Shown piece after piece: positions 1 through 64,000 of a DNA stretch of 64,000 nucleotides. A program made the translations under genes and the position numbers. Origin of the DNA: Pseudomonadota bacterium (GTDB lineage Bacteria > Pseudomonadota > Alphaproteobacteria > UBA2136 > UBA6156); assembly GCA_016125035.1 (NCBI GenBank), contig WGMN01000002.1, positions 17,790 to 81,789 on the forward strand, in the 5' to 3' direction. Below the pieces are notes generated by a model that was given only the letters and a program-made list of their open reading frames with translations, was not told the origin of the DNA and did not search any database. Positions within the stretch are counted from its first letter, which is position 1; every line of letters begins with the position of its first letter.

Positions 1-916
1 GCAGCTCCAGCCGCACGCCGCAACCCAAAATCTCTTGCATCTCCGCCCGCGCCTGCATGCCTATCTTTTTCAGCATCTGGCCGCCCTTGCCCACCACCAT
101 CGCCTTGTGCTGCTCACGCGCCACCAAAATCTGCTGCTGCACCAGCATCGGAGCCTCTTCCTCGTTCCTCGTTCCTCGTTCCTCGTTCCTTCTATCTTCC
201 ACCTGCTCGGTCACCACCCCCACGCCATATGGCACTTCCTCATACAACAGGCGCATCGCCTTCTCGCGCGTAATCTCAGCCAGCCGCAGCGGCATCGGCA
301 TGTCTGTCACCTGCCCGGCGGGGAACAACCACGGCCCCTCCCCGGTCATGCGGTCCAGCTCGTTCAGCAACGCTTTCAACCCGCCGTCATGCTTCTCGGC
401 GCTTAGCGGCACCACACCGTCCACCCCCCAACTGCCCACTTCGGTCAGCACCGGCAACAACAGGGTCTTGTCCTTCACCTTGTCCACCTTGGTCAGCACC
501 ACCAGCAGCTTTTGGCGCTTGTTTTGCCGCTGCATGGGGCGGAATTGCTGCTCCAGCATCTCTTTTTGCCGCACTATTGCCGGGCTCAGCCCCTCTTTGC
601 CGCCCTTAATTCCACCCACATCCACCAAAAACACCACAATATCCGCCTCTTGCCCGGCCCCCTCGGCCTGCTGCACCAGCCGCCGGTCAAAAGCCTTGCT
701 GCTACGGTTCAACCCCGGCGTGTCCATAAAAACAAACTGGGTCTCCCCCTGCGTAAACACCCCGCGCACGGTCACCCGCGTGGTGTTGGGCTTGTCCGAG
801 ACAATCCCCACCTTCTCTCCCACCAACGCATTTAACAGGGTAGATTTCCCCACGTTGGGCAACCCCACCAGCGCCACCAGCGCGCAACGCATTTTTCCTG
901 TTTCCGGCTTACTCAT
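1..916 (-). CDS. era: GTPase Era (3' end of gene runs off window start)
   Basis: Minus-strand translation from ATG at 916 gives MSKPETGKMRCALVALVGLPNVGKSTLLNALVG (P-loop) and continues to a KH-like C-terminal region. It overlaps the rnc stop by 8 nt, as in the classic lepB-rnc-era operon. It is absent from the ORF track because its stop lies off-window. Confidence 0.85.
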   Translation of the reverse strand, partial: MSKPETGKMRCALVALVGLPNVGKSTLLNALVGEKVGIVSDKPNTTRVTVRGVFTQGETQFVFMDTPGLNRSSKAFDRRLVQQAEGAGQEADIVVFLVDVGGIKGGKEGLSPAIVRQKEMLEQQFRPMQRQNKRQKLLVVLTKVDKVKDKTLLLPVLTEVGSWGVDGVVPLSAEKHDGGLKALLNELDRMTGEGPWLFPAGQVTDMPMPLRLAEITREKAMRLLYEEVPYGVGVVTEQVEDRRNEERGTRNEEEAPMLVQQQILVAREQHKAMVVGKGGQMLKKIGMQARAEMQEILGCGVRLEL

Positions 917-1547
917 CACGCGCCTCCAATATCTCCATTAACCGCTCGGCGGCGGCCAGCCCGGCAACCTGCTTGGTCTTGCCTTCGCCTTCGGCTTCGC
1001 CGTGCACACAACTCACTTTCACCTTAAACCACTTGTCGTGGTCGGGCCCATCCTCGGCCACAACCGCATAGGTGGGCAGGCCCAAGCCGTAACGCTGCAA
1101 CCATTCCTGCACGCGGGTCTTGGCATCTTTCTCATCCTTCGCATCCAGCATGTGTTCCAGCTCACGGCGCACCAGCAACCGCACCTGCTCCAGCCCGCCG
1201 TCGCGCCACACCGCCCCCAGCAATGCTTCCACACCATCTGCGATCACACTTGGGGTCGGCACCTCGCCAGAAGCCAAACGCAAATGTCCCGCCAACCCCA
1301 GCTCATCACCAACTTTGGCCAAAGTGCTCTCACGCACCATGGCGGTCAGGCGGCGGCTCAGCTCACCTTCATCCGCCCCGGGGAAGCGCTCAAACAACCA
1401 CTCGCCCACCACCAGGCCCAACACACGGTCTCCCAAAAACTCCAACCGCTGCCACGCCCGCGCGCCGCCTTCGCGGTTCAACGCCTCGCGCAGCAGCGCC
1501 TTGTTGGCAAAGGTGTAACCAAGGCGGGCTTCCAGCGCGTCAACCAT
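909..1547 (-). CDS. rnc: ribonuclease III
   Basis: The 212 aa product starts MVDALEARLGYTFANKALLREAL and carries the ERLEFLGD signature plus a C-terminal dsRBD. Its ATG overlaps the lepB stop (TAATG). Confidence 0.9.
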   Translation of the reverse strand: MVDALEARLGYTFANKALLREALNREGGARAWQRLEFLGDRVLGLVVGEWLFERFPGADEGELSRRLTAMVRESTLAKVGDELGLAGHLRLASGEVPTPSVIADGVEALLGAVWRDGGLEQVRLLVRRELEHMLDAKDEKDAKTRVQEWLQRYGLGLPTYAVVAEDGPDHDKWFKVKVSCVHGEAEGEGKTKQVAGLAAAERLMEILEARDE

Positions 1548-2353
1548 TACTTGGCGGCAGGTTCGGTGGAAGACACAACCGGCGCCACCACCCCTGCATC
1601 CCCATGCTCGGCGGGCACACGGGCGGCGTCATGGGTCTTGCGCAAAATGGTCCCTATGCGGCCAAAGCGCGGCACCCAGTTGTCATCCCAACTCCAAAAG
1701 ATGAACTCCGCACGGCCCATCAAATCGGCCTTGGGCACAAAGCCCCAGCTGGGCCACTGCCAGTAGCGGCTGTCTCTGCTGTTGTCGCGGTTGTCACCCA
1801 TCATCACGTACATGCCGTCTGGCACCACGGTCTCGGCCACTTCCGGGCCGGGCTCGCCGGGCTCGCGCAAAATGGCGTGGTGGATGCCTTCCAGGTTCTC
1901 GTCATACATATCCGCCGTCACCACCGGGCCACCTGCGGGGGTTTGCAGCTGGTAGGTGCCAATCTCCTGCTCGGGCACGGGCTTGCCGTTAATAAACAAG
2001 GTCTGGTCATGGTAGGCAATGGTATCCCCCGGCACACCCACCAGACGCTTAATAAACAACGTGTCACCCAAGCCAAAAAAGCTCCCCGGCAAACCGCTGC
2101 CCTTGCGCTTGAACACCACAACGTCGCCGCGCTCCGGCTCTTTTTGCCAAAAAAAGTAATCGGTCAGCGGCAACCGGTTGCCATAGGCAAACTTGGTCAC
2201 AATCAAAAAGTCGCCGATCAGCAACGTCGGCATCATGGAAGAACTCGGTATCTTAAAGGGCTCAAAAATAAACCCGCGGATGCAAAAGAACGCAATAAAC
2301 CCGGCCAGCGCCAGCGTCTTGATAAAACTCCACATCCCCTTCACAAACTCCAT
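1547..2353 (-). CDS. lepB: signal peptidase I
   Basis: The probable start is the internal Met MEFVKGMWSFIKTLALAGF at 2353. An SSMMPTL box B and GDNRDNSRDSRYW box are present. The track ORF 1547..2581 is an upstream extension. Confidence 0.88.
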   Translation of the reverse strand: MEFVKGMWSFIKTLALAGFIAFFCIRGFIFEPFKIPSSSMMPTLLIGDFLIVTKFAYGNRLPLTDYFFWQKEPERGDVVVFKRKGSGLPGSFFGLGDTLFIKRLVGVPGDTIAYHDQTLFINGKPVPEQEIGTYQLQTPAGGPVVTADMYDENLEGIHHAILREPGEPGPEVAETVVPDGMYVMMGDNRDNSRDSRYWQWPSWGFVPKADLMGRAEFIFWSWDDNWVPRFGRIGTILRKTHDAARVPAEHGDAGVVAPVVSSTEPAAK

Positions 2354-2393
2354 CGCGGTCTTCCTTTTTCCGTTGCAACGCACTCTTATCAGC

Positions 2394-2687
2394 CTAATCC
2401 CCGCCGTTGGCAATGGCTTTACCGCGCTTTCGCGCTTGCGCCACGGCCTGCGGGTCACAGGGCCGATACACTTCAATGCGGTCTCCCCCGGCCACCACGG
2501 TCTCTGGCTCCACCTTCTTGCCCCACACCCCCAGCGCCATGCCGCGCAGCTGCGGGTGCAGGCCGTAAAGCCCGCTGGCATTCACACACCAACCAATGGT
2601 CTGCCCCACCGGCACATCCATTGCTTTGGCAAAACCCAGCCCCCCGGCCACACACACCACCTCAACCTTCACCCTCCCCGCCTGCAT
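2394..2687 (-). CDS. RnfH/RatB (UPF0125) ubiquitin-like small protein
   Basis: Sequence MQAGRVKVEVV...GDRIEVYRPCDPQ matches the RnfH/YfjF pattern (beta-grasp, GDRVEIYRP..DP). It lies between acpS and lepB. Confidence 0.55.
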   Translation of the reverse strand: MQAGRVKVEVVCVAGGLGFAKAMDVPVGQTIGWCVNASGLYGLHPQLRGMALGVWGKKVEPETVVAGGDRIEVYRPCDPQAVAQARKRGKAIANGGD

Positions 2688-2691
2688 CTTG

Positions 2692-3045
2692 CTAATCCCT
2701 TTTCTCCACCACCGCAAAGGCCAGCGCCAGGCCGGCATCGTCGCTCACGCTGCCCCACACCTTCAGCCCTTCCGCTGTCCCGCGCACCTGCACATGCGGC
2801 GCCTTCGCCGCGTCATAACGCACTTCAATGTCATGGAAGCCCACCGCTCCGCCAATACCGGTGCGGCAAGCCTTGGCCACCGCTTCCTTCAGCGCCCAAC
2901 GCCGCGCCAACGCGGCGGCGTTCCATTCTTTCTGCTCCCGCTCGGCGGGCGTCAAAACCCGCTGCAAAAAGCGCGTGCCGAACTTTTCCAACACCCGCTC
3001 CACCCGTTCCACCCGGCAAATATCGGTGCCCACGCCCACAATCAT
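2692..3045 (-). CDS. acpS: holo-[acyl-carrier-protein] synthase
   Basis: The internal start MIVGVGTDICRVERVERVLEKFG...KEAVAKA is a typical AcpS N-terminus. The track ORF 2692..3552 is an over-extension. Confidence 0.85.
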   Translation of the reverse strand: MIVGVGTDICRVERVERVLEKFGTRFLQRVLTPAEREQKEWNAAALARRWALKEAVAKACRTGIGGAVGFHDIEVRYDAAKAPHVQVRGTAEGLKVWGSVSDDAGLALAFAVVEKRD

Positions 3046-3656
3046 TTTTTCTTCCCCGCCATGCGCGCGCGCCGCAGCTGCCAAAATTTCTCCACCTCCC
3101 AATAAACCGTGTAATACGCCAGCGTGGCAAAGATCAGCCCCATAATGGTGCCGCCAATCACCATCGGCATAAACACGTTGTGCGCCAGGGTTCCCAGGTT
3201 GGCCCACACAAATTGCAGGCTCAGGCCGTGCTCCATCACGTTGGGGTTCATGGCTTTGTGCACCGGCCACAGGTGCTTGCCCAACTCGTAGGTGCTCCAA
3301 AATATCAACGGAAAGGTCCACGGGTTTCCCACCATCTGGCCAACCACCGCAGCGGCAATATTGGCGCGGAAGATCCACGCCAGCAGCACCGAGGTCGCGA
3401 TCCCCAACCCCGGTATCGGCCAAAAGCTTATGCCCACTCCCACCGCCACGCCCAGCGCCACCTTGTGCGGGTCTTCGGCCTGACGCTGCAACTTCAACCA
3501 CACCAGCCTGGCAAAGGCCTTCCAGCCCATGCTCGGCCACAAAAGTTCCCACAGCTGTTCGCTTTGTGTCTTGCGCCTGCGGCTGTGCACGCCGCGCCTG
3601 CGGCCCTTGGGCACGTGCAACCAGGCGGCCAGGCGGCTTTTCAGGCTTTTGCTCAT
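3042..3656 (-). CDS. DUF2062 family membrane protein
   Basis: A basic N-terminus is followed by HKVALGVAVGVGISFWPIPGLGIATSVLLAWIFRANIAAAVVGQMVGNPWTFPLIF, typical of DUF2062. The start was moved to MSKSLKS to avoid overlapping the spoT stop. Confidence 0.6.
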   Translation of the reverse strand: MSKSLKSRLAAWLHVPKGRRRGVHSRRRKTQSEQLWELLWPSMGWKAFARLVWLKLQRQAEDPHKVALGVAVGVGISFWPIPGLGIATSVLLAWIFRANIAAAVVGQMVGNPWTFPLIFWSTYELGKHLWPVHKAMNPNVMEHGLSLQFVWANLGTLAHNVFMPMVIGGTIMGLIFATLAYYTVYWEVEKFWQLRRARMAGKKK

Positions 3657-3666
3657 AAGTGTTGTT

Positions 3667-5904
3667 TTAATTCCAGCCGTAAATTTTCTCAACCGAAAGC
3701 ATAACTTTCAAAGCCGAAAGCTGGCTGATGAGCTTATTCAAATGCTCCTTGTTGCGTATCTCAATCTCGCAGCGGATGCTCATTGCATCCACGTTGCGCT
3801 GCTCGCTGGCGATCTCAATAATGTTGGCATCGCTGTTGGCGATGGTGCTGGTAATGGTGGCCAGCGCGCCATGGTCGCTTTTCACATGGAAGCGCAACCG
3901 GCACACAAACTTGCGCAAATCGCCATGCAGCGCGGCCTGGCTCCACGCCACCGGCAGCCAGCGGTCGGGCTGTTCGGCAAACTGCTCCAGGTTGCGGCAG
4001 GTGCGCATGTGGATGGAGATCCCCCGCCCGGTGGAAATGATCCCCACAATCTCCTCCCCCGGCAACGGGCTGCAGCAACGCGCGTAGTGCACGGCCATGC
4101 CCTCCATCACCCCCTCCAGGGCGATCGAGTCCTCCTTGCTCACCTGCTCGTCTGCACCGGGCTTGGCGCCCTTGGCGGCCTTCTTGCGCTTGGGCGGCAC
4201 CAGCTTGCCCTCGTCCGCGCGCGGGGCCCCGGCGGTGGGGAACAACAAATCGTGGATCTGCCGGGGGAACAACCTCCCCTGCCCCAGCGCGGCAAACACA
4301 TCATCCACGTTGGCCACCTGGTGCACGGGTATCTTCTTCAACACTGCCTGCAGGGCGTTAATGTCCCACTTCCAGCCGTCGCGCTTGGCGGCCTTCTCCA
4401 AAATCTCGCGGCCCAACTTGGTCAACTCGGCCTGCTCCTGCTGGCGCAAATAGCGGTTGATGGCGCTCCTTGCCCGGCTGCTCACCACCAACTCGCGCCA
4501 GCCGGGGTTGGGGTGCTGGTTGGGGCTGGTCACAATCTCCACCATGTCGCCGTTGGCAAGAGCGCGACGCAGCGGCACCACGCTGCCGTTCACCTTGGCG
4601 GAAACCGTCTTGTTGCCCAAATTGCTGTGCACCGCATAGGCAAAGTCCAGCGGCGTCGCCCCGCGCGGCAGCTGAATGACATCGCCCTTGGGCGTAAACG
4701 CGAACACATTGTCGCTGAAAAGCTCCAGCTTGGCGTTCTCATAAAACTCGGCCGGGTCGTCCACGCCCTGCAACTGCTCCACCAGGCTCTTCAGCCAGCG
4801 ATAGGGCGCGGCTTCCCTGGCCTGCACTTCACCGCTCACCAGTTTGCCGCTGGCGGCCTCGCCGTCTTTGGCGGGCTTGTAAAGCCAGTGCGCGGCCACG
4901 CCGTTTTCGGCCACGTCGTGCATTTCGCGGGTGCGTATCTGCACCTCCATGCGGTTGCCGAACGGCCCCACCACGCTGGTGTGCAAACTCTGGTAGCCGT
5001 TGGGTTTGGGCGCGCTTATATAGTCCTTGAAGCGCCCCGGTATCGCCTTGAAGCGGTCATGCAGCATCCCCAGCACCTCGTAGCACCCGCGCTTGTCCGG
5101 CACCACCACGCGGTAGGCCACAATATCGGTCAGCTGGTCAAAGGCCAGGCTCTTCTTCACCATCTTCTGGTAAATGGAATAAATCGCTTTCTCGCGGCCA
5201 CTCACTTCGGCCTCAATCCCGGCTTTTTTCAGTTCCATCTGCAAGGCGCCCATCACGCGCGGCACCAGGTCATCCTGCGCGCGCCACTCGGCCATCTTGC
5301 GCGCAATCATGCCGTATTCATCCGGCTCCAGCACCTTAAAGGCCAAATCCTCCAGCTCGGCTTTAATCACATGCAAGCCAATGCGGTCGGCCAGCGGCGC
5401 GTAAATATCCAGCGTCTCGCGGGCGGTCTTCTTCTGGCTCTCGCTGCCCTTGGCACCCAGCGTGCGCATGTTGTGCAACCGGTCGGCCAGCTTAATTAGC
5501 AATACCCTTATGTCCTTGCTCATCGCCAGCAACAGCTTGCGGAAGTTCTCGGCCTGCTCGGTGGCCTTGTCCTCAAAACTTATCTTACTCAGCTTGGTCA
5601 CACCCTCGGTCAGCTCGGCCACTTCGGCGCCGAACAACCCTTTAATCTCGTCGTAAGTGCTCAAGGTGTCTTCCAGCGTGTCATGCAGCAACCCCACGGC
5701 GATGCTGGCATCGTCCAGCTGCAAATCGGCCAGAATCCCGGCCACCGCCAGCGGGTGCACCAGGTAGGGCTGGCCGCTGGCGCGCTTCTGGTTGCCGTGG
5801 GCCTTCATGCTGTAAACATAGGCGCGGTTGATCAGCCCCACATCCGCCTTGGGGTTGTAAGCTCTAATCTTTTCAACAAGTTCATACTGCCTGATCATAT
5901 CCAT
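3667..5904 (-). CDS. spoT: bifunctional (p)ppGpp synthetase/hydrolase (RelA/SpoT homologue, Rsh)
   Basis: The 745 aa product has an HD domain (HDTLEDT), a synthetase domain, and TGS and ACT regions. Confidence 0.95.
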   Translation of the reverse strand: MDMIRQYELVEKIRAYNPKADVGLINRAYVYSMKAHGNQKRASGQPYLVHPLAVAGILADLQLDDASIAVGLLHDTLEDTLSTYDEIKGLFGAEVAELTEGVTKLSKISFEDKATEQAENFRKLLLAMSKDIRVLLIKLADRLHNMRTLGAKGSESQKKTARETLDIYAPLADRIGLHVIKAELEDLAFKVLEPDEYGMIARKMAEWRAQDDLVPRVMGALQMELKKAGIEAEVSGREKAIYSIYQKMVKKSLAFDQLTDIVAYRVVVPDKRGCYEVLGMLHDRFKAIPGRFKDYISAPKPNGYQSLHTSVVGPFGNRMEVQIRTREMHDVAENGVAAHWLYKPAKDGEAASGKLVSGEVQAREAAPYRWLKSLVEQLQGVDDPAEFYENAKLELFSDNVFAFTPKGDVIQLPRGATPLDFAYAVHSNLGNKTVSAKVNGSVVPLRRALANGDMVEIVTSPNQHPNPGWRELVVSSRARSAINRYLRQQEQAELTKLGREILEKAAKRDGWKWDINALQAVLKKIPVHQVANVDDVFAALGQGRLFPRQIHDLLFPTAGAPRADEGKLVPPKRKKAAKGAKPGADEQVSKEDSIALEGVMEGMAVHYARCCSPLPGEEIVGIISTGRGISIHMRTCRNLEQFAEQPDRWLPVAWSQAALHGDLRKFVCRLRFHVKSDHGALATITSTIANSDANIIEIASEQRNVDAMSIRCEIEIRNKEHLNKLISQLSALKVMLSVEKIYGWN

Positions 5905-6084
5905 TCATTGTGGCCCACAACCGCCTGAAAAACAAGAACTCCGCCAAAAAACGCAAGCCCCGCGTCAGCTTTACAACACCTCGCCCCCGGCCTTGAAGTC
6001 GGCCATTTCCTCCGCCGTTAATAGTAACTTCCCCCAACACGCAAAACCGCCCGGTCCCAAAAAGGGAACCGGGCGGCTTTTTTC

Positions 6085-6357
6085 TCACTTCTTCCAACAG
6101 CTTTCCGCCGTGCAAAGGGGCTTAAAATGCAAGGCCTTCCAGTTTTGCACCGGCCACGGCGCCAGCAACATCTGTGGCAGGCTCCACGCCTGCGCCTGCG
6201 GCGGCAACTGCGGCAAGTCAAAAACGCGGATATCGGCCATCGCCACATTCAACGGCCGGGGCAAAACCGGCACCGACGAAACATTCGCCCGCGCCACACC
6301 GGCCATCACGCTCAACGCCAGGATACTCGATAAAAAAGCGGCAAATCGGTAGCGCAT
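6085..6357 (-). CDS. small secreted hypothetical protein (signal peptide, two C-terminal Cys)
   Basis: The product starts MRYRFAAFLSSILALSVMAGVARA, a cleavable signal peptide. It is divergent from uvrA and has no recognisable family. Confidence 0.4.
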   Translation of the reverse strand: MRYRFAAFLSSILALSVMAGVARANVSSVPVLPRPLNVAMADIRVFDLPQLPPQAQAWSLPQMLLAPWPVQNWKALHFKPLCTAESCWKK

Positions 6358-6507
6358 CGTCAGCTCCATCGGCAACAAGGGGGGGTGTCGCATCGTCTAG
6401 TCCTTCATTCTCCCAAACACAGGCCCCACCGTCAACATCCTTACCCAAACCCAACCTTCCCTCACACCCCCCTTCCCCAACTTTGATTTCCGTGCAATAA
6501 ATCCCCC

Positions 6508-9500
6508 ATGCCCAAAAAATCCCCGCGACCCCGCGACCCCGCAACCTCGCTCCCCATCTCCCCCACCACCCACCTCATCATCAAGGGCGCGTCCGAGCAC
6601 AACCTCAAACACGTCTCACTCACCATCCCCAAGCACACGCTCACGGTCATCACCGGCGTCTCCGGCTCGGGCAAGTCCTCCCTGGCGTTCGACACCATCT
6701 ACGCCGAAGGCCAGCGCCGCTATGTAGAAAGCCTCTCCGCCTACGCCCGCCAGTTCCTGGAGCTCAACCGCAAGCCAGACGTCGAGCGCATCGAAGGCCT
6801 CTCCCCCGCCATCGCCATCGAGCAAAAAACCACCTCCAAAAACCCGCGCTCCACGGTCGGCACCATCACGGAAATCTATGATTACCTGCGCCTGCTCTTC
6901 GCCAACGCCGGCACCGCCCACTGCCCCAACCACCCCAATATCGAGATCACCGCCCAAACCATCCAGCAAATGGTGGACCATGTTTTGGCCTGGCCGGAAG
7001 GCAGCAAGATCATCGTCATGGCCCCGGTGGTGCGCGGTCGCAAGGGCGAGTATCTTAAAGAGCGCCAGCAGTGGCAGGCCCAGGGCTACACCCGCGCGGT
7101 GGTCGACGGCGAATTGATCGAACTCGCCGACAACCCCAAACTCACCAAGAATGATAAGCACGACATCTCGCTGGTGATAGACCGCCTGGTGGTCAAGCCC
7201 GACTCCGCCCAACGCCTGGCCGACTCCCTCGCCACCGCCCTCAAGCTCGCCGAAGGCCTGGCCGAAGTGGCGACCCTCAACCCCACTGCCCCCACAACCC
7301 ATAACCCACAACCCACAACCCCCTTCCAAACCCGCCTCTTCTCCGAACAACACAGCTGCCCCCTCTGCGGCCACGCCACCCAACTGGAGCCGCGCCTGTT
7401 CTCCTTCAACAGCCCGTTCGGCGCCTGCGCGGAATGCGACGGCCTGGGCGAGGTGATCTTCTTCTCGCCGGAACTGCTGGTGCCGAATGAGTCGCTCACC
7501 ATCAATCAGGGCGCCATCCACCCCTGGGCGGAAAAAGCCGATTCCCGCGGCGGCCTGCGCCTCAACAAAACCGGCGGCTACTACATCAAGGCGCTGGCCC
7601 GCCACTACGGTTTCTCGCCCGATACCCCCTGGCACAAACTGCCGGAAAAGATCCGCCACATCCTGCTCCATGGCTCGGGCTCCGAGCGTATCGAGTTCAC
7701 TTTCGAGGGCGGCCGCGCCACCTACCGCACGCGCAAAAGTTATGACGGCGTGCTCGGCATCCTCAAGCGCCGCTGGGAAGAGTCCGAGAACCCCTACGCG
7801 CGTGAAGACCTCAACCGCTACCGCGCCGCCGCCCCCTGCCCCACCTGCCACGGCGCCCGCCTCAACCCCTCCGCGCTGGCCGTCACCATCGGCGAACAGC
7901 GCACAGGCCCCCGGAAGGCAGTTGGGTCGGTTTTGGAACAAAACCGGGGCACCCAACGCCTATCCGGGGCCGCCCTCCCCCCCACCAACATCGCTTACTA
8001 CTGTTCCCTCCCCATCACCGAAGCGCTGTCCTTCACCGAGCACCTGCAAAAAACCCTGCACGGCGCGGCAGCCCAAATCGCCACCCCTATCTTGCGCGAG
8101 ATCTACGCCCGCCTCGGCTTCCTCAACCACGTCGGCTTGGGCTACCTCAGCCTGGAGCGCACCGCAGGCACGCTCTCCGGCGGCGAAGCCCAACGCATCC
8201 GCCTGGCGTCGCAAATCGGCTCCGGCCTCACCGGCGTGCTCTACGTGCTGGATGAACCAAGCATCGGCCTGCACCAGCGCGATAACCACCGCCTGCTGGA
8301 AACCCTCACCAAACTGCGCGACCTCGACAACACCGTACTGGTGGTGGAACACGACGAAGACGCCATCCGCATGGCCGACCACGTCATCGACATGGGCCCG
8401 CACGCGGGCACCCACGGCGGCGAGGTGGTGGCCCAAGGCTCGGTCAACAATATCATCGCGGAAAAACGCTCCCTCACCGGCCAATACCTCTCCGGCAAAC
8501 GCGCCATCTCCGTGCCCAAAGTCCGCCGCAAGGCGCAAAAGGGCAAAGCCATCACGGTGGTCGGCGCCCAGGGCAACAACCTCAAAAACCTCACCGTGGA
8601 ATTCCCCATCGGCCTGCTCACCTGCGTCACCGGCGTCTCCGGCTCGGGCAAATCCACGCTGGTGATGGACACCCTCCACAACGCCCTCGCCGCACGGCTG
8701 AACGGCAGCAAGGAGTACGCCGCCAAACACACCACCATCGAGGGCCTGGAACACATCGATAAACTCGTCAACATCGACCAATCGCCCATCGGCCGCACCC
8801 CGCGCTCCAACCCCGCCACCTACACCGGCATCTACTCGCCCATCCGCGACTGGTTCGCCCAGCTGCCTGAAAGCAAGGCCCGCGGCTACGGCCCCGGCCG
8901 CTTCAGCTTCAACGTCAAGGGCGGCCGGTGCGAGGCCTGCGAGGGCGACGGCGTCATCAAGGTGGAAATGCACTTTCTGCCAGACGTCTACGTGCCGTGC
9001 GAGGTCTGCAAGGGCAAACGCTTCAACCGCGAGACGCTGGAGGTGAAGTACAAAACCAAATCCATCGCCGACATCCTGGACATGACGGTGGAGGAAGCGC
9101 ACACCCACTTCGCCGCCGTGCCGCGCATCGCCCGCGCCATCAAAACGCTCATCGACGTCGGCCTGGGCTACATCTCGCTGGGGCAAAACGCCACCACCCT
9201 CTCGGGCGGCGAAGCCCAGCGCATCAAACTGGCCAAAGAGCTCTCCAAAATAGCCACCGGCCGCACGCTCTATATTCTGGACGAACCCACCACCGGCCTG
9301 CACTTCGCCGATATCGACCAGCTCCTCAAGGTCCTCCACCGCCTCGTCGATTCCGGCAACACCATGATCATCATCGAGCACAACTTGGACGTGATCAAAA
9401 CGGCCGACTGGCTCATCGACATCGGCCCGGAAGGCGGCGCAGCCGGCGGCCAGCTCCTCGCCGAAGGCACGCCAGAGCAACTCGCCAAAGTCAAAGCCTC

Positions 9501-9537
9501 CCACACCGGCCAATTCCTCAAACCCCTCCTCAAATAA
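6508..9537 (+). CDS. uvrA: excinuclease ABC subunit A
   Basis: The 1009 aa product has two ABC ATPase modules ([12 protein letters not shown] and [11 protein letters not shown]) and zinc-finger Cys clusters. It carries an N-terminal ~20 aa extension and an internal ~30 aa insertion (see repeat 7905-7975). Confidence 0.95.
7905..7975. repeat. imperfect palindromic ~70 bp element inserted in frame within uvrA
   Basis: Outer arms CCCCGGAAGGCAGTTGGGTCGG / GCACCCAACGCCTATCCGGGG flank an inner hairpin GGTTTTGGAACAAAACC. It encodes an extra [32 protein letters not shown] segment not seen in canonical UvrA. Confidence 0.6.
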
Positions 9538-9541
9538 AAAT

Positions 9542-9582
9542 CCGGGCCGGAAGGGTCTCCCCTCCGGCCCGGTCTGTTCTCT
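9542..9582. terminator. bidirectional intrinsic terminator between convergent uvrA and the ankyrin-protein gene
   Basis: A GC hairpin CCGGGCCGGAAGGG-TCTC-CCCTCCGGCCCGG is followed by TCTGTTCT on the plus strand and preceded by AAATAAAAAT (T-rich on the minus strand). Confidence 0.6.
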
Positions 9583-9595
9583 GGTCACGCGTCGC

Positions 9596-10399
9596 TCACT
9601 CACTGCGCCGCGCACCCTGGCGTTTCAGCTCTTCCCGCAACTCGCCGTCCTGCAGGTGCGGCAAATCCAGCGGGCGCTGCCCCCGGGCATTGGGCCTGTT
9701 CAGGTCCTCTCCCCAGTCTTTCAGCATCTTCACCGCCAGCATGGCGTTGCCGTTACGCTCGTTGTAGGGCCGTTCTTTAAAGCCGCTGCCCAGCACATGC
9801 ACGGCGCCGTTGCCGTCCACGTCCACCGGGCAGGTGGCGCCCCAGTTTTCCAGCACCGCCATCACTTGGGGCTGCACCATCGCCAGCGCCTCCTCCAGCG
9901 CCGCACGCAGGTTCTCTTCGGTCAGCAGCCCACGCTTTTGCAGGGCAGCCTGGCACTTGCCAACGCTCCACCCGCTGTTCTGCACGCAAGCATTGGCAGC
10001 CACCGCCACCAGGTTAGCCTTGGCGTGTGCCTCCTCGGCCTTGCACGCGGCAAGGCCCAGCAACCACACAAAGGCTTCTTCCGTGTCGTTGGTCTCGCAT
10101 TCCAGCAGCGGCGGAAGAAACCCCAGGTTCACGTCCGCCCCCAGCGTCTGCGAGTGTTGCAGCACCTTCACGGGCTCACCGCAAAGCACCGCCATGCCAA
10201 AGCAGGTGCGCTCATCGATGCCCAAGGCATTGATGTCAAACCCCGGCAACGCCAGCACCGCCTGCTTCAGGTTTTCGTCTTCAAGCTTCAGCGCGATCAC
10301 CAGCGCCTGACCCATCAGCGAAGCCCGCTCAAGCTCATCCATTTCTTTGGCGAAGCCATCACTTCCCAGCCCGCGCACGGCGGTTTCGGTGCCTGTCAT
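9596..10399 (-). CDS. ankyrin-repeat protein (hypothetical)
   Basis: Several ANK-like repeats are present (…G.T.L..A...G....V..LL..GADVN…; NGNAMLAVKMLKDWGEDLN). The start ATG at 10399 lies 7 nt after GGAGGA. Confidence 0.5.
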   Translation of the reverse strand: MTGTETAVRGLGSDGFAKEMDELERASLMGQALVIALKLEDENLKQAVLALPGFDINALGIDERTCFGMAVLCGEPVKVLQHSQTLGADVNLGFLPPLLECETNDTEEAFVWLLGLAACKAEEAHAKANLVAVAANACVQNSGWSVGKCQAALQKRGLLTEENLRAALEEALAMVQPQVMAVLENWGATCPVDVDGNGAVHVLGSGFKERPYNERNGNAMLAVKMLKDWGEDLNRPNARGQRPLDLPHLQDGELREELKRQGARRSE

Positions 10400-10568
10400 A
10401 ACCATCCTCCATGCCCCGCAAACCGGAGGGGCTGCGGGGCCGCAAAAACGGCCGGTAAAATTAAGGTTACCCAAAAGTATACATTTTACGCCCCACCGTC
10501 AACCGCCCTCTCCCCACCCAACGCAAAGCGGGCAGCGGGAAGAATCTCTTCTCCCCGCCGCCCAACGT

Positions 10569-10856
10569 TCACCGTCTGCGCCACCCCCTCATAACCCTCT
10601 CCGCAGCTTTTTCCCGCCGTGCGGCTTTGTCCGCTTTGGTCTGCGCCACCAGGTCGGGCGCGGCCTCACTGCCCCTCGGTTTACCGGGGGGTAACTCGGG
10701 CAACATCCCCGCAAAGGGCCGTTTTTTCTTGCCACGCAACAACATGCTTGCCCAGCTCTGCACGGTAAGAACCCCCAGCAGCGCCAAAAAAACCACCGCC
10801 GCCAGCCATAAGACCCAGTCCCCCAACAGACCCAAAAAGTTCCAGAACCCAGTCAT
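10569..10856 (-). CDS. small membrane protein with basic tail (hypothetical)
   Basis: One TM helix (FWNFLGLLGDWVLWLAAVVFLALLGVL) is followed by a Lys/Arg-rich tail. Coding potential is uncertain. Confidence 0.3.
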   Translation of the reverse strand: MTGFWNFLGLLGDWVLWLAAVVFLALLGVLTVQSWASMLLRGKKKRPFAGMLPELPPGKPRGSEAAPDLVAQTKADKAARREKAAERVMRGWRRR

Positions 10857-10991
10857 CCCGCGTCCTCTCAAAAAGTAATATCTTTAACACCGTGTATACG
10901 TTAAACCATCCACTTCATCAACCCCCCAACGCAAACCGGGCGGCAGAGAGGGGGAAACACCCCATCCCCGCCGCCCGGCTCGTTCCCGTCA

Positions 10992-11621
10992 TCAGCAGCC
11001 AAGCGCCATGCGCAGCTGCGCTGCCGTCATCGCCGCCACAATCGGCGTCAGCATCTCCCGGTCATCTCCATAAACGCGGTGCTCGGGCTCTTTCAGCAAT
11101 CGCCGCAGTTGCTCAAGCAAGTTCTCCCGCGGTAGCTCCATCTGCGCTGGAGACACTTTTTCACCAAGCTTCCCCCGCAACACCCGGTTCAAGTGCTTAA
11201 GCAGGTAGGCTTCGGGTCTAAAGCACGGCGCGCTCATCACCAACGCAGTATACGCGTTGGCATTTCCTCCGGGCCCGCTGTAACGCACCCGCCATTTTCC
11301 CTCTCCGGCGGGGGTGGCCACGGTGCAGGTGGCGTTCCTCTTCTGCGTTTTGCGGGCGTCTGGCCCGGTAAGCAGCTCCAGGCAGGTCACATCCTGCTCC
11401 TCCACCGCCCCCCACACGCGCTCGCCGGTCACCGTCTTGCGCCACGTGGCTCCCACCTTAAACCGGATGCCAACCTTGGCGGAATTCACCGGCACCCAAA
11501 GCCAACCGCTTGGCCCGCTCCTCAGGATATCTCCTGGGGGTGAGAGGATCCGTCGCGCAATCTCCCGCACGGCGTTCCACTCCACCTCACCCGACAAAAC
11601 CAAATCAGCGTTGCCGCTCAT
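10992..11621 (-). CDS. hypothetical protein (ORFan, ~209 aa)
   Basis: The internal start MSGNADLVLSGEVEWNAV lies 6 nt after GGAGG. GC-rich third-position codon usage is consistent with coding. No family was recognised. Confidence 0.45.
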   Translation of the reverse strand: MSGNADLVLSGEVEWNAVREIARRILSPPGDILRSGPSGWLWVPVNSAKVGIRFKVGATWRKTVTGERVWGAVEEQDVTCLELLTGPDARKTQKRNATCTVATPAGEGKWRVRYSGPGGNANAYTALVMSAPCFRPEAYLLKHLNRVLRGKLGEKVSPAQMELPRENLLEQLRRLLKEPEHRVYGDDREMLTPIVAAMTAAQLRMALGC

Positions 11622-11710
11622 TCTCAACCTCCACAAGGTTCGTAAAAAGGCCCGTTCGATCCAGCAGCGCGTATACTTTATTCCCCGTCCCCCAACAAGC
11701 CTCTTTCTTT

Positions 11711-11756
11711 CTGCCGCGTTTTGCCGCTTTTCGCCGCTTTTTGCCGTTTTGCCGCC
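11711..11756. repeat. 9-10 bp tandem repeat (TTTTGCCGC-like) x4-5 in intergenic region
   Basis: The sequence reads ctgccgcg ttttgccgc ttttcgccgc tttttgccg ttttgccgcc. Confidence 0.8.
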
Positions 11757-11861
11757 ACCCTCCCCCTGCCAAAGTGGCACAAAATCGGCCCCCTTGCCGC
11801 GCACCGCAGCGTTTCGCCGCCCCGCTGCAAGGGCCACACCTTCACAAAATCAATAAGTTAT

Positions 11862-12347
11862 TTATTCAAGCGTATAAAGCTCGCTGCCCAGGTGCAGCAC
11901 CTTGCCGTCAAAGCACAAGTAGCGCACGCCTTGGCTACCGTCGGGCTTCACCGTCACTTTAAGCTGTTGGTGTTTAATGCCAATTTCCTTGCAGTCGCGC
12001 TGGCCATCGCCCCAGGCCACCGGCCGGTTTTCCACCTGCTCCATGCGCTGGGCCAACTGCTTCTGCCCCGCCTGCACGTTCATCACGTCCGTGTTTTCAA
12101 GGCGTTGCATCGCATCCGCCACTCCCTGCGCCCGATCATTGGCCACTTTCACCGCATCGGCAAGCTCACGGTTCTGCCGCTGCAACTCTCTGATACTGCT
12201 CTGCAATTGGGTGTTCTGGTTCTGCAACTTGCCCAGCGCCTGCTCATACCTGCTCATCAGCAGGCTCATGTCGCGCGCTTCGCGCCCGCTCTCCTGCGCC
12301 ACCGCCGGGGTCGCCAAGAGTGCCATAACTAACAAAGCCTTGCGCAT
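11862..12347 (-). CDS. secreted/periplasmic coiled-coil protein (hypothetical)
   Basis: MRKALLVMALLATPAVAQE is a signal peptide. It is followed by a Q/L-rich coiled coil and a C-terminal Cys pair. The start ATG at 12347 follows AAGGAAG. Confidence 0.5.
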   Translation of the reverse strand: MRKALLVMALLATPAVAQESGREARDMSLLMSRYEQALGKLQNQNTQLQSSIRELQRQNRELADAVKVANDRAQGVADAMQRLENTDVMNVQAGQKQLAQRMEQVENRPVAWGDGQRDCKEIGIKHQQLKVTVKPDGSQGVRYLCFDGKVLHLGSELYTLE

Positions 12348-12408
12348 GGTGTTCTTCCTTTTGCACCATCCTAGCAAAAGCCGGCCACCGCCGCCGCCCC
12401 CCTGCCCA

Positions 12409-13134
12409 CTAAAGCGCCAACGCATCGTAAAGCAACTTCAACGCCAACACGCTAACCAGCCCTTTAAAGGCCAGGTCAAACCACTCATTCGTCATGCGTT
12501 TCATCACCTTAACCCCCACATAGGTCCCCAGCAAACCCGCCACCATCATGCCCGCCACCAGCGGCAGATAAGGCCCATACGCAAACCCGAACAAGCCAAA
12601 CACCACCACCTTAATGGCATGCTGGAACAACATGATCGCGCTCTGGTCGGCCAGCACTCCTTCCTTGCTCCGCCCGCCGCGGCGACGAATCGCATTAAAC
12701 AACGTGCCCGCCGCCCCCATCACCATGCTCACCATGCTCACCACCATCCCCATAAGCAGGGTTTTCCCCGGGAAATCGGGCATTTTCATCTTCGGCATCC
12801 ACACCAGATAAAGCAACCCGCCGCCTAAAACCACATGGCCCCAAAATGGCGAGACATTCACCGCCACCGGGCCAATCAACATCGCTCCCACCAAGCTTCC
12901 AACCGCCGCCACCCCCACAAAACGCCAATCCACGTACTCCCATAACATGCTCAGCCGCCAGCTGTTTTGCGCCCCCTGCACCAGTCCATGAATGGGGATC
13001 ACCGCCGTCACCGGCAACGCCAGCGCCATAAGCCCCAACAATAAAGAGCCTCCCCCGGCACCGGTCACAGCAGTAATCAGGCCGGTAAAAAAGGTGGCTG
13101 CAACCAGCCACCAGTCTTGTGTCAGAAGGCCCAT
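12409..13134 (-). CDS. TSUP family (TauE/SafE, DUF81) membrane transporter
   Basis: The 241 aa polytopic membrane protein has the GAGGG motif in its first TM helix and an internal repeat typical of TSUP. Confidence 0.8.
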   Translation of the reverse strand: MGLLTQDWWLVAATFFTGLITAVTGAGGGSLLLGLMALALPVTAVIPIHGLVQGAQNSWRLSMLWEYVDWRFVGVAAVGSLVGAMLIGPVAVNVSPFWGHVVLGGGLLYLVWMPKMKMPDFPGKTLLMGMVVSMVSMVMGAAGTLFNAIRRRGGRSKEGVLADQSAIMLFQHAIKVVVFGLFGFAYGPYLPLVAGMMVAGLLGTYVGVKVMKRMTNEWFDLAFKGLVSVLALKLLYDALAL

Positions 13135-13148
13135 AAGGTGCTGAATGC

Positions 13149-13772
13149 CTAGGCTTTAAAACGCGGGCTGGCCTTACGCGCCAGGCACGCCTGGGTGCGT
13201 TCTTCCACCATTTCCCAGTTCACGTTGGCCATAAACGCGTCAATGTACTTGCCGCGCTCGGTCACACCGTAATCAATAAGGAACGCATGCTCCCAAACAT
13301 CCATGCTCAACAACACCTGGTAGCCGGGCATGTGGCCATCATTATGCAATTCAATGAAGTGGTTGTTCACGTCATGCGTCAACGGGTCCAGGTAGCAAAT
13401 CGCGTGGCCCACGCCGCGCGTGGCCCCGGCGGCCTTAAAATCTGCCATCCAGGCCTCAAAACTGCCAAATTTGTCAGAAACAACGCGCATGAATTCCTTC
13501 GCCACCTCATGCCCCACATTGGCTTTCAGGTTCCCAAAGTAATAGTCGTGCACCAGCATCCCGCACATCTCAAAGCCCAGGCGGCGGCGCCGGTCGGCAT
13601 ATAACGGGTTGGCAACTTCTCCGCCGGCACGCATATCAGCCAGCTGCTTAATCAAGGTGTTGGTATTGCTCACATAGCCTTCATAAAGCTTCCAGTGGGC
13701 ATCAATCTGTTTGTCAGAAATCCCCACCAACCCCGTGGGCTTGAATTCCGTGCGGGCCACATAAACCATCAT
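13149..13772 (-). CDS. sodB: Fe/Mn superoxide dismutase
   Basis: The DVWEHAF...DYG motif and an N-terminal His pair are present. Confidence 0.93.
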   Translation of the reverse strand: MMVYVARTEFKPTGLVGISDKQIDAHWKLYEGYVSNTNTLIKQLADMRAGGEVANPLYADRRRRLGFEMCGMLVHDYYFGNLKANVGHEVAKEFMRVVSDKFGSFEAWMADFKAAGATRGVGHAICYLDPLTHDVNNHFIELHNDGHMPGYQVLLSMDVWEHAFLIDYGVTERGKYIDAFMANVNWEMVEERTQACLARKASPRFKA

Positions 13773-13835
13773 CCATCTCCTTACATTTAACGCCGAGACT
13801 CTACCACCAGCGGTATAAAATCAACATACCCAAAC

Positions 13836-14771
13836 CTAGGCCTGCCGCTTGGCATCTTCCTTACCCATGCGCTGATACCACTCTTCCAGCGCCAAAAGCA
13901 CGGCACTGGCCACAAACACGCTGGAATACGTCCCAAGCGCGGTCCCCACAATCAACACCATGGCAAAATCGTGGATAACCTCGCCTCCCCAAAAAAATAA
14001 AGCAACCAACACCAGCAACACCGTGCTCACCGTCATAATCGTGCGGCCCAGAGTCTGGTTCACGCTCAGGTTCAAAACTTCCGGCAACGGGCGGTTCGGG
14101 TAGCGCCCACGGTTTTCGCGCACCCGGTCAAAAATCACAATGGTATCGTTCAAACTATAACCGATGAGCGTCAAAATCGCCGCCAGCACCGTCAAAGTAA
14201 CCTCCGTGTGCAACAGGCTCATAATGCCTATCGTCAAAACCACGTCATGCACCAACGCTAAAATAGCGCCCAACCCGTAACGCATCTCAAAACGCAACCA
14301 CACATAAATCAAAATGGCTAAAATACTAATCCCCATCGCCTGCAACCCTTTAAGGCGCAGCTCTTGTCCCACCTGCGGGCCCACAAACTCCACCCGGCGC
14401 AACTCTACCGCGCTCACCTTACCCTGCAGAGCAGCCACTACGCCGGCTTCCGCGCTGGCTTTTTGCACTTCGGCATTATTACCCGGCAGGCGGATAATAA
14501 AATCCCGGTTGCTGCCAAATTCCTGGATCGTCGCCCCCTCAAAGCCAGCACTATCAACTGCCTGGCGGATCATCCCCACCTGTGCAGGCTCAGCTGTCTG
14601 TACTTCAATCAACTTGCCGCCCACAAAATCAATGCCGTAGTTCAAGCCCTGGTATCCCAGCAGCGCACATGCCAGCAACCCACCAATAAAGCTGCTCCAC
14701 AGCCAAAAGGTGCGCCAACGCATAAAGTCCAGGTGGGGCACATGCTCAAAGGGGCGGATAGGGAATCTCAT
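13836..14771 (-). CDS. secF: protein translocase subunit SecF
   Basis: The 311 aa product contains GIDFVGG... and a SecD/SecF C-terminal TM bundle. Confidence 0.9.
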   Translation of the reverse strand: MRFPIRPFEHVPHLDFMRWRTFWLWSSFIGGLLACALLGYQGLNYGIDFVGGKLIEVQTAEPAQVGMIRQAVDSAGFEGATIQEFGSNRDFIIRLPGNNAEVQKASAEAGVVAALQGKVSAVELRRVEFVGPQVGQELRLKGLQAMGISILAILIYVWLRFEMRYGLGAILALVHDVVLTIGIMSLLHTEVTLTVLAAILTLIGYSLNDTIVIFDRVRENRGRYPNRPLPEVLNLSVNQTLGRTIMTVSTVLLVLVALFFWGGEVIHDFAMVLIVGTALGTYSSVFVASAVLLALEEWYQRMGKEDAKRQA

Positions 14772-14774
14772 GGT

Positions 14775-15743
14775 CTAAGCCTTTCTCGTCTTATACAAAC
14801 TGTAACCCACCCCACTGCCCAAAATGGCAAAGGTCACCACCAAACTCACCACGGGGGGGAAGTGCGCCAGCCCCAGCATATCCACCACAAACATTTTGCT
14901 GCCAATAAACACCAGCAGCAGCGCCATCGCGTATTTCAAATACTCAAACCGGTCTATCAACGCCGAGAGGGCAAAGTACAAACTGCGCAAGCCCAGCACC
15001 GCAAAAATATTGCTGGTGAACACAATATACGGGTCGGTGGTAATGGCAAAAATTGCGGGCACGCTATCCACCGCAAAAACAACGTCTGCAAATTCAATCA
15101 AAATAAGCGCCACCAGCAAGGGCGTCATATATGTCGCACGCCGTCCGGTCACACCATCCACCAAGCGCACAAAAAATCTACGCCCATGCAATTCCTCAGT
15201 CACACGGCCATAGCTGCGCAAAAAGCGCAGAATAGGATTTTTACCAATGTCGGCATTTTCCTCACTATTCCACACCAGCATCTTAATCCCGGTAATCACC
15301 AAAAAGGCCGCAAAGATATAAAGCACCCAGTGGAATTGCTGGATCAACAGTGCCCCCGCCCCAATCATCACCCCACGCAGCAGCAGCACTCCCACAATGC
15401 CCCAAAAAAGCACCCGGTGTTGGTATTGGCGCGGAATGTGAAAATACCCAAGTATCAAAGCCATCACAAACACGTTGTCCATGGAAAGGCTCATTTCAAC
15501 CACATAACCGGTCACATATAAAAAAGCGCTCTCCGCACCAAGCTCATATCCCATCCACACCGCAAACAAACATGCCAAGGCTACGTAAATAGCCGTGGTC
15601 ACCAGGCTTTCTTTCATCGAGACCACATGGTCTTTGCGGTGCAAAACAAACAAATCCACCACCAGCAAAACCCCAACAACAAGCAAAAACACCAACCAAG
15701 CCCAGGCCGGTTTCCCCATCCACAAAGCTCCAAGCATGTCCAT
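14775..15743 (-). CDS. TerC family integral membrane protein
   Basis: The 322 aa product has multiple TM helices and TerC motifs (SMDNVF...). It lies between secD and secF. Confidence 0.8.
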   Translation of the reverse strand: MDMLGALWMGKPAWAWLVFLLVVGVLLVVDLFVLHRKDHVVSMKESLVTTAIYVALACLFAVWMGYELGAESAFLYVTGYVVEMSLSMDNVFVMALILGYFHIPRQYQHRVLFWGIVGVLLLRGVMIGAGALLIQQFHWVLYIFAAFLVITGIKMLVWNSEENADIGKNPILRFLRSYGRVTEELHGRRFFVRLVDGVTGRRATYMTPLLVALILIEFADVVFAVDSVPAIFAITTDPYIVFTSNIFAVLGLRSLYFALSALIDRFEYLKYAMALLLVFIGSKMFVVDMLGLAHFPPVVSLVVTFAILGSGVGYSLYKTRKA

Positions 15744-15753
15744 TCAGCGCACT

Positions 15754-17301
15754 TTACACCGGCAGCGATTGGGGTTTCGCCCAACGCAGCCAGCTCAACA
15801 ACATCCAGCGCACCAGGGTAATAGAGGTAAACAAACTTGCCAGCAACCCAATGGTCAGCGCCACAGCAAAACCCTTCACAGGGCCTGTCCCCACCGCAAA
15901 CAACACCACCGCGGCCACCAGGGTCGTTACGTGCCCATCAATAATGGTGGAAAATGCTCCCTGAAACCCCCCGACCATTGCCGCAAATGGTTTCTTGCCA
16001 TGGTCTATCTCTTCACGCATCCGTTCAAAAATAAGCACGTTGGCGTCCACGGCCATCCCCAGGGTCAACACCATCCCGGCCATTCCCGGCAAGGTAAGGG
16101 TAAAGCCCATCGCGCTCATCACCGCTACCAGAATCACCAGGTTGGCCACCACCGCAATATCGGCTGCAATTCCAAACAAACCATAGAAGATTCCCATAAA
16201 CACCAGCACGGCCAACAACCCAATGGCAATCGCCAACGTTCCCGCCTTCACACTATCAGCCCCCAGGCTCGGCCCCACCGTGCGCTCTTCAACCACGTGC
16301 ACAGCCGCGGGCAAGGCTCCGGCGTTCAAAATAGCCGCAAGGTCCTGGGCCTCTTCAGTGCTGAAGCTTCCGCTAATCTGTGCCCGCCCGCCCAGAATGG
16401 CCTCTCTAAAGACAGGCGCCGAGTAAACTTTGCCATCCAGTACAATGGCAAAACGCTTGCCGATATTCTGCGTGGAAAGCTGGGCAAAAATCTTCGTCCC
16501 GCGGGCATCAAAGGCAATATCCACGGCAGGCCCGCCATACTGGTCAAATCCGGCCGAGGCACTGGTCAGCATTTCTCCCGTCAAGCTCGGCCGTTTCTGC
16601 ACCACCAGGGGGCGCTTTACGCCGTTCATCTCTTCCTGGAGCATCATTTCGCCGTACGGAACAGTCCCATTACTGGCGCTGTCATCCACCAAATGGAAGG
16701 TCAATTGCGCGGTCTTACCAATCGCAGCCTTGGCCCGTGCCACATCCTTCACACCCGGAAGCTCAACAATCACCCGGTTATCACCTTGCTGTTGCACCAC
16801 CGGCTCCGCCACCCCAAATTGGTCAACCCGGCTGCGCAATACTTGCAGGGTTTGCGCCAGCGCGCGGCGGCGCATTTCCTGCAAGGCACTGTCGCCGTAG
16901 GTCAGGCGCACTTCCCCATCACTGCCGGTGGCAATATCAACCCCTTCGCGCGCCAGGCTCTGTCTCAATACGGCTAGCTGCGCCGGGTCGCGCAAAACCA
17001 GTTCAAGCCCGTCATCCACCGTGCGCAAATTCACATATCCCAGGTGTTGCTCGCGCCCAAGCACTCGTACCTGGTCTTCCAGGTTTTCATAGGCCCGCTG
17101 CATCACATCTTTCAGCTCCACTTCCAGCACCAGGTGGGCGCCGCCTTGCAAATCCAGCCCCAATGTCATTGCCCGGTCAGGCATCCAGGCCGGCAAATTC
17201 TGCCTCTGGGCTGCGGTTAACACATTCGGCAGCGCATACAACACGCTAAAGGCCAAAACAGCCAAAATAAACAATCGCAAGGGCAGAGAAAGCTGGCTCA
17301 T
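15754..17301 (-). CDS. secD: protein translocase subunit SecD
   Basis: The 515 aa product has an N-terminal TM helix, a periplasmic domain and a C-terminal TM bundle. Confidence 0.95.
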   Translation of the reverse strand: MSQLSLPLRLFILAVLAFSVLYALPNVLTAAQRQNLPAWMPDRAMTLGLDLQGGAHLVLEVELKDVMQRAYENLEDQVRVLGREQHLGYVNLRTVDDGLELVLRDPAQLAVLRQSLAREGVDIATGSDGEVRLTYGDSALQEMRRRALAQTLQVLRSRVDQFGVAEPVVQQQGDNRVIVELPGVKDVARAKAAIGKTAQLTFHLVDDSASNGTVPYGEMMLQEEMNGVKRPLVVQKRPSLTGEMLTSASAGFDQYGGPAVDIAFDARGTKIFAQLSTQNIGKRFAIVLDGKVYSAPVFREAILGGRAQISGSFSTEEAQDLAAILNAGALPAAVHVVEERTVGPSLGADSVKAGTLAIAIGLLAVLVFMGIFYGLFGIAADIAVVANLVILVAVMSAMGFTLTLPGMAGMVLTLGMAVDANVLIFERMREEIDHGKKPFAAMVGGFQGAFSTIIDGHVTTLVAAVVLFAVGTGPVKGFAVALTIGLLASLFTSITLVRWMLLSWLRWAKPQSLPV

Positions 17302-17307
17302 GCGGTC

Positions 17308-17676
17308 TTAACGCTTCTTCGCCGCAGCCGTTTGGCTGTTTTTTCTCATACTTAAAATTTTGGCGTCATCGGCGGTTAAAACACGCCCGATAGCATCTTT
17401 CGAGAAGGTCAGAACCACCCCATCACCCGCCTCCAGGTGCACCGTCTTCTCATGCACATCCAGCAACGTCCCCCACACACCGCTTTGCGTAACCACCTTG
17501 TCGCCCTTTTCAAGCTTCTTAATCATGGCAGCGTGTTTCTTGGCTTCTTCGTTCTGCGGCCGGATGATCAAAAAATAAAACACCGCAAAAATCAAAATAA
17601 TCGGCAAAAATCCAAAAAGCTGCCCAGCCAGTCCCGGTGTGGCAGCTGCGTCCTGTGCCCATGCGGCAGAAATCAT
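17308..17676 (-). CDS. yajC: preprotein translocase subunit YajC
   Basis: The 122 aa single-TM protein sits immediately upstream of secD. Confidence 0.85.
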   Translation of the reverse strand: MISAAWAQDAAATPGLAGQLFGFLPIILIFAVFYFLIIRPQNEEAKKHAAMIKKLEKGDKVVTQSGVWGTLLDVHEKTVHLEAGDGVVLTFSKDAIGRVLTADDAKILSMRKNSQTAAAKKR

Positions 17677-17761
17677 TTTGCGTTCCTCTCCTTAACCGGC
17701 GCAAGGTATGCCACAAGCAGCGCTTGCGTCCAGTGCTTTGCCGGTTTTGTATCCTCTAACC

Positions 17762-19279
17762 TTAAAGTTTTGGCAACTCGCGCAGCGGGTCAATCGCGCT
17801 GGCATGGCGCCTAAGCTCAAAATGCAGCTGTGGTTTGTCCACATTTCCACTGGCTCCGCTGGCCGCAATAATCTGGCCTTTTTTCACTTTTTCACCCTTC
17901 CTCACCAGCAAGTGGCTATTGTGAGCATAAGCACTCACCATGCCGCTGTCATGGCGGATCAACACCAGTTTCCCATAAGTCTTCAAACCATCGTCCGCAT
18001 ATAAAACGGTCCCGTTATCTGTCGCCAACACCGGCGTGCCCACCGGCACCGCAATGTTAATGCCGGTATGGGCCACGCCGTTTCCTTCTTCACCAAAACG
18101 CTTCAAGATCGTGCCTCTCACCGGCCACACCTTGCCCACAGCTTTGGCGGCAACTGGGTCCACCTGCCCACGCTTCATTTCCGCGCGCAACTCATCCCCC
18201 AGGTTGGTGGGGGTATCTTTCACCGGGGTCTCAGCCACAGCTTCATCCGTATCCCCACTGCTCTGCCCGGCAATCTCCTCGGCATCTTTTACCTCGGCCA
18301 CTTTCACCTGTGCCTTTGCCTCAGGCTGCCCGGGCTTATCACTGTCGCTAATCTCTTTTTTGGCGGTGGATACCGGCGTACGCGCCACCACTCCGTCATC
18401 AGCTGTGTTTTTCAAAGCCACATCCTGGTTCACCGGCACCTTTACAATCGTCCCCGCCTTCAAGTCCTGCGGCTTCTCAAAATCATTGGCCGACATAATA
18501 TCCAAAACCGAGGCATCATAAGCCTTTGAAATCCGGTAGATCGTCTCGCCCGCCACAACCTGATGGTCAACCAGCGTCACTGCGCTTTTCAGCTTGGTCT
18601 GCGGTGCCACTCCCGCCGCCGGCTCCACCGAAGCCAAACTTTTCTCCTCGCTCTCAGCAACCGCAACCTTAGATACCTCCGCGCTCTTCGCCACCGGCAC
18701 CATCTTTTCCCGGGTCAGGCTGTAGCGCATGCCAGCTGGCGGCGCAGCCGCTCCCGCCGCCGGTTCCACATCCGCGATATTCTGCGCCACCACCGCCCGT
18801 GGCTGCGCCGCAGACGCAGGCGGCTGCAACATCGCCTTCATCTGCTCCCAGGCAGAAACCCTGGGGTGCGAATTCGCCGGTATCTCCAGCACCTGCCCCA
18901 CACGCAAATCGGTCGCGGCAATGTGGTTGGTCTTCAAAATGTCGTCCACACTGCTCTCATACTGGCTCGCCAAACTATAAACCGTGTCCATCGGCTGCAC
19001 GGTGTGCTTTACCATAGAAGCCTTAGCCACCGCGGCCGCCGGCTGGGCAGGCCCCCCGGCGGGCTCAATGTCTTCATAGGTCACACGGCCTTCGGCGCGG
19101 CTGGGGCTGTTAAGCGCCACCGGCTTGGCAACAACGGGTTTTTGTTCTTGCACTACCGGCTGTTTTTCCACTTCAAGATTACCGTTATAACCGCTCACCA
19201 CGGGGGCGGGAGTGCTTTGGGTGCACCCCGCCAACACCACCACCAGCGCCGTAATTCCCCAAGCCTTCAACATCTGCAT
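17762..19279 (-). CDS. nlpD: LysM-domain M23 peptidase lipoprotein (NlpD-like)
   Basis: A lipobox (VVVLAGC) is followed by two LysM motifs and a C-terminal M23 domain (HTGINIAVPVGTPV...AYAHNSHL). Confidence 0.88.
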   Translation of the reverse strand: MQMLKAWGITALVVVLAGCTQSTPAPVVSGYNGNLEVEKQPVVQEQKPVVAKPVALNSPSRAEGRVTYEDIEPAGGPAQPAAAVAKASMVKHTVQPMDTVYSLASQYESSVDDILKTNHIAATDLRVGQVLEIPANSHPRVSAWEQMKAMLQPPASAAQPRAVVAQNIADVEPAAGAAAPPAGMRYSLTREKMVPVAKSAEVSKVAVAESEEKSLASVEPAAGVAPQTKLKSAVTLVDHQVVAGETIYRISKAYDASVLDIMSANDFEKPQDLKAGTIVKVPVNQDVALKNTADDGVVARTPVSTAKKEISDSDKPGQPEAKAQVKVAEVKDAEEIAGQSSGDTDEAVAETPVKDTPTNLGDELRAEMKRGQVDPVAAKAVGKVWPVRGTILKRFGEEGNGVAHTGINIAVPVGTPVLATDNGTVLYADDGLKTYGKLVLIRHDSGMVSAYAHNSHLLVRKGEKVKKGQIIAASGASGNVDKPQLHFELRRHASAIDPLRELPKL

Positions 19280-19290
19280 TCCCTTTCTCC

Positions 19291-19878
19291 CTATGCCGTC
19301 TGCACCAATAACAAAACCATCACAAAAAACAGCAACAGCCCCAGCGCCATCACCATGGTCAACCCCTGGAAGTACCTATCGATCCACGCCTGATACCGCC
19401 CCCCTCCGCGCCACAACAGCCACGCCACAATAAAGTAGTGCGCCCCGCGCGAAACGATCCCCGCCATAATGAATGAAGGCATGCCCGCCCCAAAAAACCC
19501 GCTCAACAACGTCACAATCTTGTAAGGCACGTTGGCCAAGCCTGCCGCCACCACCAAAATCACGTTGTAGTCGCCAAACACGTTCTGCAAAAACTCGTAT
19601 TCTTCCACCACGCCATAGCGCACCACCAGCCCGTGCCCCAACGCGCCGAACACGCTCAGCCCCAGCATATAGGCCACAATCCCGCCTAAAACCGAGCCCG
19701 CGGTGGCGATCATCGCATAACGGAAGGCCCGGTCAAAGGTCACCAGCACCATCGGCACCAGCAGAATATCGGCGGAAACCGGCACAAAAAGCCCTTCAGC
19801 CAGGGCGGCGGCAAACAGCGCCATTTCGGCCTCCGGCCGGCTGGCATATCCCAAAATGCGTGATTGCAGCGTGCTCAT
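19291..19878 (-). CDS. YqaA/DedA-related membrane protein
   Basis: The 195 aa product has 4-5 TM helices with the COG1238-like pattern. Confidence 0.65.
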   Translation of the reverse strand: MSTLQSRILGYASRPEAEMALFAAALAEGLFVPVSADILLVPMVLVTFDRAFRYAMIATAGSVLGGIVAYMLGLSVFGALGHGLVVRYGVVEEYEFLQNVFGDYNVILVVAAGLANVPYKIVTLLSGFFGAGMPSFIMAGIVSRGAHYFIVAWLLWRGGGRYQAWIDRYFQGLTMVMALGLLLFFVMVLLLVQTA

Positions 19879-19982
19879 GCATACATGTTACGGCGCGCGC
19901 ACCTTAATTTCCAGAATAAACCCCGGTTTTCCGCCAATCTTACCACCAATTCCCCCACCCCCTGTGGCACCGCCGAAACAAC

Positions 19983-20618
19983 TCAGGCGCGCTTCAGCGC
20001 CACACCTTGCTCTCCCACCAGGGGCACAAACACCACGTTGCCCAAAATCTCCTGCTGCAACTGGCCGTCCATGCCCTTCACCACCCGCACCAGCTGCTGC
20101 ACATTTTCCTGCGGCCCAACGGGTATCACCAACCGCCCGCCGGGGGCCAACTGGTCGGTCAACGCAGTGGGTATCTTCGGCCCGGCGGCGGTCACCACAA
20201 TCGCATCAAAGGGCGCTTGGCTCGGCCAACCCAGGGTGCCGTCGCCCACCAGCGGCGCAAAATTGGTGTACCCCATGGCCTGCAAGCGGGCCACCGCCCC
20301 GTCGCTCAACGCTTTGCGCCGTTCAATTGAAAATACGCGCCGCGCCAACCGGCATAAAATTGCCGTCTGGTAGCCGCAACCTGTGCCTATCTCCAGCACT
20401 TTCTCCTTGCCGGTCAATTGCAGGGCTTCGGTCATGCGCGCCACCACCGTGGGCATCGAAATGGTCTGCTGCTCGCCAATCGGCAGGGCCCTGTCGTCAT
20501 AGGCCTCCGCCGCCAAACTGCGCGAGACAAACAACTCACGCGGTACCCGCGCCATCGCCTCCAGCACCAACGGGTCACGCACGCCATGGGCGCGCACACT
20601 GTCCAGCAGGCGCTTCAT
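19983..20618 (-). CDS. pcm: protein-L-isoaspartate O-methyltransferase
   Basis: The probable start is MKRLLDSVRAHGV (ATG 20618). An SAM-binding VLEIGTGCGYQTAIL motif is present. The track ORF extends to 20663. Confidence 0.85.
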   Translation of the reverse strand: MKRLLDSVRAHGVRDPLVLEAMARVPRELFVSRSLAAEAYDDRALPIGEQQTISMPTVVARMTEALQLTGKEKVLEIGTGCGYQTAILCRLARRVFSIERRKALSDGAVARLQAMGYTNFAPLVGDGTLGWPSQAPFDAIVVTAAGPKIPTALTDQLAPGGRLVIPVGPQENVQQLVRVVKGMDGQLQQEILGNVVFVPLVGEQGVALKRA

Positions 20619-20715
20619 GCGTGTGGCGTTGGGCTGTATGTGGCGCAAGTGCATGCCCACCACTCAACCGTTCCCACGCCCCCACGGCAAGCGCTAAACA
20701 CGCCTCTTTGGCGCT

Positions 20716-21981
20716 TTACCTCTGGGGGGTGAGTTTTTTCAGTCCGCCCATATAAGGCTGCAAAACCTCGGGGATCTCCACCGTGCCATCGGCCTGTTGG
20801 TGATTTTCCACCAGCGCAATCATCGCGCGACACACAGAAAGGGCCGTCCCGTTCAACGTATGCGCAAATTGCAACTTTCCCTGCCCATCCCGGTACTTGA
20901 TATTCAAGCGCCGTGCCTGGAAGTCAGTGCAGTTTGAGGTGCTGGTAATTTCTCCCCATGCCCCTATTCCATTCCGCGCCGGCATCCACGCCTCAAGGTC
21001 AAATTTGCGGTACGCGGCTGCTCCCAGGTCACCGGTGGCAATCTCTAATACCCGGTAGGGGATGCCAAGGTTGTCAAAAATCTCCTGTTCCAACCGACGC
21101 AACTCCATATGCACCTTCTCAGCATCCTCAGGCAGGCACACCACCACCATCTCGGTCTTAGTAAACTGGTGCACCCGGTAAATGCCGCGCGTGGCACTGC
21201 CGTGTGCACGTTCCGAGCGAAAACAATGCGAGAGTCCCGCCAGCTTTAACGGCAGTTTAGAAGTTTCCACCACCTCATCAGCCACCATGCCCACCAGCGT
21301 AATTTCCGAGGTGGCAATCAGGTTCAAGTCCGAGTCCTCAAGATGGTAAGTGTTCGATTCATTCCCCCGCGGCACAAAACCCGCCCCTTGCATCAAGCTG
21401 TCACGCGCCAGGTCGGGGGTAATCACTGGTGTGTAACCGGCCTTCATCACGTAATCCAGCGCATAACGGCTCAGCGCCAACTCCAGCAAAGCCCCCTGCC
21501 CAATGAAGTAGTAAAACCCCCCACCGGCAACCTTTGCTCCCGCAGTCAGGTTCAAAATCCCCAGGTCTTCCATCACATCAATGTGGTCCCGGGGCTTAAA
21601 GTCAAATTGGCGCATCGGCGTCTTGCCTTCAGCAATGGTCGCGCTCGCATCTTCTCCCCCCACCGGGCTGCCTTCATAGGTCAGGTTGGGGATGGTCACA
21701 TAAATGGCCTGCGCCTCTTCTTCCACCGGTTTAAGCTTGGCAGTCAGTGCACCTTCCTTTTGCTTGCACACAATCCCTTGGGCGCGCCGCTCATCAACGG
21801 TCAAACCTTTTGCCTTGGCCACGGCGTTGCCTTCGGCACGCACAGCCTCCAGCTCCTTTTGCAGCTCGCGCCGCTCATATTCCAGCTCTAAAAAACGGTC
21901 AAAATCCACCTGAACCATCCGGTTTTTCAGGTTGGTGCGGATAACCTCTTGGTTCTCCAGAATGTAGCGACGATCTAGCAT
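20716..21981 (-). CDS. serS: serine--tRNA ligase
   Basis: The 421 aa product has an N-terminal coiled-coil arm and class II motifs. Confidence 0.95.
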   Translation of the reverse strand: MLDRRYILENQEVIRTNLKNRMVQVDFDRFLELEYERRELQKELEAVRAEGNAVAKAKGLTVDERRAQGIVCKQKEGALTAKLKPVEEEAQAIYVTIPNLTYEGSPVGGEDASATIAEGKTPMRQFDFKPRDHIDVMEDLGILNLTAGAKVAGGGFYYFIGQGALLELALSRYALDYVMKAGYTPVITPDLARDSLMQGAGFVPRGNESNTYHLEDSDLNLIATSEITLVGMVADEVVETSKLPLKLAGLSHCFRSERAHGSATRGIYRVHQFTKTEMVVVCLPEDAEKVHMELRRLEQEIFDNLGIPYRVLEIATGDLGAAAYRKFDLEAWMPARNGIGAWGEITSTSNCTDFQARRLNIKYRDGQGKLQFAHTLNGTALSVCRAMIALVENHQQADGTVEIPEVLQPYMGGLKKLTPQR

Positions 21982-22002
21982 TCCCGCACCCTGCCCCAGC
22001 CC

Positions 22003-22725
22003 TTAGTCAGCGTCAAGCTTCAGCAACCGCGCGGCAATAATCGCCGCCTCATAAAGCAGGTAAAGCGGCACCGCCATGGCAATCTGGCTAAAGGGGTCGG
22101 GCGGGGTCAAAATCGCCGCCACCACCAAAATCAACACCACCACAAAACGGCGGTAACCGCGCAAGGTTGCCAACTTCACCCAGCCGGCCTTCACCAGCAG
22201 CAGCAAAAACACCGGCAGGTTAAAGGCCAGGCCAAAGGCAAACGCCATGGTAAAGAGAAAGCTCAGGTACTCGGCCAAACTCGGCTGCGCGGTCACCCCC
22301 GGCTGATCAAACCCGAAGAAGTATTTCAACGCCACCGGCACAATCACCCCATAGGCAAAAATCCCTCCCACATAAAACAGCACCGGCACCGCCGCCAGCA
22401 ACGGCCCCACCAGCAACCGCTCTTTTTTGTAAAGCCCGGGCGCCACAAAGCCCCACGCCAACCACAACATCAAGGGCAACGCAATAAACACCCCTCCCCA
22501 GGTGCTTATCTTCAGGTAAAGGAAGAACAACTCCGGCACCCCGGTATAAACCACCCGCAAGTAACTGTCCTGAACCCCCTGCAACGGCCACAACAACGCA
22601 TCCATCACCTGCGCCTTCACCATATAAAGGCCGGTGGTGGCAACCGCCACCGCCGCCAGGGCAATCATCACCCGCCGCCGCAGGTCGCGCAGATGCTCCA
22701 GCGCACCGGGGCTTAAAATCTCCAT
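22003..22725 (-). CDS. tatC: twin-arginine translocase subunit TatC
   Basis: The 240 aa product has 6 TM helices and TatC motifs. Confidence 0.9.
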   Translation of the reverse strand: MEILSPGALEHLRDLRRRVMIALAAVAVATTGLYMVKAQVMDALLWPLQGVQDSYLRVVYTGVPELFFLYLKISTWGGVFIALPLMLWLAWGFVAPGLYKKERLLVGPLLAAVPVLFYVGGIFAYGVIVPVALKYFFGFDQPGVTAQPSLAEYLSFLFTMAFAFGLAFNLPVFLLLLVKAGWVKLATLRGYRRFVVVLILVVAAILTPPDPFSQIAMAVPLYLLYEAAIIAARLLKLDAD

Positions 22726-22726
22726 G

Positions 22727-22897
22727 CTAAAACCTCTTCTCCCGCCACCCGGCCCACATGCCGCTCACAAACTGGCGCACATGCGCGGTCAGCACCCCCA
22801 GCTTGTGCATCACCGTGGGCAGCTCTTCTGGCTTCACCACCAGCACAGCCACGGCCAACACCACCAGTATTTCCCCCAGACCGATATCCGGCAGCAC
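22727..22897 (-). CDS. tatB: twin-arginine translocase subunit TatB (short, 56 codons, GTG start)
   Basis: Own translation gives (M)LPDIGLGEILVVLAVAVLVVKPEELPTVMHKLGVLTAHVRQFVSG..., matching the TatB N-terminal consensus MFDIGFSELLLV...GP..LP. The GTG start abuts the tatA stop, and the TAG stop is 2 nt before the tatC ATG. It is below the ORF-track size cut-off. Confidence 0.6.
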   Translation of the reverse strand: MLPDIGLGEILVVLAVAVLVVKPEELPTVMHKLGVLTAHVRQFVSGMWAGWREKRF

Positions 22898-23098
22898 CTA
22901 TTTGCCCTTCTTTGCCGCCTTTTTGCGCTTGGCCGCAGGCTTTTTCTTCGGCGCAGGCTCGCCGTCCATACCTTCTTTAAAGGCCTTAACCCCCTTGCCC
23001 AGATCGCCCAACACCCCCGGCAGCTTCCCGGCGCCAAAAACAATCAGCACCACCACCAATATCACCGCCAGTTCGCTAAAGCCTATCCCCATGGTCAC
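22898..23098 (-). CDS. tatA: twin-arginine translocase subunit TatA
   Basis: The product [27 protein letters not shown] has a Lys-rich tail. Confidence 0.85.
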
Positions 23099-23913
23099 AC
23101 TCCTGCTTGGTTATAACTTAAATCCGAGAAATTGATCTTCCCCGTCAACAGATAAAACGCCAACGCATAAACTTCGTAAAGGGCATCAGTGGTAATCCCC
23201 AACCCATAAACCGAGGGCAAATAGTACCGCACCCCACTGTCATAAGGGATATTCATCACCGGCATCGGTATGGCATCCACCCCGCGCGCCCTAAAGGTCG
23301 CCAACGCGCGCAGCATATGCACGTCGCTGGTCACCAGCAGCACGTTCTTGGCGCCACGCTTGGCCAAAACCGGGGCCAGCTGCAAGGCGCTTTCATAGCT
23401 GTCGGTGCTCACTTCCTCCAGCTCGGTGGGTGTCACTTCACTCCTTATATCGGCAAAGAACTGCGCCACCGCGCGCGCCTCACTGGGTGCGCGCACACCG
23501 TGCGTAAACCCGCCAGAAACAATCACCGGCACCCGCAAGCCCACCTTGCGCTGCAGCTCATAGGCCACCGCTAGGCGGTGGATACTCTCCGGCTTGGGCA
23601 TCCACCCCTGCCCTGGCCCGGCGTTCAAAATCCCGGCGGTCAGCACCACAATGGCATCCACGTTCTGGCCTTCCCCCAGCACGCGGCCTTCCACCTGATT
23701 AAACAACATCGCCTCAATGCCGCTGCCCACCGCGGGGGTGGCGGCCAGCCAGCCGAACACAAACAGCAGCAGCAACACCATGCTCGAGGCCCCTCTCCGC
23801 AGGCTGCCATAAATGCCCCGTTCACGGCCGCGCCATACCATCACCGCGGCGGTAACAATGCCCAGCAACAAAAGGCCAAAGGGCAAAAACAAGGTCATGA
23901 AGAGCGTTTTCAC
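23095..23913 (-). CDS. YdcF/ElyC-like DUF218 protein
   Basis: The 272 aa product has an N-terminal TM helix and a DUF218 core (VVLTAG...VIVSGG...[11 protein letters not shown]). Confidence 0.65.
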
Positions 23914-24989
23914 AGCGCCAGAGAATATCCCATCCGTTCAGGTCCGTCAGCCCAAAGCTTTTTCAGCCGCGCCCGCGCCTTGTCCAACGCCTCTGCACCT
24001 GGCGCCTCAGGCAATTTCAAAGCTTCCAGACGGGCCAACGCCCCCGCCTCCATCTGCGGCAGGTCTCCTTGTTGAAGGGCGGCAAAGCTCTCGGCATCAA
24101 ACACCGTTCCGGCCATGCCATGCTTCACCACGCTCAGGGCCGCAATCACCAGGTCGCAACCGGCGTGCAAGGCCTGCTTGGCACGCTGCACGTAGGGCCC
24201 GCCAAGCGCCTGCATGCCAATGTCATCGGCCAGCAGCACCCCGCCAAAACCCCACTCCTGCTTCATCATCTTCACCAAACGGGGGGAATACGTCGCCGGG
24301 TTCTCGGCATCCAAAGCGGCGTATTTTATATGCGCGGTCATCATAAATTCAGCCTGCCCGGCCAACGCCTTAAAGGGCAAAAAATCCTGCTCCAATTCTT
24401 CGCGCGCGGCATCCACCTGCGGCAACCCAAAGTGAGAATCCGCCGTGGCCCGGCCATGCCCGGGCGCATGCTTAATGCACCCCCAGCAACCGCCCTGGGC
24501 CACGCCGCGCAAAAAGGCCTCTCCCAGCTCGGCCACTGTTTCCGGTCGCGCGGCAAAGGCGCGCTCACCAATCACCGCATGGGTTTCCGCCAGACCTAAA
24601 TCCAGCACCGGCCCCAGCAGCAGGTTGGCCCCCACCGCGCGCAACTGTGCCGCCAGCAGCAGGGCATTCAGCATGCAACCTTCCAAGGCATGGGAAGGGT
24701 CTTTGCCGAACCACTCGCCAAACACCCGCGCCGCCGGCAATTTTCCGCCAAAGCTCAAGCGCTGCACCCGGCCACCTTCCTGGTCCACCGCCACCACCGG
24801 GGTGTAATCACCGCAGGCACTGCCCAGCTCATCCACCAGCGCCCGCACCTGGGCCTCACTTTCAATATTCCGCGCAAACAACAAAAAGCCCGCCGGGCGG
24901 CGCGCTTTTATCAGGGCCTTCTCATCAGGGCTCAGGCGCGTACCGGCCAAACCCAGCAGCAGGGGCAACAAAGCTTTCATGCGCCGCAA
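23910..24989 (-). CDS. nagZ: beta-N-acetylhexosaminidase (GH3)
   Basis: The 359 aa product has the KHAPGHGRATADSH motif of GH3 NagZ. Confidence 0.88.
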   Translation of the reverse strand: MRRMKALLPLLLGLAGTRLSPDEKALIKARRPAGFLLFARNIESEAQVRALVDELGSACGDYTPVVAVDQEGGRVQRLSFGGKLPAARVFGEWFGKDPSHALEGCMLNALLLAAQLRAVGANLLLGPVLDLGLAETHAVIGERAFAARPETVAELGEAFLRGVAQGGCWGCIKHAPGHGRATADSHFGLPQVDAAREELEQDFLPFKALAGQAEFMMTAHIKYAALDAENPATYSPRLVKMMKQEWGFGGVLLADDIGMQALGGPYVQRAKQALHAGCDLVIAALSVVKHGMAGTVFDAESFAALQQGDLPQMEAGALARLEALKLPEAPGAEALDKARARLKKLWADGPERMGYSLAL

Positions 24990-25021
24990 CTATAGCAGAG
25001 ATTCCAACCCCGTCAGCGCTT

Positions 25022-25780
25022 TTAGTGGGTGGGGAAGCACGCCTGCTTGCCCAGCTTGGCACACACCGCGGCGGCGGCCTCACGGCTGGCCACACCTATA
25101 AACTGCACGCGGTAAGCCTTGCCATCCGGCGTTGCTTCAATGTTCGGCCGCAGATCACGCAGGGCCGCATATTGCTTTTGCGCCTTGTCGGCAAAACGCT
25201 TGCCGTCAGCCGCGCTGCCCACGGCAGCCAGCTGCACACCCCAGCTGCCGCTGGCGGTTTTGGCGGCGGGTTTTTCCACCGGTTTTGCCACTGCCTGCTT
25301 TTCCACAACCGGGGCAGCTGCCACGGGTTGCGGCTGCGGCGCTGCCGCGGGCACTTCAACTTTTTTAGGTTCTTCCACCTTCACCGGCACCTCGGCTGCC
25401 ACGGCAACCGCCTGCGGGGCGGTCACACTCACCTCCGCCACAGTGGCCGAGGTCTCATCCCCTTCCCCGGCAGCGGGCTCAGCGGTGTCATCGTCTGCGG
25501 CATCCGCCATCATCGCCATCTGGCCACTGTCACCACTCACGGTGGAATTACTGTCCAACAAGTCAAACACCAACTTGTCGCGGTTGGGTATCTCCATCCC
25601 GCCGGGCTGGTCGGGGCGGCGTTTCAACGCCTCATCCTGGGCAGAGATCAGCGGTGGTTCAATCTGCGCATTGCGTATTTCATCACGCTTCACAAACGCG
25701 TAGATAGCCATCGCCAAAAACCCGCAACCGACCACGGCCACTAAGGTAAACTTCATCCATTTCACTAAAAAGGTGCTCAT
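25022..25780 (-). CDS. SPOR domain protein (DedD-like, single N-terminal TM)
   Basis: The internal start MSTFLVKWMKFTLVAVVGCGFLAMAIYAF is followed by an acidic/Pro-rich linker and a C-terminal SPOR domain (GSWGVQLAAVGS...YRVQFIGVASREAAAAVCAKL). Confidence 0.7.
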   Translation of the reverse strand: MSTFLVKWMKFTLVAVVGCGFLAMAIYAFVKRDEIRNAQIEPPLISAQDEALKRRPDQPGGMEIPNRDKLVFDLLDSNSTVSGDSGQMAMMADAADDDTAEPAAGEGDETSATVAEVSVTAPQAVAVAAEVPVKVEEPKKVEVPAAAPQPQPVAAAPVVEKQAVAKPVEKPAAKTASGSWGVQLAAVGSAADGKRFADKAQKQYAALRDLRPNIEATPDGKAYRVQFIGVASREAAAAVCAKLGKQACFPTH

Positions 25781-25842
25781 AAGCCGCAATCTGCCACGCC
25801 CAACCCGAAAGGGGTATCCTGAATACAACCTGCTTAAAAAAT

Positions 25843-27582
25843 CTACATACTCTCTGGTGCAGCAACGCCACACACCGCCAGCACATTGGCCAGCACACCG
25901 CGCGCGGCGCGGGCCACTGCCAGCCTGGTGCGGGTCCCGGCCACATCCGCCGCATCCAGCCATTTTTCCGCACCGTACCAACGGTGCACGGCGGCGGCCA
26001 GCTCCATGGCAAAAAAGGCCAACCGGTGCGGCTCCAGGCTTTGCACCGCCTGCTCAACCACCCCGGGGCAGAGCATCACCTGCCGCAACACCGCGCGGGC
26101 TTCCGGCCCCACCTTGCCGTCATCCAGCGCCGCTCCTGCGCCACCATCCACCCCAAGCTCTGCCCATTGGCGCTCCACGCTGCACAGCCGCGCATGGGCG
26201 TACTGCACGTAAAACACCGGGTTATCCATGCTCTTTTCCACCGCCTTGGCCAGGTCAAAGGTCAGGGGCGTGGTGGGCTTCACCGTCAGCATGGTAAAGC
26301 GGAAGGCATCCACCCCCACCTCATCCAGCACATCTGTCAGCAGCACAATATTGCCCGCGCGCTTGCTCAACTTCACCGGCTGGCCATCGCGCAGCACTTT
26401 CACATTCTCATAGGCCACGGGGTGGTAAATGTCGGCCCGCCCGGTCAACACTTCAATCGCCTTGGCCAGCGGCTTAAAGGCCCCGGCCTGGTCGGCGCCG
26501 ATCACCGTCACCAGCAGGTCGTAACCACGCTTCAACTTGTCGTAATGGTAAGCAATATCCTGGCCAAAGTAGGTCGGCACCCCGGCACGGTTGTAAATCG
26601 CCTGGTCTTCCGGCAGCCCCAACTCACTGGCCTTGAAGAGCGTCAGCTCCACCGGCACATAACCTGCCGCCACCTTGCCGTCCTTGCCCTTGGGCGGCGG
26701 CAGGGTGCCTTCATGCACAAAGCCCTTGTCGCGCAGCATTTGCACCACGTCCTTCATCGCGCCGGTCTGGTGCATCTCATATTCACTAAAGTAACGGTCA
26801 AAGTGGATACCCAACGTCACAATATCGGCCTTGATCATCGCCAGGCAGCTGTCCACGGCAAACTGCCGCAACCCGCGCATCAACTCTTCCTCGTCATGCA
26901 CCTTCAGCCATTTGTCACCGTCTTGCGCCTTCAGCTTGTGCGCAATCTCCACCAGGTATTCTCCGGGGTAACCGTCCGCAGGCACCTCCACCTGCTCGCC
27001 AAACAACTGGCGGTAACGTGCCGCCAGGCTCTTCACCAACACCCGTATCTGCCCGCCGGCGTCGTTCACCAGATACTCCCGCCATACCTCAAACCCACCC
27101 TTTTCCAGCAGGCTGGCGATCACATCGCCAAACACCGCATTGCGCCCGTGCCCAACGTGGATAGGCCCGGTCGGGTTAATGCTCACATATTCCACCAGCG
27201 CCTTGCGCCCGCCAGATACATCCACCCGGCCATAATCCCCGCCAGCCTCCACCGCCGCCCGCGCCTGCGCCAGCAAGCTCCCGGTCTTAAGCCTAAAGTT
27301 GATAAACCCCGGCCCGGCCACCTCCACCGCATCCACCGCTTCGTACTTTTGCAACTCCGGCACCAGCAGGTCGGCCAGCGCGCGCGGCGCCATCCCCATT
27401 TTCTTGGCCAGCACCATCGCCGCGTTGGTGGCCAGGTCGCCGTGGGCCTCCTCGCGCGGGGCTTCCACCACCAGCGCGCCAAGGTCGGCCGCTGTTATGC
27501 CCTTATCCGCAGCGATCCGCAGCACCGCGGCCCTTACATGGGCCCTGAAATCAAAGAACAAATTCTCCACCGCCCCCATCAC
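25843..27582 (-). CDS. argS: arginine--tRNA ligase
   Basis: The 579 aa product has a class I HIGH-type motif (PTGPIHVGHGRN) and a DALR anticodon-binding domain. Confidence 0.95.
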   Translation of the reverse strand: MMGAVENLFFDFRAHVRAAVLRIAADKGITAADLGALVVEAPREEAHGDLATNAAMVLAKKMGMAPRALADLLVPELQKYEAVDAVEVAGPGFINFRLKTGSLLAQARAAVEAGGDYGRVDVSGGRKALVEYVSINPTGPIHVGHGRNAVFGDVIASLLEKGGFEVWREYLVNDAGGQIRVLVKSLAARYRQLFGEQVEVPADGYPGEYLVEIAHKLKAQDGDKWLKVHDEEELMRGLRQFAVDSCLAMIKADIVTLGIHFDRYFSEYEMHQTGAMKDVVQMLRDKGFVHEGTLPPPKGKDGKVAAGYVPVELTLFKASELGLPEDQAIYNRAGVPTYFGQDIAYHYDKLKRGYDLLVTVIGADQAGAFKPLAKAIEVLTGRADIYHPVAYENVKVLRDGQPVKLSKRAGNIVLLTDVLDEVGVDAFRFTMLTVKPTTPLTFDLAKAVEKSMDNPVFYVQYAHARLCSVERQWAELGVDGGAGAALDDGKVGPEARAVLRQVMLCPGVVEQAVQSLEPHRLAFFAMELAAAVHRWYGAEKWLDAADVAGTRTRLAVARAARGVLANVLAVCGVAAPESM

Positions 27583-30218
27583 TTGCCCAACATGGCTTCA
27601 AGTTTGCCCACGTTTTCAGCCAGTTCAGCCATACGCGCACGGTTGGTCTCCAACACTTCGGCGGGCGCCCGCGCGGCAAAGTTCGGGTTGCCCAGCAAGC
27701 CGTTGATCTTCTCCATCTCCTGGCGTTGTTTGTCCAACTCCCGTTGCAGCCTGCCGCGTTCCGCAGCCATGTCCACCAACCCTTCCAGCGGCAGAATGTA
27801 CTCTCCCCCCTCCACCACCGCCACCGCCTCGCCCACACCTGCAGGCGCCTCGCGGGTGGCCAGCTCGCTCACCCCCGCCACCGCCCGCAGCAAGGTAATT
27901 TCCCCTTGCAGATCAGCCAGTACATCCCCCGCCACGCCGCGCGCAAACACCTTCAGCTCGGCCTTCGGGCTCAACTTATTCATCGTCCGCGCCTGGCGTA
28001 TCGCGCCCACCACGGCCACCAAACGGTCCACCTTGCGCTTGGCCTCGGCATCCACCGGCCACGCCGCATAATGCGGCCACGCCCGCAGCATCAAAAACTG
28101 CCGCTGCTCAGCCACCACATGGTGCTGCCATAACTCCTCGGTAATAAAGGGAATAAACGGGTGCAACACACGCAGCAGCTTCTCAAATCCCCAACCGGCC
28201 ACCGCCTTGGTCTCGGCCTTCACCGCATTGTCGGCGCCCTCACCCAGCAAGGGCTTGGTCAACTCCAGATACCAGTCACACCAGGTGCCCCAGGTAAACT
28301 GGTAAACCAGCTGCGCCGCCTGGTTGAATTCATAAGCATCCAGGTGCCTATCCACCTGTTCGCACAAAGCTTTCAGCTCACCCAGCACCCAGCGGTTCAC
28401 CACGTGCTTCACCGCCATTGGGTCAAACGCTTTTTCATCCTCCATGCGGTGGCGGATGTCCTGCATCCCCATAAACCGCGCGGCATTCCAAAGCTTGGTG
28501 CAGAAGTTACGGCTCTGTTCCACCTTGCTGATGCCAAAACGCATATCTTCACTGCTGGAAATCGTCGCCATCGTCAGCCGCAAAGCATCACTGCCGAATT
28601 GTTCAATCAGCTCCATCGGGTCAACCACGTTGCCCTTGCTTTTGCTCATCTTCTGGCCGTGTTCATCCAAGATCAAGCCGTGGGTAAAAATCGCACCAAA
28701 GGGCGCCTTCCCCGTCAATTCAAGCCCCATCATCATCATGCGGATATCCCAAAAGAACAAAATATCCCGCCCATTCATAATCACCTTGCCGGGGTAGAAC
28801 GCCCCCAACCGCTCACCGCCATTCGGCCAGCCCTGGGTCACAAAAGGCCACAAGGCGCTTGAAAACCAGGTGTCGAGAATATCCTCATCCTGCACCCAGC
28901 CCTCACCCTTGGGCGCCTGCTCACCCACGTAAATCTCATCGCCCTTGTACCAGGCCGGTATGCGGTGCCCCCACCACAACTGGCGGCTAATGCACCAATC
29001 CTGGATGTTCTCCAGCCAATGCCGATAAACCTTCTCATCCCGCGCATTCACAAAGGTCACGTCGCCTTTGTCCGCGGCTTCCAGGCACTTCCTGGCCAGG
29101 GGCTCGCCCTTCACGTACCACTGGTAGGTCAGGTACGGCTCCAAAATGGTGTCATCACGCTCGGCATGCCCCACGTTATGCACATGGTCTTCAACCTTCA
29201 TCAGCTGGCCCAGGCCGTCCAGGTCGGCCACGATCTTCTTCCGCGCCGCAAAACGGTCCATGCCCACATACTCTTTCGGGCAGTTCTCGTTCATCTTGCC
29301 ATCCGGCGTCAGCAGGTTGATGAGCGGAATATCATGCTCCCCCTTATGCCGCTGATAAAACCCGAAGTCGTTAAAGTCATGCGCGGCGGTGATCTTCACC
29401 AACCCGCTGCCAAACTCCGGGTCCACCATCTCATCCGCGATAATCTCAATCCTCCGCCCGATCACCGGCACCAGCACATGCTTGCCCACCAAATCCTTGG
29501 CACGCTTATCTTCGGGGTGGATCGCCAACGCCCCATCCGCCAAAATCGTCTCCGGCCGGGTGGTGGCAATCTCCACGCCGTCTTGCCCTTTGTATTTAAA
29601 GCCGTCTGCAAATTTGTAGCGCACATGCCAAAGGTGCCCGTTCACCTCCTTGTGTTTCACTTCAAGGTCGCTCACCGCGGTCTGCATCTTGGGGTCCCAG
29701 TTCACCAGCCGCTGCCCGCGATAAATCAATCCGCGTTCATGCAAATCCACAAAAACCTTATTCACCGCCGCACTATAAGCCATGTCCATGGTAAAGCGCT
29801 CATTGCCCCAATCACAGCTGATGCCCAACCTGCGCAGCTGGCTGGTAATCACGCCCGCCGAGTGGTCTTTCCACTCCCACGCCTTTTCCATAAATTTTTC
29901 GCGGCCAAAATCAAAGCGCGTCTTGCCTTCCTTAGCCCATTGGCGTTCAAGCACCACGTGCACCGCAATGCTGGCGTGGTCGGTACCGGGCTGGTAAAGG
30001 GCGGCCTTGCCCTGCATGCGCGCGCGGCGCACCAGAATATCCGGCAGGGTGTTGTCCAGCGCATGGCCCAGGTGCAACGTCCCCGTCACATTCGGCGGCG
30101 GCATCATCACCGCAAACGCATCGCGCCCATCCAGGGGGGGGGTAAAACAGCCATTTTTCTCCCAGGTCTCACCCAGGCGCGGTTCAATGGCGGCAAAGTC
30201 GTAACGGGTCTCTAACAT
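27579..30218 (-). CDS. valS: valine--tRNA ligase
   Basis: The 879 aa product contains PPPNVTGTLHLGHA and KMSKSKGN motifs and a C-terminal coiled coil. Confidence 0.95.
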   Translation of the reverse strand: MLETRYDFAAIEPRLGETWEKNGCFTPPLDGRDAFAVMMPPPNVTGTLHLGHALDNTLPDILVRRARMQGKAALYQPGTDHASIAVHVVLERQWAKEGKTRFDFGREKFMEKAWEWKDHSAGVITSQLRRLGISCDWGNERFTMDMAYSAAVNKVFVDLHERGLIYRGQRLVNWDPKMQTAVSDLEVKHKEVNGHLWHVRYKFADGFKYKGQDGVEIATTRPETILADGALAIHPEDKRAKDLVGKHVLVPVIGRRIEIIADEMVDPEFGSGLVKITAAHDFNDFGFYQRHKGEHDIPLINLLTPDGKMNENCPKEYVGMDRFAARKKIVADLDGLGQLMKVEDHVHNVGHAERDDTILEPYLTYQWYVKGEPLARKCLEAADKGDVTFVNARDEKVYRHWLENIQDWCISRQLWWGHRIPAWYKGDEIYVGEQAPKGEGWVQDEDILDTWFSSALWPFVTQGWPNGGERLGAFYPGKVIMNGRDILFFWDIRMMMMGLELTGKAPFGAIFTHGLILDEHGQKMSKSKGNVVDPMELIEQFGSDALRLTMATISSSEDMRFGISKVEQSRNFCTKLWNAARFMGMQDIRHRMEDEKAFDPMAVKHVVNRWVLGELKALCEQVDRHLDAYEFNQAAQLVYQFTWGTWCDWYLELTKPLLGEGADNAVKAETKAVAGWGFEKLLRVLHPFIPFITEELWQHHVVAEQRQFLMLRAWPHYAAWPVDAEAKRKVDRLVAVVGAIRQARTMNKLSPKAELKVFARGVAGDVLADLQGEITLLRAVAGVSELATREAPAGVGEAVAVVEGGEYILPLEGLVDMAAERGRLQRELDKQRQEMEKINGLLGNPNFAARAPAEVLETNRARMAELAENVGKLEAMLGK

Positions 30219-30313
30219 GCGGGGCTCCTTAAAAGCGCGTCAAACAGGGCCAAATTAGCCGATTTCACGCCACAAACGCAAGTATTTTAGAGCTAAGCCC
30301 CTATAATTTTGGG

Positions 30314-31099
30314 CTAATTCTGCGAAAGTTTGGTGATTTCTTCCTTCACCAGCCCGTTCACCACATCCGCCAGGTGCTCTTGCAGCCACTCCTGCACCAA
30401 GGGGCGTAACGCCATCGCCAATATCTCCGCCGGCAAGGCTACCTTCATGCCTTCCACACTGTCCATCATTTGGGCACTCACCGCCGCTCCATTGGTGGGC
30501 TTAAGCTCTACAGGCGCGGCACTGGCTTCAACAACCTGCTCAACATCATCATCTTCCAGCAAAGCTTTCTTTTGCTCTTCCGCGGCGGCCAAGGTCTTTT
30601 CCTGGTCCTGAGAAATCTGCGCCAGAAGTTTATCAAACTCGTCGGCACTTTCCCCGCCTTGGGCAGGCGCCTCTTTCTTTTCCGCAGGTTGGGGGGCGGC
30701 CTCCGCGGTTGGCGCTTGCGGCTTGGGCTCTTCCTGGGGCGCGGCAACCTCAACCTTGGGCTCAGGGGCGGGCGCGGCTTCCGTGGGCGCTGGCGGGTTC
30801 TCTCCCAACAAGTCTTCCTGGGCGGCATTCACTTTTTGGGCATCGGCAACTTTAGCCTCACCGCTGCTGGCAAAGGCGGCAATATCCACCAGGTCATCCT
30901 CACCTGCTTCCTCAGCTTTGGCGGGCACCGAAGCCGGCACTTCCACCATTTCCTCCGAGGTCAATTCAAGCACGTCATCTTGTTCGGCCGCTGCATCAAT
31001 CAAGTCTTTGCTCCCGCCGCCCACCTTGGCAGTTTCCTCGGCCAGCGTGGTACGGATTGAGGAGATGATGTCCTCCATCTCAGCCTGCTGGGCAACCAT
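30314..31099 (-). CDS. popZ: DUF2497 / PopZ-like polar organising protein
   Basis: The conserved N-terminal MEDIISSIRTTLAEE resembles the MEEILASIRRII of PopZ. It is followed by an acidic Pro/Ala-rich linker and a conserved C-terminal helical domain. The gene sits next to valS, as popZ does in Caulobacter. Confidence 0.6.
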   Translation of the reverse strand: MVAQQAEMEDIISSIRTTLAEETAKVGGGSKDLIDAAAEQDDVLELTSEEMVEVPASVPAKAEEAGEDDLVDIAAFASSGEAKVADAQKVNAAQEDLLGENPPAPTEAAPAPEPKVEVAAPQEEPKPQAPTAEAAPQPAEKKEAPAQGGESADEFDKLLAQISQDQEKTLAAAEEQKKALLEDDDVEQVVEASAAPVELKPTNGAAVSAQMMDSVEGMKVALPAEILAMALRPLVQEWLQEHLADVVNGLVKEEITKLSQN

Positions 31100-31101
31100 G
31101 G

Positions 31102-31175
31102 GTGTGTGTTCTCCGGCAACTTCTTGGTTTTGTTTCGTTAGCGCTAACGTCTAACATAGCGGAACACACTTGGCA
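31102..31175. repeat. nested inverted repeat (outer GTGTGTTCTCCG / CGGAACACAC enclosing perfect palindrome CGTTAGCGCTAACG)
   Basis: It lies between the popZ-like start and the holin stop. Confidence 0.7.
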
Positions 31176-31227
31176 AAAGCTACCGCAGCTTTTTCAATCC
31201 CCCTTCCCCCTGTGGCCCCCTTGCCGC

Positions 31228-31638
31228 TTAGGCCCTTCCCCCCTTTTCAAACGGGCGGAAACCAAACCAAAAGGCCAAAATCCCGGCCACAATCGCATAA
31301 TCTTCAGCCCCCAGGTCAATGCCCGCAACCCGCGCATACACGTACCAGAGAAATGCGGTAAAGGTAATCACCGGCCGCACCATGCCCCGGCACAGGTTCA
31401 CAACCGGCGGCATCGGCACACTGTTCATCGCGGTGTCGTGCTCACGTGCCTTGTCTATTTCGCCCATCAGCACCTGCATGGCCTTTTCGTCTTTCATCAG
31501 GTAGGCCTCCACCGCATCTCCCACTTTGCCCACCACCGTTTCGCTCACACCACTGTCCTTGGCCACATCGGCCTTGCGGCTCCTGAACACCTCAATCAGC
31601 CCGGCCAGTAAAGGCACCAGATAAGCAATCGCGTTCAC
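31228..31638 (-). CDS. putative 3-TM holin
   Basis: The 136 aa product has three hydrophobic helices (AIAYLVPLLAGLIEVF, VITFTAFLWYVYARVAGI and YAIVAGILAFWFGF). It overlaps the amidase stop by 4 nt. Confidence 0.5.
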   Translation of the reverse strand: MNAIAYLVPLLAGLIEVFRSRKADVAKDSGVSETVVGKVGDAVEAYLMKDEKAMQVLMGEIDKAREHDTAMNSVPMPPVVNLCRGMVRPVITFTAFLWYVYARVAGIDLGAEDYAIVAGILAFWFGFRPFEKGGRA

Positions 31639-32009
31639 GGCAACACCTCCCGCACCTCAAAGTTGGGGCAGGTCTTGTGGGGGTTGAAGTCCCGGTGCCC
31701 ATAAAAAGCAATGCCGGGGAACATCCCCGCCAACATGGCATGCACGCGCTTCAACGCAGCAAACTGGCCCGCGCTAAACTGGTCAACCCCCACCAGGCAG
31801 GTGCCCACACTGTCCAGGTTATGCCCTTCGCAGTGAGCGCCCACTACATCCAGGGTGCGCCCCACCTCAATCTCGCCATCGGTGCGGATAACAAAATGGT
31901 AGCCAATGTCATGCCACCCGCGCGCAATATGCCAGCGCCTTATCTCCGCCACATCGCCGTGCGTACTATCACTGCAGTGGATAATATGCTTGGTAATCAC
32001 TCGCATCAT
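31635..32009 (-). CDS. N-acetylmuramoyl-L-alanine amidase (PGRP / Amidase_2, T7-lysozyme-like endolysin)
   Basis: It carries the zinc ligands HCSDS...GWHDIGYHFVI...GHRDFNPHKTCPNF. Confidence 0.85.
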   Translation of the reverse strand: MMRVITKHIIHCSDSTHGDVAEIRRWHIARGWHDIGYHFVIRTDGEIEVGRTLDVVGAHCEGHNLDSVGTCLVGVDQFSAGQFAALKRVHAMLAGMFPGIAFYGHRDFNPHKTCPNFEVREVLP

Positions 32010-32010
32010 C

Positions 32011-32175
32011 CTACCCTTTCAAAATACCCCAGATAAACCCAACCGCTCCCGCCAGGGCCGAGAGCCCCCACGCCGCGCCCACCACAAAGCCGCGGTAATG
32101 CCCCATATCCTCGCGCAATTGGGCAATGTCGCCGCGTATCGCGCGCAGCTCTTCCACAATTCCTTCCACATCCAT
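32011..32175 (-). CDS. 54-aa protein with C-terminal TM helix (possible holin/antiholin-like lysis accessory)
   Basis: Own translation gives MDVEGIVEELRAIRGDIAQLREDMGHYRGFVVGAAWGLSALAGAVGFIWGILKG. Its stop is 1 nt before the amidase ATG. It is below the track size cut-off. Confidence 0.4.
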   Translation of the reverse strand: MDVEGIVEELRAIRGDIAQLREDMGHYRGFVVGAAWGLSALAGAVGFIWGILKG

Positions 32176-32245
32176 GTCATTCACTTTCGCTTGTTATACG
32201 GGCAGTTGTCTTGCTTGACGGCTGGGCAACAGCTAAGTTGAACCC

Positions 32246-32791
32246 ATGAGCTCAAGCAAACCCGGCCAGCCTGAAGGCGTGGAAAAAACCATTACCGCCA
32301 CTGCGCCGCTTACGCCGCAGCGCTACAACATCCTGCTCACCCGGCACGGAGAGGAAATCGACTTCGACTTCCCCCCCGCCACTGCCGACCTCATCACCCG
32401 CTTCGGCTACCTCGTCCCGCACGATGTCCGCTGCAAACCCGGCCTGGTGCAGAATGAGGAAGATCTCTACGCCATGCTCGAGGCCGTGCTCGGCCGCGGT
32501 TACCGCGGCAACCTGGCCTACCACACGCGCAAGCAGGTCATCATTTCGCTGCACGATACCGCCATCCTCGGCTACCAGCGCCAATCCATCATCGATCCCC
32601 GCCTCTCCAACGAGGTCGCCTTTTTCTGGGAGATCTACCTCGACCAACGCATCTTCCCCCAATCGCAGGAGGAAGACTGGCAAAACCTTCTCGGCGAGCT
32701 CGTCACCAACGAGAAGACCGACCCGGAGGCCGATAAAAAACTCGCCGAAGACATCAAAAACCGCCTGCTCGACCAAGCCAAGGAAGACTAA
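32246..32791 (+). CDS. hypothetical protein (opposite-strand ORF inside phage-like cluster)
   Basis: The 181 aa ORF has strongly GC-biased third positions. Its stop overlaps the stop of the convergent 32788..33174 ORF (CTAA). Confidence 0.5.
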   Translation: MSSSKPGQPEGVEKTITATAPLTPQRYNILLTRHGEEIDFDFPPATADLITRFGYLVPHDVRCKPGLVQNEEDLYAMLEAVLGRGYRGNLAYHTRKQVIISLHDTAILGYQRQSIIDPRLSNEVAFFWEIYLDQRIFPQSQEEDWQNLLGELVTNEKTDPEADKKLAEDIKNRLLDQAKED

Positions 32792-33174
32792 TTTCCTCCC
32801 GGCGCGGCAGCCGGCGCAGCTCCGCTTCCCAGCAGAGACTCCAACTCCTTAATCAGGTCATCCATGCGCAGCACCTGCACATGGCCGTCACTTGCCTTTA
32901 GCGTCAAGGCTTGCCCGTCGCCGCTCAACTGCAGGTCCACCAGCTTGGGGTGCAGCTGCAAGGCATTCCAGGCCATCATCGCCTGGCGGTTTTTTCCGTC
33001 CAGCAGCAGGCCCACTATCGTTTGCAGGCTCTCGGCGTTGTTCTTTATTTTCTCCATGTTCCCCTGCTGCTCTTGCAGGTATGCCACCACACTTTCCTTC
33101 CATGGCCGATAAACTTCGTCGCGCCATTGCGCCACGGTCATCTTGGCCGCCGCCTGGTTTTTCACTTCATTCAT
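32788..33174 (-). CDS. hypothetical phage protein
   Basis: The 128 aa product is tightly packed with its neighbours. Confidence 0.45.
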   Translation of the reverse strand: MNEVKNQAAAKMTVAQWRDEVYRPWKESVVAYLQEQQGNMEKIKNNAESLQTIVGLLLDGKNRQAMMAWNALQLHPKLVDLQLSGDGQALTLKASDGHVQVLRMDDLIKELESLLGSGAAPAAAPGGN

Positions 33175-33186
33175 GGCTTTTCCTCC

Positions 33187-33957
33187 CTATCGTCCAAACA
33201 GGCTGCCAAGCAGCGTGCCCGCCACGCCGCCCACCGGGCCGCCCAGCGCTGTTCCCACGGTGCCGCCCAGGGTTCGTCCCAGGCCGCCGCCAAAGGCATT
33301 GCCAAAGGCGGTGCCCCCGCTGCCTTGCGCGTTGTAATAATCCAGCAGGCTCGCCTGCCGTTGCAGGTTCATCGCGCTCATCTGGCTTTGCTGCTGCGTC
33401 GCTGCCTGCTGGGTCTTGGCTGCGTTTACGCTGTTGGTGGAAGACGCCAGGTTGTACAAGTTCTGCTGCAAAGCCAACTTGTCGCTGCGCACCTGGTTGG
33501 CCAGCTCATCTTTTTGCAGCTGCAGGTTTTGTTCGGTTGTCTGCTGGTCCAGGCTGCGCTTCCGGCGCACCTCCAACGCGGCGGATGAATCGCTCAACCC
33601 GCGCTGCGCCAAACTCTGCTCCTCTTGCTGTGTCCGTGCGCGCGCCTGGTCTGCCAGCAGTTTCTCCTGCACCCCCTGCCATTGGTCCAGCACCTTCTGC
33701 GTGTCGGCATCGGGCGTATACCCGGTGGCAGAAAGCTCCTGGATCTGCGCCAAACTGTCCTGCATAATTTTATCCAGCTCGTCCTTTTGCGCCTGCTGGT
33801 CAGCGGTCAGGGGTATGCTCTTTGTCACATAGGTCACGCTGCCGTCGGCGTTTGTCACCGGCACCTGCTCCACCCCGTTCACCTCGTCGCGCAAGGTGCT
33901 TGGCGGCGGGGCGGGCGGGGCACTGGGCTGCTTCACACTGCCAAAAATACTTCCCAT
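33187..33957 (-). CDS. hypothetical phage structural/ejection-type protein (Q-rich coiled coil + Gly-rich C-terminus)
   Basis: The 256 aa product has a C-terminal GSGGTAFGNAFGGGLGRTLGGTVGTALGGPVGGVAG glycine-zipper-like tail. Confidence 0.45.
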   Translation of the reverse strand: MGSIFGSVKQPSAPPAPPPSTLRDEVNGVEQVPVTNADGSVTYVTKSIPLTADQQAQKDELDKIMQDSLAQIQELSATGYTPDADTQKVLDQWQGVQEKLLADQARARTQQEEQSLAQRGLSDSSAALEVRRKRSLDQQTTEQNLQLQKDELANQVRSDKLALQQNLYNLASSTNSVNAAKTQQAATQQQSQMSAMNLQRQASLLDYYNAQGSGGTAFGNAFGGGLGRTLGGTVGTALGGPVGGVAGTLLGSLFGR

Positions 33958-33961
33958 CGTT

Positions 33962-34423
33962 CTAGTCCTCCTGTTTGCTCTTCAAGCGCCGCGGCATGGT
34001 GCGCGGCGTCATTGCCAGTATCGGCTCCTTCACATCCAGCGCGGTGGCGGGCACAAAGCCTGCCTGCAACGCAGCGTGCAGGGCCTTCTTGTTCTTCGGC
34101 TGCACCCACACGCAGCGCAACTTCAACACCTCAAAAGCCAGCCTGAACAACTCTCTCAACACTCCCGGCGTGGCCCACATGCCCTGGCTGTTGGCACGGC
34201 AGATCACATCAAAGAACGCAATCCCCTCCTCCGCCTCGCCAAACACAAAGCCCGCGGCAAGCTCACTGCCGTGCAGCAATCCGTACAGGCTGGATTTTTC
34301 AAAATACGGCTTGGCCTTGTCATACCTGTCCGGCACGTCGGGGAAGTTCCTGGCCACCATCAGCCGATACAACTCAGGCCAATGCGCACGCCCCAGCGCC
34401 ATCACCTCACAATTTTTCATCAT
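33962..34423 (-). CDS. hypothetical phage protein
   Basis: The 153 aa product lies immediately after the tail-fibre gene. Confidence 0.4.
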   Translation of the reverse strand: MMKNCEVMALGRAHWPELYRLMVARNFPDVPDRYDKAKPYFEKSSLYGLLHGSELAAGFVFGEAEEGIAFFDVICRANSQGMWATPGVLRELFRLAFEVLKLRCVWVQPKNKKALHAALQAGFVPATALDVKEPILAMTPRTMPRRLKSKQED

Positions 34424-34428
34424 CCACC

Positions 34429-35727
34429 TCAGGTTTTAATCACGTAGTTCAACATCAGGGCGGGCGGCATGTTCTGGCTGTTGCCGCTGCCGCTGTTGGC
34501 AAGGCCTATCCCGGTGGTGGCCACCGCCGTGTTGGAAGGGTCGGCACTAGAGTTGGTGGTCTGCGAATTATCCCACGACTTATACCCCCCGGAAGACCCA
34601 TTCCACTTGTAAAGCTGCGCACCAAAACTCGCGGTAGAAGTACTGGTCTGCCCGTGCGCGTGCCCGGGGTCGGTTACCGTGTGGGTATGCTGGTGCATGC
34701 TTTGGCTGCCCCCGCTGGCACCCAGGCTGCTGCCGTTAATACCGCTCACCCCGCTGGTCACCCGGCTGGCTGCCGTGCCGCCCATGTTATCGGTGCCGAA
34801 TACACTGCGCCCGCGCAAGTCCGGCAACGTAAAGGTGGTGGAACCATCCCCCGCACCAAAGGCGGTCCCCACCACCGCAAACAAGCCCGCATAGGTGGTG
34901 CGGCTCACGTTCTGGCCGTAGCACATCAACCAGCCGCTGGGCGCGCTGGCGCCGGCAAAGGGCATCACCGCTCCGGCAGGCATGGTCAGCAGGCTCAGCA
35001 GGCCGCCGGTCAGCTGCGCGGTGTCCACACTGGCGGCGGCCAGGCCGCTCACCCCGGCGGTATTAATCCGCGCCACCTCGCTGCCGGCGCAAAGCACCAC
35101 CAGGTCGTTGCTGTCTGCCTGCAAGCTGTAATCCACACTTGCCCCGGCCACCACCACACCATCACTGCGGCGCGGCATGTTGCCCAACCTGCCACTGGTC
35201 ACCGGCCCGTAACCCACCTGGGTCGGCGCCGCCGCAATCACCGCGGCGGCCCCGCTTTCGTCCACCAGCCCGGTCAGGGTCACGGTGGTCAAACCACCGG
35301 CATAAGCGGCACTCACCACATCCCCCATCAGCGGCACACCGCTCACCGTCACCTGCACGCGGCGGTTGGCACGGTAAATGGCGGTAAAATCTCCACCACT
35401 CATGCTAAACGCACTGTCACTCACCCGCGCCAGGGTGCCCGCGCCTGCCTGCACAATCCACTCGTCCAGCGCCCCGGCGGTCGAGAACTTCAACGTCCCG
35501 TCACTGTTCAAAGCCACATTCAACCGCTCGGCAATGCTGCTGCGCGAGCCGCTGGCCTCATCGATCGCATTCAGCGCATCCACCACATAGTTCATGTCGC
35601 CATCCACCTTGGTCGAGGATATCGCCCGCTTCGGCACAGCGGTGGAATCGTCACGGTACTTGCTGCGGTTGGCCAAACCGCTTGCGCCGCTGTAATCGCC
35701 GCTCGGCCGTTGATATTTCGTCGTCAT
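34429..35727 (-). CDS. tail fibre protein with C-terminal phage tail-collar domain
   Basis: The C-terminus PFAGASAPSGWLMCYGQNVSRTTYAGLFAVVGTAFGAGDGSTTFTLPDLRGRSVFG matches the tail-collar (Collar) domain. Confidence 0.7.
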   Translation of the reverse strand: MTTKYQRPSGDYSGASGLANRSKYRDDSTAVPKRAISSTKVDGDMNYVVDALNAIDEASGSRSSIAERLNVALNSDGTLKFSTAGALDEWIVQAGAGTLARVSDSAFSMSGGDFTAIYRANRRVQVTVSGVPLMGDVVSAAYAGGLTTVTLTGLVDESGAAAVIAAAPTQVGYGPVTSGRLGNMPRRSDGVVVAGASVDYSLQADSNDLVVLCAGSEVARINTAGVSGLAAASVDTAQLTGGLLSLLTMPAGAVMPFAGASAPSGWLMCYGQNVSRTTYAGLFAVVGTAFGAGDGSTTFTLPDLRGRSVFGTDNMGGTAASRVTSGVSGINGSSLGASGGSQSMHQHTHTVTDPGHAHGQTSTSTASFGAQLYKWNGSSGGYKSWDNSQTTNSSADPSNTAVATTGIGLANSGSGNSQNMPPALMLNYVIKT

Positions 35728-37466
35728 TGCTCAGCCACTCCATATAGTTTCAATCCAAACAGCGTCAGCGGCCCGTCGGTGGAGCCACTCTCCACCGCAT
35801 AAGCCAAAGCCTCCGCCACCACGTGGTCCCGCGCCACCGGCAACACCGTTTCGCTGCTGTCCCACAACCCTTCTTCCCACTCGCTGGTGTCCCACAGGTC
35901 GGGCACACTGGGCGGCAGCAAACTCATCACCGCCGGGTTGGCTTCGTCGTAATCGCGGTAACGCCTCACCGTCAGCGTCGGCTTGCTGCCCGGCGCCACC
36001 AGCAACTCCACATACTTTCCGGCCCAACGCTTGCCTTTGCCTGGGCTCAGCCACGGCAACCACCAACGCGTCTGCACCGCTTCGCCGTCATCGCTCCACA
36101 CCGTTTCGTCATAGGCATAAAGCTGGCCTCCCTTGGCCAGATAAAGCACCCCGCTGGGCGCCGTATGCGCACCGCTCACCCCCGCAAAGGCTCCATCAAA
36201 CACCACCCAGCCCTTGCCAAAGGCGCCCACCTGCCACACCAGCGTGCGGTCACTCATCGCCACTCCCAGCCAACCTTGCACGTCGTGGTGCATGGGCACC
36301 ACCCGCCGGTAAAGTTCGTCATCCGCCATCACCGCCGCCACCAGCTCGGTCACTGTCGGGTCAAGCTCGGCCCCCACATCGCTCACATCAAGCTGCTCGG
36401 TCTGCACCGTGCGCGAGAGGGTCCGCGCCCCCCCGCGCGTAAAAAACAGCAGGTCGTTGGGCAGCTCCAGCACCGCATCGCGGTGCATCACCCCCAGCGG
36501 AATAGTCTTGCTCCACGCAAAATCCCCCTCCGCATCCGGCACGCTGCCGGTCCACAACTGCATCTGGTGGCGCCCCAAAAACACGGTAATATTATCCTTC
36601 ACCGCCATCGCCATCAACTCATCGGCCACACCGGCCTTATCGGCCAGGTTAATGCTTGGCACCACGCCGGTTTCGGTATCCGGCCACGCGGTGTGGTCGT
36701 TCACCCCAAACGTGTAATACACCCGCAACCTGTCCACATCACCACTCATCACACGGCTGGGCGCCCCGGTGCCAAAGCCCCACAAGCGGTCATGCGCCAC
36801 GGCCAGATAAGCCACCCTCGGCGGCTTCACCGTAAAAGCCACGGCACTCAACGTGCTGTCCAGCACCCCCGCGTCCAGCGTCACCGTCACCACACCAGCA
36901 CTGGTGCTCACAGCGCTCACCAGCGCCGTCACCTCACCGCTGTCCAGCGTCGCCCGCACGGTGCTCCCAACCGGGTAGAACACCTCATCGCTCTCAATGG
37001 AAAACTGCGCCGCCCCAACATAGGCCAACCCCGCCGCAACATCTGTCACCATGGTCGCAACCACGCTCCAACTTGCACCGTCATAGGCCAGCACATCATC
37101 CACGCCATTGCACAGCAGCAGCTTTCCGGCAAAGCTCACCGTGCGCACCGCCCCACTGGGGTCCAGGCCGCTGTAAATCTCCTCCCAGCCATCACCATCT
37201 TGCCGATAAATCTTCCCCGCATCGCTCACCACCAGCAGCTGGTATCCGCCACTGGCCATAAAGCCGGTCACCGCCACAATCGCTTCACCATCCAGGGCAT
37301 CGCCCACACGCACCACACCGTTGCGCTTGCTGCCGGCGCCATCGCTGCCCATCAACATGTTGCGCACTTCACGCGCAAAGGTGCTGGGCATGGTCAGCGC
37401 GCTGCGCGCTGTGCTCATCAACCCGTTGGGGAAGGGCGCCACCACCGTGCTCAAATCGCTCTTCAT
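35724..37466 (-). CDS. hypothetical phage tail protein (580 aa)
   Basis: An AAGGAG RBS lies 7 nt upstream of the ATG. Its position between the capsid and the fibre suggests a tail tubular/nozzle component. Confidence 0.5.
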   Translation of the reverse strand: MKSDLSTVVAPFPNGLMSTARSALTMPSTFAREVRNMLMGSDGAGSKRNGVVRVGDALDGEAIVAVTGFMASGGYQLLVVSDAGKIYRQDGDGWEEIYSGLDPSGAVRTVSFAGKLLLCNGVDDVLAYDGASWSVVATMVTDVAAGLAYVGAAQFSIESDEVFYPVGSTVRATLDSGEVTALVSAVSTSAGVVTVTLDAGVLDSTLSAVAFTVKPPRVAYLAVAHDRLWGFGTGAPSRVMSGDVDRLRVYYTFGVNDHTAWPDTETGVVPSINLADKAGVADELMAMAVKDNITVFLGRHQMQLWTGSVPDAEGDFAWSKTIPLGVMHRDAVLELPNDLLFFTRGGARTLSRTVQTEQLDVSDVGAELDPTVTELVAAVMADDELYRRVVPMHHDVQGWLGVAMSDRTLVWQVGAFGKGWVVFDGAFAGVSGAHTAPSGVLYLAKGGQLYAYDETVWSDDGEAVQTRWWLPWLSPGKGKRWAGKYVELLVAPGSKPTLTVRRYRDYDEANPAVMSLLPPSVPDLWDTSEWEEGLWDSSETVLPVARDHVVAEALAYAVESGSTDGPLTLFGLKLYGVAEQ

Positions 37467-37478
37467 TTTCCATCTCCT

Positions 37479-38114
37479 TCAAACCAAGGCATAGGGCTCA
37501 ACCCGCAACACCTCACCGGTGTTGGTCAATAGTGAAAGCTTCACCCGCTCTTTCGCCTCCGCCCAATTGCGCTGATAAAGCAGCAGCTCGCCCTGGGTGC
37601 CAAACCCGCGCTCAAACAGGCTGCTCCACACCATGCCACCCCACACCAGTGCGTGGTGGTGGGCTTTGGGCAGCAAAATGCTCGCCTCGCTGCCATCTTC
37701 CGCCAGGTCGCTCACCGCGGGCACATACAGCACGCTCAGGTTCGCCACCCCGGCCGGATGCACCGTCAGCACCGCCCCATCCACCGTGCACCGCTGCGGG
37801 CTGCCGCTGGCATTTCCCATCGGGTCCACATCCAAAATAACTGCCGGGCTCACCACTTCCAGGCTTGTGCCTGTGCCTTTGTCCACCACACGCAAAGTGC
37901 GGTAGGGCGTGCTCGCCAACGTCACCGTTCCGGCAATACTGGTGCTCACACTTTCCAGCCGCTGCAAACTGGGCGGAAGATAAGCCACCACTTCGTCCAT
38001 CAACTCGTGGTAGGCCGCATTCAGCCAGCCAATGGCCTTGCTTTCCACTTCGCCGTCCACGGCGGTGTCGTGGCTCAATTCCACAATCCGGTCGCGTATG
38101 CCGTTCACATCCAT
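37479..38114 (-). CDS. hypothetical phage tail/adaptor protein (~211 aa)
   Basis: The internal start MDVNGIRDRIVEL lies 9 nt after GGAGG. It is the first gene after the capsid terminator. Confidence 0.5.
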   Translation of the reverse strand: MDVNGIRDRIVELSHDTAVDGEVESKAIGWLNAAYHELMDEVVAYLPPSLQRLESVSTSIAGTVTLASTPYRTLRVVDKGTGTSLEVVSPAVILDVDPMGNASGSPQRCTVDGAVLTVHPAGVANLSVLYVPAVSDLAEDGSEASILLPKAHHHALVWGGMVWSSLFERGFGTQGELLLYQRNWAEAKERVKLSLLTNTGEVLRVEPYALV

Positions 38115-38129
38115 CCCGCCATCCTCCAA

Positions 38130-38167
38130 ATTTCCAAAACAAAAAGAAGGGGGCATAAGCCCCCTTC
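38130..38167 (-). terminator. intrinsic terminator downstream of major capsid gene
   Basis: The minus-strand hairpin GAAGGGGGC-TTAT-GCCCCCTTC is followed by TTTTTGTTTTGG. Confidence 0.65.
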
Positions 38168-38189
38168 CCTCACAGCCTTAGGCTTTCAC

Positions 38190-39227
38190 TTAGTCAGCCA
38201 CACCAGCCGTAAACAGGTGCACAACACCGTGGTCAACGCTGTTAAACACCAGCTTGTCCACACCGCGGATCTCATCAATGGCAAAGCCGTTCTGGTGGCC
38301 GTAGTCATCAATGTCTTCCTTGTAGTTGGTGCGCTTGCCGTAGGCCAGTGCGCAGGCTTGCGCGCCGCACAACACGTTGTGGGCCACGTCAATGCTGCCC
38401 GCCCCGGCGCCGCTCACCAACGGCATCTCGGTTTCAAAGATCATCACCCCGTCCCACATGCCTTTATAGCGCTGCCCATGCACCAGCACGCTGTCGCCAA
38501 AGGTGGTCGGAATGTACGTGTTCAGCGCTTTAAAGTCGGCATCCGCCAGCAGGTCGCGCACCGCGTATGAATGTGCAAACAGCACATATACCTCTTCCAC
38601 CTTGTTGCCATCCTTCAGCATAAAGGGGCGCACCTTGCGGTCGCCTTCCAGCAACGCTTTGCGCTTGGCCTTGCTAATTGCCGTGGTGGTCAGCTTATCG
38701 TTGGTGGCATCCACGTTGGCCAGCGCGGTGGCGTGCGTGGCGTTCCAGTTGCCGTCGGTGGCACCGTAAAGGTAACGGCTGCGATCACGGCCGCTGCTGG
38801 TATCGGTCAGCGCGGTCACAATGTCACTGCGCAGCTTGTCGGCCGCCCAGTCCACCAGGGCTTCACGGGCCTGGTTGCGCAGGTCAAAGGCCACACGCTT
38901 TTCACTCATCTCACCACGCAGGGCCACCGCATGGCGCAGGGTGTCCACCACCAGGCGCTGGTCGTAAAACACCAGGTCTTCCTCAGCCCCTTTCAACACG
39001 GTGTTGCCGCTCACGCCGGCACCACTCAGTTTGGCCCGCAGCTGCACGGTAATGGCATCACCGGGCGCCTTGGTCAGTTCCTCTTTCACCTGGATGATAT
39101 TACCGCTCCCGGTGCCCATAAAGGTGAAGAACGGGTTCTGGCCGAGATACTCGGCAAACACCTCATTGCTCCACTGCTCGGCACTCACGCCATGCGTGGT
39201 GTCGATCGTCGGTACAAACGTCGTCAT
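38190..39227 (-). CDS. putative major capsid protein
   Basis: The 345 aa ORF follows the scaffold and portal genes in T7-like order and is flanked by terminators. No secure motif was found; assignment is by position and size. Confidence 0.55.
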   Translation of the reverse strand: MTTFVPTIDTTHGVSAEQWSNEVFAEYLGQNPFFTFMGTGSGNIIQVKEELTKAPGDAITVQLRAKLSGAGVSGNTVLKGAEEDLVFYDQRLVVDTLRHAVALRGEMSEKRVAFDLRNQAREALVDWAADKLRSDIVTALTDTSSGRDRSRYLYGATDGNWNATHATALANVDATNDKLTTTAISKAKRKALLEGDRKVRPFMLKDGNKVEEVYVLFAHSYAVRDLLADADFKALNTYIPTTFGDSVLVHGQRYKGMWDGVMIFETEMPLVSGAGAGSIDVAHNVLCGAQACALAYGKRTNYKEDIDDYGHQNGFAIDEIRGVDKLVFNSVDHGVVHLFTAGVAD

Positions 39228-39248
39228 TCATGTTCTCTTTCGTTCATT

Positions 39249-39270
39249 AAAAAAACCGCCTCCCGGCGGC
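39249..39270 (-). terminator. intrinsic terminator between scaffold and capsid genes
   Basis: The minus-strand hairpin GGCGG-GGGA-CCGCC is followed by TTTTTTT. Confidence 0.6.
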
Positions 39271-39273
39271 ACA

Positions 39274-39320
39274 CCAGTCACTGTTCACTGGTCACTGTTC
39301 ACTATTAACTGTTCACTAAC
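39274..39320. repeat. heptamer tandem array (CACTGTT)x6 in capsid-gene leader
   Basis: The sequence reads cactgtt cactggt cactgtt cactatt aactgtt cactaac. Confidence 0.85.
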
Positions 39321-39951
39321 GGCCAAACACATCCTTCAAACCGGCCGCCTTCTTCGTGGGCGCCGCCACACTGCGCGCCCCTCCCTGGGTGGAAAATACC
39401 GGCGCCGCCGCCTGCTTTCTCACCGGCACGGCATTTTCGCCGCCCTTGGCTTCGGCTTCCATCTCGGCCTTAATAGCGGCCTTAATGTCCTCCGGCGTCG
39501 TCCCGTATTTCGCCGTAAAGTCGGCCACCGGCTTAAAGCCCATCGCCACCTTCAACGCCGCCACCACCGGCTGCGCAGCACCCGCAACCTCCGCATTCAA
39601 CGCGGGGTTGGCCTGCACCGCCTGGGCGTAAACACTGGGGCTACCGTCTGCCGTCTGCATGGCAATCAACCCGTTGTAGTCCACACCAAACAACGCCAGC
39701 GCATCGCGCACCAGCGCCTCGTCATGGAGAATACTCTCCGCTTTATTGGCCGGTATGCCCCCATCGTCGGTAATGGTTTCATTCGCCGTCGCGGGGCCGC
39801 CGCCAACCTGTGTCGCACCGGGCTTGCTGCGCCGGGCCAATTCCTTCAAATGCTGCCGTAACTTTTCAAGCTTCGAGCCCACCCCGTTGGGGTTGCCATC
39901 CTGCCCGTAACGGCTGCCAAAATTAAACTTCATCATCCCCATCCCCTTCAC
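39316..39951 (-). CDS. putative scaffolding/head-assembly protein
   Basis: The 211 aa Ala/Lys/Glu-rich product sits between the portal and capsid genes. The start is GTG at 39951 or ATG at 39936. Confidence 0.45.
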   Translation of the reverse strand: MKGMGMMKFNFGSRYGQDGNPNGVGSKLEKLRQHLKELARRSKPGATQVGGGPATANETITDDGGIPANKAESILHDEALVRDALALFGVDYNGLIAMQTADGSPSVYAQAVQANPALNAEVAGAAQPVVAALKVAMGFKPVADFTAKYGTTPEDIKAAIKAEMEAEAKGGENAVPVRKQAAAPVFSTQGGARSVAAPTKKAAGLKDVFGR

Positions 39952-39982
39952 TGTTCACTGTTGACTGTTCACTGTTTACTGG
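39947..39982. repeat. heptamer tandem array (CACTGTT)x5 overlapping portal 3' end / scaffold leader
   Basis: The sequence reads ttcactgttcactgttgactgttcactgtttactgg. Confidence 0.85.
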
Positions 39983-41687
39983 CCCTCAACGCGGCCAGAA
40001 TAACCTCCTTATTCCGCACGCCACTTGCCTCCACCAACACTTCCGGCGGCACCGGCACCCCGGCCTGCACCAGCAACTGCAACTGCTGGGCCTCCATCTC
40101 GCGGGCGCTGCTCACATCGCGCACTTCTTCCACCACCACGTCAAATTCGGCACTGGCCAGGTCCGGCACCCTCAACACTTCGCCGTCCTCGCCCTTCACC
40201 GCTTTGCCATGCTCGTCCAGCACCGGCGCGTTCAGCGCGATCTGCCGCCCGGCCCCAAACTGGTCGGTAATGTGGATCACCATCTCCTGGGTAAAGAACT
40301 GCCGCATCAACCCCAACACCTGCTCGCCCAGCTGCTTCTTCACCAACCGCAGGGTGTCGTAGGCAAACATCTGGTTCAGGCTGCCGGCCATCTGCCGCTG
40401 CTGAATGGCCACCCCGCTGGTGGCATTGCTCTGCTTGCCGATGCTCTCATCAAACACGCCGATCGCTTCCTGGATATCCTTGCCCGCCTGCTCCATCACA
40501 TTCACCTGGCTCACCGCCAGGTCGGTGTTGCGGATAATGCGCAAATCCTTGCCGCTCTTTTTCAAGATGATCCCATCCGGCCGCGCCGCTTCCCGCGCCA
40601 GCACATTGGGGTCATCCACCGCATCCACATCGGCAATCACCTGCGCGGTGCTCAGCAAATGCATCGCCTTGCTTCTGCGCTTGTTCAACTCGCGCTGGGG
40701 GTCCAGCGTTGCCCGCACCAGGCCGTAGGGCCGCCCGTCCTTGCGCTGGCGCTTATACACAAACGGCACCAACGTAAAGCGGTTGTGGCGATAACTCAGC
40801 GGCCGGTTGTCCAGCAGCACATCACCTGCAAAGTAGGCCACCATCACCCGCGGCACCTCATTCACTTCTTCCACCACCGCACCGGGCACCTTGGTCTCCT
40901 TGCGCTCAAAGGTGGTCACCAGGCGGCCGTCTGCCAGGCGCACGCGCCATTGCCTGGCCGGATCCTTGTACTGCACCTCCACCAGGCGGAAAAGTTGCCG
41001 CTGCTGGTCAAAATACCCCATCTCGCTACCGCGCCCGGCCCTGCCAATGCCGTAAAGCGCAGCGCCCAGCCCGCCATTGCCGCTCAGCTGCACCAACACC
41101 TGATCGGCCTGGTCGGGGAACAACCCACGCACCTCACCCTCATCCATCCAACGCTCGCGCGCCACAAAGCGCGCATCGGCAAAGTCCATGCGCCGTGCCA
41201 TCGGGTCCCACACCACGCTAAATTCATCCTCGGCGCGGGCAAAGATCTGCGCCCCCTCCCCGGCCTCCTGCACACCAATGTCCAGCCACCCAATACCGGC
41301 CACCAACCCGGCGCGGAACACATTGCTTATCTCCAGCGCCTGGTCACCACGCTCGGCCACATAAAGCGCCAGGTCGGTCAACACCCGCGCGGCATCCTCC
41401 TCCTGCGCATCGCCGCTGCGGCTCTTGTAAACCACCCGCGTGCGGCCCACCACTTCACCACCTGCCAGGTTATCCACCTTGGCGGCAATCTTGTTGATCA
41501 CAATCGCCGCCTGCCCATTTTCCGCCAACTTGCTCGCCTCCTCGGCGGTCCACTGGTTGCCGTCGTAAAAGTCCCAGGCGGTGCGTGCCTCCGCCCGCCA
41601 GGTGGCGTAGGCGGTAGATGTCACCGCCGCCTCAAACCACCCCTTCACTTTCCCCAGCACTGCCGCGTTATCATTCGCATCCATCAT
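39969..41687 (-). CDS. portal (head-to-tail connector) protein, podovirus type
   Basis: The 572 aa product has an N-terminal WDFYDGNQW motif typical of T7-like connector proteins. Confidence 0.7.
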   Translation of the reverse strand: MMDANDNAAVLGKVKGWFEAAVTSTAYATWRAEARTAWDFYDGNQWTAEEASKLAENGQAAIVINKIAAKVDNLAGGEVVGRTRVVYKSRSGDAQEEDAARVLTDLALYVAERGDQALEISNVFRAGLVAGIGWLDIGVQEAGEGAQIFARAEDEFSVVWDPMARRMDFADARFVARERWMDEGEVRGLFPDQADQVLVQLSGNGGLGAALYGIGRAGRGSEMGYFDQQRQLFRLVEVQYKDPARQWRVRLADGRLVTTFERKETKVPGAVVEEVNEVPRVMVAYFAGDVLLDNRPLSYRHNRFTLVPFVYKRQRKDGRPYGLVRATLDPQRELNKRRSKAMHLLSTAQVIADVDAVDDPNVLAREAARPDGIILKKSGKDLRIIRNTDLAVSQVNVMEQAGKDIQEAIGVFDESIGKQSNATSGVAIQQRQMAGSLNQMFAYDTLRLVKKQLGEQVLGLMRQFFTQEMVIHITDQFGAGRQIALNAPVLDEHGKAVKGEDGEVLRVPDLASAEFDVVVEEVRDVSSAREMEAQQLQLLVQAGVPVPPEVLVEASGVRNKEVILAALRASKQ

Positions 41688-41973
41688 TGTCGCTCTCCTG
41701 TTCCAACACCAAAGTCACCCAGCCGTCCAAGCGGCCAATCACCACGCGCAACGCGGTGGCGCCATGCACACCACCACCTTCGCCCCCCTCAAAATCCAGC
41801 CACTGTGCCCCGCCCCTGCGCAACTGCTCGGGCGGATCATGGCTCACCTGCACACGCACCTCATCGCCGGCATGCTTGTTCAAACTAAAGCGGGCCACCG
41901 CACACTCCGGGCACAAAAAAACCGGCCTCATCCGGCCGGCACTGGCATAGATATACTCCCCTCGCAGTCTCAT
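41671..41973 (-). CDS. hypothetical small phage protein (~100 aa)
   Basis: The ATG at 41973 lies 6 nt after GAGGAG. It overlaps the portal start. Confidence 0.4.
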   Translation of the reverse strand: MRLRGEYIYASAGRMRPVFLCPECAVARFSLNKHAGDEVRVQVSHDPPEQLRRGGAQWLDFEGGEGGGVHGATALRVVIGRLDGWVTLVLEQESDNDGCE

Positions 41974-41989
41974 CTCAGGTCTCCTCACT

Positions 41990-42019
41990 GGTTACAGATT
42001 ACGGGTCACGGGTTACGGT
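41990..42019. repeat. heptamer tandem array (GGTTACG-like)x4 between terL stop and next gene
   Basis: The sequence reads ggttaca gattacg ggtcacg ggttacg. Confidence 0.8.
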
Positions 42020-43384
42020 CTAAACCGTTCGCCAGTCACTCAACTTCGCCCTTGGCCTCTCAACCTTGCGCAACTCGCCCTCGGCCCTGGCCAACGCCAA
42101 CCCGCTCACCAACGCATACCTGGTGGCATCCATCAGGTGGTCATCGCGCTTGGCCACACGGCCCTTGGCATCGCGGGCATAAAGGCGGAACTCATGCCAC
42201 CACGGCAACAAATCCGCAAACACCTTCAAGCGCCCACTGCGCATGCGCTCCAGCACCTGCATCAGGCCACCCTCCACCGCGTTTTCCGCCAGCGAAAAAT
42301 TCACCCCCGCAGCAGCATAACCCTCCACCAAACTGGCCCCGTCGCGCGCCCCCACTGCCTGCCCGGCGGGGTCGCACACAGCGGGTATCCACGCCCCTCT
42401 GCGCAAAATCTCCGCCGCATGCTCGGCGGGGATCCTCTCACTCGCGCAATAAGCATCCACCACATAAACCACATCGCGCGCCACATCATGCGCCAACCAC
42501 ACCGCAGCGGTGGGGTTGGCCCAACCAAAGTCCACGCCCACGCACCAGCGCCAATCTTTGGGGATGTCAAACCGCGGCACCGCGATCTCACTTTCCTCAA
42601 CCGGATAAACCCGCCCCCTCCCCACACTGGGCTCACCAAACTCGCGCGCCCTCACCTCAAAGGGCCGCAGGCTTTTGCGCAACCGCGCCACGGCATCTTC
42701 TTCCAGGTGTGGGGCGTCACACCACCCGGCCTGCACCACCGCCTTGCCTTCCAGCCGAGAACTCTCGCTGAAATGCCGCACCATCTCGGTCAACCCGTTC
42801 AACGGCGTCATCGTCAACATCACATGCCCTCCCACGGTTAAGGTTCGCAACAAACACTCTTCATAAACACCAATCTCCGGTTCTTCATCCAGGTGGATAA
42901 CCTCGCGCGCCGTGCCCTGGAAGCTCTCCCTCCCCTGGTCAAAGCTCTTAAACGCCAGCACACTTTTGCCGCCGCTCACATGCCGCACCTGCACCACGTC
43001 CACCGCGCCGCTCAACCCGCTCTTCATCGTCACCCCCAGCACCAACCGCTGCGGGATCACCCCCTGCGACCCCAAATAAACCTCCTGCAAAATGTCGCGC
43101 GTCATCTCGCGTGTCACACTGGCGGCCCAGGCACGCACGGGGCTGCCAAAGCGCGCGCCGCGCCACCATGCGGGGTAACGCCCGCTCAGGTGGAAGGCCA
43201 GCTCACACGCCCCGGCCAAGGTCTTGCCCACACGGTTACCGGCCAAAAACAACCGCTCCTTCGCCGCTACTCCGGCGGCATGGAAGTCCCTCTGCCTGGC
43301 ATGCGGACGGTACCAAAAAAGCGGGTCCCCCCGCACCTCCTGCACCGCCCGCGCCAGCCACCGCCTGCGCTGCCTGTCATCCAT
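42020..43384 (-). CDS. terminase large subunit
   Basis: The 454 aa product has a Walker A (AGNRVGKT) and a C-terminal nuclease-type region. Confidence 0.75.
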   Translation of the reverse strand: MDDRQRRRWLARAVQEVRGDPLFWYRPHARQRDFHAAGVAAKERLFLAGNRVGKTLAGACELAFHLSGRYPAWWRGARFGSPVRAWAASVTREMTRDILQEVYLGSQGVIPQRLVLGVTMKSGLSGAVDVVQVRHVSGGKSVLAFKSFDQGRESFQGTAREVIHLDEEPEIGVYEECLLRTLTVGGHVMLTMTPLNGLTEMVRHFSESSRLEGKAVVQAGWCDAPHLEEDAVARLRKSLRPFEVRAREFGEPSVGRGRVYPVEESEIAVPRFDIPKDWRWCVGVDFGWANPTAAVWLAHDVARDVVYVVDAYCASERIPAEHAAEILRRGAWIPAVCDPAGQAVGARDGASLVEGYAAAGVNFSLAENAVEGGLMQVLERMRSGRLKVFADLLPWWHEFRLYARDAKGRVAKRDDHLMDATRYALVSGLALARAEGELRKVERPRAKLSDWRTV

Positions 43385-43399
43385 TCCGTTCTCCTTGTT

Positions 43400-43924
43400 T
43401 TACCAGTCTCCCTTGGCATAAGGCGAGGCAAACACCTCCCCTTTGCGCTTTTTCATCTCCTCATCATAACGCTGTTTAGCCTCAGCCTCCTGATCCGGTG
43501 TGGTGGGGTAAGGTATCGATTCTCCCATCAAAACACTGCCCCACGAGCGGTCGCGCAAAAACTTCTCACGCAGTTCTCCGGCTTCCTCGTCCGTCAGCTC
43601 GGGGTTGCGCTTGCGCTGGACAGCAACGTAAAGGTCGGCCTCCTGCCGAACCCGCAATCCAATATCATTGTTCACCACATCTGCCTGAGAGTCCGGCCTG
43701 TTGATCCCTTCCAATCTTTCTCTTGCATCCCCAAAAAGTCTAGCGGCACCTTTGCCTATGCTGTCAGCTAACTTTGCTGAAACATAGACATGTTGAAACG
43801 CATCCAGTTGCCGTGGATCGTCCATTCCATAATCCTCGCGCGCAATTTTCTGGGCTTGCTGACGCATGTTATCCAGGCTCACCGATACCTCAAAAGGCTG
43901 TCCTTTACCGGCTGGCATATTCAC
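43400..43924 (-). CDS. hypothetical phage protein (174 aa)
   Basis: An AAGGAG RBS is present. The gene lies upstream of terL. Confidence 0.45.
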   Translation of the reverse strand: MNMPAGKGQPFEVSVSLDNMRQQAQKIAREDYGMDDPRQLDAFQHVYVSAKLADSIGKGAARLFGDARERLEGINRPDSQADVVNNDIGLRVRQEADLYVAVQRKRNPELTDEEAGELREKFLRDRSWGSVLMGESIPYPTTPDQEAEAKQRYDEEMKKRKGEVFASPYAKGDW

Positions 43925-43940
43925 TATTCTCCTCTAGATG

Positions 43941-43966
43941 AACAAAAAACCGGGTTAAAACCCGGC
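43941..43966 (-). terminator. intrinsic terminator inside AT-rich islet
   Basis: The minus-strand hairpin CCGGG-TTTTAA-CCCGG is followed by TTTTTTGTT. Confidence 0.55.
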
Positions 43967-44073
43967 ATCCCGCATACGCAAGATAAAATCCCACGCCAAA
44001 ATAAAAAAGCTCAATGGCACCAGAACACTCCCCGCCAACACCGCCACAAGGAATTTCCACGTCATAACTTGTT

Positions 44074-44259
44074 TTAAAAAAGCCATGTGAGCTTTTCTAT
44101 CCCTACCCAATGCTGGATATACATCCACTGCAAATTAAGCGACTTCCACTCAAAGAACATGGCCTGCCATAAACACCCCAACCCCAGCGCCAGCGGCACA
44201 CCCACCGCCCACTGCACCCACTTCACCAGTTTCGCATTTACTTTCGCCATTTTTGTCAT
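44074..44259 (-). CDS. small hydrophobic protein in AT-rich islet (hypothetical)
   Basis: The 61 aa product has one TM helix. A further 36-codon hydrophobic ORF follows at 43955..44065. Confidence 0.3.
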   Translation of the reverse strand: MTKMAKVNAKLVKWVQWAVGVPLALGLGCLWQAMFFEWKSLNLQWMYIQHWVGIEKLTWLF

Positions 44260-44277
44260 TTTACCGCCTTTCCCTTT

Positions 44278-44664
44278 TCACTCCAATGGTATTTTCTCCC
44301 GCAACGCCTTCACCTCGGCTTCCAGCTCTTCAAGGCTCGGCACGGAGGCCTCTTCGGGCTTCACCGCCCCCAATCTCATATAAAGCAACCGCGCCGCCGC
44401 CACACTGCCCGCACGCGCCTTGGCCAGCATGGCACGGTCCACTGCCAGCAACTCGTCGGCCTCCACCGGGCGGCCTTTCAGGCGCGCCTCAATCTGGTCC
44501 TTCACTTCTTCGGTCAGGTAATCGCGCAGGGTCCTCACCCCCACCCGCGCCCGCGCCGCCAGCGCGCGGTGGCTCAACCCCGTGTTGGTCACATCCCCGG
44601 CCACGCTTAAGATCCTCTCCAGGGTCTTCGGGTTCATCTGATACCCGCTCTTGGTCAAGCCCAT
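44278..44664 (-). CDS. HTH DNA-binding protein (possible terminase small subunit)
   Basis: The internal start MGLTKSGYQMNP lies 5 nt after GGAGG. An HTH (LSHRALAARARVGVRTLRDYL) is present. It is the first gene after a terminator/promoter gap. Confidence 0.5.
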   Translation of the reverse strand: MGLTKSGYQMNPKTLERILSVAGDVTNTGLSHRALAARARVGVRTLRDYLTEEVKDQIEARLKGRPVEADELLAVDRAMLAKARAGSVAAARLLYMRLGAVKPEEASVPSLEELEAEVKALREKIPLE

Positions 44665-44835
44665 CTCCACCTCCCTTATAAGTAGCAAACCTCCCAACGG
44701 CAAAAGGCCGTGCTGTCGCCAGCACGGCCCTGCCTTTTATGCACCCCGTAAAAGCAAAGCGCCAAGGGGGTACCTCGGCGCGACTATATCAATTTCTAGC
44801 ATAAGTTGCTGCGCAAGTCAAGCACAAAATAACGT

Positions 44836-44886
44836 AGTGCCATCAAAAACAAGTCGGGGCCCGCGGTTTTAAGCTGCGGGCCCCTT
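44836..44886 (-). terminator. intrinsic terminator after 44889..45683 gene
   Basis: The minus-strand hairpin GGGGCCCGCAGC-TTAAAA-CCGCGGGCCCC is followed by GACTTGTTTTTGATGG. Confidence 0.6.
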
Positions 44887-44888
44887 CG

Positions 44889-45683
44889 TCATATTTCAAC
44901 CTTCGCCGGCTTCAACCGCCACATGTCGCAGTTCACCAAGGCTTCCACCTGGCCATCTTCACAAGCCAGGTCAACGCGGGCCCCTCCAGACTCAATTCCA
45001 AAAGGAGACCACCTGCGCAGCTTCAGCCACTCGGCGATCGCCAGCGCACGCGCAACCGCGTCGTTGGCAACGCCGTCCGCCTCCCACGCCGTACTCATCG
45101 CCAGCTGGCGCTGGCGATTATGCGAGAGCACAAGCAACGCCTTGTAGGGGAAGTCGCGCATAAGCTCGGCGTCCGCCTCGAAGACCCGCCGCGCATGGTC
45201 GCTCTCCACCCACACCACCAGCTCATCGTCGGCGGTCACATGGGTCTTGATGATGCCGAGGCTCGGCAACCCAGCCTTCAAGGCTGCCTTGCGGCGCTCG
45301 CTTTCGGGCAGGTCTTTCACCCCGCCCACCGGGCGTTTCAACACGCAGTCACGTCCACGCACGCAGGCTCCTGCCTGCACAGGGTAGTCCACGCCGTCAG
45401 GCACAAAGTCCACAAAGACACGGCCCCCTTTTTGTTCCGCCAGGCAAGCCGCCGCCGCCAGCGCCGCACAACCGTAAAAGCTGGCTTCCGCCCCTTTCCG
45501 GTCGTAAAAGCTCAGCGCGTAGCGCTTCCTCCCCACCGGGGAGAGGAACACGGTCTGCGGCGACTTAACCTTGATCTGCCGCAACACCTCCGCCCGCACG
45601 TCCGCGGGCAGCGCGGCGTCGGTCAGCACCACCGCCACTTCCACACCTGCAACCGTCAGTCTCGGTATCGTCAGAGCCGTCAT
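44889..45683 (-). CDS. hypothetical phage-cluster protein (265 aa)
   Basis: The start MTALTIPRL lies ~9 nt after AGGAGA. No family was recognised. Confidence 0.45.
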   Translation of the reverse strand: MTALTIPRLTVAGVEVAVVLTDAALPADVRAEVLRQIKVKSPQTVFLSPVGRKRYALSFYDRKGAEASFYGCAALAAAACLAEQKGGRVFVDFVPDGVDYPVQAGACVRGRDCVLKRPVGGVKDLPESERRKAALKAGLPSLGIIKTHVTADDELVVWVESDHARRVFEADAELMRDFPYKALLVLSHNRQRQLAMSTAWEADGVANDAVARALAIAEWLKLRRWSPFGIESGGARVDLACEDGQVEALVNCDMWRLKPAKVEI

Positions 45684-45796
45684 GGTTATGGTCTCCTGCC
45701 CGCATCCGCCGGGGCGTTGCGGGGCCAGGCCCAAACATCCAAGTTACGCTTTCTCGTGGGTTTTATGTATACCTTAAAGAACCCCCAAGCAACCCC

Positions 45797-46357
45797 TCAC
45801 CTGAACTCCCCACGCCGCACCTCACGTCCCCCCTCCTCTTCCCAGGGCATCACCGGCGCCACCACCACCAGCCCGCGCGCCACCAGCACCCGGCCCACCC
45901 CCTCCAGCGCCACCTGCAACCGCCGCCACGCGGTGCCACGGTCGCACCCCAGCAACCTGCCCAGCTGGGTGGTGGAGTACCTGTAACTTAAGCGAACATG
46001 CACCCCCTGCCGCCGCAATTTTTCCTTCATCGCCAAAGCCGCCCACAAGCGCTTTTCATCAGCCCAGTCGCCCCATGCCCACAGGCGCAGCAAGCGCGCG
46101 GCCTCGCTATCTGCCCGCGCCAGTTCATCCAGCGCGCCTTCCACCTTCAACGCCAGGTCAAGCCGCTCCACCGCGCCGTGCGGCAACTCCACCGCTTTTT
46201 CTCCTTCCCAGGCCCGCGCCACCGCGTCGGCTTCGTCACTCACTTCCTTCCATAAACTGCTCAATTTCGGCAGTCGCCGCCGCCGCAATACTTCGCAGCT
46301 CCACTGCAAGGCATGCTCGGCATCGGCAAAAACAGACGCTTGGGGGGTCGGTTGCAT
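45797..46357 (-). CDS. regulator with C-terminal sigma-70 region-4-like HTH
   Basis: The start MQPTPQAS follows GGAGGATAACCTG. The C-terminal segment RLSYRYSTTQLGRLLGCDRGTAWRRLQVALEGV is a region-4-like HTH. Confidence 0.45.
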   Translation of the reverse strand: MQPTPQASVFADAEHALQWSCEVLRRRRLPKLSSLWKEVSDEADAVARAWEGEKAVELPHGAVERLDLALKVEGALDELARADSEAARLLRLWAWGDWADEKRLWAALAMKEKLRRQGVHVRLSYRYSTTQLGRLLGCDRGTAWRRLQVALEGVGRVLVARGLVVVAPVMPWEEEGGREVRRGEFR

Positions 46358-46473
46358 CAGGTTATCCTCCAGATTGTTGCTTAAGGGGCACGCACCCCCT
46401 GCAACACAAAGTAGCAATTTATCCGGCACTCCCAACCATGAAGTGCCAACCCACCACGAGAGATCAATACCTT

Positions 46474-46500
46474 GGCAAAAAATAACCCCCATCACGGGGG
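46474..46500 (-). terminator. intrinsic terminator downstream of ybjQ
   Basis: The minus-strand hairpin CCCCC-GTGAT-GGGGG is followed by TTATTTTTTGCC. Confidence 0.65.
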
Positions 46501-46533
46501 TAAATATCGTACATATTACATTCCACCCCTCCG

Positions 46534-46863
46534 CTAGGCCGGCTCAATAAACACCGCCGTGCCCTGCACCGCCACCATCAGCATCGTTTTGCCGCTGCCG
46601 GAGATCTCGCCGTAGTCCAAATCAATGCCGATCACCGCATTGCAGCCGGCCTGCTCGGCCTGCTGGCTAATTTCCCGCAAAATCAACTCCCTGGCATCGC
46701 CCAGCGCATTCTGGAACGAGCCGGAACGCCCGCCCACCACATCGCGCACCTTGGCAAAAAAGTCGCGGAAGATGTTGGTCCCCATCACCGCCTCCGAGGC
46801 CACTAAGGGCCCGTATTTACGGATCCTATAGCCCTCAACATAGGGTGTGGTGGTCAGCAGCAA
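46534..46863 (-). CDS. YbjQ/UPF0145 family protein
   Basis: The 109 aa product is a typical DUF74 fold (…NAVIGIDLDYGEISGSG…). Confidence 0.75.
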   Translation of the reverse strand: MLLTTTPYVEGYRIRKYGPLVASEAVMGTNIFRDFFAKVRDVVGGRSGSFQNALGDARELILREISQQAEQAGCNAVIGIDLDYGEISGSGKTMLMVAVQGTAVFIEPA

Positions 46864-46867
46864 GCGG

Positions 46868-47080
46868 CTAAACCCGCTTGGCCTTCAAAGGCTTCTGCGC
46901 CGGCAGCTCGTCCACCAGGTCAAAGCCCATATCTGCTAAAAAATCATCGGCATAACCGCCAAAAAACGGCTCGGCCACCTCGTCCATCACCGGCTCCTGG
47001 ACCACCTCGATCACGGCACCATCGGCAGCGCCAATCAGCTGCATCGGCAGCTGCAGGTCTGCAAACACGTTGTTTTTCAT
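46868..47080 (-). CDS. small acidic hypothetical protein
   Basis: The 70 aa product is upstream of ybjQ. Confidence 0.3.
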   Translation of the reverse strand: MKNNVFADLQLPMQLIGAADGAVIEVVQEPVMDEVAEPFFGGYADDFLADMGFDLVDELPAQKPLKAKRV

Positions 47081-47181
47081 AGCTTCATCCTCGTTATGGT
47101 CTCCATGCTACCGGCCTACCGGCAACCGGTCAATCCACGCAAACATGGGTCTGTGGCCACCCCACCACAACCCCCTGGCCG

Positions 47182-48033
47182 TTACTTTTCTTCCCCGGCC
47201 GCGGGGTAACACCCCAAAATCTTTACCGATTCACTAAAAAACCCCAGCTCCTCCAGGCTCTGCCGCATCGCCGCGCTCTCCACATGGCCGCGACAATCAG
47301 CATAAAACTGCGCCACCCTAAAGCTCCCCCCCAAAATATAACTCTCCAACTTCGTCAAATTCACCCCGTTGGTGGCAAACCCGCCCAAAGCCTTAAACAA
47401 GGCCCCCGGCACATCCCGCAGCCTAAAAATTAAAGTCGTCACACAAGGCACCTCCAGCGGCGGCTGCCACTGCTCACGCCCCAGACAGATAAACCGCGTG
47501 GTGTTGTGGCCCTCATCGTTCAGGTTGCCGTCCAGAACCTCCAGGCCATAAACCTCGGCGGCCAACCTGCTGGCCACGGCAGCCTGGGCCTTGTCGCCAG
47601 CCTCCGCCACCATGCGCGCGGCACCGGCGGTATCAGCAGCGGCCACCGCGGCAATCCCCATCTCCACCAAACGGCGGCGACACTGTTCCAACGCCGGCGG
47701 CTGGCTTAGCGCCCGCTTCACATCTTGTAATTTCGCCCCTTTCACCCCCAGCAAGCAGTGCCTAACCGCCAAATAGTGCTCGCCTAAAATACGCAGGTCC
47801 GTGCGCGGCATAATATGATGAATATCCGGTATCCGCCCCATGGTGGAATTCTCCACCGGAATCACCGCCCCCTCGGCCCCACCACTACCCACAGCCTCAA
47901 GCGCCGCCTCAAACGTGGCGTTGAACATCACCTCTGCCTGCGGGCAAATCTGTCCTGCTGCCATGTGGGAATACGACCCGGCGGCCCCCTGTATCGCCAC
48001 TTTTTTCCACTGTTTTACCGGCCACTCGTTCAT
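47182..48033 (-). CDS. pheA: prephenate dehydratase
   Basis: It has a PDT domain followed by a C-terminal ACT domain. Confidence 0.88.
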   Translation of the reverse strand: MNEWPVKQWKKVAIQGAAGSYSHMAAGQICPQAEVMFNATFEAALEAVGSGGAEGAVIPVENSTMGRIPDIHHIMPRTDLRILGEHYLAVRHCLLGVKGAKLQDVKRALSQPPALEQCRRRLVEMGIAAVAAADTAGAARMVAEAGDKAQAAVASRLAAEVYGLEVLDGNLNDEGHNTTRFICLGREQWQPPLEVPCVTTLIFRLRDVPGALFKALGGFATNGVNLTKLESYILGGSFRVAQFYADCRGHVESAAMRQSLEELGFFSESVKILGCYPAAGEEK

Positions 48034-48047
48034 GCACGCCTCCGTTA

Positions 48048-49688
48048 TCAGGCCTGCACCTTAATCTCCACGGTGGAAAAACGGAAGGTGTTCTTACCCG
48101 ATTGCTTAGCGCTATACATGGCATTATCGGCCTTTTTCATCAAATCCGCGGCCTGGGCGCCGTCCTGCGGGTACAAGGCAATGCCAATACTGGTGCCCAC
48201 CTTGCTGGCTATCTTGCCGCTCAGGTCGTAGGGCTCACGGATGGTCTTCAAAATCTTCTCGGCCACCTGCTCCGCATCCCTCCGGTCGCGAATGGCCAGT
48301 ATAATGGTAAACTCATCCCCGCCCAACCGTGCCACGGTGTCGGTCTGGCGCACGCAGGTCTGCAACCGCTGCGCCACCTGTTTCAGCAACATGTCGCCGT
48401 AGTCGTGGCCCATCTGGTCGTTCACCTGCTTAAAGCCGTCCAGGTCAAGGAAGAACAGCGCCACCTTCCCCAACTGCCGATAAGCCTGCGCCAAAGCCAT
48501 ATTCAACCGGTCGTTAAAGAGCTGACGGTTGGGCAAGCCGGTCAGGGCATCGCTATAGGCCAGCGCATTCTCGCGCTCTTCCGCCTGAGCCACCTGCTGA
48601 CGCAACCGCACCGCGTCGGTCATATCCATAACGGTGAAGATATACCCTCCCAACCGTCCTCCGGCATCGTGCCACGGCCTTATATGCCAGTTCAGCACCA
48701 CCTCACGGCCGTTCATCACACGGGGTTCTTCTTCGCGCCCCACCAACTGGCCATGTGCCAGCTGGTTTTCCAGCACTTGCACATCTCCGGGGAAGTCCGG
48801 CACCACATCGCGGTGGTCTTTACGCAGCAGCGGCAAACCCGCCGGCAAGCCCATCACCTCGTGCCACTTGCGCGATACATACAGGTAGCGCCACCCGGCA
48901 TCCAGCACCGCCACCGGGCGCACACTGTCTTCCACCAGCTGGCGCACCAACGCCTCGCTGCTTTGCAAAAAGCCGTGGTCACGGTGCTGGTGGGTCACGT
49001 CACGCAACACAATCGCTACTTCGGTCCCAAGGGGGAACATCCACACCAGCAACCATTGCTGCAAACTCACGGCATGGAATTCCCCTTTCCACACCCGGCC
49101 ATCCAGCATCACTTCAGCCAACTTGCCCATTAACTCTCCGGCGTTCACCACGCTGGAAAGCGGCCGGCCTTCCAGCGTATCAATCAGCGAGTCTGTACGC
49201 TGCGCCAGTTCCATCGCGGCGCGGTTCCAGCGCCTTATACCCTTGGCATTGTCCACCACCAGCCAGGCTTCGGGGGTGGCCTCAAATAGTTCATCCAGCT
49301 TGCGGTTCAACACTTCCCAGCGGCCGCCGTAGTCATCGGCCCGCTCACGCGCCTCGCGCAACGCCTGTTCCACCATGTGGATGCGTTCCAGATAAGCCGT
49401 CAGCTCCTCATCATTGCGGCTTTGCCAGGCCAACCACATCCCCAAAATACCAAACAGCGGTATCACCCACAAAATCCACACCCGGGTCAGCATAAACATC
49501 ACATAGCCCATGTGCCCTTCAAGGGTTCCCTGGCCGCCATAAGCGTATTCAGTCCAATAAATTTCGGCCAATTCACCCACATTGGGCAACGGCAAAAGCT
49601 GGAACATCTCCGCCAGCCCGGCCACCGCCACGGCAGTAAACAAGATGCCAAGCAGCACCATCAGCAACCGGCGGGTAAGGTTATTCAT
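48048..49688 (-). CDS. PAS-domain sensor diguanylate cyclase (GGDEF)
   Basis: The internal start MNNLTRRLLMVLLGILF is followed by two TM helices, PAS domains and a GGDEF domain (RLGGDEFTIIL). Confidence 0.8.
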   Translation of the reverse strand: MNNLTRRLLMVLLGILFTAVAVAGLAEMFQLLPLPNVGELAEIYWTEYAYGGQGTLEGHMGYVMFMLTRVWILWVIPLFGILGMWLAWQSRNDEELTAYLERIHMVEQALREARERADDYGGRWEVLNRKLDELFEATPEAWLVVDNAKGIRRWNRAAMELAQRTDSLIDTLEGRPLSSVVNAGELMGKLAEVMLDGRVWKGEFHAVSLQQWLLVWMFPLGTEVAIVLRDVTHQHRDHGFLQSSEALVRQLVEDSVRPVAVLDAGWRYLYVSRKWHEVMGLPAGLPLLRKDHRDVVPDFPGDVQVLENQLAHGQLVGREEEPRVMNGREVVLNWHIRPWHDAGGRLGGYIFTVMDMTDAVRLRQQVAQAEERENALAYSDALTGLPNRQLFNDRLNMALAQAYRQLGKVALFFLDLDGFKQVNDQMGHDYGDMLLKQVAQRLQTCVRQTDTVARLGGDEFTIILAIRDRRDAEQVAEKILKTIREPYDLSGKIASKVGTSIGIALYPQDGAQAADLMKKADNAMYSAKQSGKNTFRFSTVEIKVQA

Positions 49689-49757
49689 TGTTCTTGGTTG
49701 TGTTCTCCGGGTTGAAAGGTAGAATATCCCGGTCATCAGCTCAACCGGAAAAGGCCC

Positions 49758-51797
49758 ATGCCCCGCTTTATCCTCGCCCTCTGTCTGCTTCTCGCCACCA
49801 CCTGTGGCGCCGCCCACGCTCAAACCAGCACCACGGAAGACACCCCGGCGGATGATTCCCTCGCCGCCCCTGCCACTTCGGTCTCCGACCAGAACGGCAA
49901 CCCGGTCATCCAAACCCAGCTCATCGCCAGCCACAGCAGCGCCACGCCTGGCCAGACCATCACCCTGGCGTGGTCGTTCACGCTCTCGCCGCACTGGCAT
50001 ATTTACTGGAAGAACGCCGGCGACTCCGGCCTACCGCCAGAACTCTCGGCCGAGGAAGGCTCGCTGGGCCCGCTCACCTTCCCCCTGCCCAAGATCATCC
50101 CCATCGAGCCCCTCACCAACTACGGCTATGAAGATGCCGTCACCTTCACCATCCCCTACACCGTCCCAGACAGCATCGACAAAGGCGACCACACCCTCAA
50201 CTTCGCCGGAAACTTCCTCTATTGCAATGATATCTGCCTGCCCGGCACCGTTAAGTTAGAGCTCCCCCTCACCGTCGCCTCCACAGCTGAAGAAAACCCA
50301 GATTTCCACCCCGTGCAAAACCTCGCGCAGGCCATGCCGGCGGGGGCAAGCGCCTACCAGACCTCCACCACCATCCAGCTGGTGCTGCCGGCCACCGTGG
50401 CGGCCTCAAGCCCGCATTTCATCCCGTCCGAGAACGGTATTATCGAGGACGCCGCCCCGCAGTCCCTCAACGGTACCACCCTCTCCATCCGCAAAGACCC
50501 TACCTCCACCCTGCAGGTAGATTCCCTCCACGGCCTGGTGCTGGCCGGCGCCACCGGCTATACGGTCTCGCTGCCCTTCAGCGCGGGCTTCCCGCCTTCT
50601 GCCGCCGCCCCCATGGATATCCCCACCATGCCCGCCGCGCTGCTCTTCGCTTTCCTTGCCGGGCTCATCCTCAACCTCATGCCCTGCGTGCTGCCGGTGC
50701 TCAGCCTCAAAGTGCTGCACCTCATCCGCCACCACCATGGCGCCGACCGTATCCACCACACGCTGGCCTACACCCTCGGCGTGCTCGGCAGCTTTTGGGC
50801 CTTTGCCATCCTCATCGCCGTGCTCAACGCCGGCGGTGCCAATCTGGGCTGGGGCTTCCACCTGCAAAACCCCACCTTCGTCGCCGTACTCTCCGGCTTC
50901 ATGGTGGTCATCGCCCTGCTGTTCTTCGGGGTGTTCGAGCTCGGCCGCACCTTCACGCGCCTGGGCGCCACCGGCAACCGCAAAGAGCACACCTGGGCCA
51001 GCTTCGCCACCGGCGTGCTGGCGGTGGTGGTCGCCACACCTTGCACCGTGCCGTTCATGGGCGCGGCCATGGCCTATGCGCTTACCCAATCCTTCGCCGC
51101 CAGCCTGGCCATCTTTACCGCCATCGGCCTGGGCATGGCCGCACCTTTCCTGCTCACCGTGGCCTTCCCCCGCCTTCTCAAGTGGCTGCCCAAACCCGGC
51201 GCCTGGATGGAAACCTTCAAACACCTCCTGGCCTGGCCCATGCTGCTCACCGCGCTGTGGCTCATCTACGTCTTCGCCAACCAAACCGATACCTTCTCCA
51301 CCTTCCTGCTGCTGCTGCTTCTGCTGGCGGTCAGCTTCCTGCTGTGGCTCTACGGCCTTAAGCACAAGGGCTGGCAGGGCCTGGCCGCCACGGTGCTCAT
51401 CGTCACCGGCTTCATCGGCCTGCACCAGCACATCACCATGCCAGAATCTGCCGACATGCCCTGGCAAGACTGGTCGGCCCAAACGGTGGCCGAAGCCCGC
51501 ACCCAACGTCCGGTGTTCGTCGACTTCACCGCCGACTGGTGCATCACCTGCAAGGTCACCGAGGCCACCGTGCTCTCCACCAACCGCGTCAAGGCGCTGT
51601 TCACCAAGTACAACGTGCTGCCCTTAAAGGCCGACTGGACCAACCAGGATTCCGTCATCACCGAAGAGCTCGAGCACCACGGCCGCAAAGGCGTGCCACT
51701 GTTCCTGCTCTACCTGCCGGGCGAGGCCTCGGCGCGCATCCTGCCGCAACTCATCACCCCCGGCCTGCTGGAAAAAGCGCTCTCAACCAAACATTAG
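49758..51797 (+). CDS. dsbD: thiol:disulfide interchange protein DsbD family
   Basis: It has a signal peptide, a periplasmic N-domain with CNDICLPG, a TM core and a C-terminal thioredoxin domain (DWCITCK). Confidence 0.85.
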   Translation: MPRFILALCLLLATTCGAAHAQTSTTEDTPADDSLAAPATSVSDQNGNPVIQTQLIASHSSATPGQTITLAWSFTLSPHWHIYWKNAGDSGLPPELSAEEGSLGPLTFPLPKIIPIEPLTNYGYEDAVTFTIPYTVPDSIDKGDHTLNFAGNFLYCNDICLPGTVKLELPLTVASTAEENPDFHPVQNLAQAMPAGASAYQTSTTIQLVLPATVAASSPHFIPSENGIIEDAAPQSLNGTTLSIRKDPTSTLQVDSLHGLVLAGATGYTVSLPFSAGFPPSAAAPMDIPTMPAALLFAFLAGLILNLMPCVLPVLSLKVLHLIRHHHGADRIHHTLAYTLGVLGSFWAFAILIAVLNAGGANLGWGFHLQNPTFVAVLSGFMVVIALLFFGVFELGRTFTRLGATGNRKEHTWASFATGVLAVVVATPCTVPFMGAAMAYALTQSFAASLAIFTAIGLGMAAPFLLTVAFPRLLKWLPKPGAWMETFKHLLAWPMLLTALWLIYVFANQTDTFSTFLLLLLLLAVSFLLWLYGLKHKGWQGLAATVLIVTGFIGLHQHITMPESADMPWQDWSAQTVAEARTQRPVFVDFTADWCITCKVTEATVLSTNRVKALFTKYNVLPLKADWTNQDSVITEELEHHGRKGVPLFLLYLPGEASARILPQLITPGLLEKALSTKH

Positions 51798-51803
51798 GCC
51801 CGC

Positions 51804-52235
51804 TCAGCGCGGCGCCACCGCCACCGCGTCACCCACGGCCACATGGTGGCGCGCGGCCCAGCCACCGTTCATCTCCAGCACGCTGTCGCTGTCCACGCCC
51901 ACATCAATGTTGCTCTCGTCGTAGGGTTGCGCCTGGGCTTTCACGCCCACCACTTTCCCCCCGGCGATAAAAATCATATCCAACGGCAAGGGCGTGTCCT
52001 TCATCCAAAAAATGTGCCGGTCTGCCGTGTCCCACACAAAAAGCATGCCCTGGTCTTCGGCCATCACCTGGCGCCCCATCAAACCATGCTCACGCTCGGC
52101 GTCGGTATCGGCCACTTCGGCCTCTACCTTGGCCTGCCCCACCTGCACATGCACCTCAGGCAAGGCCTGCGCTTGCTCTCCGCAACCAGCCAGCAGCAAA
52201 CCAGCCACCACCCAACAACCTGCCGCCGCCCTCAT
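51804..52235 (-). CDS. DUF192 domain lipoprotein
   Basis: The 143 aa product has a lipobox (LLLAGC) and a DUF192 core. Confidence 0.65.
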   Translation of the reverse strand: MRAAAGCWVVAGLLLAGCGEQAQALPEVHVQVGQAKVEAEVADTDAEREHGLMGRQVMAEDQGMLFVWDTADRHIFWMKDTPLPLDMIFIAGGKVVGVKAQAQPYDESNIDVGVDSDSVLEMNGGWAARHHVAVGDAVAVAPR

Positions 52236-55200
52236 TGCGTCAACCCCCGCCAGATGTCCTTCAAAAGCCCGGGCGTTAAAACCGAGAGCGGCCGCACATT
52301 AATCTGCGGGTCGGCGGTGGTGCCCTTCAATTTAAAGTCAGCCACCACCACGCCTTCCTGGCTGCCGGTCAAAATGGTGCCGATCAGCGGTATCTTGCTC
52401 ACCAGCCTGTTCAGCGGGATCGCCGGCGCCAACCGGCCATCCAGGTCCATCTGCTGGCTGTCGCGCACATAGGTACCATCCAGCCCCAGCGTCATGCTCG
52501 GCCCTTCAAAGCTGGCATGGTCAAGGTGCAAAAGGTTGCCGTCCAGGCGCAGCGGCACCACCGCGGTATTAAACAAAATGGTATCCGTCCCGGCCACCAA
52601 CTGCTCAAGGGAAATAAGCGAGAGCAAGCGCATCAAAAGCGGCGGGTCCTTCAGCTCAAATTTCTCAATGTGCAACTCACCCTTGCCCTTGTCGGGGGTG
52701 TCGTAGGTTATGTCACCCCACAACTTACCGCCGCGCAAAGGCTCATAAAGCCCCATGGTGTTCAAGGCCGCGCCCAGGTTATCAATATTCAGCATCAGTT
52801 TGCGCTTGCCGCCAGCCAACCCTGTGCTGCGGATATTCACCTTATCCGCTCCCACATTCCCCACAAAACGCTCAATGTCCCACCGTCCGTCCACCGCTTT
52901 CAAGCGCGCATCAACACCTGTCAACTGCCCGCCCTTCATCACCAACGTGTCCACCTTCAATCCCAACGAGAGGTTCTTAACAGCATCCGCGCCCTTGTCA
53001 TCACTGCCGAACAAATCCGCCCCGCTCAAATCCAGCCGCTTACCACTCACATCCGCTTTCTGCGCGGCGTAGTCCACCACAACATCGGTCTTGCCGTAAC
53101 GCAGCGGCTTAAGCTTCACGGTGGTGTCATCCGGCTTACTGGGGTCGTAACTCAAATTGCCTTTGGCCTGCAGATCTTTTCCTTGCAAATCCAAACTGTC
53201 CACGCGCATGCCGCCCCCCTTGGCCACCACACCTTGCACTGCGGCATCAAAGTCGTCGCCGCGGGCCTTGTCATAAGCCAGGCTCGCCACACTCAACTGC
53301 GCCCGCGCGGCATCGGCCTTCACCCCAAAGCGCCAATTGCCACTGGGGGTCTTCACCAGGTTGGCGGCCACCTTCACCACACCTGTCAGGCTCACCCCCT
53401 TGGGGTTACCGGCCTTGGCCAGCAACCAGGCACCATCCACCTGCCCGTCCACGTTCAACATCATGTCCTTGTGCAGGTCGGGGTTAATATTCTCCTGCCA
53501 CACAACCTTCATCGGATTGTCGCCAAACTTGCCATCGCTTTCAATGCGCAAACTCTTGTCCGCAAAAAGCGAAACATCCGCCCGCTCGCCGCTAAAGCTC
53601 TCACCCGCCAGCTCGTCCATGCCGCTTACGCTAAAGTCGCGCACGGTGCTGCTCACGGTCACCAGGCTGTCGGCAAAGGTGGCTTCCTTGCCGTGCTCCA
53701 TGGGCACATCCACGTTTATCCCGGTCTGATGGGTTCCCCCGGCTTTCTTCGGCAAACGGTCTTCGCCTTCCTCCAGTTTGCGCAACTGGTCCAACGCGCC
53801 CTGCAAACTGCCCGCCATGGTGCCAGAAACCAACACATGCGTCGGCTCAGGGCTGAACATCTTGGTCAACGTCACATTCACCGCGCCAAGCTTCTGGTCG
53901 GTAAGGGTGCTGCCCGCCGGCGCCAGCACACTAAACTGCTGCCCACGCCACACAAAGGTGGCCGAGGGCACCACCGCCACATCCAGCCCCGGCAAAAAGC
54001 GCACCTTGCCTCCGTCCACCTGGGTGGTTATCTCAATCGTGCCGCAGGCATCCTCACAGTGGGGGAACACACTCGGCCGCCCGGCAAAACGCGCCTGCAG
54101 GTTATGATATTTCCCCGCCACAATATTCGGCCGCAACCACTCCAGCGCCTTATGGAAGCCGCGCGGCTCGTCGGGGAACAGATCAAACACGCCCTGCATC
54201 TCACCTTCCTCACTGCTGGCGGTCACGTCAAACAACGGGTCGGTGGTCACGTTTTTCACCGTGCCCTGCACCCGCCAAACATTGCCGCGCTTGCTCATAA
54301 AGGCCAGGTCTTTCACCTCCAAAATATCCGTTGGGCTGGGCTGATAAGCCGCGGTCAACGTCAAACGGGGGAAGGTCAACGCCTCGCTAAAACCCTCCGG
54401 CGGCCGCACTGTCACCTTGCTCAGGCGCAAGGTCACCCACGGGCGCCCCAGCACGTTGCCGGGCAACAACGTGGTGCCAACCTCCACGGTGCCGCGCGCA
54501 CGCAAAAGGTCTTGCAACTGGGGGGGGAAGTAATCCGCCAGCAACGCCACATCGGTCTCATCAAAGCGCGCGGTCAAACTGGCATTGTCGGCATCCGCCG
54601 GGTGGTCAAAGGTCACCAGCACCGGCATCGGCAACACCACGCCGTGGTTGGCACCATAAAGGCGCCGAACCCGGGCGGTCAGGCTGCCGCGCTCTCCGTC
54701 GTCGGGGTAACGCGTAAACACCAACCGCCCGTTTTCCATTACCCACTCGGCATCTTGCACATCGTCGCGCAGCAGCAGGTTCACCTGGTCAATCTTCACA
54801 TCCTTCATGCGGCCCCACATGCCGTTCAGCTGCAAACCGTTCAACCATTCCACCAGGCCGGGCTGGGCCGCGCTGCTCTCTTGCTGCTTCATTCCCGCCA
54901 GGCCCACACCGTCGGCACCGCGCACCAGGCGCAGCGTCACCCCCTTCGCCTCAATAATCTTCGGCGCCGCCTGCAATAAAAACAACCTCCGGTTGGCAAG
55001 CTTAATCGCCGCCTGCTCCACATACACCGCGGGCTCGCCGTTCTCACCTTGCACCGTCACGTCGGTCACCCGCACCACCGGCGCATCGTCGTAGAACACC
55101 TCCATGTGGCCAAAGGTCACATTCAACCCCTGCCCGGCCAGATACTTCTCAATCCGCGGCAGATAAGGCGCCATGTCCAACGGGTGCGCACGGCTGTAGC

Positions 55201-55315
55201 GCGCCGCCAGCCAAAACAAACCACTGCCCACACCTGCACACACCAACGCCGCCAGCAACAGGCTGGTCCACCCCGCCCATTTTATCGCGTGCCAGTGCCA
55301 GCGTTGCAGTTTCAT
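52232..55315 (-). CDS. AsmA-like / YhdP-type large envelope protein (DUF3971)
   Basis: The 1027 aa product has an N-terminal TM anchor and a long beta-rich body. Confidence 0.65.
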   Translation of the reverse strand: MKLQRWHWHAIKWAGWTSLLLAALVCAGVGSGLFWLAARYSRAHPLDMAPYLPRIEKYLAGQGLNVTFGHMEVFYDDAPVVRVTDVTVQGENGEPAVYVEQAAIKLANRRLFLLQAAPKIIEAKGVTLRLVRGADGVGLAGMKQQESSAAQPGLVEWLNGLQLNGMWGRMKDVKIDQVNLLLRDDVQDAEWVMENGRLVFTRYPDDGERGSLTARVRRLYGANHGVVLPMPVLVTFDHPADADNASLTARFDETDVALLADYFPPQLQDLLRARGTVEVGTTLLPGNVLGRPWVTLRLSKVTVRPPEGFSEALTFPRLTLTAAYQPSPTDILEVKDLAFMSKRGNVWRVQGTVKNVTTDPLFDVTASSEEGEMQGVFDLFPDEPRGFHKALEWLRPNIVAGKYHNLQARFAGRPSVFPHCEDACGTIEITTQVDGGKVRFLPGLDVAVVPSATFVWRGQQFSVLAPAGSTLTDQKLGAVNVTLTKMFSPEPTHVLVSGTMAGSLQGALDQLRKLEEGEDRLPKKAGGTHQTGINVDVPMEHGKEATFADSLVTVSSTVRDFSVSGMDELAGESFSGERADVSLFADKSLRIESDGKFGDNPMKVVWQENINPDLHKDMMLNVDGQVDGAWLLAKAGNPKGVSLTGVVKVAANLVKTPSGNWRFGVKADAARAQLSVASLAYDKARGDDFDAAVQGVVAKGGGMRVDSLDLQGKDLQAKGNLSYDPSKPDDTTVKLKPLRYGKTDVVVDYAAQKADVSGKRLDLSGADLFGSDDKGADAVKNLSLGLKVDTLVMKGGQLTGVDARLKAVDGRWDIERFVGNVGADKVNIRSTGLAGGKRKLMLNIDNLGAALNTMGLYEPLRGGKLWGDITYDTPDKGKGELHIEKFELKDPPLLMRLLSLISLEQLVAGTDTILFNTAVVPLRLDGNLLHLDHASFEGPSMTLGLDGTYVRDSQQMDLDGRLAPAIPLNRLVSKIPLIGTILTGSQEGVVVADFKLKGTTADPQINVRPLSVLTPGLLKDIWRGLTQ

Positions 55316-56428
55316 GCCTCGTCCCGCTTGTTTCCCACTTTGGCGGCCAAGGCGGCCCTAATAAAATCATCAATATCCCCGTCCAGAACGGCACCCGTAT
55401 TGCTGGTCTCCACACTGGTGCGCAGGTCTTTCACCATCTGGTAGGGCTGCAACACATAGCTGCGTATCTGGTGCCCCCAACCAATGTCGCTCTTGCCGGC
55501 CTCCACCGCATCGCGGGTTTCCTCCTGCTTGCGCAACTCATGCTCGTACAAACGCGCCTTCAGCATCTGCATCGCAATGTCCTTGTTACGGTGTTGGCTT
55601 CGGTCCTGCTGGCTGGCCACCACAATGTTGGTCGGCACGTGGGTTATGCGTACCGCGCTCTCCACCTTGTTCACGTTCTGCCCGCCCGGCCCGCTGCTGC
55701 GGTAGGTGTCAATGCGCAGGTCGGCGGGGTTTATTTCAATGGTAATGCTGTCATCGATCTGCGGGTAAACAAACACACTGGCAAAGCTGGTATGGCGCCG
55801 CGCATTGCTGTCAAAGGGGCTTATGCGCACCAGGCGGTGCACACCGGTTTCGGTTTTAGCCATGCCGTAGGCAAACATCCCTTCCACCAAAATTGTCGCG
55901 CTTTTTACTCCCACCTGGTCACCTTCCATGCGGTCCACCATGCTCACCTTAAAGCCTTCACGCTCGGCCCAGCGGGTGTACATGCGCAGCAACATGCCCG
56001 CCCAGTCGCAACTCTCGGTGCCCCCCGCCCCGGCGTGGATCTCAACAAACGCATTGTTGCCATCGGCCTCGCCGCCCAGCAAACACTGGGTCTCCAGCTT
56101 GGCCGCTTCGGCCACCAGGGCCTGCAATTCCTTCTCCCCCTCGCCAATGCTTGCCGCATCGTTCTCGGCTTCGCCCAACTCCAGCAGCGTCACCGCATCG
56201 TCCAGCCGCCGCACAATCCCGTCGTAAGTGCCAAGCTGGGCTTCCAGCCTGCTCTTTTCTTGCATCACCACCTTGGCCTTGGCGGCATCTTGCCACAACG
56301 CACCGTCGGCCGCGGCAGCTTCCAACTCCTCTAACCTTCCCCGCGCACGCTCCAGGTCAAAGAGACCTCCCGAGCAGGCCCACCGCCTGTTCAATCTGCC
56401 CAACCAAAGCCTTGTGTTCCGCCTGCAT
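55312..56428 (-). CDS. prfB: peptide chain release factor 2 (programmed +1 frameshift)
   Basis: Frame 0 runs from ATG 56428 (MQAEHKALVGQIEQAVGLLGRSL) to an in-frame TGA at 56357-56359 inside CTT TGA C. The +1 frame then continues DLERARGRLEEL... with the SPF and GGQ motifs. A GGGAGG SD-like element lies 3 nt upstream of the slip site. Confidence 0.9.
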
Positions 56429-56477
56429 AGCGTCTCCCTTTGCCCTTTAATCTAGCACTTGCGCCCTAAAAGCTGAA

Positions 56478-58922
56478 TCAGTAAATGCCGAAAGTCTTCA
56501 GCAGATTATCCAAGGCGCCACCCCCTTCGCTGTTGGTGCCGCCGCCAAAAAAGCTGCCGTTCTCGTCGTTGCTGTAGGCGGGCGTCACCTGGCTCGGCGC
56601 GGTTCCGGGTATAAACGCCTCAGTAATGGTGCGCTTGGTGGTCGGCCCGGGCAGCAGGCCGCTGTCAGCATCAATGCGCACAAAGTCTATGCCGTCGGGC
56701 ACGGCAAAGCCCTCCACCGGCTGGTCCTTGGTGGCGGCGGTAATAAAGTCCTTCCAAATCGGCAACGCCGCGCGGGCGCCGGTCTCGCCGTGGCCCAGGC
56801 TCTTGGGCGTGTCATAGCCCACCCATACCCCCAGCGCGATACTCGGCGTATAGCCGGTAAACCACGCATCCACAAAGTCATTGGTGGTGCCGGTCTTGCC
56901 GCCCATCGGCCGGCCCAGGGCGTTCAGCGCATAACCTGTCCCGCGCTGCACCACACCTTGCATCAGGCTCACCATCTGGTAGGCCACCTGCGGGCTCATT
57001 GCGCTGCTGGCGGGCACTTTCGGCGCCGGCGGCGGCACACTTTCCTTGGCCCCCAATTGGGCCAGACATTCCTCGCAAGCCGGATGAGCACGGTAAAGCG
57101 TCACCCCCTGCGCATCCTGCACACGGCGCAAATAAGTCGGGCGCACATACTCACCACCACGGGGGAAGGTGCTGTACGCCGCCACCATATCAATCAAGCT
57201 CTCATCCACACTGCCCAACGCCACCGAGAGGTCGGTCACCGGCACATTGGTGATGCCAAGCCGCCGGCATAAATCCGAGACATTGCGCATGCCCACATCC
57301 TGCGCCAAACGCACGGTCAGCAGGTTGCGGCTTTTTTCCAGCCCCACACGCATGGGGGTCAGGCCGCCAATGCTCTCATCATAGTTCTGCGGCTTCCATT
57401 CCTTGTCTCCCATGCGGAACACCACCGGCGCATCCAGCACCGTGGTGGCCGGGGTGTAGCCATGCTCCAGCGCGGCGGCATAGATAAACGGCTTGAACGA
57501 ACTCCCCACCTGCCGATGCGCCTGAATCGCCCGGTTAAAGCCAACCCCTTCGCCCAAACCTCCCACCATCGCCAGCACTTCGCCACTTTGCACGTCCAGT
57601 GCCAGCAACGCCCCCTGCACGGCGGGTATCTGTTCCAGGCTGTACTGGTGCGTGCCGTCCTTGCCGTCACTGCCGGTGGGCTTGACCACCACCACGTCTC
57701 CCACCTTCACCAGGCTGCTCATGGCCTTGCGGCCGGTCCACTTGGCGGTGCTGGCGGCCACGGTGCCCTGGGCACCTCCGGCAAAGCCCACGCGCGCCAC
57801 ATCGGCACTCACCTTCAGCACCACGGCGGGCACGCCAATCTTTTCGCTGTGGGCGTAGGCATCCATCACCGGCTGCAACTGCTCTTCCCAGTTATCCAGG
57901 GTTTTAAAGTGCTCCATCGGCCCGCGCCAGCCATGACGGTGATCAAAAGCGCGCAACCCGTCATAAACCGCGTCTTCCGCCTCGCGCTGCAATTTCAAGT
58001 CCAGGGTGGTGTAAACATTCAGCCCGTCGTTATAAAGCGCATCTTCACCGTACTGGTCGGCAATCATGCGGCGGATAAACTCGGCAAAGTGCGGTGCATC
58101 CTCCCCTTGCTTCAAGGTGCTCACACGCAGGCCAAGCGGGGTCGCCTGGGCGGTCTTGGCCTGATCAGCGGTAATATACCCTTCGTCGCGCATGCGCCCG
58201 ATCACAATATTGCGCCGCGCGGTGGCGCTTTTGGGGTTTTTCACCGGGTTGTAGCGGGTGGGGGCCTGGGGCATGCCGGCGATCATCGCCAGCTCCTGCG
58301 TATTCAGTTCGGCCAAACTCTTGCTGAAGTATGTCTCTGCTGCGGCGGCCACGCCATAAGCGCCGTTGCCCAGGTAAATGCGGTTCAGGTAAAGCTCTAA
58401 TATCTCGTTCTTGGTAAAGGCATGCTCAATCCGCCATGATAGGATCAGCTCTTTAATCTTGCGCGTATAAGTGCGCTCATTGCTCAGCAGATAAGTCTTG
58501 GCCACCTGCTGGGTGATGGTGCTGGCGCCCTGGGTGCGGTGGGTCAGCGCATTCACCAGCGTGGCCCTTATAATGGCTTTCAGGTCGTAGCCGCCATGCT
58601 CATAAAAATGGCTGTCTTCTGCCGAGAGGAAGGCCTGCACCACCGGCTTGGGTATTTCATTGATCGGCACCCACACGCGGCGCTCGTTGGCATATTCGGC
58701 AATGATCGCGCCGTTGCGGTCATAAATCTTGGTGATCAGCGCGGGCTTGTATTCGCTGATCATGCGGAAGTCCGGCAACTGGGTGTTGAAGTACATGATC
58801 ACCGCGCCAAACAGCACCGAGCCGAACAACATCCCCAGCGCCACCAGCCAGGCCAGCCACACCAGCCAGCGGCCGCGGTTCTTGCCGGCGCTGCGCGTAC
58901 TACCCTGCCTGTTCATAACCAT
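56478..58922 (-). CDS. mrcA: penicillin-binding protein 1A (bifunctional transglycosylase/transpeptidase)
   Basis: The 814 aa product has GT51 motifs (EDSHFYEHGG) and a transpeptidase SxxK motif. Confidence 0.93.
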   Translation of the reverse strand: MVMNRQGSTRSAGKNRGRWLVWLAWLVALGMLFGSVLFGAVIMYFNTQLPDFRMISEYKPALITKIYDRNGAIIAEYANERRVWVPINEIPKPVVQAFLSAEDSHFYEHGGYDLKAIIRATLVNALTHRTQGASTITQQVAKTYLLSNERTYTRKIKELILSWRIEHAFTKNEILELYLNRIYLGNGAYGVAAAAETYFSKSLAELNTQELAMIAGMPQAPTRYNPVKNPKSATARRNIVIGRMRDEGYITADQAKTAQATPLGLRVSTLKQGEDAPHFAEFIRRMIADQYGEDALYNDGLNVYTTLDLKLQREAEDAVYDGLRAFDHRHGWRGPMEHFKTLDNWEEQLQPVMDAYAHSEKIGVPAVVLKVSADVARVGFAGGAQGTVAASTAKWTGRKAMSSLVKVGDVVVVKPTGSDGKDGTHQYSLEQIPAVQGALLALDVQSGEVLAMVGGLGEGVGFNRAIQAHRQVGSSFKPFIYAAALEHGYTPATTVLDAPVVFRMGDKEWKPQNYDESIGGLTPMRVGLEKSRNLLTVRLAQDVGMRNVSDLCRRLGITNVPVTDLSVALGSVDESLIDMVAAYSTFPRGGEYVRPTYLRRVQDAQGVTLYRAHPACEECLAQLGAKESVPPPAPKVPASSAMSPQVAYQMVSLMQGVVQRGTGYALNALGRPMGGKTGTTNDFVDAWFTGYTPSIALGVWVGYDTPKSLGHGETGARAALPIWKDFITAATKDQPVEGFAVPDGIDFVRIDADSGLLPGPTTKRTITEAFIPGTAPSQVTPAYSNDENGSFFGGGTNSEGGGALDNLLKTFGIY

Positions 58923-58928
58923 GCGGCG

Positions 58929-59297
58929 TTAGTTCCTTATCTTTACCAACAGGGTGGTCAGCATCTTCTGAACTTCCTCAAGAGTTGCCATCGTTTTGGC
59001 AAAATCCACCGCCGGGTAAAATTCGCCCGCCAGAATAAGCTGCGTTTCCAACTCGGCGGCCGAGCCATTGGCAACATCCAGAAAACGCGCGTAATCCGCC
59101 TTGCTTCCGCGTTTTTTGCCTTCGGCTATATTGGAAGGTATCGAAATTGCACACCTGCGCATCTGCCCGGTCAGGCCAAACTTCTCCTCCGGCGGCAAAA
59201 GGGCGCTGGCATGATAAACGGCCTTCACAACGTCCATCCCCTTCTGCCAAACCACAAGGTCCTTAAAGTTTTTTACCGGCGGCAAGCTCTCTCGCAT
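58929..59297 (-). CDS. four-helix-bundle protein (23S rRNA IVS-protein family)
   Basis: The internal start MRESLPPVKNFKDLVVWQKG has the TIGR02436-like pattern. The local sequence is visibly AT-richer than its surroundings. Confidence 0.55.
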   Translation of the reverse strand: MRESLPPVKNFKDLVVWQKGMDVVKAVYHASALLPPEEKFGLTGQMRRCAISIPSNIAEGKKRGSKADYARFLDVANGSAAELETQLILAGEFYPAVDFAKTMATLEEVQKMLTTLLVKIRN

Positions 59298-59302
59298 GGC
59301 GC

Positions 59303-59340
59303 CCACCCTACCACCTACCACCTACAACCTACAACCTCTC
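59303..59340. repeat. heptamer tandem array (ACCACCT/ACAACCT)x4-5 in leader of four-helix-bundle gene
   Basis: The sequence reads ccaccct accacct accacct acaacct acaacct. Confidence 0.8.
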
Positions 59341-60632
59341 TAATAGTGCACGTGCTGGTTCAGGTAGTCCTTAATCCCGCTGGCGATCGCCTCAGCCAAC
59401 TGGTTGCGGAACTTACTGCTGTCCAGCTGCCGCTCTTCCGTGCGGTTGGAAAGGTAGCCCATCTCCACCAGCACACTGGGCACATCCGGCGCCTTCAGCA
59501 CCCTAAAGCCGGCAAACAGCAGGTGCTTCTTGCGCACATCGGTCACCGTATCCACTTCATTGAGCAACCCCTGCCCCAGGTAGGCGCTGTTGTTCATGGT
59601 GTCGCGCTGCACTAAAGAGATAAGAATATTCCGCACCTCCAGATTTTCTTTCTCCAACCCTACACCTGCCAAAATATCCCCGGCGTTTTCACTGTCGGCC
59701 AACCGCGCGGCTTCACGGTCACTCGATTTCTCGCTCACCATATAAACCGTGGCCCCCTTCACACTGCGGTCGGTGGGATGAATATCCGCATGCAAACTCA
59801 CAAACACATCTGCGTTGTGTTCTTGCGCCACTTTGGGCCGGTCCGGCAGCGGAATGTACACATCGCTGTCACGTGTCAAAATCACCTGCACCCTGTCACT
59901 CTGCAATTTGTCGCGCACCAGCTTGGCCATGGTCAGCGTCAGGTTCTTTTCGCACAGGTGGATGGTCTTGCCGCACGCCCCCGGGTCCACGCCGCCGTGG
60001 CCGGGGTCTAGCACCACCACCATGTGGTCGCGCTTGGTCTTCACCACCTGGCGCGGCACCACCGGGGCGGTCTCATTGGCCTTTTGCGCCGGGGTCACGG
60101 CGGGCGCCTTGCCTTGTTCCACCACATCTGCGGGCGGGGGTATGTCGGTGGGCTTCTGGCCAGGCCCCACCGTCAGCACATCAATCACCAGGCGCGCCCC
60201 CTTCTCCGGCCCGGCGGGGATGGTGAACACATTCACCCGCCCGGGCTTGTCCAAATCCAGCACCATGCGCACCGTGCCGGGGCGGAAGCGCCCTGCGCGC
60301 ATGCCTTTAACCAGGCTTGTGGGCGGCAGGTCCAGCAGGTTGGGCGCGGTCACAAAATTTATGTCGCCAAAATCCACCACCACACGCGCCGGGTCGGGCA
60401 ACGTAAACCAGCGGTAATCAATATCCTTGCGCGTCATGTCGCCGGCAAACTCCAGCACAATGCGGGTGCGCCCGCCATCCTGGCCCACACGCATCTTTTC
60501 CACCAACCCGCTGCCGTGGCTCTCCGGCGCGGCGCTGTCCTGGGCGCGGCCGGTCACCGGCGGCACAAACAGGCCGCCCACCACGGCAACCATAAACACC
60601 AGCAGCAGCATCACAGCGATAAATTTCTTCAT
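59340..60632 (-). CDS. amiC: N-acetylmuramoyl-L-alanine amidase AmiC-type (AMIN + Amidase_3)
   Basis: It has a signal peptide, an AMIN domain, and a catalytic domain with VVLDPGHGG...SLHAD. Confidence 0.88.
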   Translation of the reverse strand: MKKFIAVMLLLVFMVAVVGGLFVPPVTGRAQDSAAPESHGSGLVEKMRVGQDGGRTRIVLEFAGDMTRKDIDYRWFTLPDPARVVVDFGDINFVTAPNLLDLPPTSLVKGMRAGRFRPGTVRMVLDLDKPGRVNVFTIPAGPEKGARLVIDVLTVGPGQKPTDIPPPADVVEQGKAPAVTPAQKANETAPVVPRQVVKTKRDHMVVVLDPGHGGVDPGACGKTIHLCEKNLTLTMAKLVRDKLQSDRVQVILTRDSDVYIPLPDRPKVAQEHNADVFVSLHADIHPTDRSVKGATVYMVSEKSSDREAARLADSENAGDILAGVGLEKENLEVRNILISLVQRDTMNNSAYLGQGLLNEVDTVTDVRKKHLLFAGFRVLKAPDVPSVLVEMGYLSNRTEERQLDSSKFRNQLAEAIASGIKDYLNQHVHY

Positions 60633-61459
60633 GCTGCGCCCTCATTGCCACCAGCAACCCTGCGGCGCAACCCCTCGGCCACCATATTCACCCCAACGGT
60701 GAGTCCTATCAGCACCACCGCCGGGTAAACCACCAGCAACGGCGCCACCAGCAACAGTCGCGTGCCGTCGCGCAACATGCCGCCCAGGCTCGGCAGCTCC
60801 GGCGGCAACCCCAATCCCAAAAAGCTCAACCCGGCTTCGGCCACCATGCTTCCGGCCACCACCAGCAACGCCTCCACCACCAAGGGCGCGGCGCAGTTGG
60901 GCAGCACGTGGCGCAACCAGGTTTTCCAGGTCGGCACACCGGCCAGCTGCGCGGCCTCCAAAAAAGCCAGCTGGCGCAACTTCTGCACCTGCACGCGGGT
61001 CAGGCGGCAAAAGCCCACCCAGCCCAGCACGCCCAACGCCAACATCACGGTGGCCATGCCGCCGCCCAGCAGTGCCGCCAGCGCCAGCGCCAGCAATAAG
61101 CCGGGGAAGCTCAGCACCACTTCCGTCACCTTCAAAATCACTTTGTCGGCCCAGCCGCCATACCATCCGGCCACCAGCCCCAGCGGCACGCCAATCGCCA
61201 CGGTAATCGCCAGCACCGCCAACCCCACCAGCAAACTCACCCGCACACCCCCGGCCAACCGCGCCAACACATCGCGCCCCAGATCATCCGCCCCCAACCA
61301 GTGCACTGCACTCGGCGCGGCCAGCACATCGGGCAACACCACGCGCACCGCATCTCCGCCACTCACCGCCACCGCCAGCCACAACCCGGCCACCACCAGC
61401 AGCAGCAACCCGGTCCCCCAAACCTCCATCCGTGTCACCAGCTGTCGTACTTTCTCCAT
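60629..61459 (-). CDS. ABC transporter permease (DppC/OppC family)
   Basis: The 276 aa product has 6 TM helices and an EAA-like loop (AAQLAGVPTWKTWLRHVLPN). Confidence 0.8.
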   Translation of the reverse strand: MEKVRQLVTRMEVWGTGLLLLVVAGLWLAVAVSGGDAVRVVLPDVLAAPSAVHWLGADDLGRDVLARLAGGVRVSLLVGLAVLAITVAIGVPLGLVAGWYGGWADKVILKVTEVVLSFPGLLLALALAALLGGGMATVMLALGVLGWVGFCRLTRVQVQKLRQLAFLEAAQLAGVPTWKTWLRHVLPNCAAPLVVEALLVVAGSMVAEAGLSFLGLGLPPELPSLGGMLRDGTRLLLVAPLLVVYPAVVLIGLTVGVNMVAEGLRRRVAGGNEGAA

Positions 61460-61480
61460 CTGATTTCTGATTTCTGTTTT

Positions 61481-62410
61481 CTAGTTTCCCACCCGCGGGT
61501 CAAGCCACGCGCTCAACATGTCGGCCAGCAGCAGGCTTACCATGTACACCAGGCTAATCAGCAGCAGGCAGCCCTGCATCATCGGGTAGTCACGCTGGTG
61601 CAAGCTCTCCACCAGCAGGTTGCCCAACCCCGGCCAGCCAAACACCGCCTCGGTCAGCACCGCCCCGGTCAGCACCATCCCCACCTGTAAAAAGAATAAC
61701 TGCACCACCGGCAACAGGGCATTGCGCAACGCGTGCCCCAGGCGCCGCCGCCGGCTGCCGCCTTTTGCCGCCACCAGGCGCACATAATCGGCACGCAATT
61801 CACCTCTCAAACTGGCGGTGATCATCCGCGCCAGCACCGCCCCCAACCCGGCCCCCAACGTAAGCGCCGGTAAAATCACGCTTTCCCAACCCTCATTGCC
61901 GCTCACCGGCACCCACCCCAAACCAATCGCCACCACCACAATCAGCAACGGGCCCAACACAAACGTCGGCGTGGCCATCACCACCAGCGTCGCCAAATTC
62001 ACCAACCTGCTCAACAGTTTGCTCTTACCCCACAAGGCCCGGCCCCAAATGCCGGCCACCCCCAGCAGCGCTCCGCTGCAAATTGCCACCACCATCGCCC
62101 ACAACGCCAACCACGCGGTGGCCGGCGCCCGCTCCAGCAACACTTGCAAAACCGGCCGCCCGCTCACCAGGCTCACGCCCCAATCTCCCACCGCCAAACC
62201 GCTGACATAATTCACAAACTGCTCACCCAGCGGCAAATTCAGCCCCAACGCCACGCGCAACGCCTCCCTGTCCGTGGGCGTCGCCCGGTCGCCCAAAAGC
62301 GCATCCACCGGGTCTCCCGGCACCATATGGATCAACATGAAGACCAACCCCACCACCAAAATCAGGGTCGGCAACATTCCTCCAACACGGTAAGCAAGCA
62401 CGCGCAGCAC
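61481..62410 (-). CDS. ABC transporter permease (DppB/OppB family)
   Basis: The 309 aa product has the N-terminal MLRVLAYRVGGMLPTLILV typical of DppB-type permeases. Confidence 0.8.
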   Translation of the reverse strand: MLRVLAYRVGGMLPTLILVVGLVFMLIHMVPGDPVDALLGDRATPTDREALRVALGLNLPLGEQFVNYVSGLAVGDWGVSLVSGRPVLQVLLERAPATAWLALWAMVVAICSGALLGVAGIWGRALWGKSKLLSRLVNLATLVVMATPTFVLGPLLIVVVAIGLGWVPVSGNEGWESVILPALTLGAGLGAVLARMITASLRGELRADYVRLVAAKGGSRRRRLGHALRNALLPVVQLFFLQVGMVLTGAVLTEAVFGWPGLGNLLVESLHQRDYPMMQGCLLLISLVYMVSLLLADMLSAWLDPRVGN

Positions 62411-62756
62411 CTGTGTATGCTATCTGCCCCTGCCCGTTCTTCAACCCCCAAAATTAACTTCTCCCTCAAATCCGCTTGCCCTTGTGGCGATAAAACCCTA
62501 TAGTTACGGCGTTGGAATGGTCCAACACGCAACAAGTTTTCGCCATTAAGCCAATAGCTTAAATTAAAAAATTAAAGCTATTCCTTAAGGCCCAGAGTAA
62601 CCAGGCGCGCCGCGCCGGCAGCAATTGTAAGTTCGTTAAAGTGTTTGTGATGCAAGGTTTATCAACAAGGTCAACCGCAGCCCGCGCGTAAGCTTACGCC
62701 GGGCCACACAACTCGCTGCCGTCCCGCGCCCTTTAAATAAAGGGAGCACTAACCCC

Positions 62757-64000
62757 ATGAAACGCATGCTCATCGATGCAGCCCACGCCGAAGAAACGCG
62801 CGTGGTCATCCTCGACGGCAACAAAATCGACGATTTTGAAGTCGAGACCCTCGGCAAACAACAACTTAAAGGCAACATTTATATCGGCCACGTCTCGCGG
62901 GTGGAACCCTCGCTGCAGGCGGCCTTCATCACCTACGGCGGCAACCGCAACGGCTTTTTGGCTTTTGGCGAAGTGCACCCCCAGTTCTTCGCGGTCAGCA
63001 AATCTGAAAAAGAGCAACTGCTCGAGGAAATGGCCGAGCAAGCCGCCCGCCGTCGCGGCGCCGACCACGACGAGGATGACCACCCCCACCCTCACCGCCC
63101 CATCCGCCCCACCGCCGCAACGGCCGATGATACTCCCCCCTCGGTGGTGCAGGCAGAAGCCGGCGCGGTCGAGGTCGACGCCATCACCCCATCCGGCAAT
63201 TTAACAGAAGACGAACGCCTGGATGCCGAGGCCGCGGCCAAAGCCGCCGCCATGGCCGAAGCCTCCGAGAAAAACGCCTATGCCGACCCCGACGCCGCCC
63301 CCCGCGCCCGCCGCGGCCGCGGCGGTGGCCGTGGCCCGCACCGCGATCGCGACGGCGGCAAACGCACCTCCGGCGGCGCCGAGGGCGCCACACGCCGCCG
63401 CCCCAAACGCATGGAATCACGCAACGGCCAGCCCCAACGGGCGGAAGGCCGCAGCGAGGGCGGCGGCCGCGAGCGCAACCTGCCCATCCACCGCCGCTAC
63501 CGCATCCAGGATGTGCTGAAGGAAGGCCAGAAGATCCTGGTGCAAGTGGTCAAGGAAGAACGCGGCTCCAAAGGCGCGGCCCTCACCACCTATTTCAGCC
63601 TGCCCGGCCGCTACACGGTGCTCATGCCCAATACCCCTTACGCCGGGGGCATCTCGCGCAAAATCACCGACGCTGAAGAGCGCCGCCAACTGCGCGACGC
63701 CTACGCCAAGCTTAAAGTGCCCGATACCATGGGCCTGATCATCCGCACCGCCGGCGTGGGGCAAGAGAGTTCGCACATCAAGCACGACTACGAAAATCTC
63801 ACCAACCTCTGGCAAAACATCACCACGCAGTTTGAAGAGAACGACGACATCCAATGCGTGCACGAAGACGGCTCGGTCATCGTCCGCGCCCTGCGCGACA
63901 TGATGAGCGACGACATCGAAGAGATCATCATCTCCGGCGCCCGCGCCTACAAAATGGCCAAGGATTTCGCCAAGACCATCACGCCGGAAGCCGTCAAGCT
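62757..64000 (+). CDS. rne: ribonuclease E (5' part; continues beyond window)
   Basis: Own translation from ATG 62757 gives MKRMLIDAAHAEETRVVILDGNKIDDFEVETLGKQQLKGNIYIGHVSRVEPSLQAAFITYGG (S1/RNase E catalytic N-terminus). An Arg/Ala/Pro-rich insert follows. It is absent from the ORF track because no stop lies in the window. Confidence 0.88.
   Translation, partial: MKRMLIDAAHAEETRVVILDGNKIDDFEVETLGKQQLKGNIYIGHVSRVEPSLQAAFITYGGNRNGFLAFGEVHPQFFAVSKSEKEQLLEEMAEQAARRRGADHDEDDHPHPHRPIRPTAATADDTPPSVVQAEAGAVEVDAITPSGNLTEDERLDAEAAAKAAAMAEASEKNAYADPDAAPRARRGRGGGRGPHRDRDGGKRTSGGAEGATRRRPKRMESRNGQPQRAEGRSEGGGRERNLPIHRRYRIQDVLKEGQKILVQVVKEERGSKGAALTTYFSLPGRYTVLMPNTPYAGGISRKITDAEERRQLRDAYAKLKVPDTMGLIIRTAGVGQESSHIKHDYENLTNLWQNITTQFEENDDIQCVHEDGSVIVRALRDMMSDDIEEIIISGARAYKMAKDFAKTITPEAVK

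What the first reader, a model, noticed from the sequence alone, without database searches (positions are those of the whole stretch)
31228..46357. Compact podovirus-like head, packaging, tail-fibre and lysis cluster with no integrase or replication module (candidate GTA-like or domesticated phage element)
About 15 kb of co-oriented minus-strand genes sit between the conserved valS-popZ genes and ybjQ-pheA. In order of transcription they are: a sigma-region-4-like HTH protein, a 265-aa ORF, an HTH TerS-like protein, a 174-aa ORF, TerL (Walker A GNRVGKT), a small ORF, a podovirus-type portal (WDFYDGNQW), a scaffold-like protein, a 345-aa capsid candidate, two tail-body proteins (211 and 580 aa), a collar-domain tail fibre, three unknowns, then a 54-aa TM protein, a PGRP amidase and a 3TM holin. 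I found no integrase, excisionase, repressor, DNA polymerase, primase or helicase, and no obvious flanking direct repeats. No homologues of the T7 internal core or ejection proteins (gp14-16) are evident either. A structural-plus-packaging-plus-lysis module without replication or integration functions is the hallmark of gene transfer agents and other domesticated particles. Known alphaproteobacterial GTAs are HK97/siphovirus-like, so a podovirus-architecture element would be unusual. The alternative is a decayed T7-like prophage.
Basis: partly seen in the sequence, partly recalled or inferred. Interest (0 to 1): 0.75.

Follow-up and report, generated by a model that had tools for sequence, protein, structure and literature searches.

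The report
Chromosomally fixed short-tailed phage particle genes
A 15-kb set of short-tailed phage head, packaging, tail and lysis genes, with no integration or replication genes found in or around it, has been inherited vertically at the same chromosomal spot and kept intact by selection across a deep, uncultured alphaproteobacterial lineage, which makes it a strong candidate for a new kind of gene transfer agent.

Summary
Window 31,228-46,357 holds intact TerS-like, TerL, P22-type portal, scaffold, capsid, adaptor, nozzle, collar fibre and amidase/holin genes. No integrase, replication gene, tRNA or flanking repeat was found.

The comparative evidence favours domestication over decay.
- The same gene order recurs in more than 20 species-level MAG genomes.
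- The chromosomal site is shared: ybjQ upstream, popZ-valS downstream.
- Portal divergence tracks ValS divergence (Mantel r = 0.88; 8 of 17 tree splits shared).
- In the two closest genome pairs every gene has dN/dS of 0.02-0.24, although synonymous sites are near saturation.
- Capsid identity (65-97%) exceeds that of host ValS.
- The best match in viral collections is about 36% (portal) to 45% (TerL).
- One relative carries an internal deletion of about 11 kb at the same site.

A conserved consensus promoter, leader terminator and further internal terminators, together with a sigma-region-4-like protein, point to Q/GafZ-type antitermination control.

DNA packaging content and transfer are untested, so "GTA" remains an inference. 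Hosts are uncultured.

The parts
45797..46357 (-). g01, 186 aa. Sigma-70 region-4-like HTH protein and candidate Q/GafZ-type antiterminator or activator of the late operon.
   Evidence: Orthologues lie next to ybjQ in L002, L011 and L014-L017; a further orthologue lies at the start of L013. The family has only 62 representatives among 1.84e9 proteins. 20 of 47 members hit Sigma70_r4_2, 14 hit Sigma70_r4, and 3 hit Phage_antitermQ weakly. The PDB profile search matches RpoE and sigma region 4 at E = 0.002-0.008. The role itself is inferred.
44889..45683 (-). g02, 264 aa. ORF specific to this window, followed by its own strong terminator (hairpin 44856-44884). An insertion, not a core gene.
   Evidence: No orthologue in L001-L024. 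No Pfam, PHROG or NCBIfam hit. Sequence read.
44793..44821 (-). Late-operon promoter: TTGACT, 17-nt spacer, TAGAAA. The spacer carries a conserved GCAGCAACTT-type element.
   Evidence: Read. The same TTGACA-N17-TAGAAG layout with similar spacers is found in L001, L004, L005, L013, L016, L017, L021 and L022.
44700..44781 (-). Leader with two terminator-like hairpins (44759-44781 and 44706-44729, each followed by a T-rich tail), between the promoter and the TerS-like gene.
   Evidence: A leader hairpin with a T7-8 run is conserved across loci.
44278..44664 (-). g03, 128 aa. HTH plus DUF5681, a candidate small terminase.
   Evidence: Pfam DUF5681, E = 2.4e-4. Orthologues sit upstream of TerL in the twelve loci where one was detected. 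A DUF5681 gene lies upstream of TerL in Xfas53 (adjacent) and in MAnkyphage (with a resolvase gene between); EBPR podovirus 1 annotates the gene next to TerL as TerS.
43400..43924 (-). g04, 174 aa, DUF6973. A variable insertion. Two small TM ORFs lie upstream of it at 43955-44259.
   Evidence: Pfam DUF6973, 2.4e-7. The only orthologue is in L007, at a different position.
42020..43384 (-). Large terminase (TerL), 454 aa.
   Evidence: Terminase_6N/6C. Walker A GNRVGKT. dN/dS 0.06. Best phage matches are 42-45% identical.
41671..41973 (-). g06, 100 aa. Conserved small protein between TerL and portal, function unknown.
   Evidence: Orthologues in 13 loci. Sequence.
39969..41687 (-). Portal, P22 type, 572 aa.
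   Evidence: PF16510, 1e-111. Family members are 47-74% identical. The next-best matches are <=32% in genomes and <=36% in viral contigs.
39316..39951 (-). Scaffold-like protein, 211 aa.
   Evidence: Assigned by its position between portal and capsid. Conserved in 20 loci, and a gene at the same position is matched in viral contigs. No direct functional hit.
38190..39227 (-). Major capsid protein, 345 aa. Flanked by terminator-like hairpins at 39255-39270 and 38142-38171.
   Evidence: PF13252 and phrog_334. Pairwise identity across the family is 65-97%; dN/dS 0.02. Hairpins.
37479..38114 (-). Head-to-tail adaptor, 211 aa.
   Evidence: PF24175 SU10_adaptor, 5.4e-8. The start codon was placed after the MCP terminator.
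35724..37466 (-). Tail nozzle / tail tubular protein B-like, 580 aa.
   Evidence: phrog_5107 over the full length, 3.6e-21. The family profile matches MAnkyphage 'tail tubular protein gp12' at 6e-60. No PDB sequence hit.
34429..35727 (-). Tail fibre with Collar domain, 432 aa. Conserved N-terminus, variable C-terminus.
   Evidence: PF07484, 4e-24. Mean pairwise identity is 62% over the N-terminal 100 aa and 28% over the C-terminal part.
33962..34423 (-). g13, 153 aa. Possibly GNAT-like.
   Evidence: Weak match to phrog_4470 acyltransferase, 4e-4. MAnkyphage has an 'acetyl transferase' at the equivalent position. dN/dS 0.06-0.19.
33187..33957 (-). g14, 256 aa. Pro-rich N-terminus, coiled middle, glycine-zipper C-terminus. 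Candidate internal or ejection protein.
   Evidence: Conserved in 16 loci. The profile matches a 314-aa MAnkyphage protein in the tail-distal block at 3e-7. Sequence. The role is inferred.
32788..33174 (-). g15, 128 aa, function unknown.
   Evidence: Conserved in 13 loci.
32246..32791 (+). g16, 181 aa. Opposite-strand orphan gene embedded in the cluster. Among the most conserved genes of the cluster, comparable to the capsid.
32011..32184 (-). g17, 57 aa, with a C-terminal TM helix. Lysis accessory protein (holin, antiholin or spanin-like).
   Evidence: TM segment and sequence. Conserved in 10 loci.
31635..32009 (-). Endolysin: N-acetylmuramoyl-L-alanine amidase, 124 aa.
   Evidence: PF01510 and phrog_822, 7e-42. 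Absent from the L004/L020/L021/L163 subclade.
31228..31638 (-). Putative holin, 136 aa, with hydrophobic segments. Last gene before popZ.
   Evidence: phrog_6637. Sequence. Lies adjacent to popZ in L004, L020-L022, L024, L163 and L165.

Best explanation
This is a domesticated, chromosomally fixed derivative of a short-tailed (podovirus-type) phage of roughly 35-45 kb. It kept only the late functions: small and large terminase, P22-type portal, scaffold, capsid, adaptor, nozzle, fibre, a few virion-internal proteins and a lysis cassette. The early, replication and integration modules are gone.

It has been passed down vertically in an uncultured, deep-branching alphaproteobacterial lineage. The ancestral position is between ybjQ and popZ-valS.

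Proposed working, with each step marked as shown or inferred:
- A near-consensus sigma-70 promoter fires but transcription stops at a leader terminator. The sequence elements are shown; their function is inferred.
- In a subset of cells the sigma-region-4-like protein g01 loads onto RNA polymerase at the conserved spacer element. This makes the polymerase terminator-resistant, as lambda Q, BrrG and GafZ do, so it reads through the leader terminator and the terminators flanking the capsid gene to reach the tail and lysis genes (inferred).
- Capsids are assembled and filled with DNA by TerS/TerL. The packaging machinery is under strong purifying selection (shown). The cargo is most likely host DNA (inferred).
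- Particles are released by holin and amidase lysis, adsorb to related cells through the fast-evolving fibre tip, and deliver DNA (inferred).

In short, it most likely works as a gene transfer agent.
For: Anatomy.

No integrase, replication gene, tRNA or att repeat.

Conserved gene order in L001-L024 and L163.

Conserved site:
- ybjQ upstream in L002, L011 and L014-L017.
- popZ(-valS) downstream in L004, L020-L022, L024 and L163.
- Both flanks present in the window and in L165.
- In one subclade the upstream neighbour is the rnc-era-recO operon instead.

Co-divergence with the host: Mantel r = 0.88, p = 1e-4 over 20 genomes. The NJ trees share 8 of 17 splits, against a null maximum of 3.

Purifying selection on every gene (dN/dS 0.02-0.24 in the two closest pairs) while dS is about 1-2. 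Capsid is 76-79% identical where ValS is 50-54%.

The family is discrete: 47-74% identity inside it, <=32-36% to anything else in GTDB genomes or IMG/VR, and <=36-45% to cultured phages.

Free-phage relatives with the same module order do carry replication and recombination genes: MAnkyphage, 38 kb. A 35-kb viral contig also shares the order, but only its structural part was examined.

Antitermination circuit. The same logic has been shown experimentally for CcGTA (bioRxiv 10.1101/2023.11.12.565669) and BaGTA (bioRxiv 10.1101/2024.11.20.624540).
Against: - No data on what is packaged or whether DNA is transferred.
- Capsid size is unknown. If the head is still T=7 it could hold about 40 kb, more than the 15-kb cluster, which departs from the classical GTA criterion.
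- No CtrA or LexA boxes upstream, so integration with host regulation is not shown.
- g01 is not adjacent in several loci (L001, L004, L005, L021), and its antiterminator role rests on weak domain similarity. The AF2 model was unusable.
- Whole genomes could not be scanned for a distant integrase or replication module.
- Some copies show frameshifts (L023; the nozzle gene in L020 and L163) or a large deletion (L165), so the element is not indispensable.
Confidence: 0.6

Rival explanations
1. A domesticated particle used as a weapon or for another host benefit rather than for gene transfer. This would resemble the PBSX-type defective phage: particles package DNA but mainly kill or lyse competing relatives, or lysis serves eDNA or biofilm release.
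For: The same comparative evidence fits: vertical inheritance, selection, and the absence of replication genes. The fast-evolving fibre tip fits strain-specific targeting. The glycine-zipper protein g14 could be membrane-active. Large podovirus ejection proteins are missing: MAnkyphage has about 1,400 aa in three tail-distal proteins whose ejection role I infer from position, against 256+128 aa here.
Against: TerS, TerL and portal are under selection as strong as the tail genes (dN/dS 0.04-0.07), which suggests the DNA cargo matters. A pure killing device such as a tailocin normally dispenses with heads.
Confidence: 0.2
2. An active but unconventional temperate phage or satellite. It would integrate site-specifically next to ybjQ/popZ using host or distant recombinases and replicate with host machinery. 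The shared location would then reflect a shared att site rather than vertical descent.
For: The structural and lysis set is complete and intact. A few variable 'moron-like' insertions (g02, g04) resemble phage accessory genes.
Against: No integrase, excisionase, repressor or replication gene, and no att repeats or tRNA. Only one flank is conserved in each subclade, and the other changes through ordinary chromosomal rearrangement. The element tree tracks ValS. There is one locus per assembly among the GTDB hits, and no family member appears among 2.9 million viral contigs. The deletion remnant sits at the same site.
Confidence: 0.07
3. A decaying prophage remnant with no function, as in the reader's alternative.
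For: L165 has lost about 11 kb of the cluster. L023 shows frameshifts in the portal and capsid genes and in-frame stops in the nozzle gene. The nozzle gene is split in L020 and L163.
Against: All 20 genes are intact in the window. dN/dS is far below 1 in every gene across lineages whose synonymous sites are saturated. Capsid is more conserved than ValS.
Confidence: 0.03

Closest known systems
RcGTA-type gene transfer agents (Rhodogtaviriformidae; Rhodobacter, Caulobacter CcGTA)
   Same: - A head-tail-lysis cluster of about 14-15 kb, chromosomal, without replication or integration genes.
- Vertically inherited and under purifying selection in Alphaproteobacteria.
- The operon is controlled through terminators and a sigma-region-4-like factor (GafA/GafZ; papers read).
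   Different: - Unrelated structural genes. Here the portal is P22-type, the capsid PF13252, the adaptor SU10-type and the nozzle gp12-like, with no tape measure or siphovirus tail genes.
- A different host lineage.
- Lysis genes lie inside the cluster.
- No CtrA boxes found.
- Cargo and transfer are untested.
BaGTA of Bartonella (Bartogtaviriformidae)
   Same: A constitutive-type promoter plus leader terminator, overcome by a Q21-like processive antiterminator with a sigma-R4-like fold (bioRxiv 10.1101/2024.11.20.624540). Here the matching sequence elements are a promoter, a leader hairpin and an upstream sigma-R4-like gene.
   Different: No run-off replication module is seen here. Homology of the structural genes was not tested. 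g01 has no demonstrated similarity to BrrG.
FpGTA of Faecalibacterium (Nat Commun 2026, PMC12946183)
   Same: A GTA-like element inferred to be podovirus-like, with packaging, head, short-tail and lysis genes.
   Different: The host is a Firmicute. The element is split into two operons, and 8-9 kb packaging was shown experimentally. That paper calls FpGTA the first podovirus-like GTA-like element, so the present family would be the first in Alphaproteobacteria.
Podophages with the DUF5681-TerL-portal-capsid-gp11-gp12-collar-fibre order: Megaira phage MAnkyphage (OP381185), EBPR podovirus 1, Xylella phage Xfas53, Rhizobium RHph_N2 group
   Same: The same module order, and detectable homology of TerL (42-45% identity), portal, capsid, nozzle and g14.
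   Different: These are 35-45-kb genomes. MAnkyphage, the one whose annotation was examined, carries a replication initiator, recombinases, a resolvase and regulators. They are not fixed in host chromosomes. Identity to the window is far below the within-family level.
PBSX-like defective prophages / phage-derived killer particles
   Same: A chromosomal, non-replicating particle gene set that includes a capsid and terminase, released by lysis.
   Different: PBSX is a contractile-tailed Bacillus element, and there is no homology to it. Its function, killing, differs from gene transfer. Sequence alone cannot tell the two functions apart here.

Membership tests
Gene transfer agent / viriform (general definition, Kogay et al. 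2022, PMC9662315) | Phage-like structural, packaging and lysis genes encoded in the cellular chromosome | tested here: met
   Housekeeping flanks.
Gene transfer agent / viriform (general definition, Kogay et al. 2022, PMC9662315) | No means of self-replication, integration or excision | tested here: met
   None among the roughly 60 window ORFs scanned, or in the neighbourhoods of related loci that were examined. No tRNA or att repeats. Whole genomes were not scanned.
Gene transfer agent / viriform (general definition, Kogay et al. 2022, PMC9662315) | Vertical inheritance and co-evolution with the host lineage | tested here: met
   Shared chromosomal site. Mantel r = 0.88. 8 of 17 shared splits.
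Gene transfer agent / viriform (general definition, Kogay et al. 2022, PMC9662315) | Genes maintained by purifying selection | tested here: met
   dN/dS 0.02-0.24 for all genes in the two closest genome pairs.
Gene transfer agent / viriform (general definition, Kogay et al. 2022, PMC9662315) | Particles package essentially random host DNA, in pieces too small to carry the whole element | not testable with these tools
   Needs particle DNA sequencing. Capsid T-number cannot be read from sequence.
Gene transfer agent / viriform (general definition, Kogay et al. 2022, PMC9662315) | Delivery of packaged DNA to recipient cells | not testable with these tools
   Hosts are uncultured MAG lineages.
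Gene transfer agent / viriform (general definition, Kogay et al. 2022, PMC9662315) | Production under host regulatory control | tested here: inconclusive
   A promoter, leader terminator and sigma-R4-like g01 are present. No CtrA or LexA boxes.
RcGTA-like (Rhodogtaviriformidae) | Homologues of the RcGTA head-tail genes (HK97-type portal and capsid with protease, tape measure, siphovirus tail) | tested here: not met
   P22_portal, Phage_capsid_3, SU10_adaptor and a gp12-like nozzle. No tape measure or prohead protease.
Functional temperate P22-like/T7-like podophage | Integrase or excisionase, repressor, and replication (or RNAP/DNAP) modules contiguous with the late genes | tested here: not met
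   The cluster abuts ybjQ and popZ directly.
Capsid-forming phage satellites (cf-PICI and similar) | Integrase, a primase/replication module and dependence on helper tails (no tail genes) | tested here: not met
   Own adaptor, nozzle and fibre are present. No integrase or primase.
Tailocin / phage-tail-like bacteriocin | Tail genes only, with no capsid, portal or terminase | tested here: not met
   Capsid, portal and terminase are present and strongly conserved.
Lambdoid Q-type late-gene antitermination circuit | Constitutive promoter followed by a short leader ending in an intrinsic terminator, upstream of the late genes | tested here: met
   nine loci including the window.
Lambdoid Q-type late-gene antitermination circuit | A Q-family antiterminator protein | tested here: inconclusive
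   The g01 family shows sigma-R4-like hits and only 3 of 47 weak Phage_antitermQ hits. The structure model was unusable.

The most novel reading that the evidence does not exclude
An independently domesticated, podovirus-derived gene transfer agent. It would be the first short-tailed GTA type in Alphaproteobacteria. It would have been fixed since the common ancestor of an order-to-class-level uncultured lineage that includes a MarineProteo1-type MAG, run by a Q/GafZ-like antitermination switch, and it carries a lineage-restricted, highly conserved antisense gene (g16) with no detectable fold relatives as an added control or maturation factor.
Probability: 0.5. Interest if true: 0.85.

Novelty: new variant of a known kind. 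Interest (0 to 1): 0.75.

Why it matters
Only a handful of GTA families are known, and the alphaproteobacterial ones (RcGTA/CcGTA, BaGTA) come from other phage stocks. A vertically inherited, P22-portal, short-tailed particle cluster would be a further independent domestication.

If so, it would show three things:
- The route [quoted passage not shown] is convergent.
- Large trans-envelope ejection proteins may be dispensable for such particles.
- Phage-derived DNA exchange may operate in abundant but uncultured marine and freshwater alphaproteobacteria that feature in debates on deep alphaproteobacterial phylogeny.

It also gives concrete handles for experiments: a promoter-leader-terminator cassette, a candidate antiterminator, and an orphan conserved gene.

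Tried and rejected
- Profile searches of the nozzle, g14, g16 and g01 families against PDB sequences gave nothing significant, apart from weak sigma region 4 matches for g01.
- The afdb50 library was unavailable.
- Single-sequence AF2 of g01 gave pLDDT 42 and was discarded.
- NCBIfam added nothing.
- A search for CtrA (TTAA-N7-TTAA) and LexA (GTTC-N7-GTTC) boxes upstream of g01 and g03 in all loci found none.
- Alignment of the ybjQ-g01 intergenic region showed no family-wide motif.
- Rfam and tRNA scans were empty.
- The direct-repeat search found no att-like repeats.
- The metagenome scan with TerL was swamped by generic 40-48% phage TerLs. It did not settle whether the rearranged marine subgroup (L003, L018) keeps TerL elsewhere.
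- ValS homologues gave no named genus down to 48% identity, so the host order remains unnamed.
- The first ORF call for 32.2-32.8 kb, on the minus strand, was rejected in favour of the plus-strand gene.

Full report
**1. What is in the window**

The minus strand of 31,228-46,357 carries an uninterrupted set of intact genes. The families are as follows.
- g01 (45797-46357): a sigma-region-4-like protein.
- g03 (44278-44664): an HTH/DUF5681 protein in the small-terminase position.
- TerL (42020-43384): Terminase_6N/6C, Walker A GNRVGKT.
- g06: a small conserved ORF.
- Portal (39969-41687): P22 type, 1e-111.
- A scaffold-position protein.
- Capsid (38190-39227): PF13252, with phrog_334 at 1.5e-65.
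- Adaptor: SU10 type.
- A 580-aa protein whose family profile matches the gp12 'tail tubular protein' of Megaira phage MAnkyphage at 6e-60.
- A Collar-domain fibre.
- Three small conserved proteins (g13-g15).
- A 57-aa TM protein, an Amidase_2 endolysin and a hydrophobic 136-aa putative holin.

The flanks are ordinary housekeeping genes. ArgS, ValS and a PopZ-like DUF2497 protein lie on one side. YbjQ, PheA, a PAS-GGDEF protein and DsbD lie on the other.

None of the roughly 60 window ORFs scanned with Pfam matched an integrase or a replication family. That set comprises the cluster genes, nearly all the larger ORFs and some small ones, and several larger ORFs matched no family at all. There is no tRNA, no Rfam match and no bracketing direct repeat. 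GC content and GC skew do not stand out from the surroundings.

It is filled by a plus-strand 181-aa gene (g16).
- The 265-aa (g02) and 174-aa DUF6973 (g04) ORFs are insertions largely specific to this window.

**2. Distribution**

The portal has about 117 homologous protein clusters at 47-74% identity. Every one that a source names is attributed to an uncultured Alpha- or Proteobacteria MAG. Many lie on contigs of 0.1-1.35 Mb.

In one-genome-per-species GTDB data there are 21 carriers at 47-71% identity. After a sharp gap, nothing else exceeds 32%. Carriers include MarineProteo1_Bin2, UBA6156, CG_4_10_14_0.8_um_filter_53_9 and several obviously mislabelled MAGs.

MarineProteo1 is described in the literature as a MAG-only, early-branching lineage (PMC10411912 and PMC8879329). 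ValS of the window finds no named genus down to 48% identity.

No family member is present in 2.9 million IMG/VR contigs, where the best portal match is 36%. Among 50,697 phage records the best matches are portal 35%, TerL 45% and capsid 36%.

**3. Synteny**

tblastn of the window proteins against 24 loci shows the same order throughout: TerS-like, TerL, g06, portal, scaffold, capsid, adaptor, nozzle, fibre, g13, g14, g15, g16 (reverse strand), g17, amidase, holin.

The chromosomal position is shared.
- ybjQ lies immediately upstream in L002, L011 and L014-L017. pheA and the GGDEF gene follow in L002 and L015, and the GGDEF gene in L011.
- popZ(-valS-argS) lies immediately downstream in L004, L020-L022, L024 and L163.
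- The window and L165 have both flanks.

In the L004/L005/L021 subclade the upstream neighbour is the spoT-acpS-lepB-rnc-era-recO operon instead. That is an ordinary rearrangement with no recombinase involved.

L165 carries a chimeric ORF that fuses the 5' part of g01 to g14. This is an internal deletion of about 11 kb that removed the packaging, head and tail genes. It left g15, g16, g17, amidase and holin between ybjQ and popZ.

A more distant relative, L164 (ValS 56%), has no cluster next to popZ-valS. A marine subgroup (L003, L018; portal 47-48%) has a rearranged order without TerL or fibre nearby.

**4. Vertical descent and selection**

Pearson and Mantel r are 0.88, with p = 1e-4. NJ trees share 8 of 17 internal splits, whereas label permutation gives a mean of 0.2 and a maximum of 3.

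Even in the closest locus pairs (L002/L014, L004/L021) synonymous sites are near saturation, with dS of 0.7-2.3. Nevertheless dN/dS is 0.02 for capsid, 0.04-0.07 for portal, 0.06 for TerL and nozzle, 0.04-0.07 for g14, and at most 0.24 for any gene. The flanking host genes popZ (0.13) and ybjQ (0.007) are comparable.

Capsid identity across the family is 65-97%, with a mean of 78%. It stays at 76-79% in genomes whose ValS is only 50-54% identical to the window's.

The fibre keeps its N-terminal 100 residues (62% mean identity) while the C-terminal part drifts to 28%. This is the pattern expected of a receptor-binding tip.

Together these results exclude a decaying prophage for the window copy. 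They also make recurrent site-specific integration very unlikely.

**5. Ancestry**

The nearest bona fide viruses share the module order, at low identity.
- MAnkyphage (38 kb, Megaira host) has the order DUF5681, TerL, portal, capsid, gp11, gp12, collar protein, acetyltransferase, then three proteins of 314-656 aa. It also carries a replication initiator, Bet/exonuclease, a resolvase and regulators. Family profiles hit its TerL (5e-158), gp12 (6e-60), portal (3e-52), capsid (3e-19) and the 314-aa protein (g14, 3e-7).
- A 35-kb IMG/VR contig and a 17-kb metagenome contig show the same order.

Relative to such phages the element has lost everything except the late genes. Its tail-distal block is much smaller: 256 + 128 aa against about 1,400 aa. 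Reading that block as internal or ejection proteins is my inference from its position.

**6. Regulation (inferred from conserved sequence)**

In the window, 129 nt upstream of the TerS-like gene, lies TTGACT-N17-TAGAAA. It is followed by two terminator-like hairpins.

The same layout occurs in L001, L004, L005, L013, L016, L017, L021 and L022. That layout is TTGACA, a 17-nt spacer with a similar GaCGCAACTT-type core, TAGAAG or TATAxx, then a 30-60-nt leader ending in a strong hairpin and T7-8. It persists despite saturated synonymous divergence.

Terminator-like sites on both strands of the region number 32, against 16.3 +/- 4.0 in shuffles; 24 of them are on the operon strand. They recur before and after the capsid gene in most loci. 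One apparent site lies inside g06 coding sequence and may not be functional.

The g01 family is small, with 62 representatives in 1.84 billion proteins. Of 47 members scanned, 20 hit Sigma70_r4_2, 14 hit Sigma70_r4 and 3 hit Phage_antitermQ weakly. The family profile aligns to region 4 of RpoE and ECF sigma factors at E = 0.002-0.008.

This is the architecture of lambdoid late control. Published work also shows it for two GTAs.
- In CcGTA, GafZ is an antiterminator whose binding element lies between the -35 and -10 hexamers.
- In BaGTA, BrrG is a Q21-like antiterminator with a sigma-R4-like fold, acting at a constitutive promoter followed by a leader terminator.

I therefore propose g01-dependent processive antitermination as the on-switch. 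This is not shown. g01 is not adjacent in some loci, and its structure could not be modelled.

**7. The orphan gene g16**

g16 is encoded antisense between g15 and the lysis cassette. It is among the most conserved genes of the cluster, comparable to the capsid (mean column identity 72% over 10 loci). It has only 127 detectable homologues; the 120 listed are all at least 55% identical, and every named one comes from this kind of MAG.

**8. Comparison with known systems and verdict**

The element meets the testable GTA/viriform criteria:
- it is chromosomal;
- it lacks replication and integration genes;
- it is vertically inherited;
- it is under purifying selection.

It fails membership of the RcGTA family because its structural genes are unrelated. 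The defining behaviours, random host DNA packaging and transfer, cannot be tested here. Head capacity is also unknown.

A 2026 paper describes FpGTA of Faecalibacterium as the first podovirus-like GTA-like element (PMC12946183). My literature searches found no description of the present family.

I rate it a new variant of a known kind.
- Confidence that it is a domesticated, vertically inherited particle gene set: about 0.9.
- Confidence that it functions as a GTA: about 0.6.
- Main rival: a PBSX-like killer or lysis particle.

Noticed in passing
window 32246-32791 (+): A 181-aa orphan gene (g16) is encoded antisense inside the cluster. It is 65-89% identical across the family and has only 127 homologues, the named ones all from this kind of MAG. 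The AF2 model is confident, but there is no fold or sequence relative. It is retained even in the deletion remnant L165.
   Followed up: yes
window 39264-39325, 39948-39981, 41985-42018: Tandem 7-nt repeats, read on the coding strand as (A/C)CAGTGA or GTAACCN, lie just upstream of the start codons of the capsid, scaffold and g06 genes. They are absent from the equivalent intergenic regions of the other loci.
   Followed up: partly
L165 6311-7273 (GCA_036261915.1, DATAJX010000001.1): A 320-aa chimeric ORF fuses the 5' part of g01 to g14. It marks a deletion of about 11 kb that removed the packaging, head and tail genes, while g15, g16, g17, amidase and holin stay intact between ybjQ and popZ.
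   Followed up: partly
L020 4080-5818 and L163 3098-4839: The nozzle gene is split at the same place (472 aa plus about 124 aa in another frame, with overlapping similarity) in two independent assemblies. It could be a shared frameshift or small duplication rather than a sequencing error.
   Followed up: no
L003 5400-13970 and L018: The marine subgroup (portal 47-48%) has a rearranged order: scaffold, capsid, adaptor, nozzle, g13, portal, g14, g15, amidase, holin. No TerL, TerS-like gene, fibre, g16 or g01 lies nearby. It may be a split multi-locus arrangement.
   Followed up: partly
L004, L020, L021, L163 (between g17 and the holin): The amidase endolysin is missing from this subclade although g17 and the holin remain adjacent. 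The endolysin may be encoded elsewhere or replaced.
   Followed up: no
window 44889-45683 (-) and 43400-44259 (-): These are window-specific insertions inside the element. One is a 264-aa ORF with its own strong terminator. The other is a DUF6973 protein preceded by two tiny TM ORFs. They resemble phage morons.
   Followed up: partly
window 58929-59321 (-): A gene for a 23S rRNA-intervening-sequence protein (PF05635) sits among cell-envelope genes, far from any rRNA in the window.
   Followed up: no
L023 (JBLILN010000033.1): The portal and capsid genes are broken into two and three reading frames and the nozzle gene carries in-frame stops, yet amino-acid identity stays high in every fragment. 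This is either long-read indel errors or very recent decay.
   Followed up: partly

Follow-up and report, generated by a model that had tools for sequence, protein, structure and literature searches.

Heptanucleotide tandem repeats at head-gene junctions and host loci of a hot-spring proteobacterium: probable lineage-specific microsatellites

Tandem repeats built from seven-nucleotide units have been described in several bacterial groups. The STRR sequences of heterocystous cyanobacteria, in which several different heptamers occur in tandem in non-coding DNA, have been known since 1990 (Mazel 1990, cited in PMC4692102), and the heptamer excess has been quantified since 2007; as cited in the same source, a surplus of heptameric SSRs is seen across many bacterial genomes, for which polymerase slippage was put forward as the origin (PMC4692102, citing Mrazek 2007). 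Xanthomonas and Nostoc carry heptameric SSRs of the units GGGAATC and GGGGA(T/C)T (Rehm 2015, PMC4692102). Marine Beggiatoaceae have TAACTGA direct repeats in tandem sets of 2–6, with this one unit dominating the genome (169 sets), and a post-transcriptional role was proposed for them (MacGregor 2015, PMC4679880). The heptanucleotide elements of Geobacter metallireducens, GGGACCG in four units (49 copies) and MTYCTGA in five, have been put forward as putative global regulatory elements (PMC2700814).

The DNA analysed here is a 64-kb stretch (the window), in which an earlier note had pointed to three heptamer arrays at phage-like head and packaging genes. All three are borne out by the sequence, with period 7 and 4–6.5 units each, and they do lie in short junctions between co-transcribed genes where no annotated feature accounts for them. 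The genes concerned, all on the minus strand, encode a large terminase (terL, 42020–43384), a P22-like portal (39969–41687), a putative scaffold of 206 aa with array 1 on one side and array 2 on the other (39316–39936), and a major capsid protein of the N4-gp56/Phage_capsid_3 family (38190–39227).

Array 1 (39274–39320, minus strand) consists of about 6.5 AACAGTG-like heptamers arranged in a higher-order pattern of 14 nt, and reads on the mRNA strand GTTAGTG AACAGTT AATAGTG AACAGTG ACCAGTG AACAGTG ACTGG. TRF reports it at period 7 with 5.7 copies and 81% matches, and scores it higher as a 14-nt repeat (3.4 copies, score 66). The tract runs from the scaffold stop codon TAG (39316–39318) to just 5' of a terminator-like hairpin on the same strand, GCCGCCGGGAGGCGGT followed by seven T (39248–39270, the hairpin itself 39270–39255), which separates the array from the capsid RBS and start. 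The placement proposed previously, between terminator and capsid RBS, is therefore in error, although the tract itself is real. Equivalent hairpins are also present in orthologous clusters that have no arrays. Array 2 (39947–39982, minus strand) has five AACAGTG-like units, CCAGTAA ACAGTGA ACAGTCA ACAGTGA ACAGTGA A (TRF, 5.0 copies, 89% matches). Its description as overlapping the portal end upstream of the scaffold start is accurate, since its first ~1.7 units supply the last four portal codons and the stop TGA (39969–39971), and the scaffold ATG (39936) lies 10 nt beyond its end. Array 3 (41990–42019, minus strand) comprises four degenerate CCGTAAC-like units that agree with their consensus at 25 of 28 bases; at score 30 it escapes TRF, but a consensus scan detects it. 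It lies, as claimed, between the terL stop and the RBS of the next ORF, starting directly after TAG (42020–42022) and followed by GAGGAG and the ATG (41973) of a 100-aa ORF. In phase with the terL stop, the triplets at intervals of 7 nt are TAG/TAA/TGA/TAA/TAA/TGA.

Exact copies number only two or three per head-module array, the remaining units being degenerate, so that the six and five copies counted for arrays 1 and 2 hold if degenerate units are included, but not as exact copies (two exact AACAGTG units in array 1 and three exact units in array 2). The GT(A/G)AC core said to be shared between the units is dismissed as a chance resemblance, and the other four arrays of the window do not have it.

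Those four arrays lie outside the phage-like block, and each has its own unit. Two are in frame within genes: AGGAACG in four to five copies inside era (154–194, minus strand), encoding RRNEERGTRNEEE in a variable acidic loop that precedes the KH domain, and CCCACAA in four copies inside uvrA (7289–7324, plus strand; GGGTTGT on the opposite strand), whose product is 10 residues in the linker separating two Pfam domains. The other two occupy host operon junctions. AGGTTGT/AGGTGGT in 4.5 copies (59304–59338, minus strand), built of two blocks of a mutated unit, fills the spacer from the amiC stop (59340–59342) to the start of a 23S-rRNA-IVP-family gene, and GAAATCA in four copies (61459–61488, minus strand) joins two ABC permease genes, taking in the last codons and stop TAG (61481–61483) of the first and reaching the ATG (61459) of the second. 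At least six different units thus occur within 64 kb, beside genes that are unrelated to one another (phage-like, cell-wall, transport, era and uvrA), and the arrays are not, as had been supposed, a feature of the head module.

The excess is specific to period 7. Scanning the window for arrays of at least four units with no more than three mismatches gave seven at this period, where 20 order-3 Markov simulations lead one to expect 0.0; the matched scan gave three at period 6 and none at periods 8 and 9. With a second scoring scheme, five were observed at period 7 against 0.04 expected, and none or one at every other period. Unrelated bacterial loci totalling 1.35 Mb held only three such arrays, a density about 50-fold lower than that of the window. 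Exact two-copy heptamer doublets were not enriched (11 observed against 7.3 expected), the signal being confined to longer arrays. The arrays do not stem from misassembly: a Logan assembly made independently from the same run matches them at 100% identity, and they are shorter than one read. In IMG/VR, (AACAGTG)3 was found in 19 contigs, against 0 and 99 for two composition-matched controls (the 99 mostly from one sample) and 107 for TAACTGA, a noisy comparison from which it can be said that AACAGTG arrays are not unique to this window, and little more. ORFs ending within (AACAGTG)n on other viral contigs were discarded as evidence, since the unit has stops in all frames and such endings are forced.

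The window arrays extend this already known class of bacterial heptanucleotide repeats. Like STRR, they comprise several different tandem heptamers within one genome, in head-to-tail arrays (here of at least four units) that show a period-7 excess, a mainly intergenic scatter and variation at junctions between relatives. One STRR unit, CAACAGT, has an apparent resemblance to the unit found here, differing at one position from GAACAGT, a rotation of AACAGTG; array 2 also includes a copy with the exact sequence AACAGTC. The STRR belong, however, to another phylum, whose genomes are AT-richer, and their arrays are sometimes much longer. With the Xanthomonas and Nostoc SSRs the window shares the period-7-specific intergenic excess, the typical number of about four units, the junction variation among close relatives and the proposed origin by slippage, but the G-tract units of the former fold into G-quadruplexes, whereas the three head arrays have no G-tracts; potential for such structures was found only in the uvrA array, as (GGGTTGT)4 on the minus strand. 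The Geobacter elements, too, are runs of four to five tandem heptamers that occur inside genes as well as between them, but there each family has one conserved unit in many copies, and here the units are diverse.

The likeness to the Beggiatoaceae repeats extends to several points of anatomy: 7-nt tandem units that are chiefly intergenic, lie in sense orientation within operons, sometimes overlap the end of the upstream ORF, bear stops in the forward unit, occur in a few copies inside ORFs if stop-free, and have no predicted RNA structure. The differences are the at least six unrelated units in 64 kb, the GC content of 0.60 and the position of the arrays beside the upstream stop. None of the window units is TAACTGA or a one-base variant of it, the nearest having two mismatches to its reverse complement.

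Five of the seven arrays are mostly intergenic in a window of which 10.9% is intergenic (P = 3e-4). Arrays scattered at random and within coding regions would, according to the earlier note, have spoken against a regulatory role; copies were indeed found in coding sequence, in era and uvrA, so that this objection applies in part. Each of the five intergenic arrays lies sense-oriented inside an operon, 0–46 nt from the next start or hairpin, and arrays either include the conserved upstream stop codon or begin 0–2 nt after it, a closeness judged against a crude, post hoc null of uniform placement. The downstream start is close at the permease junction and nearly so between portal and scaffold, while at long spacers it is 46–160 nt away and the array is at the upstream stop. 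It is therefore the upstream stop, where spacer length allows the two to be told apart, and not the downstream start or RBS proposed before, that the arrays track. That they stay beside the stop in spacers of 165–186 nt is something a purely neutral model does not clearly predict. A pac or cos site was considered and dropped, since the arrays come after terL, portal and scaffold and most orthologous clusters do without them. By prediction, the RNA of the arrays has no more structure than shuffled sequences (z −0.6 to +1.4), and Rfam and tRNA scans gave no match.

The head-tail genes, which might be taken for a prophage, form a podovirus-like cluster that is syntenic, at a fixed locus, slowly evolving and common to many Alphaproteobacteria-like genomes, with homologues numbering in the hundreds. 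Among the head clusters of about 15 related contigs, 11 have no arrays at the matching junctions and three have arrays of unrelated units. Fully syntenic clusters without arrays are those of contigs L088, L096, L100–L102, L105, L083 and L090–L095; the array-bearing relatives are L084 (TAGCTTT), L085 (GGAACCA and ACAAGAG) and L103 (AGTAATC). Within the four closest relatives (the window, L084, L085 and L100), the scaffold–capsid junction has an array in all except L100, and the portal 3' end in two. In three lineages the array starts at the conserved stop codon. Scans of metagenomes and IMG/VR with the capsid and portal sequences returned few loci, mostly short. For the host, a scan of GTDB genomes with PBP1A reached at best 39–40% identity, in scattered Proteobacteria and Nitrospinota, so that no close representative of the lineage is present there.

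On the 64 kb of this genome that were sampled, the tracts are probably lineage-specific heptanucleotide microsatellites, a trait of the host genome rather than of the head module, which would have arisen by slippage, persisted at tolerated sites and had a weak effect on expression. The suggestion that they are slip-prone tracts is plausible as far as their origin is concerned. They may be seeded and expanded by tandem duplication or replication slippage in steps of 7 bp, sometimes 14 bp, and expansion looks stepwise, to judge from the 14-nt repeat in array 1 and the two blocks of the amiC array. Selection would then act as a filter, arrays persisting only where a 7-bp step is harmless. Such sites would include the stretch at or just past a stop codon, where stop-bearing units spare the upstream protein at any copy number, unconstrained spacers, and surface loops of proteins, if the unit is stop-free and the net length keeps the frame. 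In the head cluster, the arrays would be transcribed in the polycistronic mRNA as unstructured, stop-rich spacers, terminating translation in all frames and setting the upstream stop farther from the next hairpin or RBS; translational coupling is probably altered only mildly, and a dedicated regulator would be unnecessary. Against this, AACAGTG flanks the scaffold gene on both sides, which independent slippage does not predict. The recurrence of arrays at the same junctions in relatives could likewise represent either a maintained feature with fast turnover of units or independent neutral events.

A regulator bound to the arrays was the first possibility raised. Since the units differ between arrays, a single sequence-specific regulator is unlikely, and the idea of binding arrays for one such protein is further weakened in that most orthologous clusters are array-less and no binding protein could be linked to them. 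The two HTH proteins proposed as binders have no family match above threshold, the best being a sub-threshold AsnC-type HTH (E = 0.019), and searches of the small cluster ORFs against Pfam, PHROG and NCBIfam found no RHH, HTH or RNA-binding family above threshold. A less specific form, in which an RNA-binding protein (S1-, Csp- or CsrA-like, or another reader of heptads) sets the translation or coupling of the downstream cistron, is rather unlikely. The sense orientation and short downstream distances of the intergenic arrays agree with it, as do the predicted single-strandedness of their RNA, the lack of a clear SD at two downstream genes (permease and capsid), the same-junction recurrence despite unit turnover, and an anatomy fitting that described for TAACTGA in Beggiatoaceae (PMC4679880). 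In the Beggiatoaceae genome BOGUAY, however, the commonest position ends 1 nt before a start (PMC4679880), whereas the arrays here adjoin the upstream stop, and the wholly different units, the in-frame copies within era and uvrA, the array-less majority of functioning clusters and the failure to find a candidate protein all weigh against it. DNA operators or centromere-like sites, cooperatively bound by a small RHH or ParB-type protein of the cluster, are the most improbable of all. The model here is the pSM19035 omega repressor, an RHH protein that binds 7-bp WATCACW heptads arrayed in promoter regions. The two systems have tandem 7-bp units in common, with weak similarity between the units; GTTCACT, a unit on the plus strand, matches WATCACW at five of seven positions, a comparison of use as a lead only, and AACAGTG units occur on both sides of the scaffold gene. 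But the arrays here sit inside an operon, no promoter-like site was found near them, no RHH or ParB-like gene was detected in the cluster, orthologous clusters are array-less or have other units, and the host arrays are built from other units again.

It is unlikely that the arrays, in a GC-rich genome with few off-frame stops, serve as all-frame stop insulators that catch read-through or frameshifted ribosomes short of the hairpin, RBS or cistron that follows. This would account for the stop-bearing units of six of eight intergenic arrays, against a base rate of 0.25–0.27 (P about 0.004–0.03, in a small, post hoc sample), for the 7-nt period that places successive stops in all three frames, as in array 3, and for the array starts at conserved stops in three lineages. 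The same pattern is predicted by survivorship, however, as only stop-bearing units can expand at 3' ends without affecting the protein; the test is post hoc with few arrays, GAAATCA and ACAAGAG provide no extra stops, the ordinary, repeat-free junction spacers of relatives also contain several, and one or two would suffice where four to six copies are present. Reversible switching or tuning of head-gene expression through changes in copy number is very unlikely. Tandem repeats are inherently prone to slippage, heptanucleotide promoter repeats in Haemophilus are described as driving phase variation (PMC12721329), and a Logan contig from the same sample ends inside the era array. Degenerate units, though, suppress slippage, and L085 and L086, assemblies with 99.97% identity (3 SNPs per 11 kb), have identical arrays. 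Nor are the arrays placed as in contingency loci, in reading frames or between promoter elements where a unit change switches expression: with a stop codon on one side and an RBS or hairpin on the other, they offer no on/off switch and lie neither between −35 and −10 elements nor in a switchable frame, promoter-like sites were not found nearby, and the coding arrays lie in essential or housekeeping genes, among them era, where switching would be lethal.

A selected device shared across phyla, stop-seeded, transcribed, single-stranded and in 7-nt register, in which all-frame stops or a heptad-reading factor set the coupling and stoichiometry of cistrons, is also improbable in comparison with the microsatellite reading. 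Several of the observed units fit a pattern NNNCAGT when read on one strand or the other: GAACAGT from the window, AATCAGT from L103, CAACAGT and CCCCAGT from cyanobacteria, and TATCAGT from the TAACTGA complement. If such a device existed, the return of arrays to the scaffold–capsid and portal junctions in a capsid cluster that has been domesticated, even though their units have turned over completely, would reflect function, not tolerance.

For annotation, the tracts at the head genes should not be labelled as regulatory sites of phage late genes. To the known heptanucleotide repeats this locus adds a GC-rich proteobacterial lineage from a hot spring with many units in one genome, in-frame copies in era and uvrA, and a comparative series in which one syntenic capsid cluster has arrays in some genomes and lacks them in others, those present beginning exactly at conserved stops. 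Such a series could be exploited as a natural experiment on the origin of these repeats and on whether they influence the coupling of adjacent cistrons.

The three heptanucleotide tracts reported in the head genes (arrays 1–3) are all present in the window sequence, and they are 100% identical in an independent assembly from the same sequencing run. Read on the mRNA strand, array 1 (39320 to 39274) is GTTAGTG AACAGTT AATAGTG AACAGTG ACCAGTG AACAGTG ACTGG, array 2 (39982 to 39947) is CCAGTAA ACAGTGA ACAGTCA ACAGTGA ACAGTGA A, and array 3 (42019 to 41990) is ACCGTAA CCCGTGA CCCGTAA TCTGTAA CC. The tandem-repeat caller TRF calls arrays 1 and 2, with a 14-nt higher-order repeat as the best score for array 1, and array 3, which is more degenerate, was missed by TRF and found by a consensus-based scan.

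The arrays lie in a phage-like block of ~16 kb (about 31.2–47.1 kb) within a bacterial chromosome segment with a GC content of ~0.60. On the minus strand, the block encodes terL (42020–43384), a 100-aa ORF (41671–41973), a P22-like portal (39969–41687), a putative scaffold (39316–39936), an N4-gp56/Phage_capsid_3 capsid (38190–39227), and an SU10-type adaptor, a 580-aa protein, a tail-collar protein and an Amidase_2. A strong GC skew extends uniformly over 1–64000 (−0.10 to −0.28 in each 2-kb bin), and the minus strand carries all identified genes over the 64 kb except uvrA. The best match of PBP1A (56478–58922) is just 39–40% identical among 185,579 species representatives, with matches scattered over Nitrospinota, Burkholderiales and Bdellovibrionota; judging from such sequence matches, the source lineage seems to be poorly represented there. 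The only sample found is the sequencing run SRR10063242, which a hot-spring study (PMC8468003, Table C17) included as a metagenome for comparison.

With a threshold of ≥4 units and ≤3 mismatches to the array's own consensus, seven period-7 arrays were observed in the window against 0.0 in order-3 Markov simulations, and none of period 8 or 9. A second scoring scheme gave five period-7 arrays against 0.04 expected, and 0–1 for the other periods from 4 to 12, while the same scan of 1.35 Mb of unrelated bacterial loci yielded three arrays. The excess is beyond chance and specific to period 7. Two period-7 arrays (CTCAAAA/CTCAACA, at 10112–10148 and 12417–12444) also lie within 2.3 kb of each other in an unrelated Betaproteobacteria MAG locus (L024), which suggests sporadic recurrence of such heptamer arrays beyond the source lineage.

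Four of the window's arrays lie outside the phage-like block, with units that differ from those of arrays 1–3. An AGGTTGT/AGGTGGT array (59304–59338) fills the spacer between the AMIN-domain amidase gene (amiC) and a 23S-rRNA-IVP-family gene, and a GAAATCA array (61459–61488) bridges two ABC permease genes, from the final codons of the first to the ATG of the second. The other two are coding: four to five copies of AGGAACG (154–194) are in frame inside era, encoding RRNEERGTRNEEE in a variable acidic loop that precedes the KH domain, where the orthologue in the related locus L088 has EEDVDEENGEAITV, and four copies of CCCACAA (7289–7324) are in frame inside uvrA, encoding 10 residues in the stretch that separates the UvrA interaction domain from the DNA-binding domain. 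On its non-coding strand the uvrA array reads (GGGTTGT)4, a canonical G-quadruplex motif, and a contig from the same sample in the independent Logan assembly terminates exactly within the era array. The earlier note's reading of the arrays as a device of head and packaging genes is thus not supported, and the difference in density between the block (3 in 16 kb) and the remainder (4 in 48 kb) is not convincing.

Five of the seven arrays are mostly intergenic, against 10.9% of the window (P = 3e-4). As the genes are co-directional, each spacer serves at once as the 3′ trailer of one gene and the 5′ leader of the next, and the long spacers are therefore the informative cases. The 88-nt scaffold–capsid spacer reads, in mRNA order, stop codon, array 1, a terminator-like hairpin (39270–39255) followed by T7, a weak RBS and ATG. 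The earlier note wrongly placed array 1 between the terminator and the capsid RBS; it is attached to the upstream stop, 5′ of the hairpin, and the capsid start lies 46 nt away. The upstream stop is likewise included in, or directly followed by, arrays 2 and 3 and the array between the permease genes, and array 3, phased from the terL stop, reads TAG, TAA, TGA, TAA, TAA, TGA at 7-nt spacing. In the four long-spacer cases stop adjacency has a joint P of ~4e-7 under a crude uniform-placement null, and six of eight intergenic arrays have units with a sense stop codon, against a base rate of 0.25–0.27 (P ~0.004, or 0.013 with the two AACAGTG arrays counted once), although both tests are post hoc and on a small sample. 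After array 3, ~35 nt inside the 100-aa ORF, is a second strong terminator-like hairpin on the minus strand (41921–41940, GCCGGCCGGATGAGGCCGGT, then T7), which may be an attenuator, or the start of the ORF may be mis-set.

The block's cluster (31200–47100) runs from a TerS-like gene (orf128) through terL, P22-like portal, scaffold, N4-gp56 capsid, SU10 adaptor and tail collar to Amidase_2, and is fully syntenic in related loci (L084, L085, L088, L096, L100–L103 and L105). It occupies the same chromosomal site, between GGDEF/PDT/YbjQ genes and DUF2497–valS, in at least eight independent contigs; these have GC contents of 0.37–0.64 and some are labelled Alphaproteobacteria. The capsid is 76–87% identical among these contigs, against 77–81% for the adjacent ValRS, whereas no sequenced phage has a capsid more than 36% identical to it, and no integrase was seen. 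Such a pattern would be expected under vertical inheritance, and the cluster looks like a vertically inherited, domesticated head–tail cluster of podovirus type, GTA-like, of which no description was found in the literature searched. Conserved antiparallel overlapping ORFs of 181 aa (+) and 174 aa (−) lie at 32246–32791, where gene callers in all relatives pick the strand opposite to the remaining cluster.

Homologues of the capsid number in the hundreds (65–87% identity) and lie on chromosomal contigs as long as 1.36 Mb, and eleven further contigs with the cluster, plus several short ones, were compared. Gene order is fully conserved across them, but the junctions are not: portal and scaffold overlap by 4 nt in L084 and are separated by 3 nt in L088 and by 127–764 nt in others, and the scaffold–capsid junction spans 23–186 nt, often with a hairpin and T-run like those of the window. 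Period-7 arrays were found in just three other lineages, always with different units, namely TAGCTTT x4 in L084, 2 nt after the scaffold stop; GGAACCA x4 over the last portal codons and ACAAGAG x3, 2 nt after the scaffold stop, in L085/L086; and AGTAATC-like x5 at the adaptor stop in L103. The scaffold C-terminus, (D/R)(V/I)FG(K/R)*, is conserved, so the adjacency of array and stop is real and not made by the array. L085 and L086, which derive from separate, independent assemblies and match at 99.97% identity, have identical arrays; this weak comparison showed no copy-number polymorphism.

Heptameric SSRs are a recognised, unexplained class for which a link to DNA polymerase footprint and slippage has been proposed, according to PMC4692102. 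Known cases include GGGAATC in Xanthomonas (PMC4692102), GGGACCG and MTYCTGA elements between and within genes of Geobacter metallireducens (PMC2700814), TAACTGA in marine Beggiatoaceae (PMC4679880) and the cyanobacterial STRR heptamers. The closest anatomy is that of TAACTGA, whose repeats are in sense orientation, reach into the ends of preceding ORFs, have units with stop codons, occur a few times inside genes and lack RNA structure. The present arrays differ in having many units where there is one, in being stop-adjacent rather than start-adjacent, and in their GC-rich genome. (AACAGTG)n (n≥3) is not confined to the window, being found in 19 IMG/VR contigs (GC 0.41–0.62, arrays up to 94 bp); control repeats gave 0, 99 and 107 matches, a spread too wide to show whether the unit is favoured. 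In one IMG/VR contig (L118, ~5640–5680, minus strand of the locus), (AACAGTG)3 is followed at once by a second, AAATCTT-like heptamer array.

The simplest account that fits all observations, and one we regard as moderately probable, is a mutational habit of the host genome combined with a selective filter. Arrays would be created by tandem duplication or slippage in steps of 7 bp and sometimes 14 bp, as suggested by the higher-order repeat within array 1 and by the blocks that make up the amiC array. The products would persist solely where harmless: directly at a stop codon or behind it, above all when the unit itself bears a stop, since changes in copy number then leave the upstream protein as it was; in free spacer; and in protein loops, if the unit lacks a stop and the array's total length preserves the reading frame. 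They would be transcribed as unstructured, stop-rich spacers, and the five junction RNAs have no greater predicted structure than shuffled controls (z −0.6 to +1.4).

The earlier note's interpretation is partly supported, in that arrays 1–3 are real, intergenic and unexplained, but its late-gene regulator finds no support. No sigma-70-like promoter lies in 38900–42300, and no Rfam families or tRNAs were found in the window. Phase variation, which is very doubtful, and DNA heptad operators of the omega type, which are most improbable, both fit poorly: there is no promoter context, no reading-frame switch and no candidate binding protein. A functional reading is nevertheless kept alive, as habit and filter leave four points unexplained: the period of seven, the AACAGTG unit on both sides of the scaffold gene, the gain of arrays at the scaffold–capsid junction in three of the four closest relatives, and the hugging of the stop even in spacers of 165–186 nt. 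Post-transcriptional binding sites, as proposed for TAACTGA, are an unlikely form of such a function, and selected all-frame stops or insulators appear less likely still. The most useful yield of this case is a comparative series of a single syntenic cluster, in versions that have arrays and versions that lack them.
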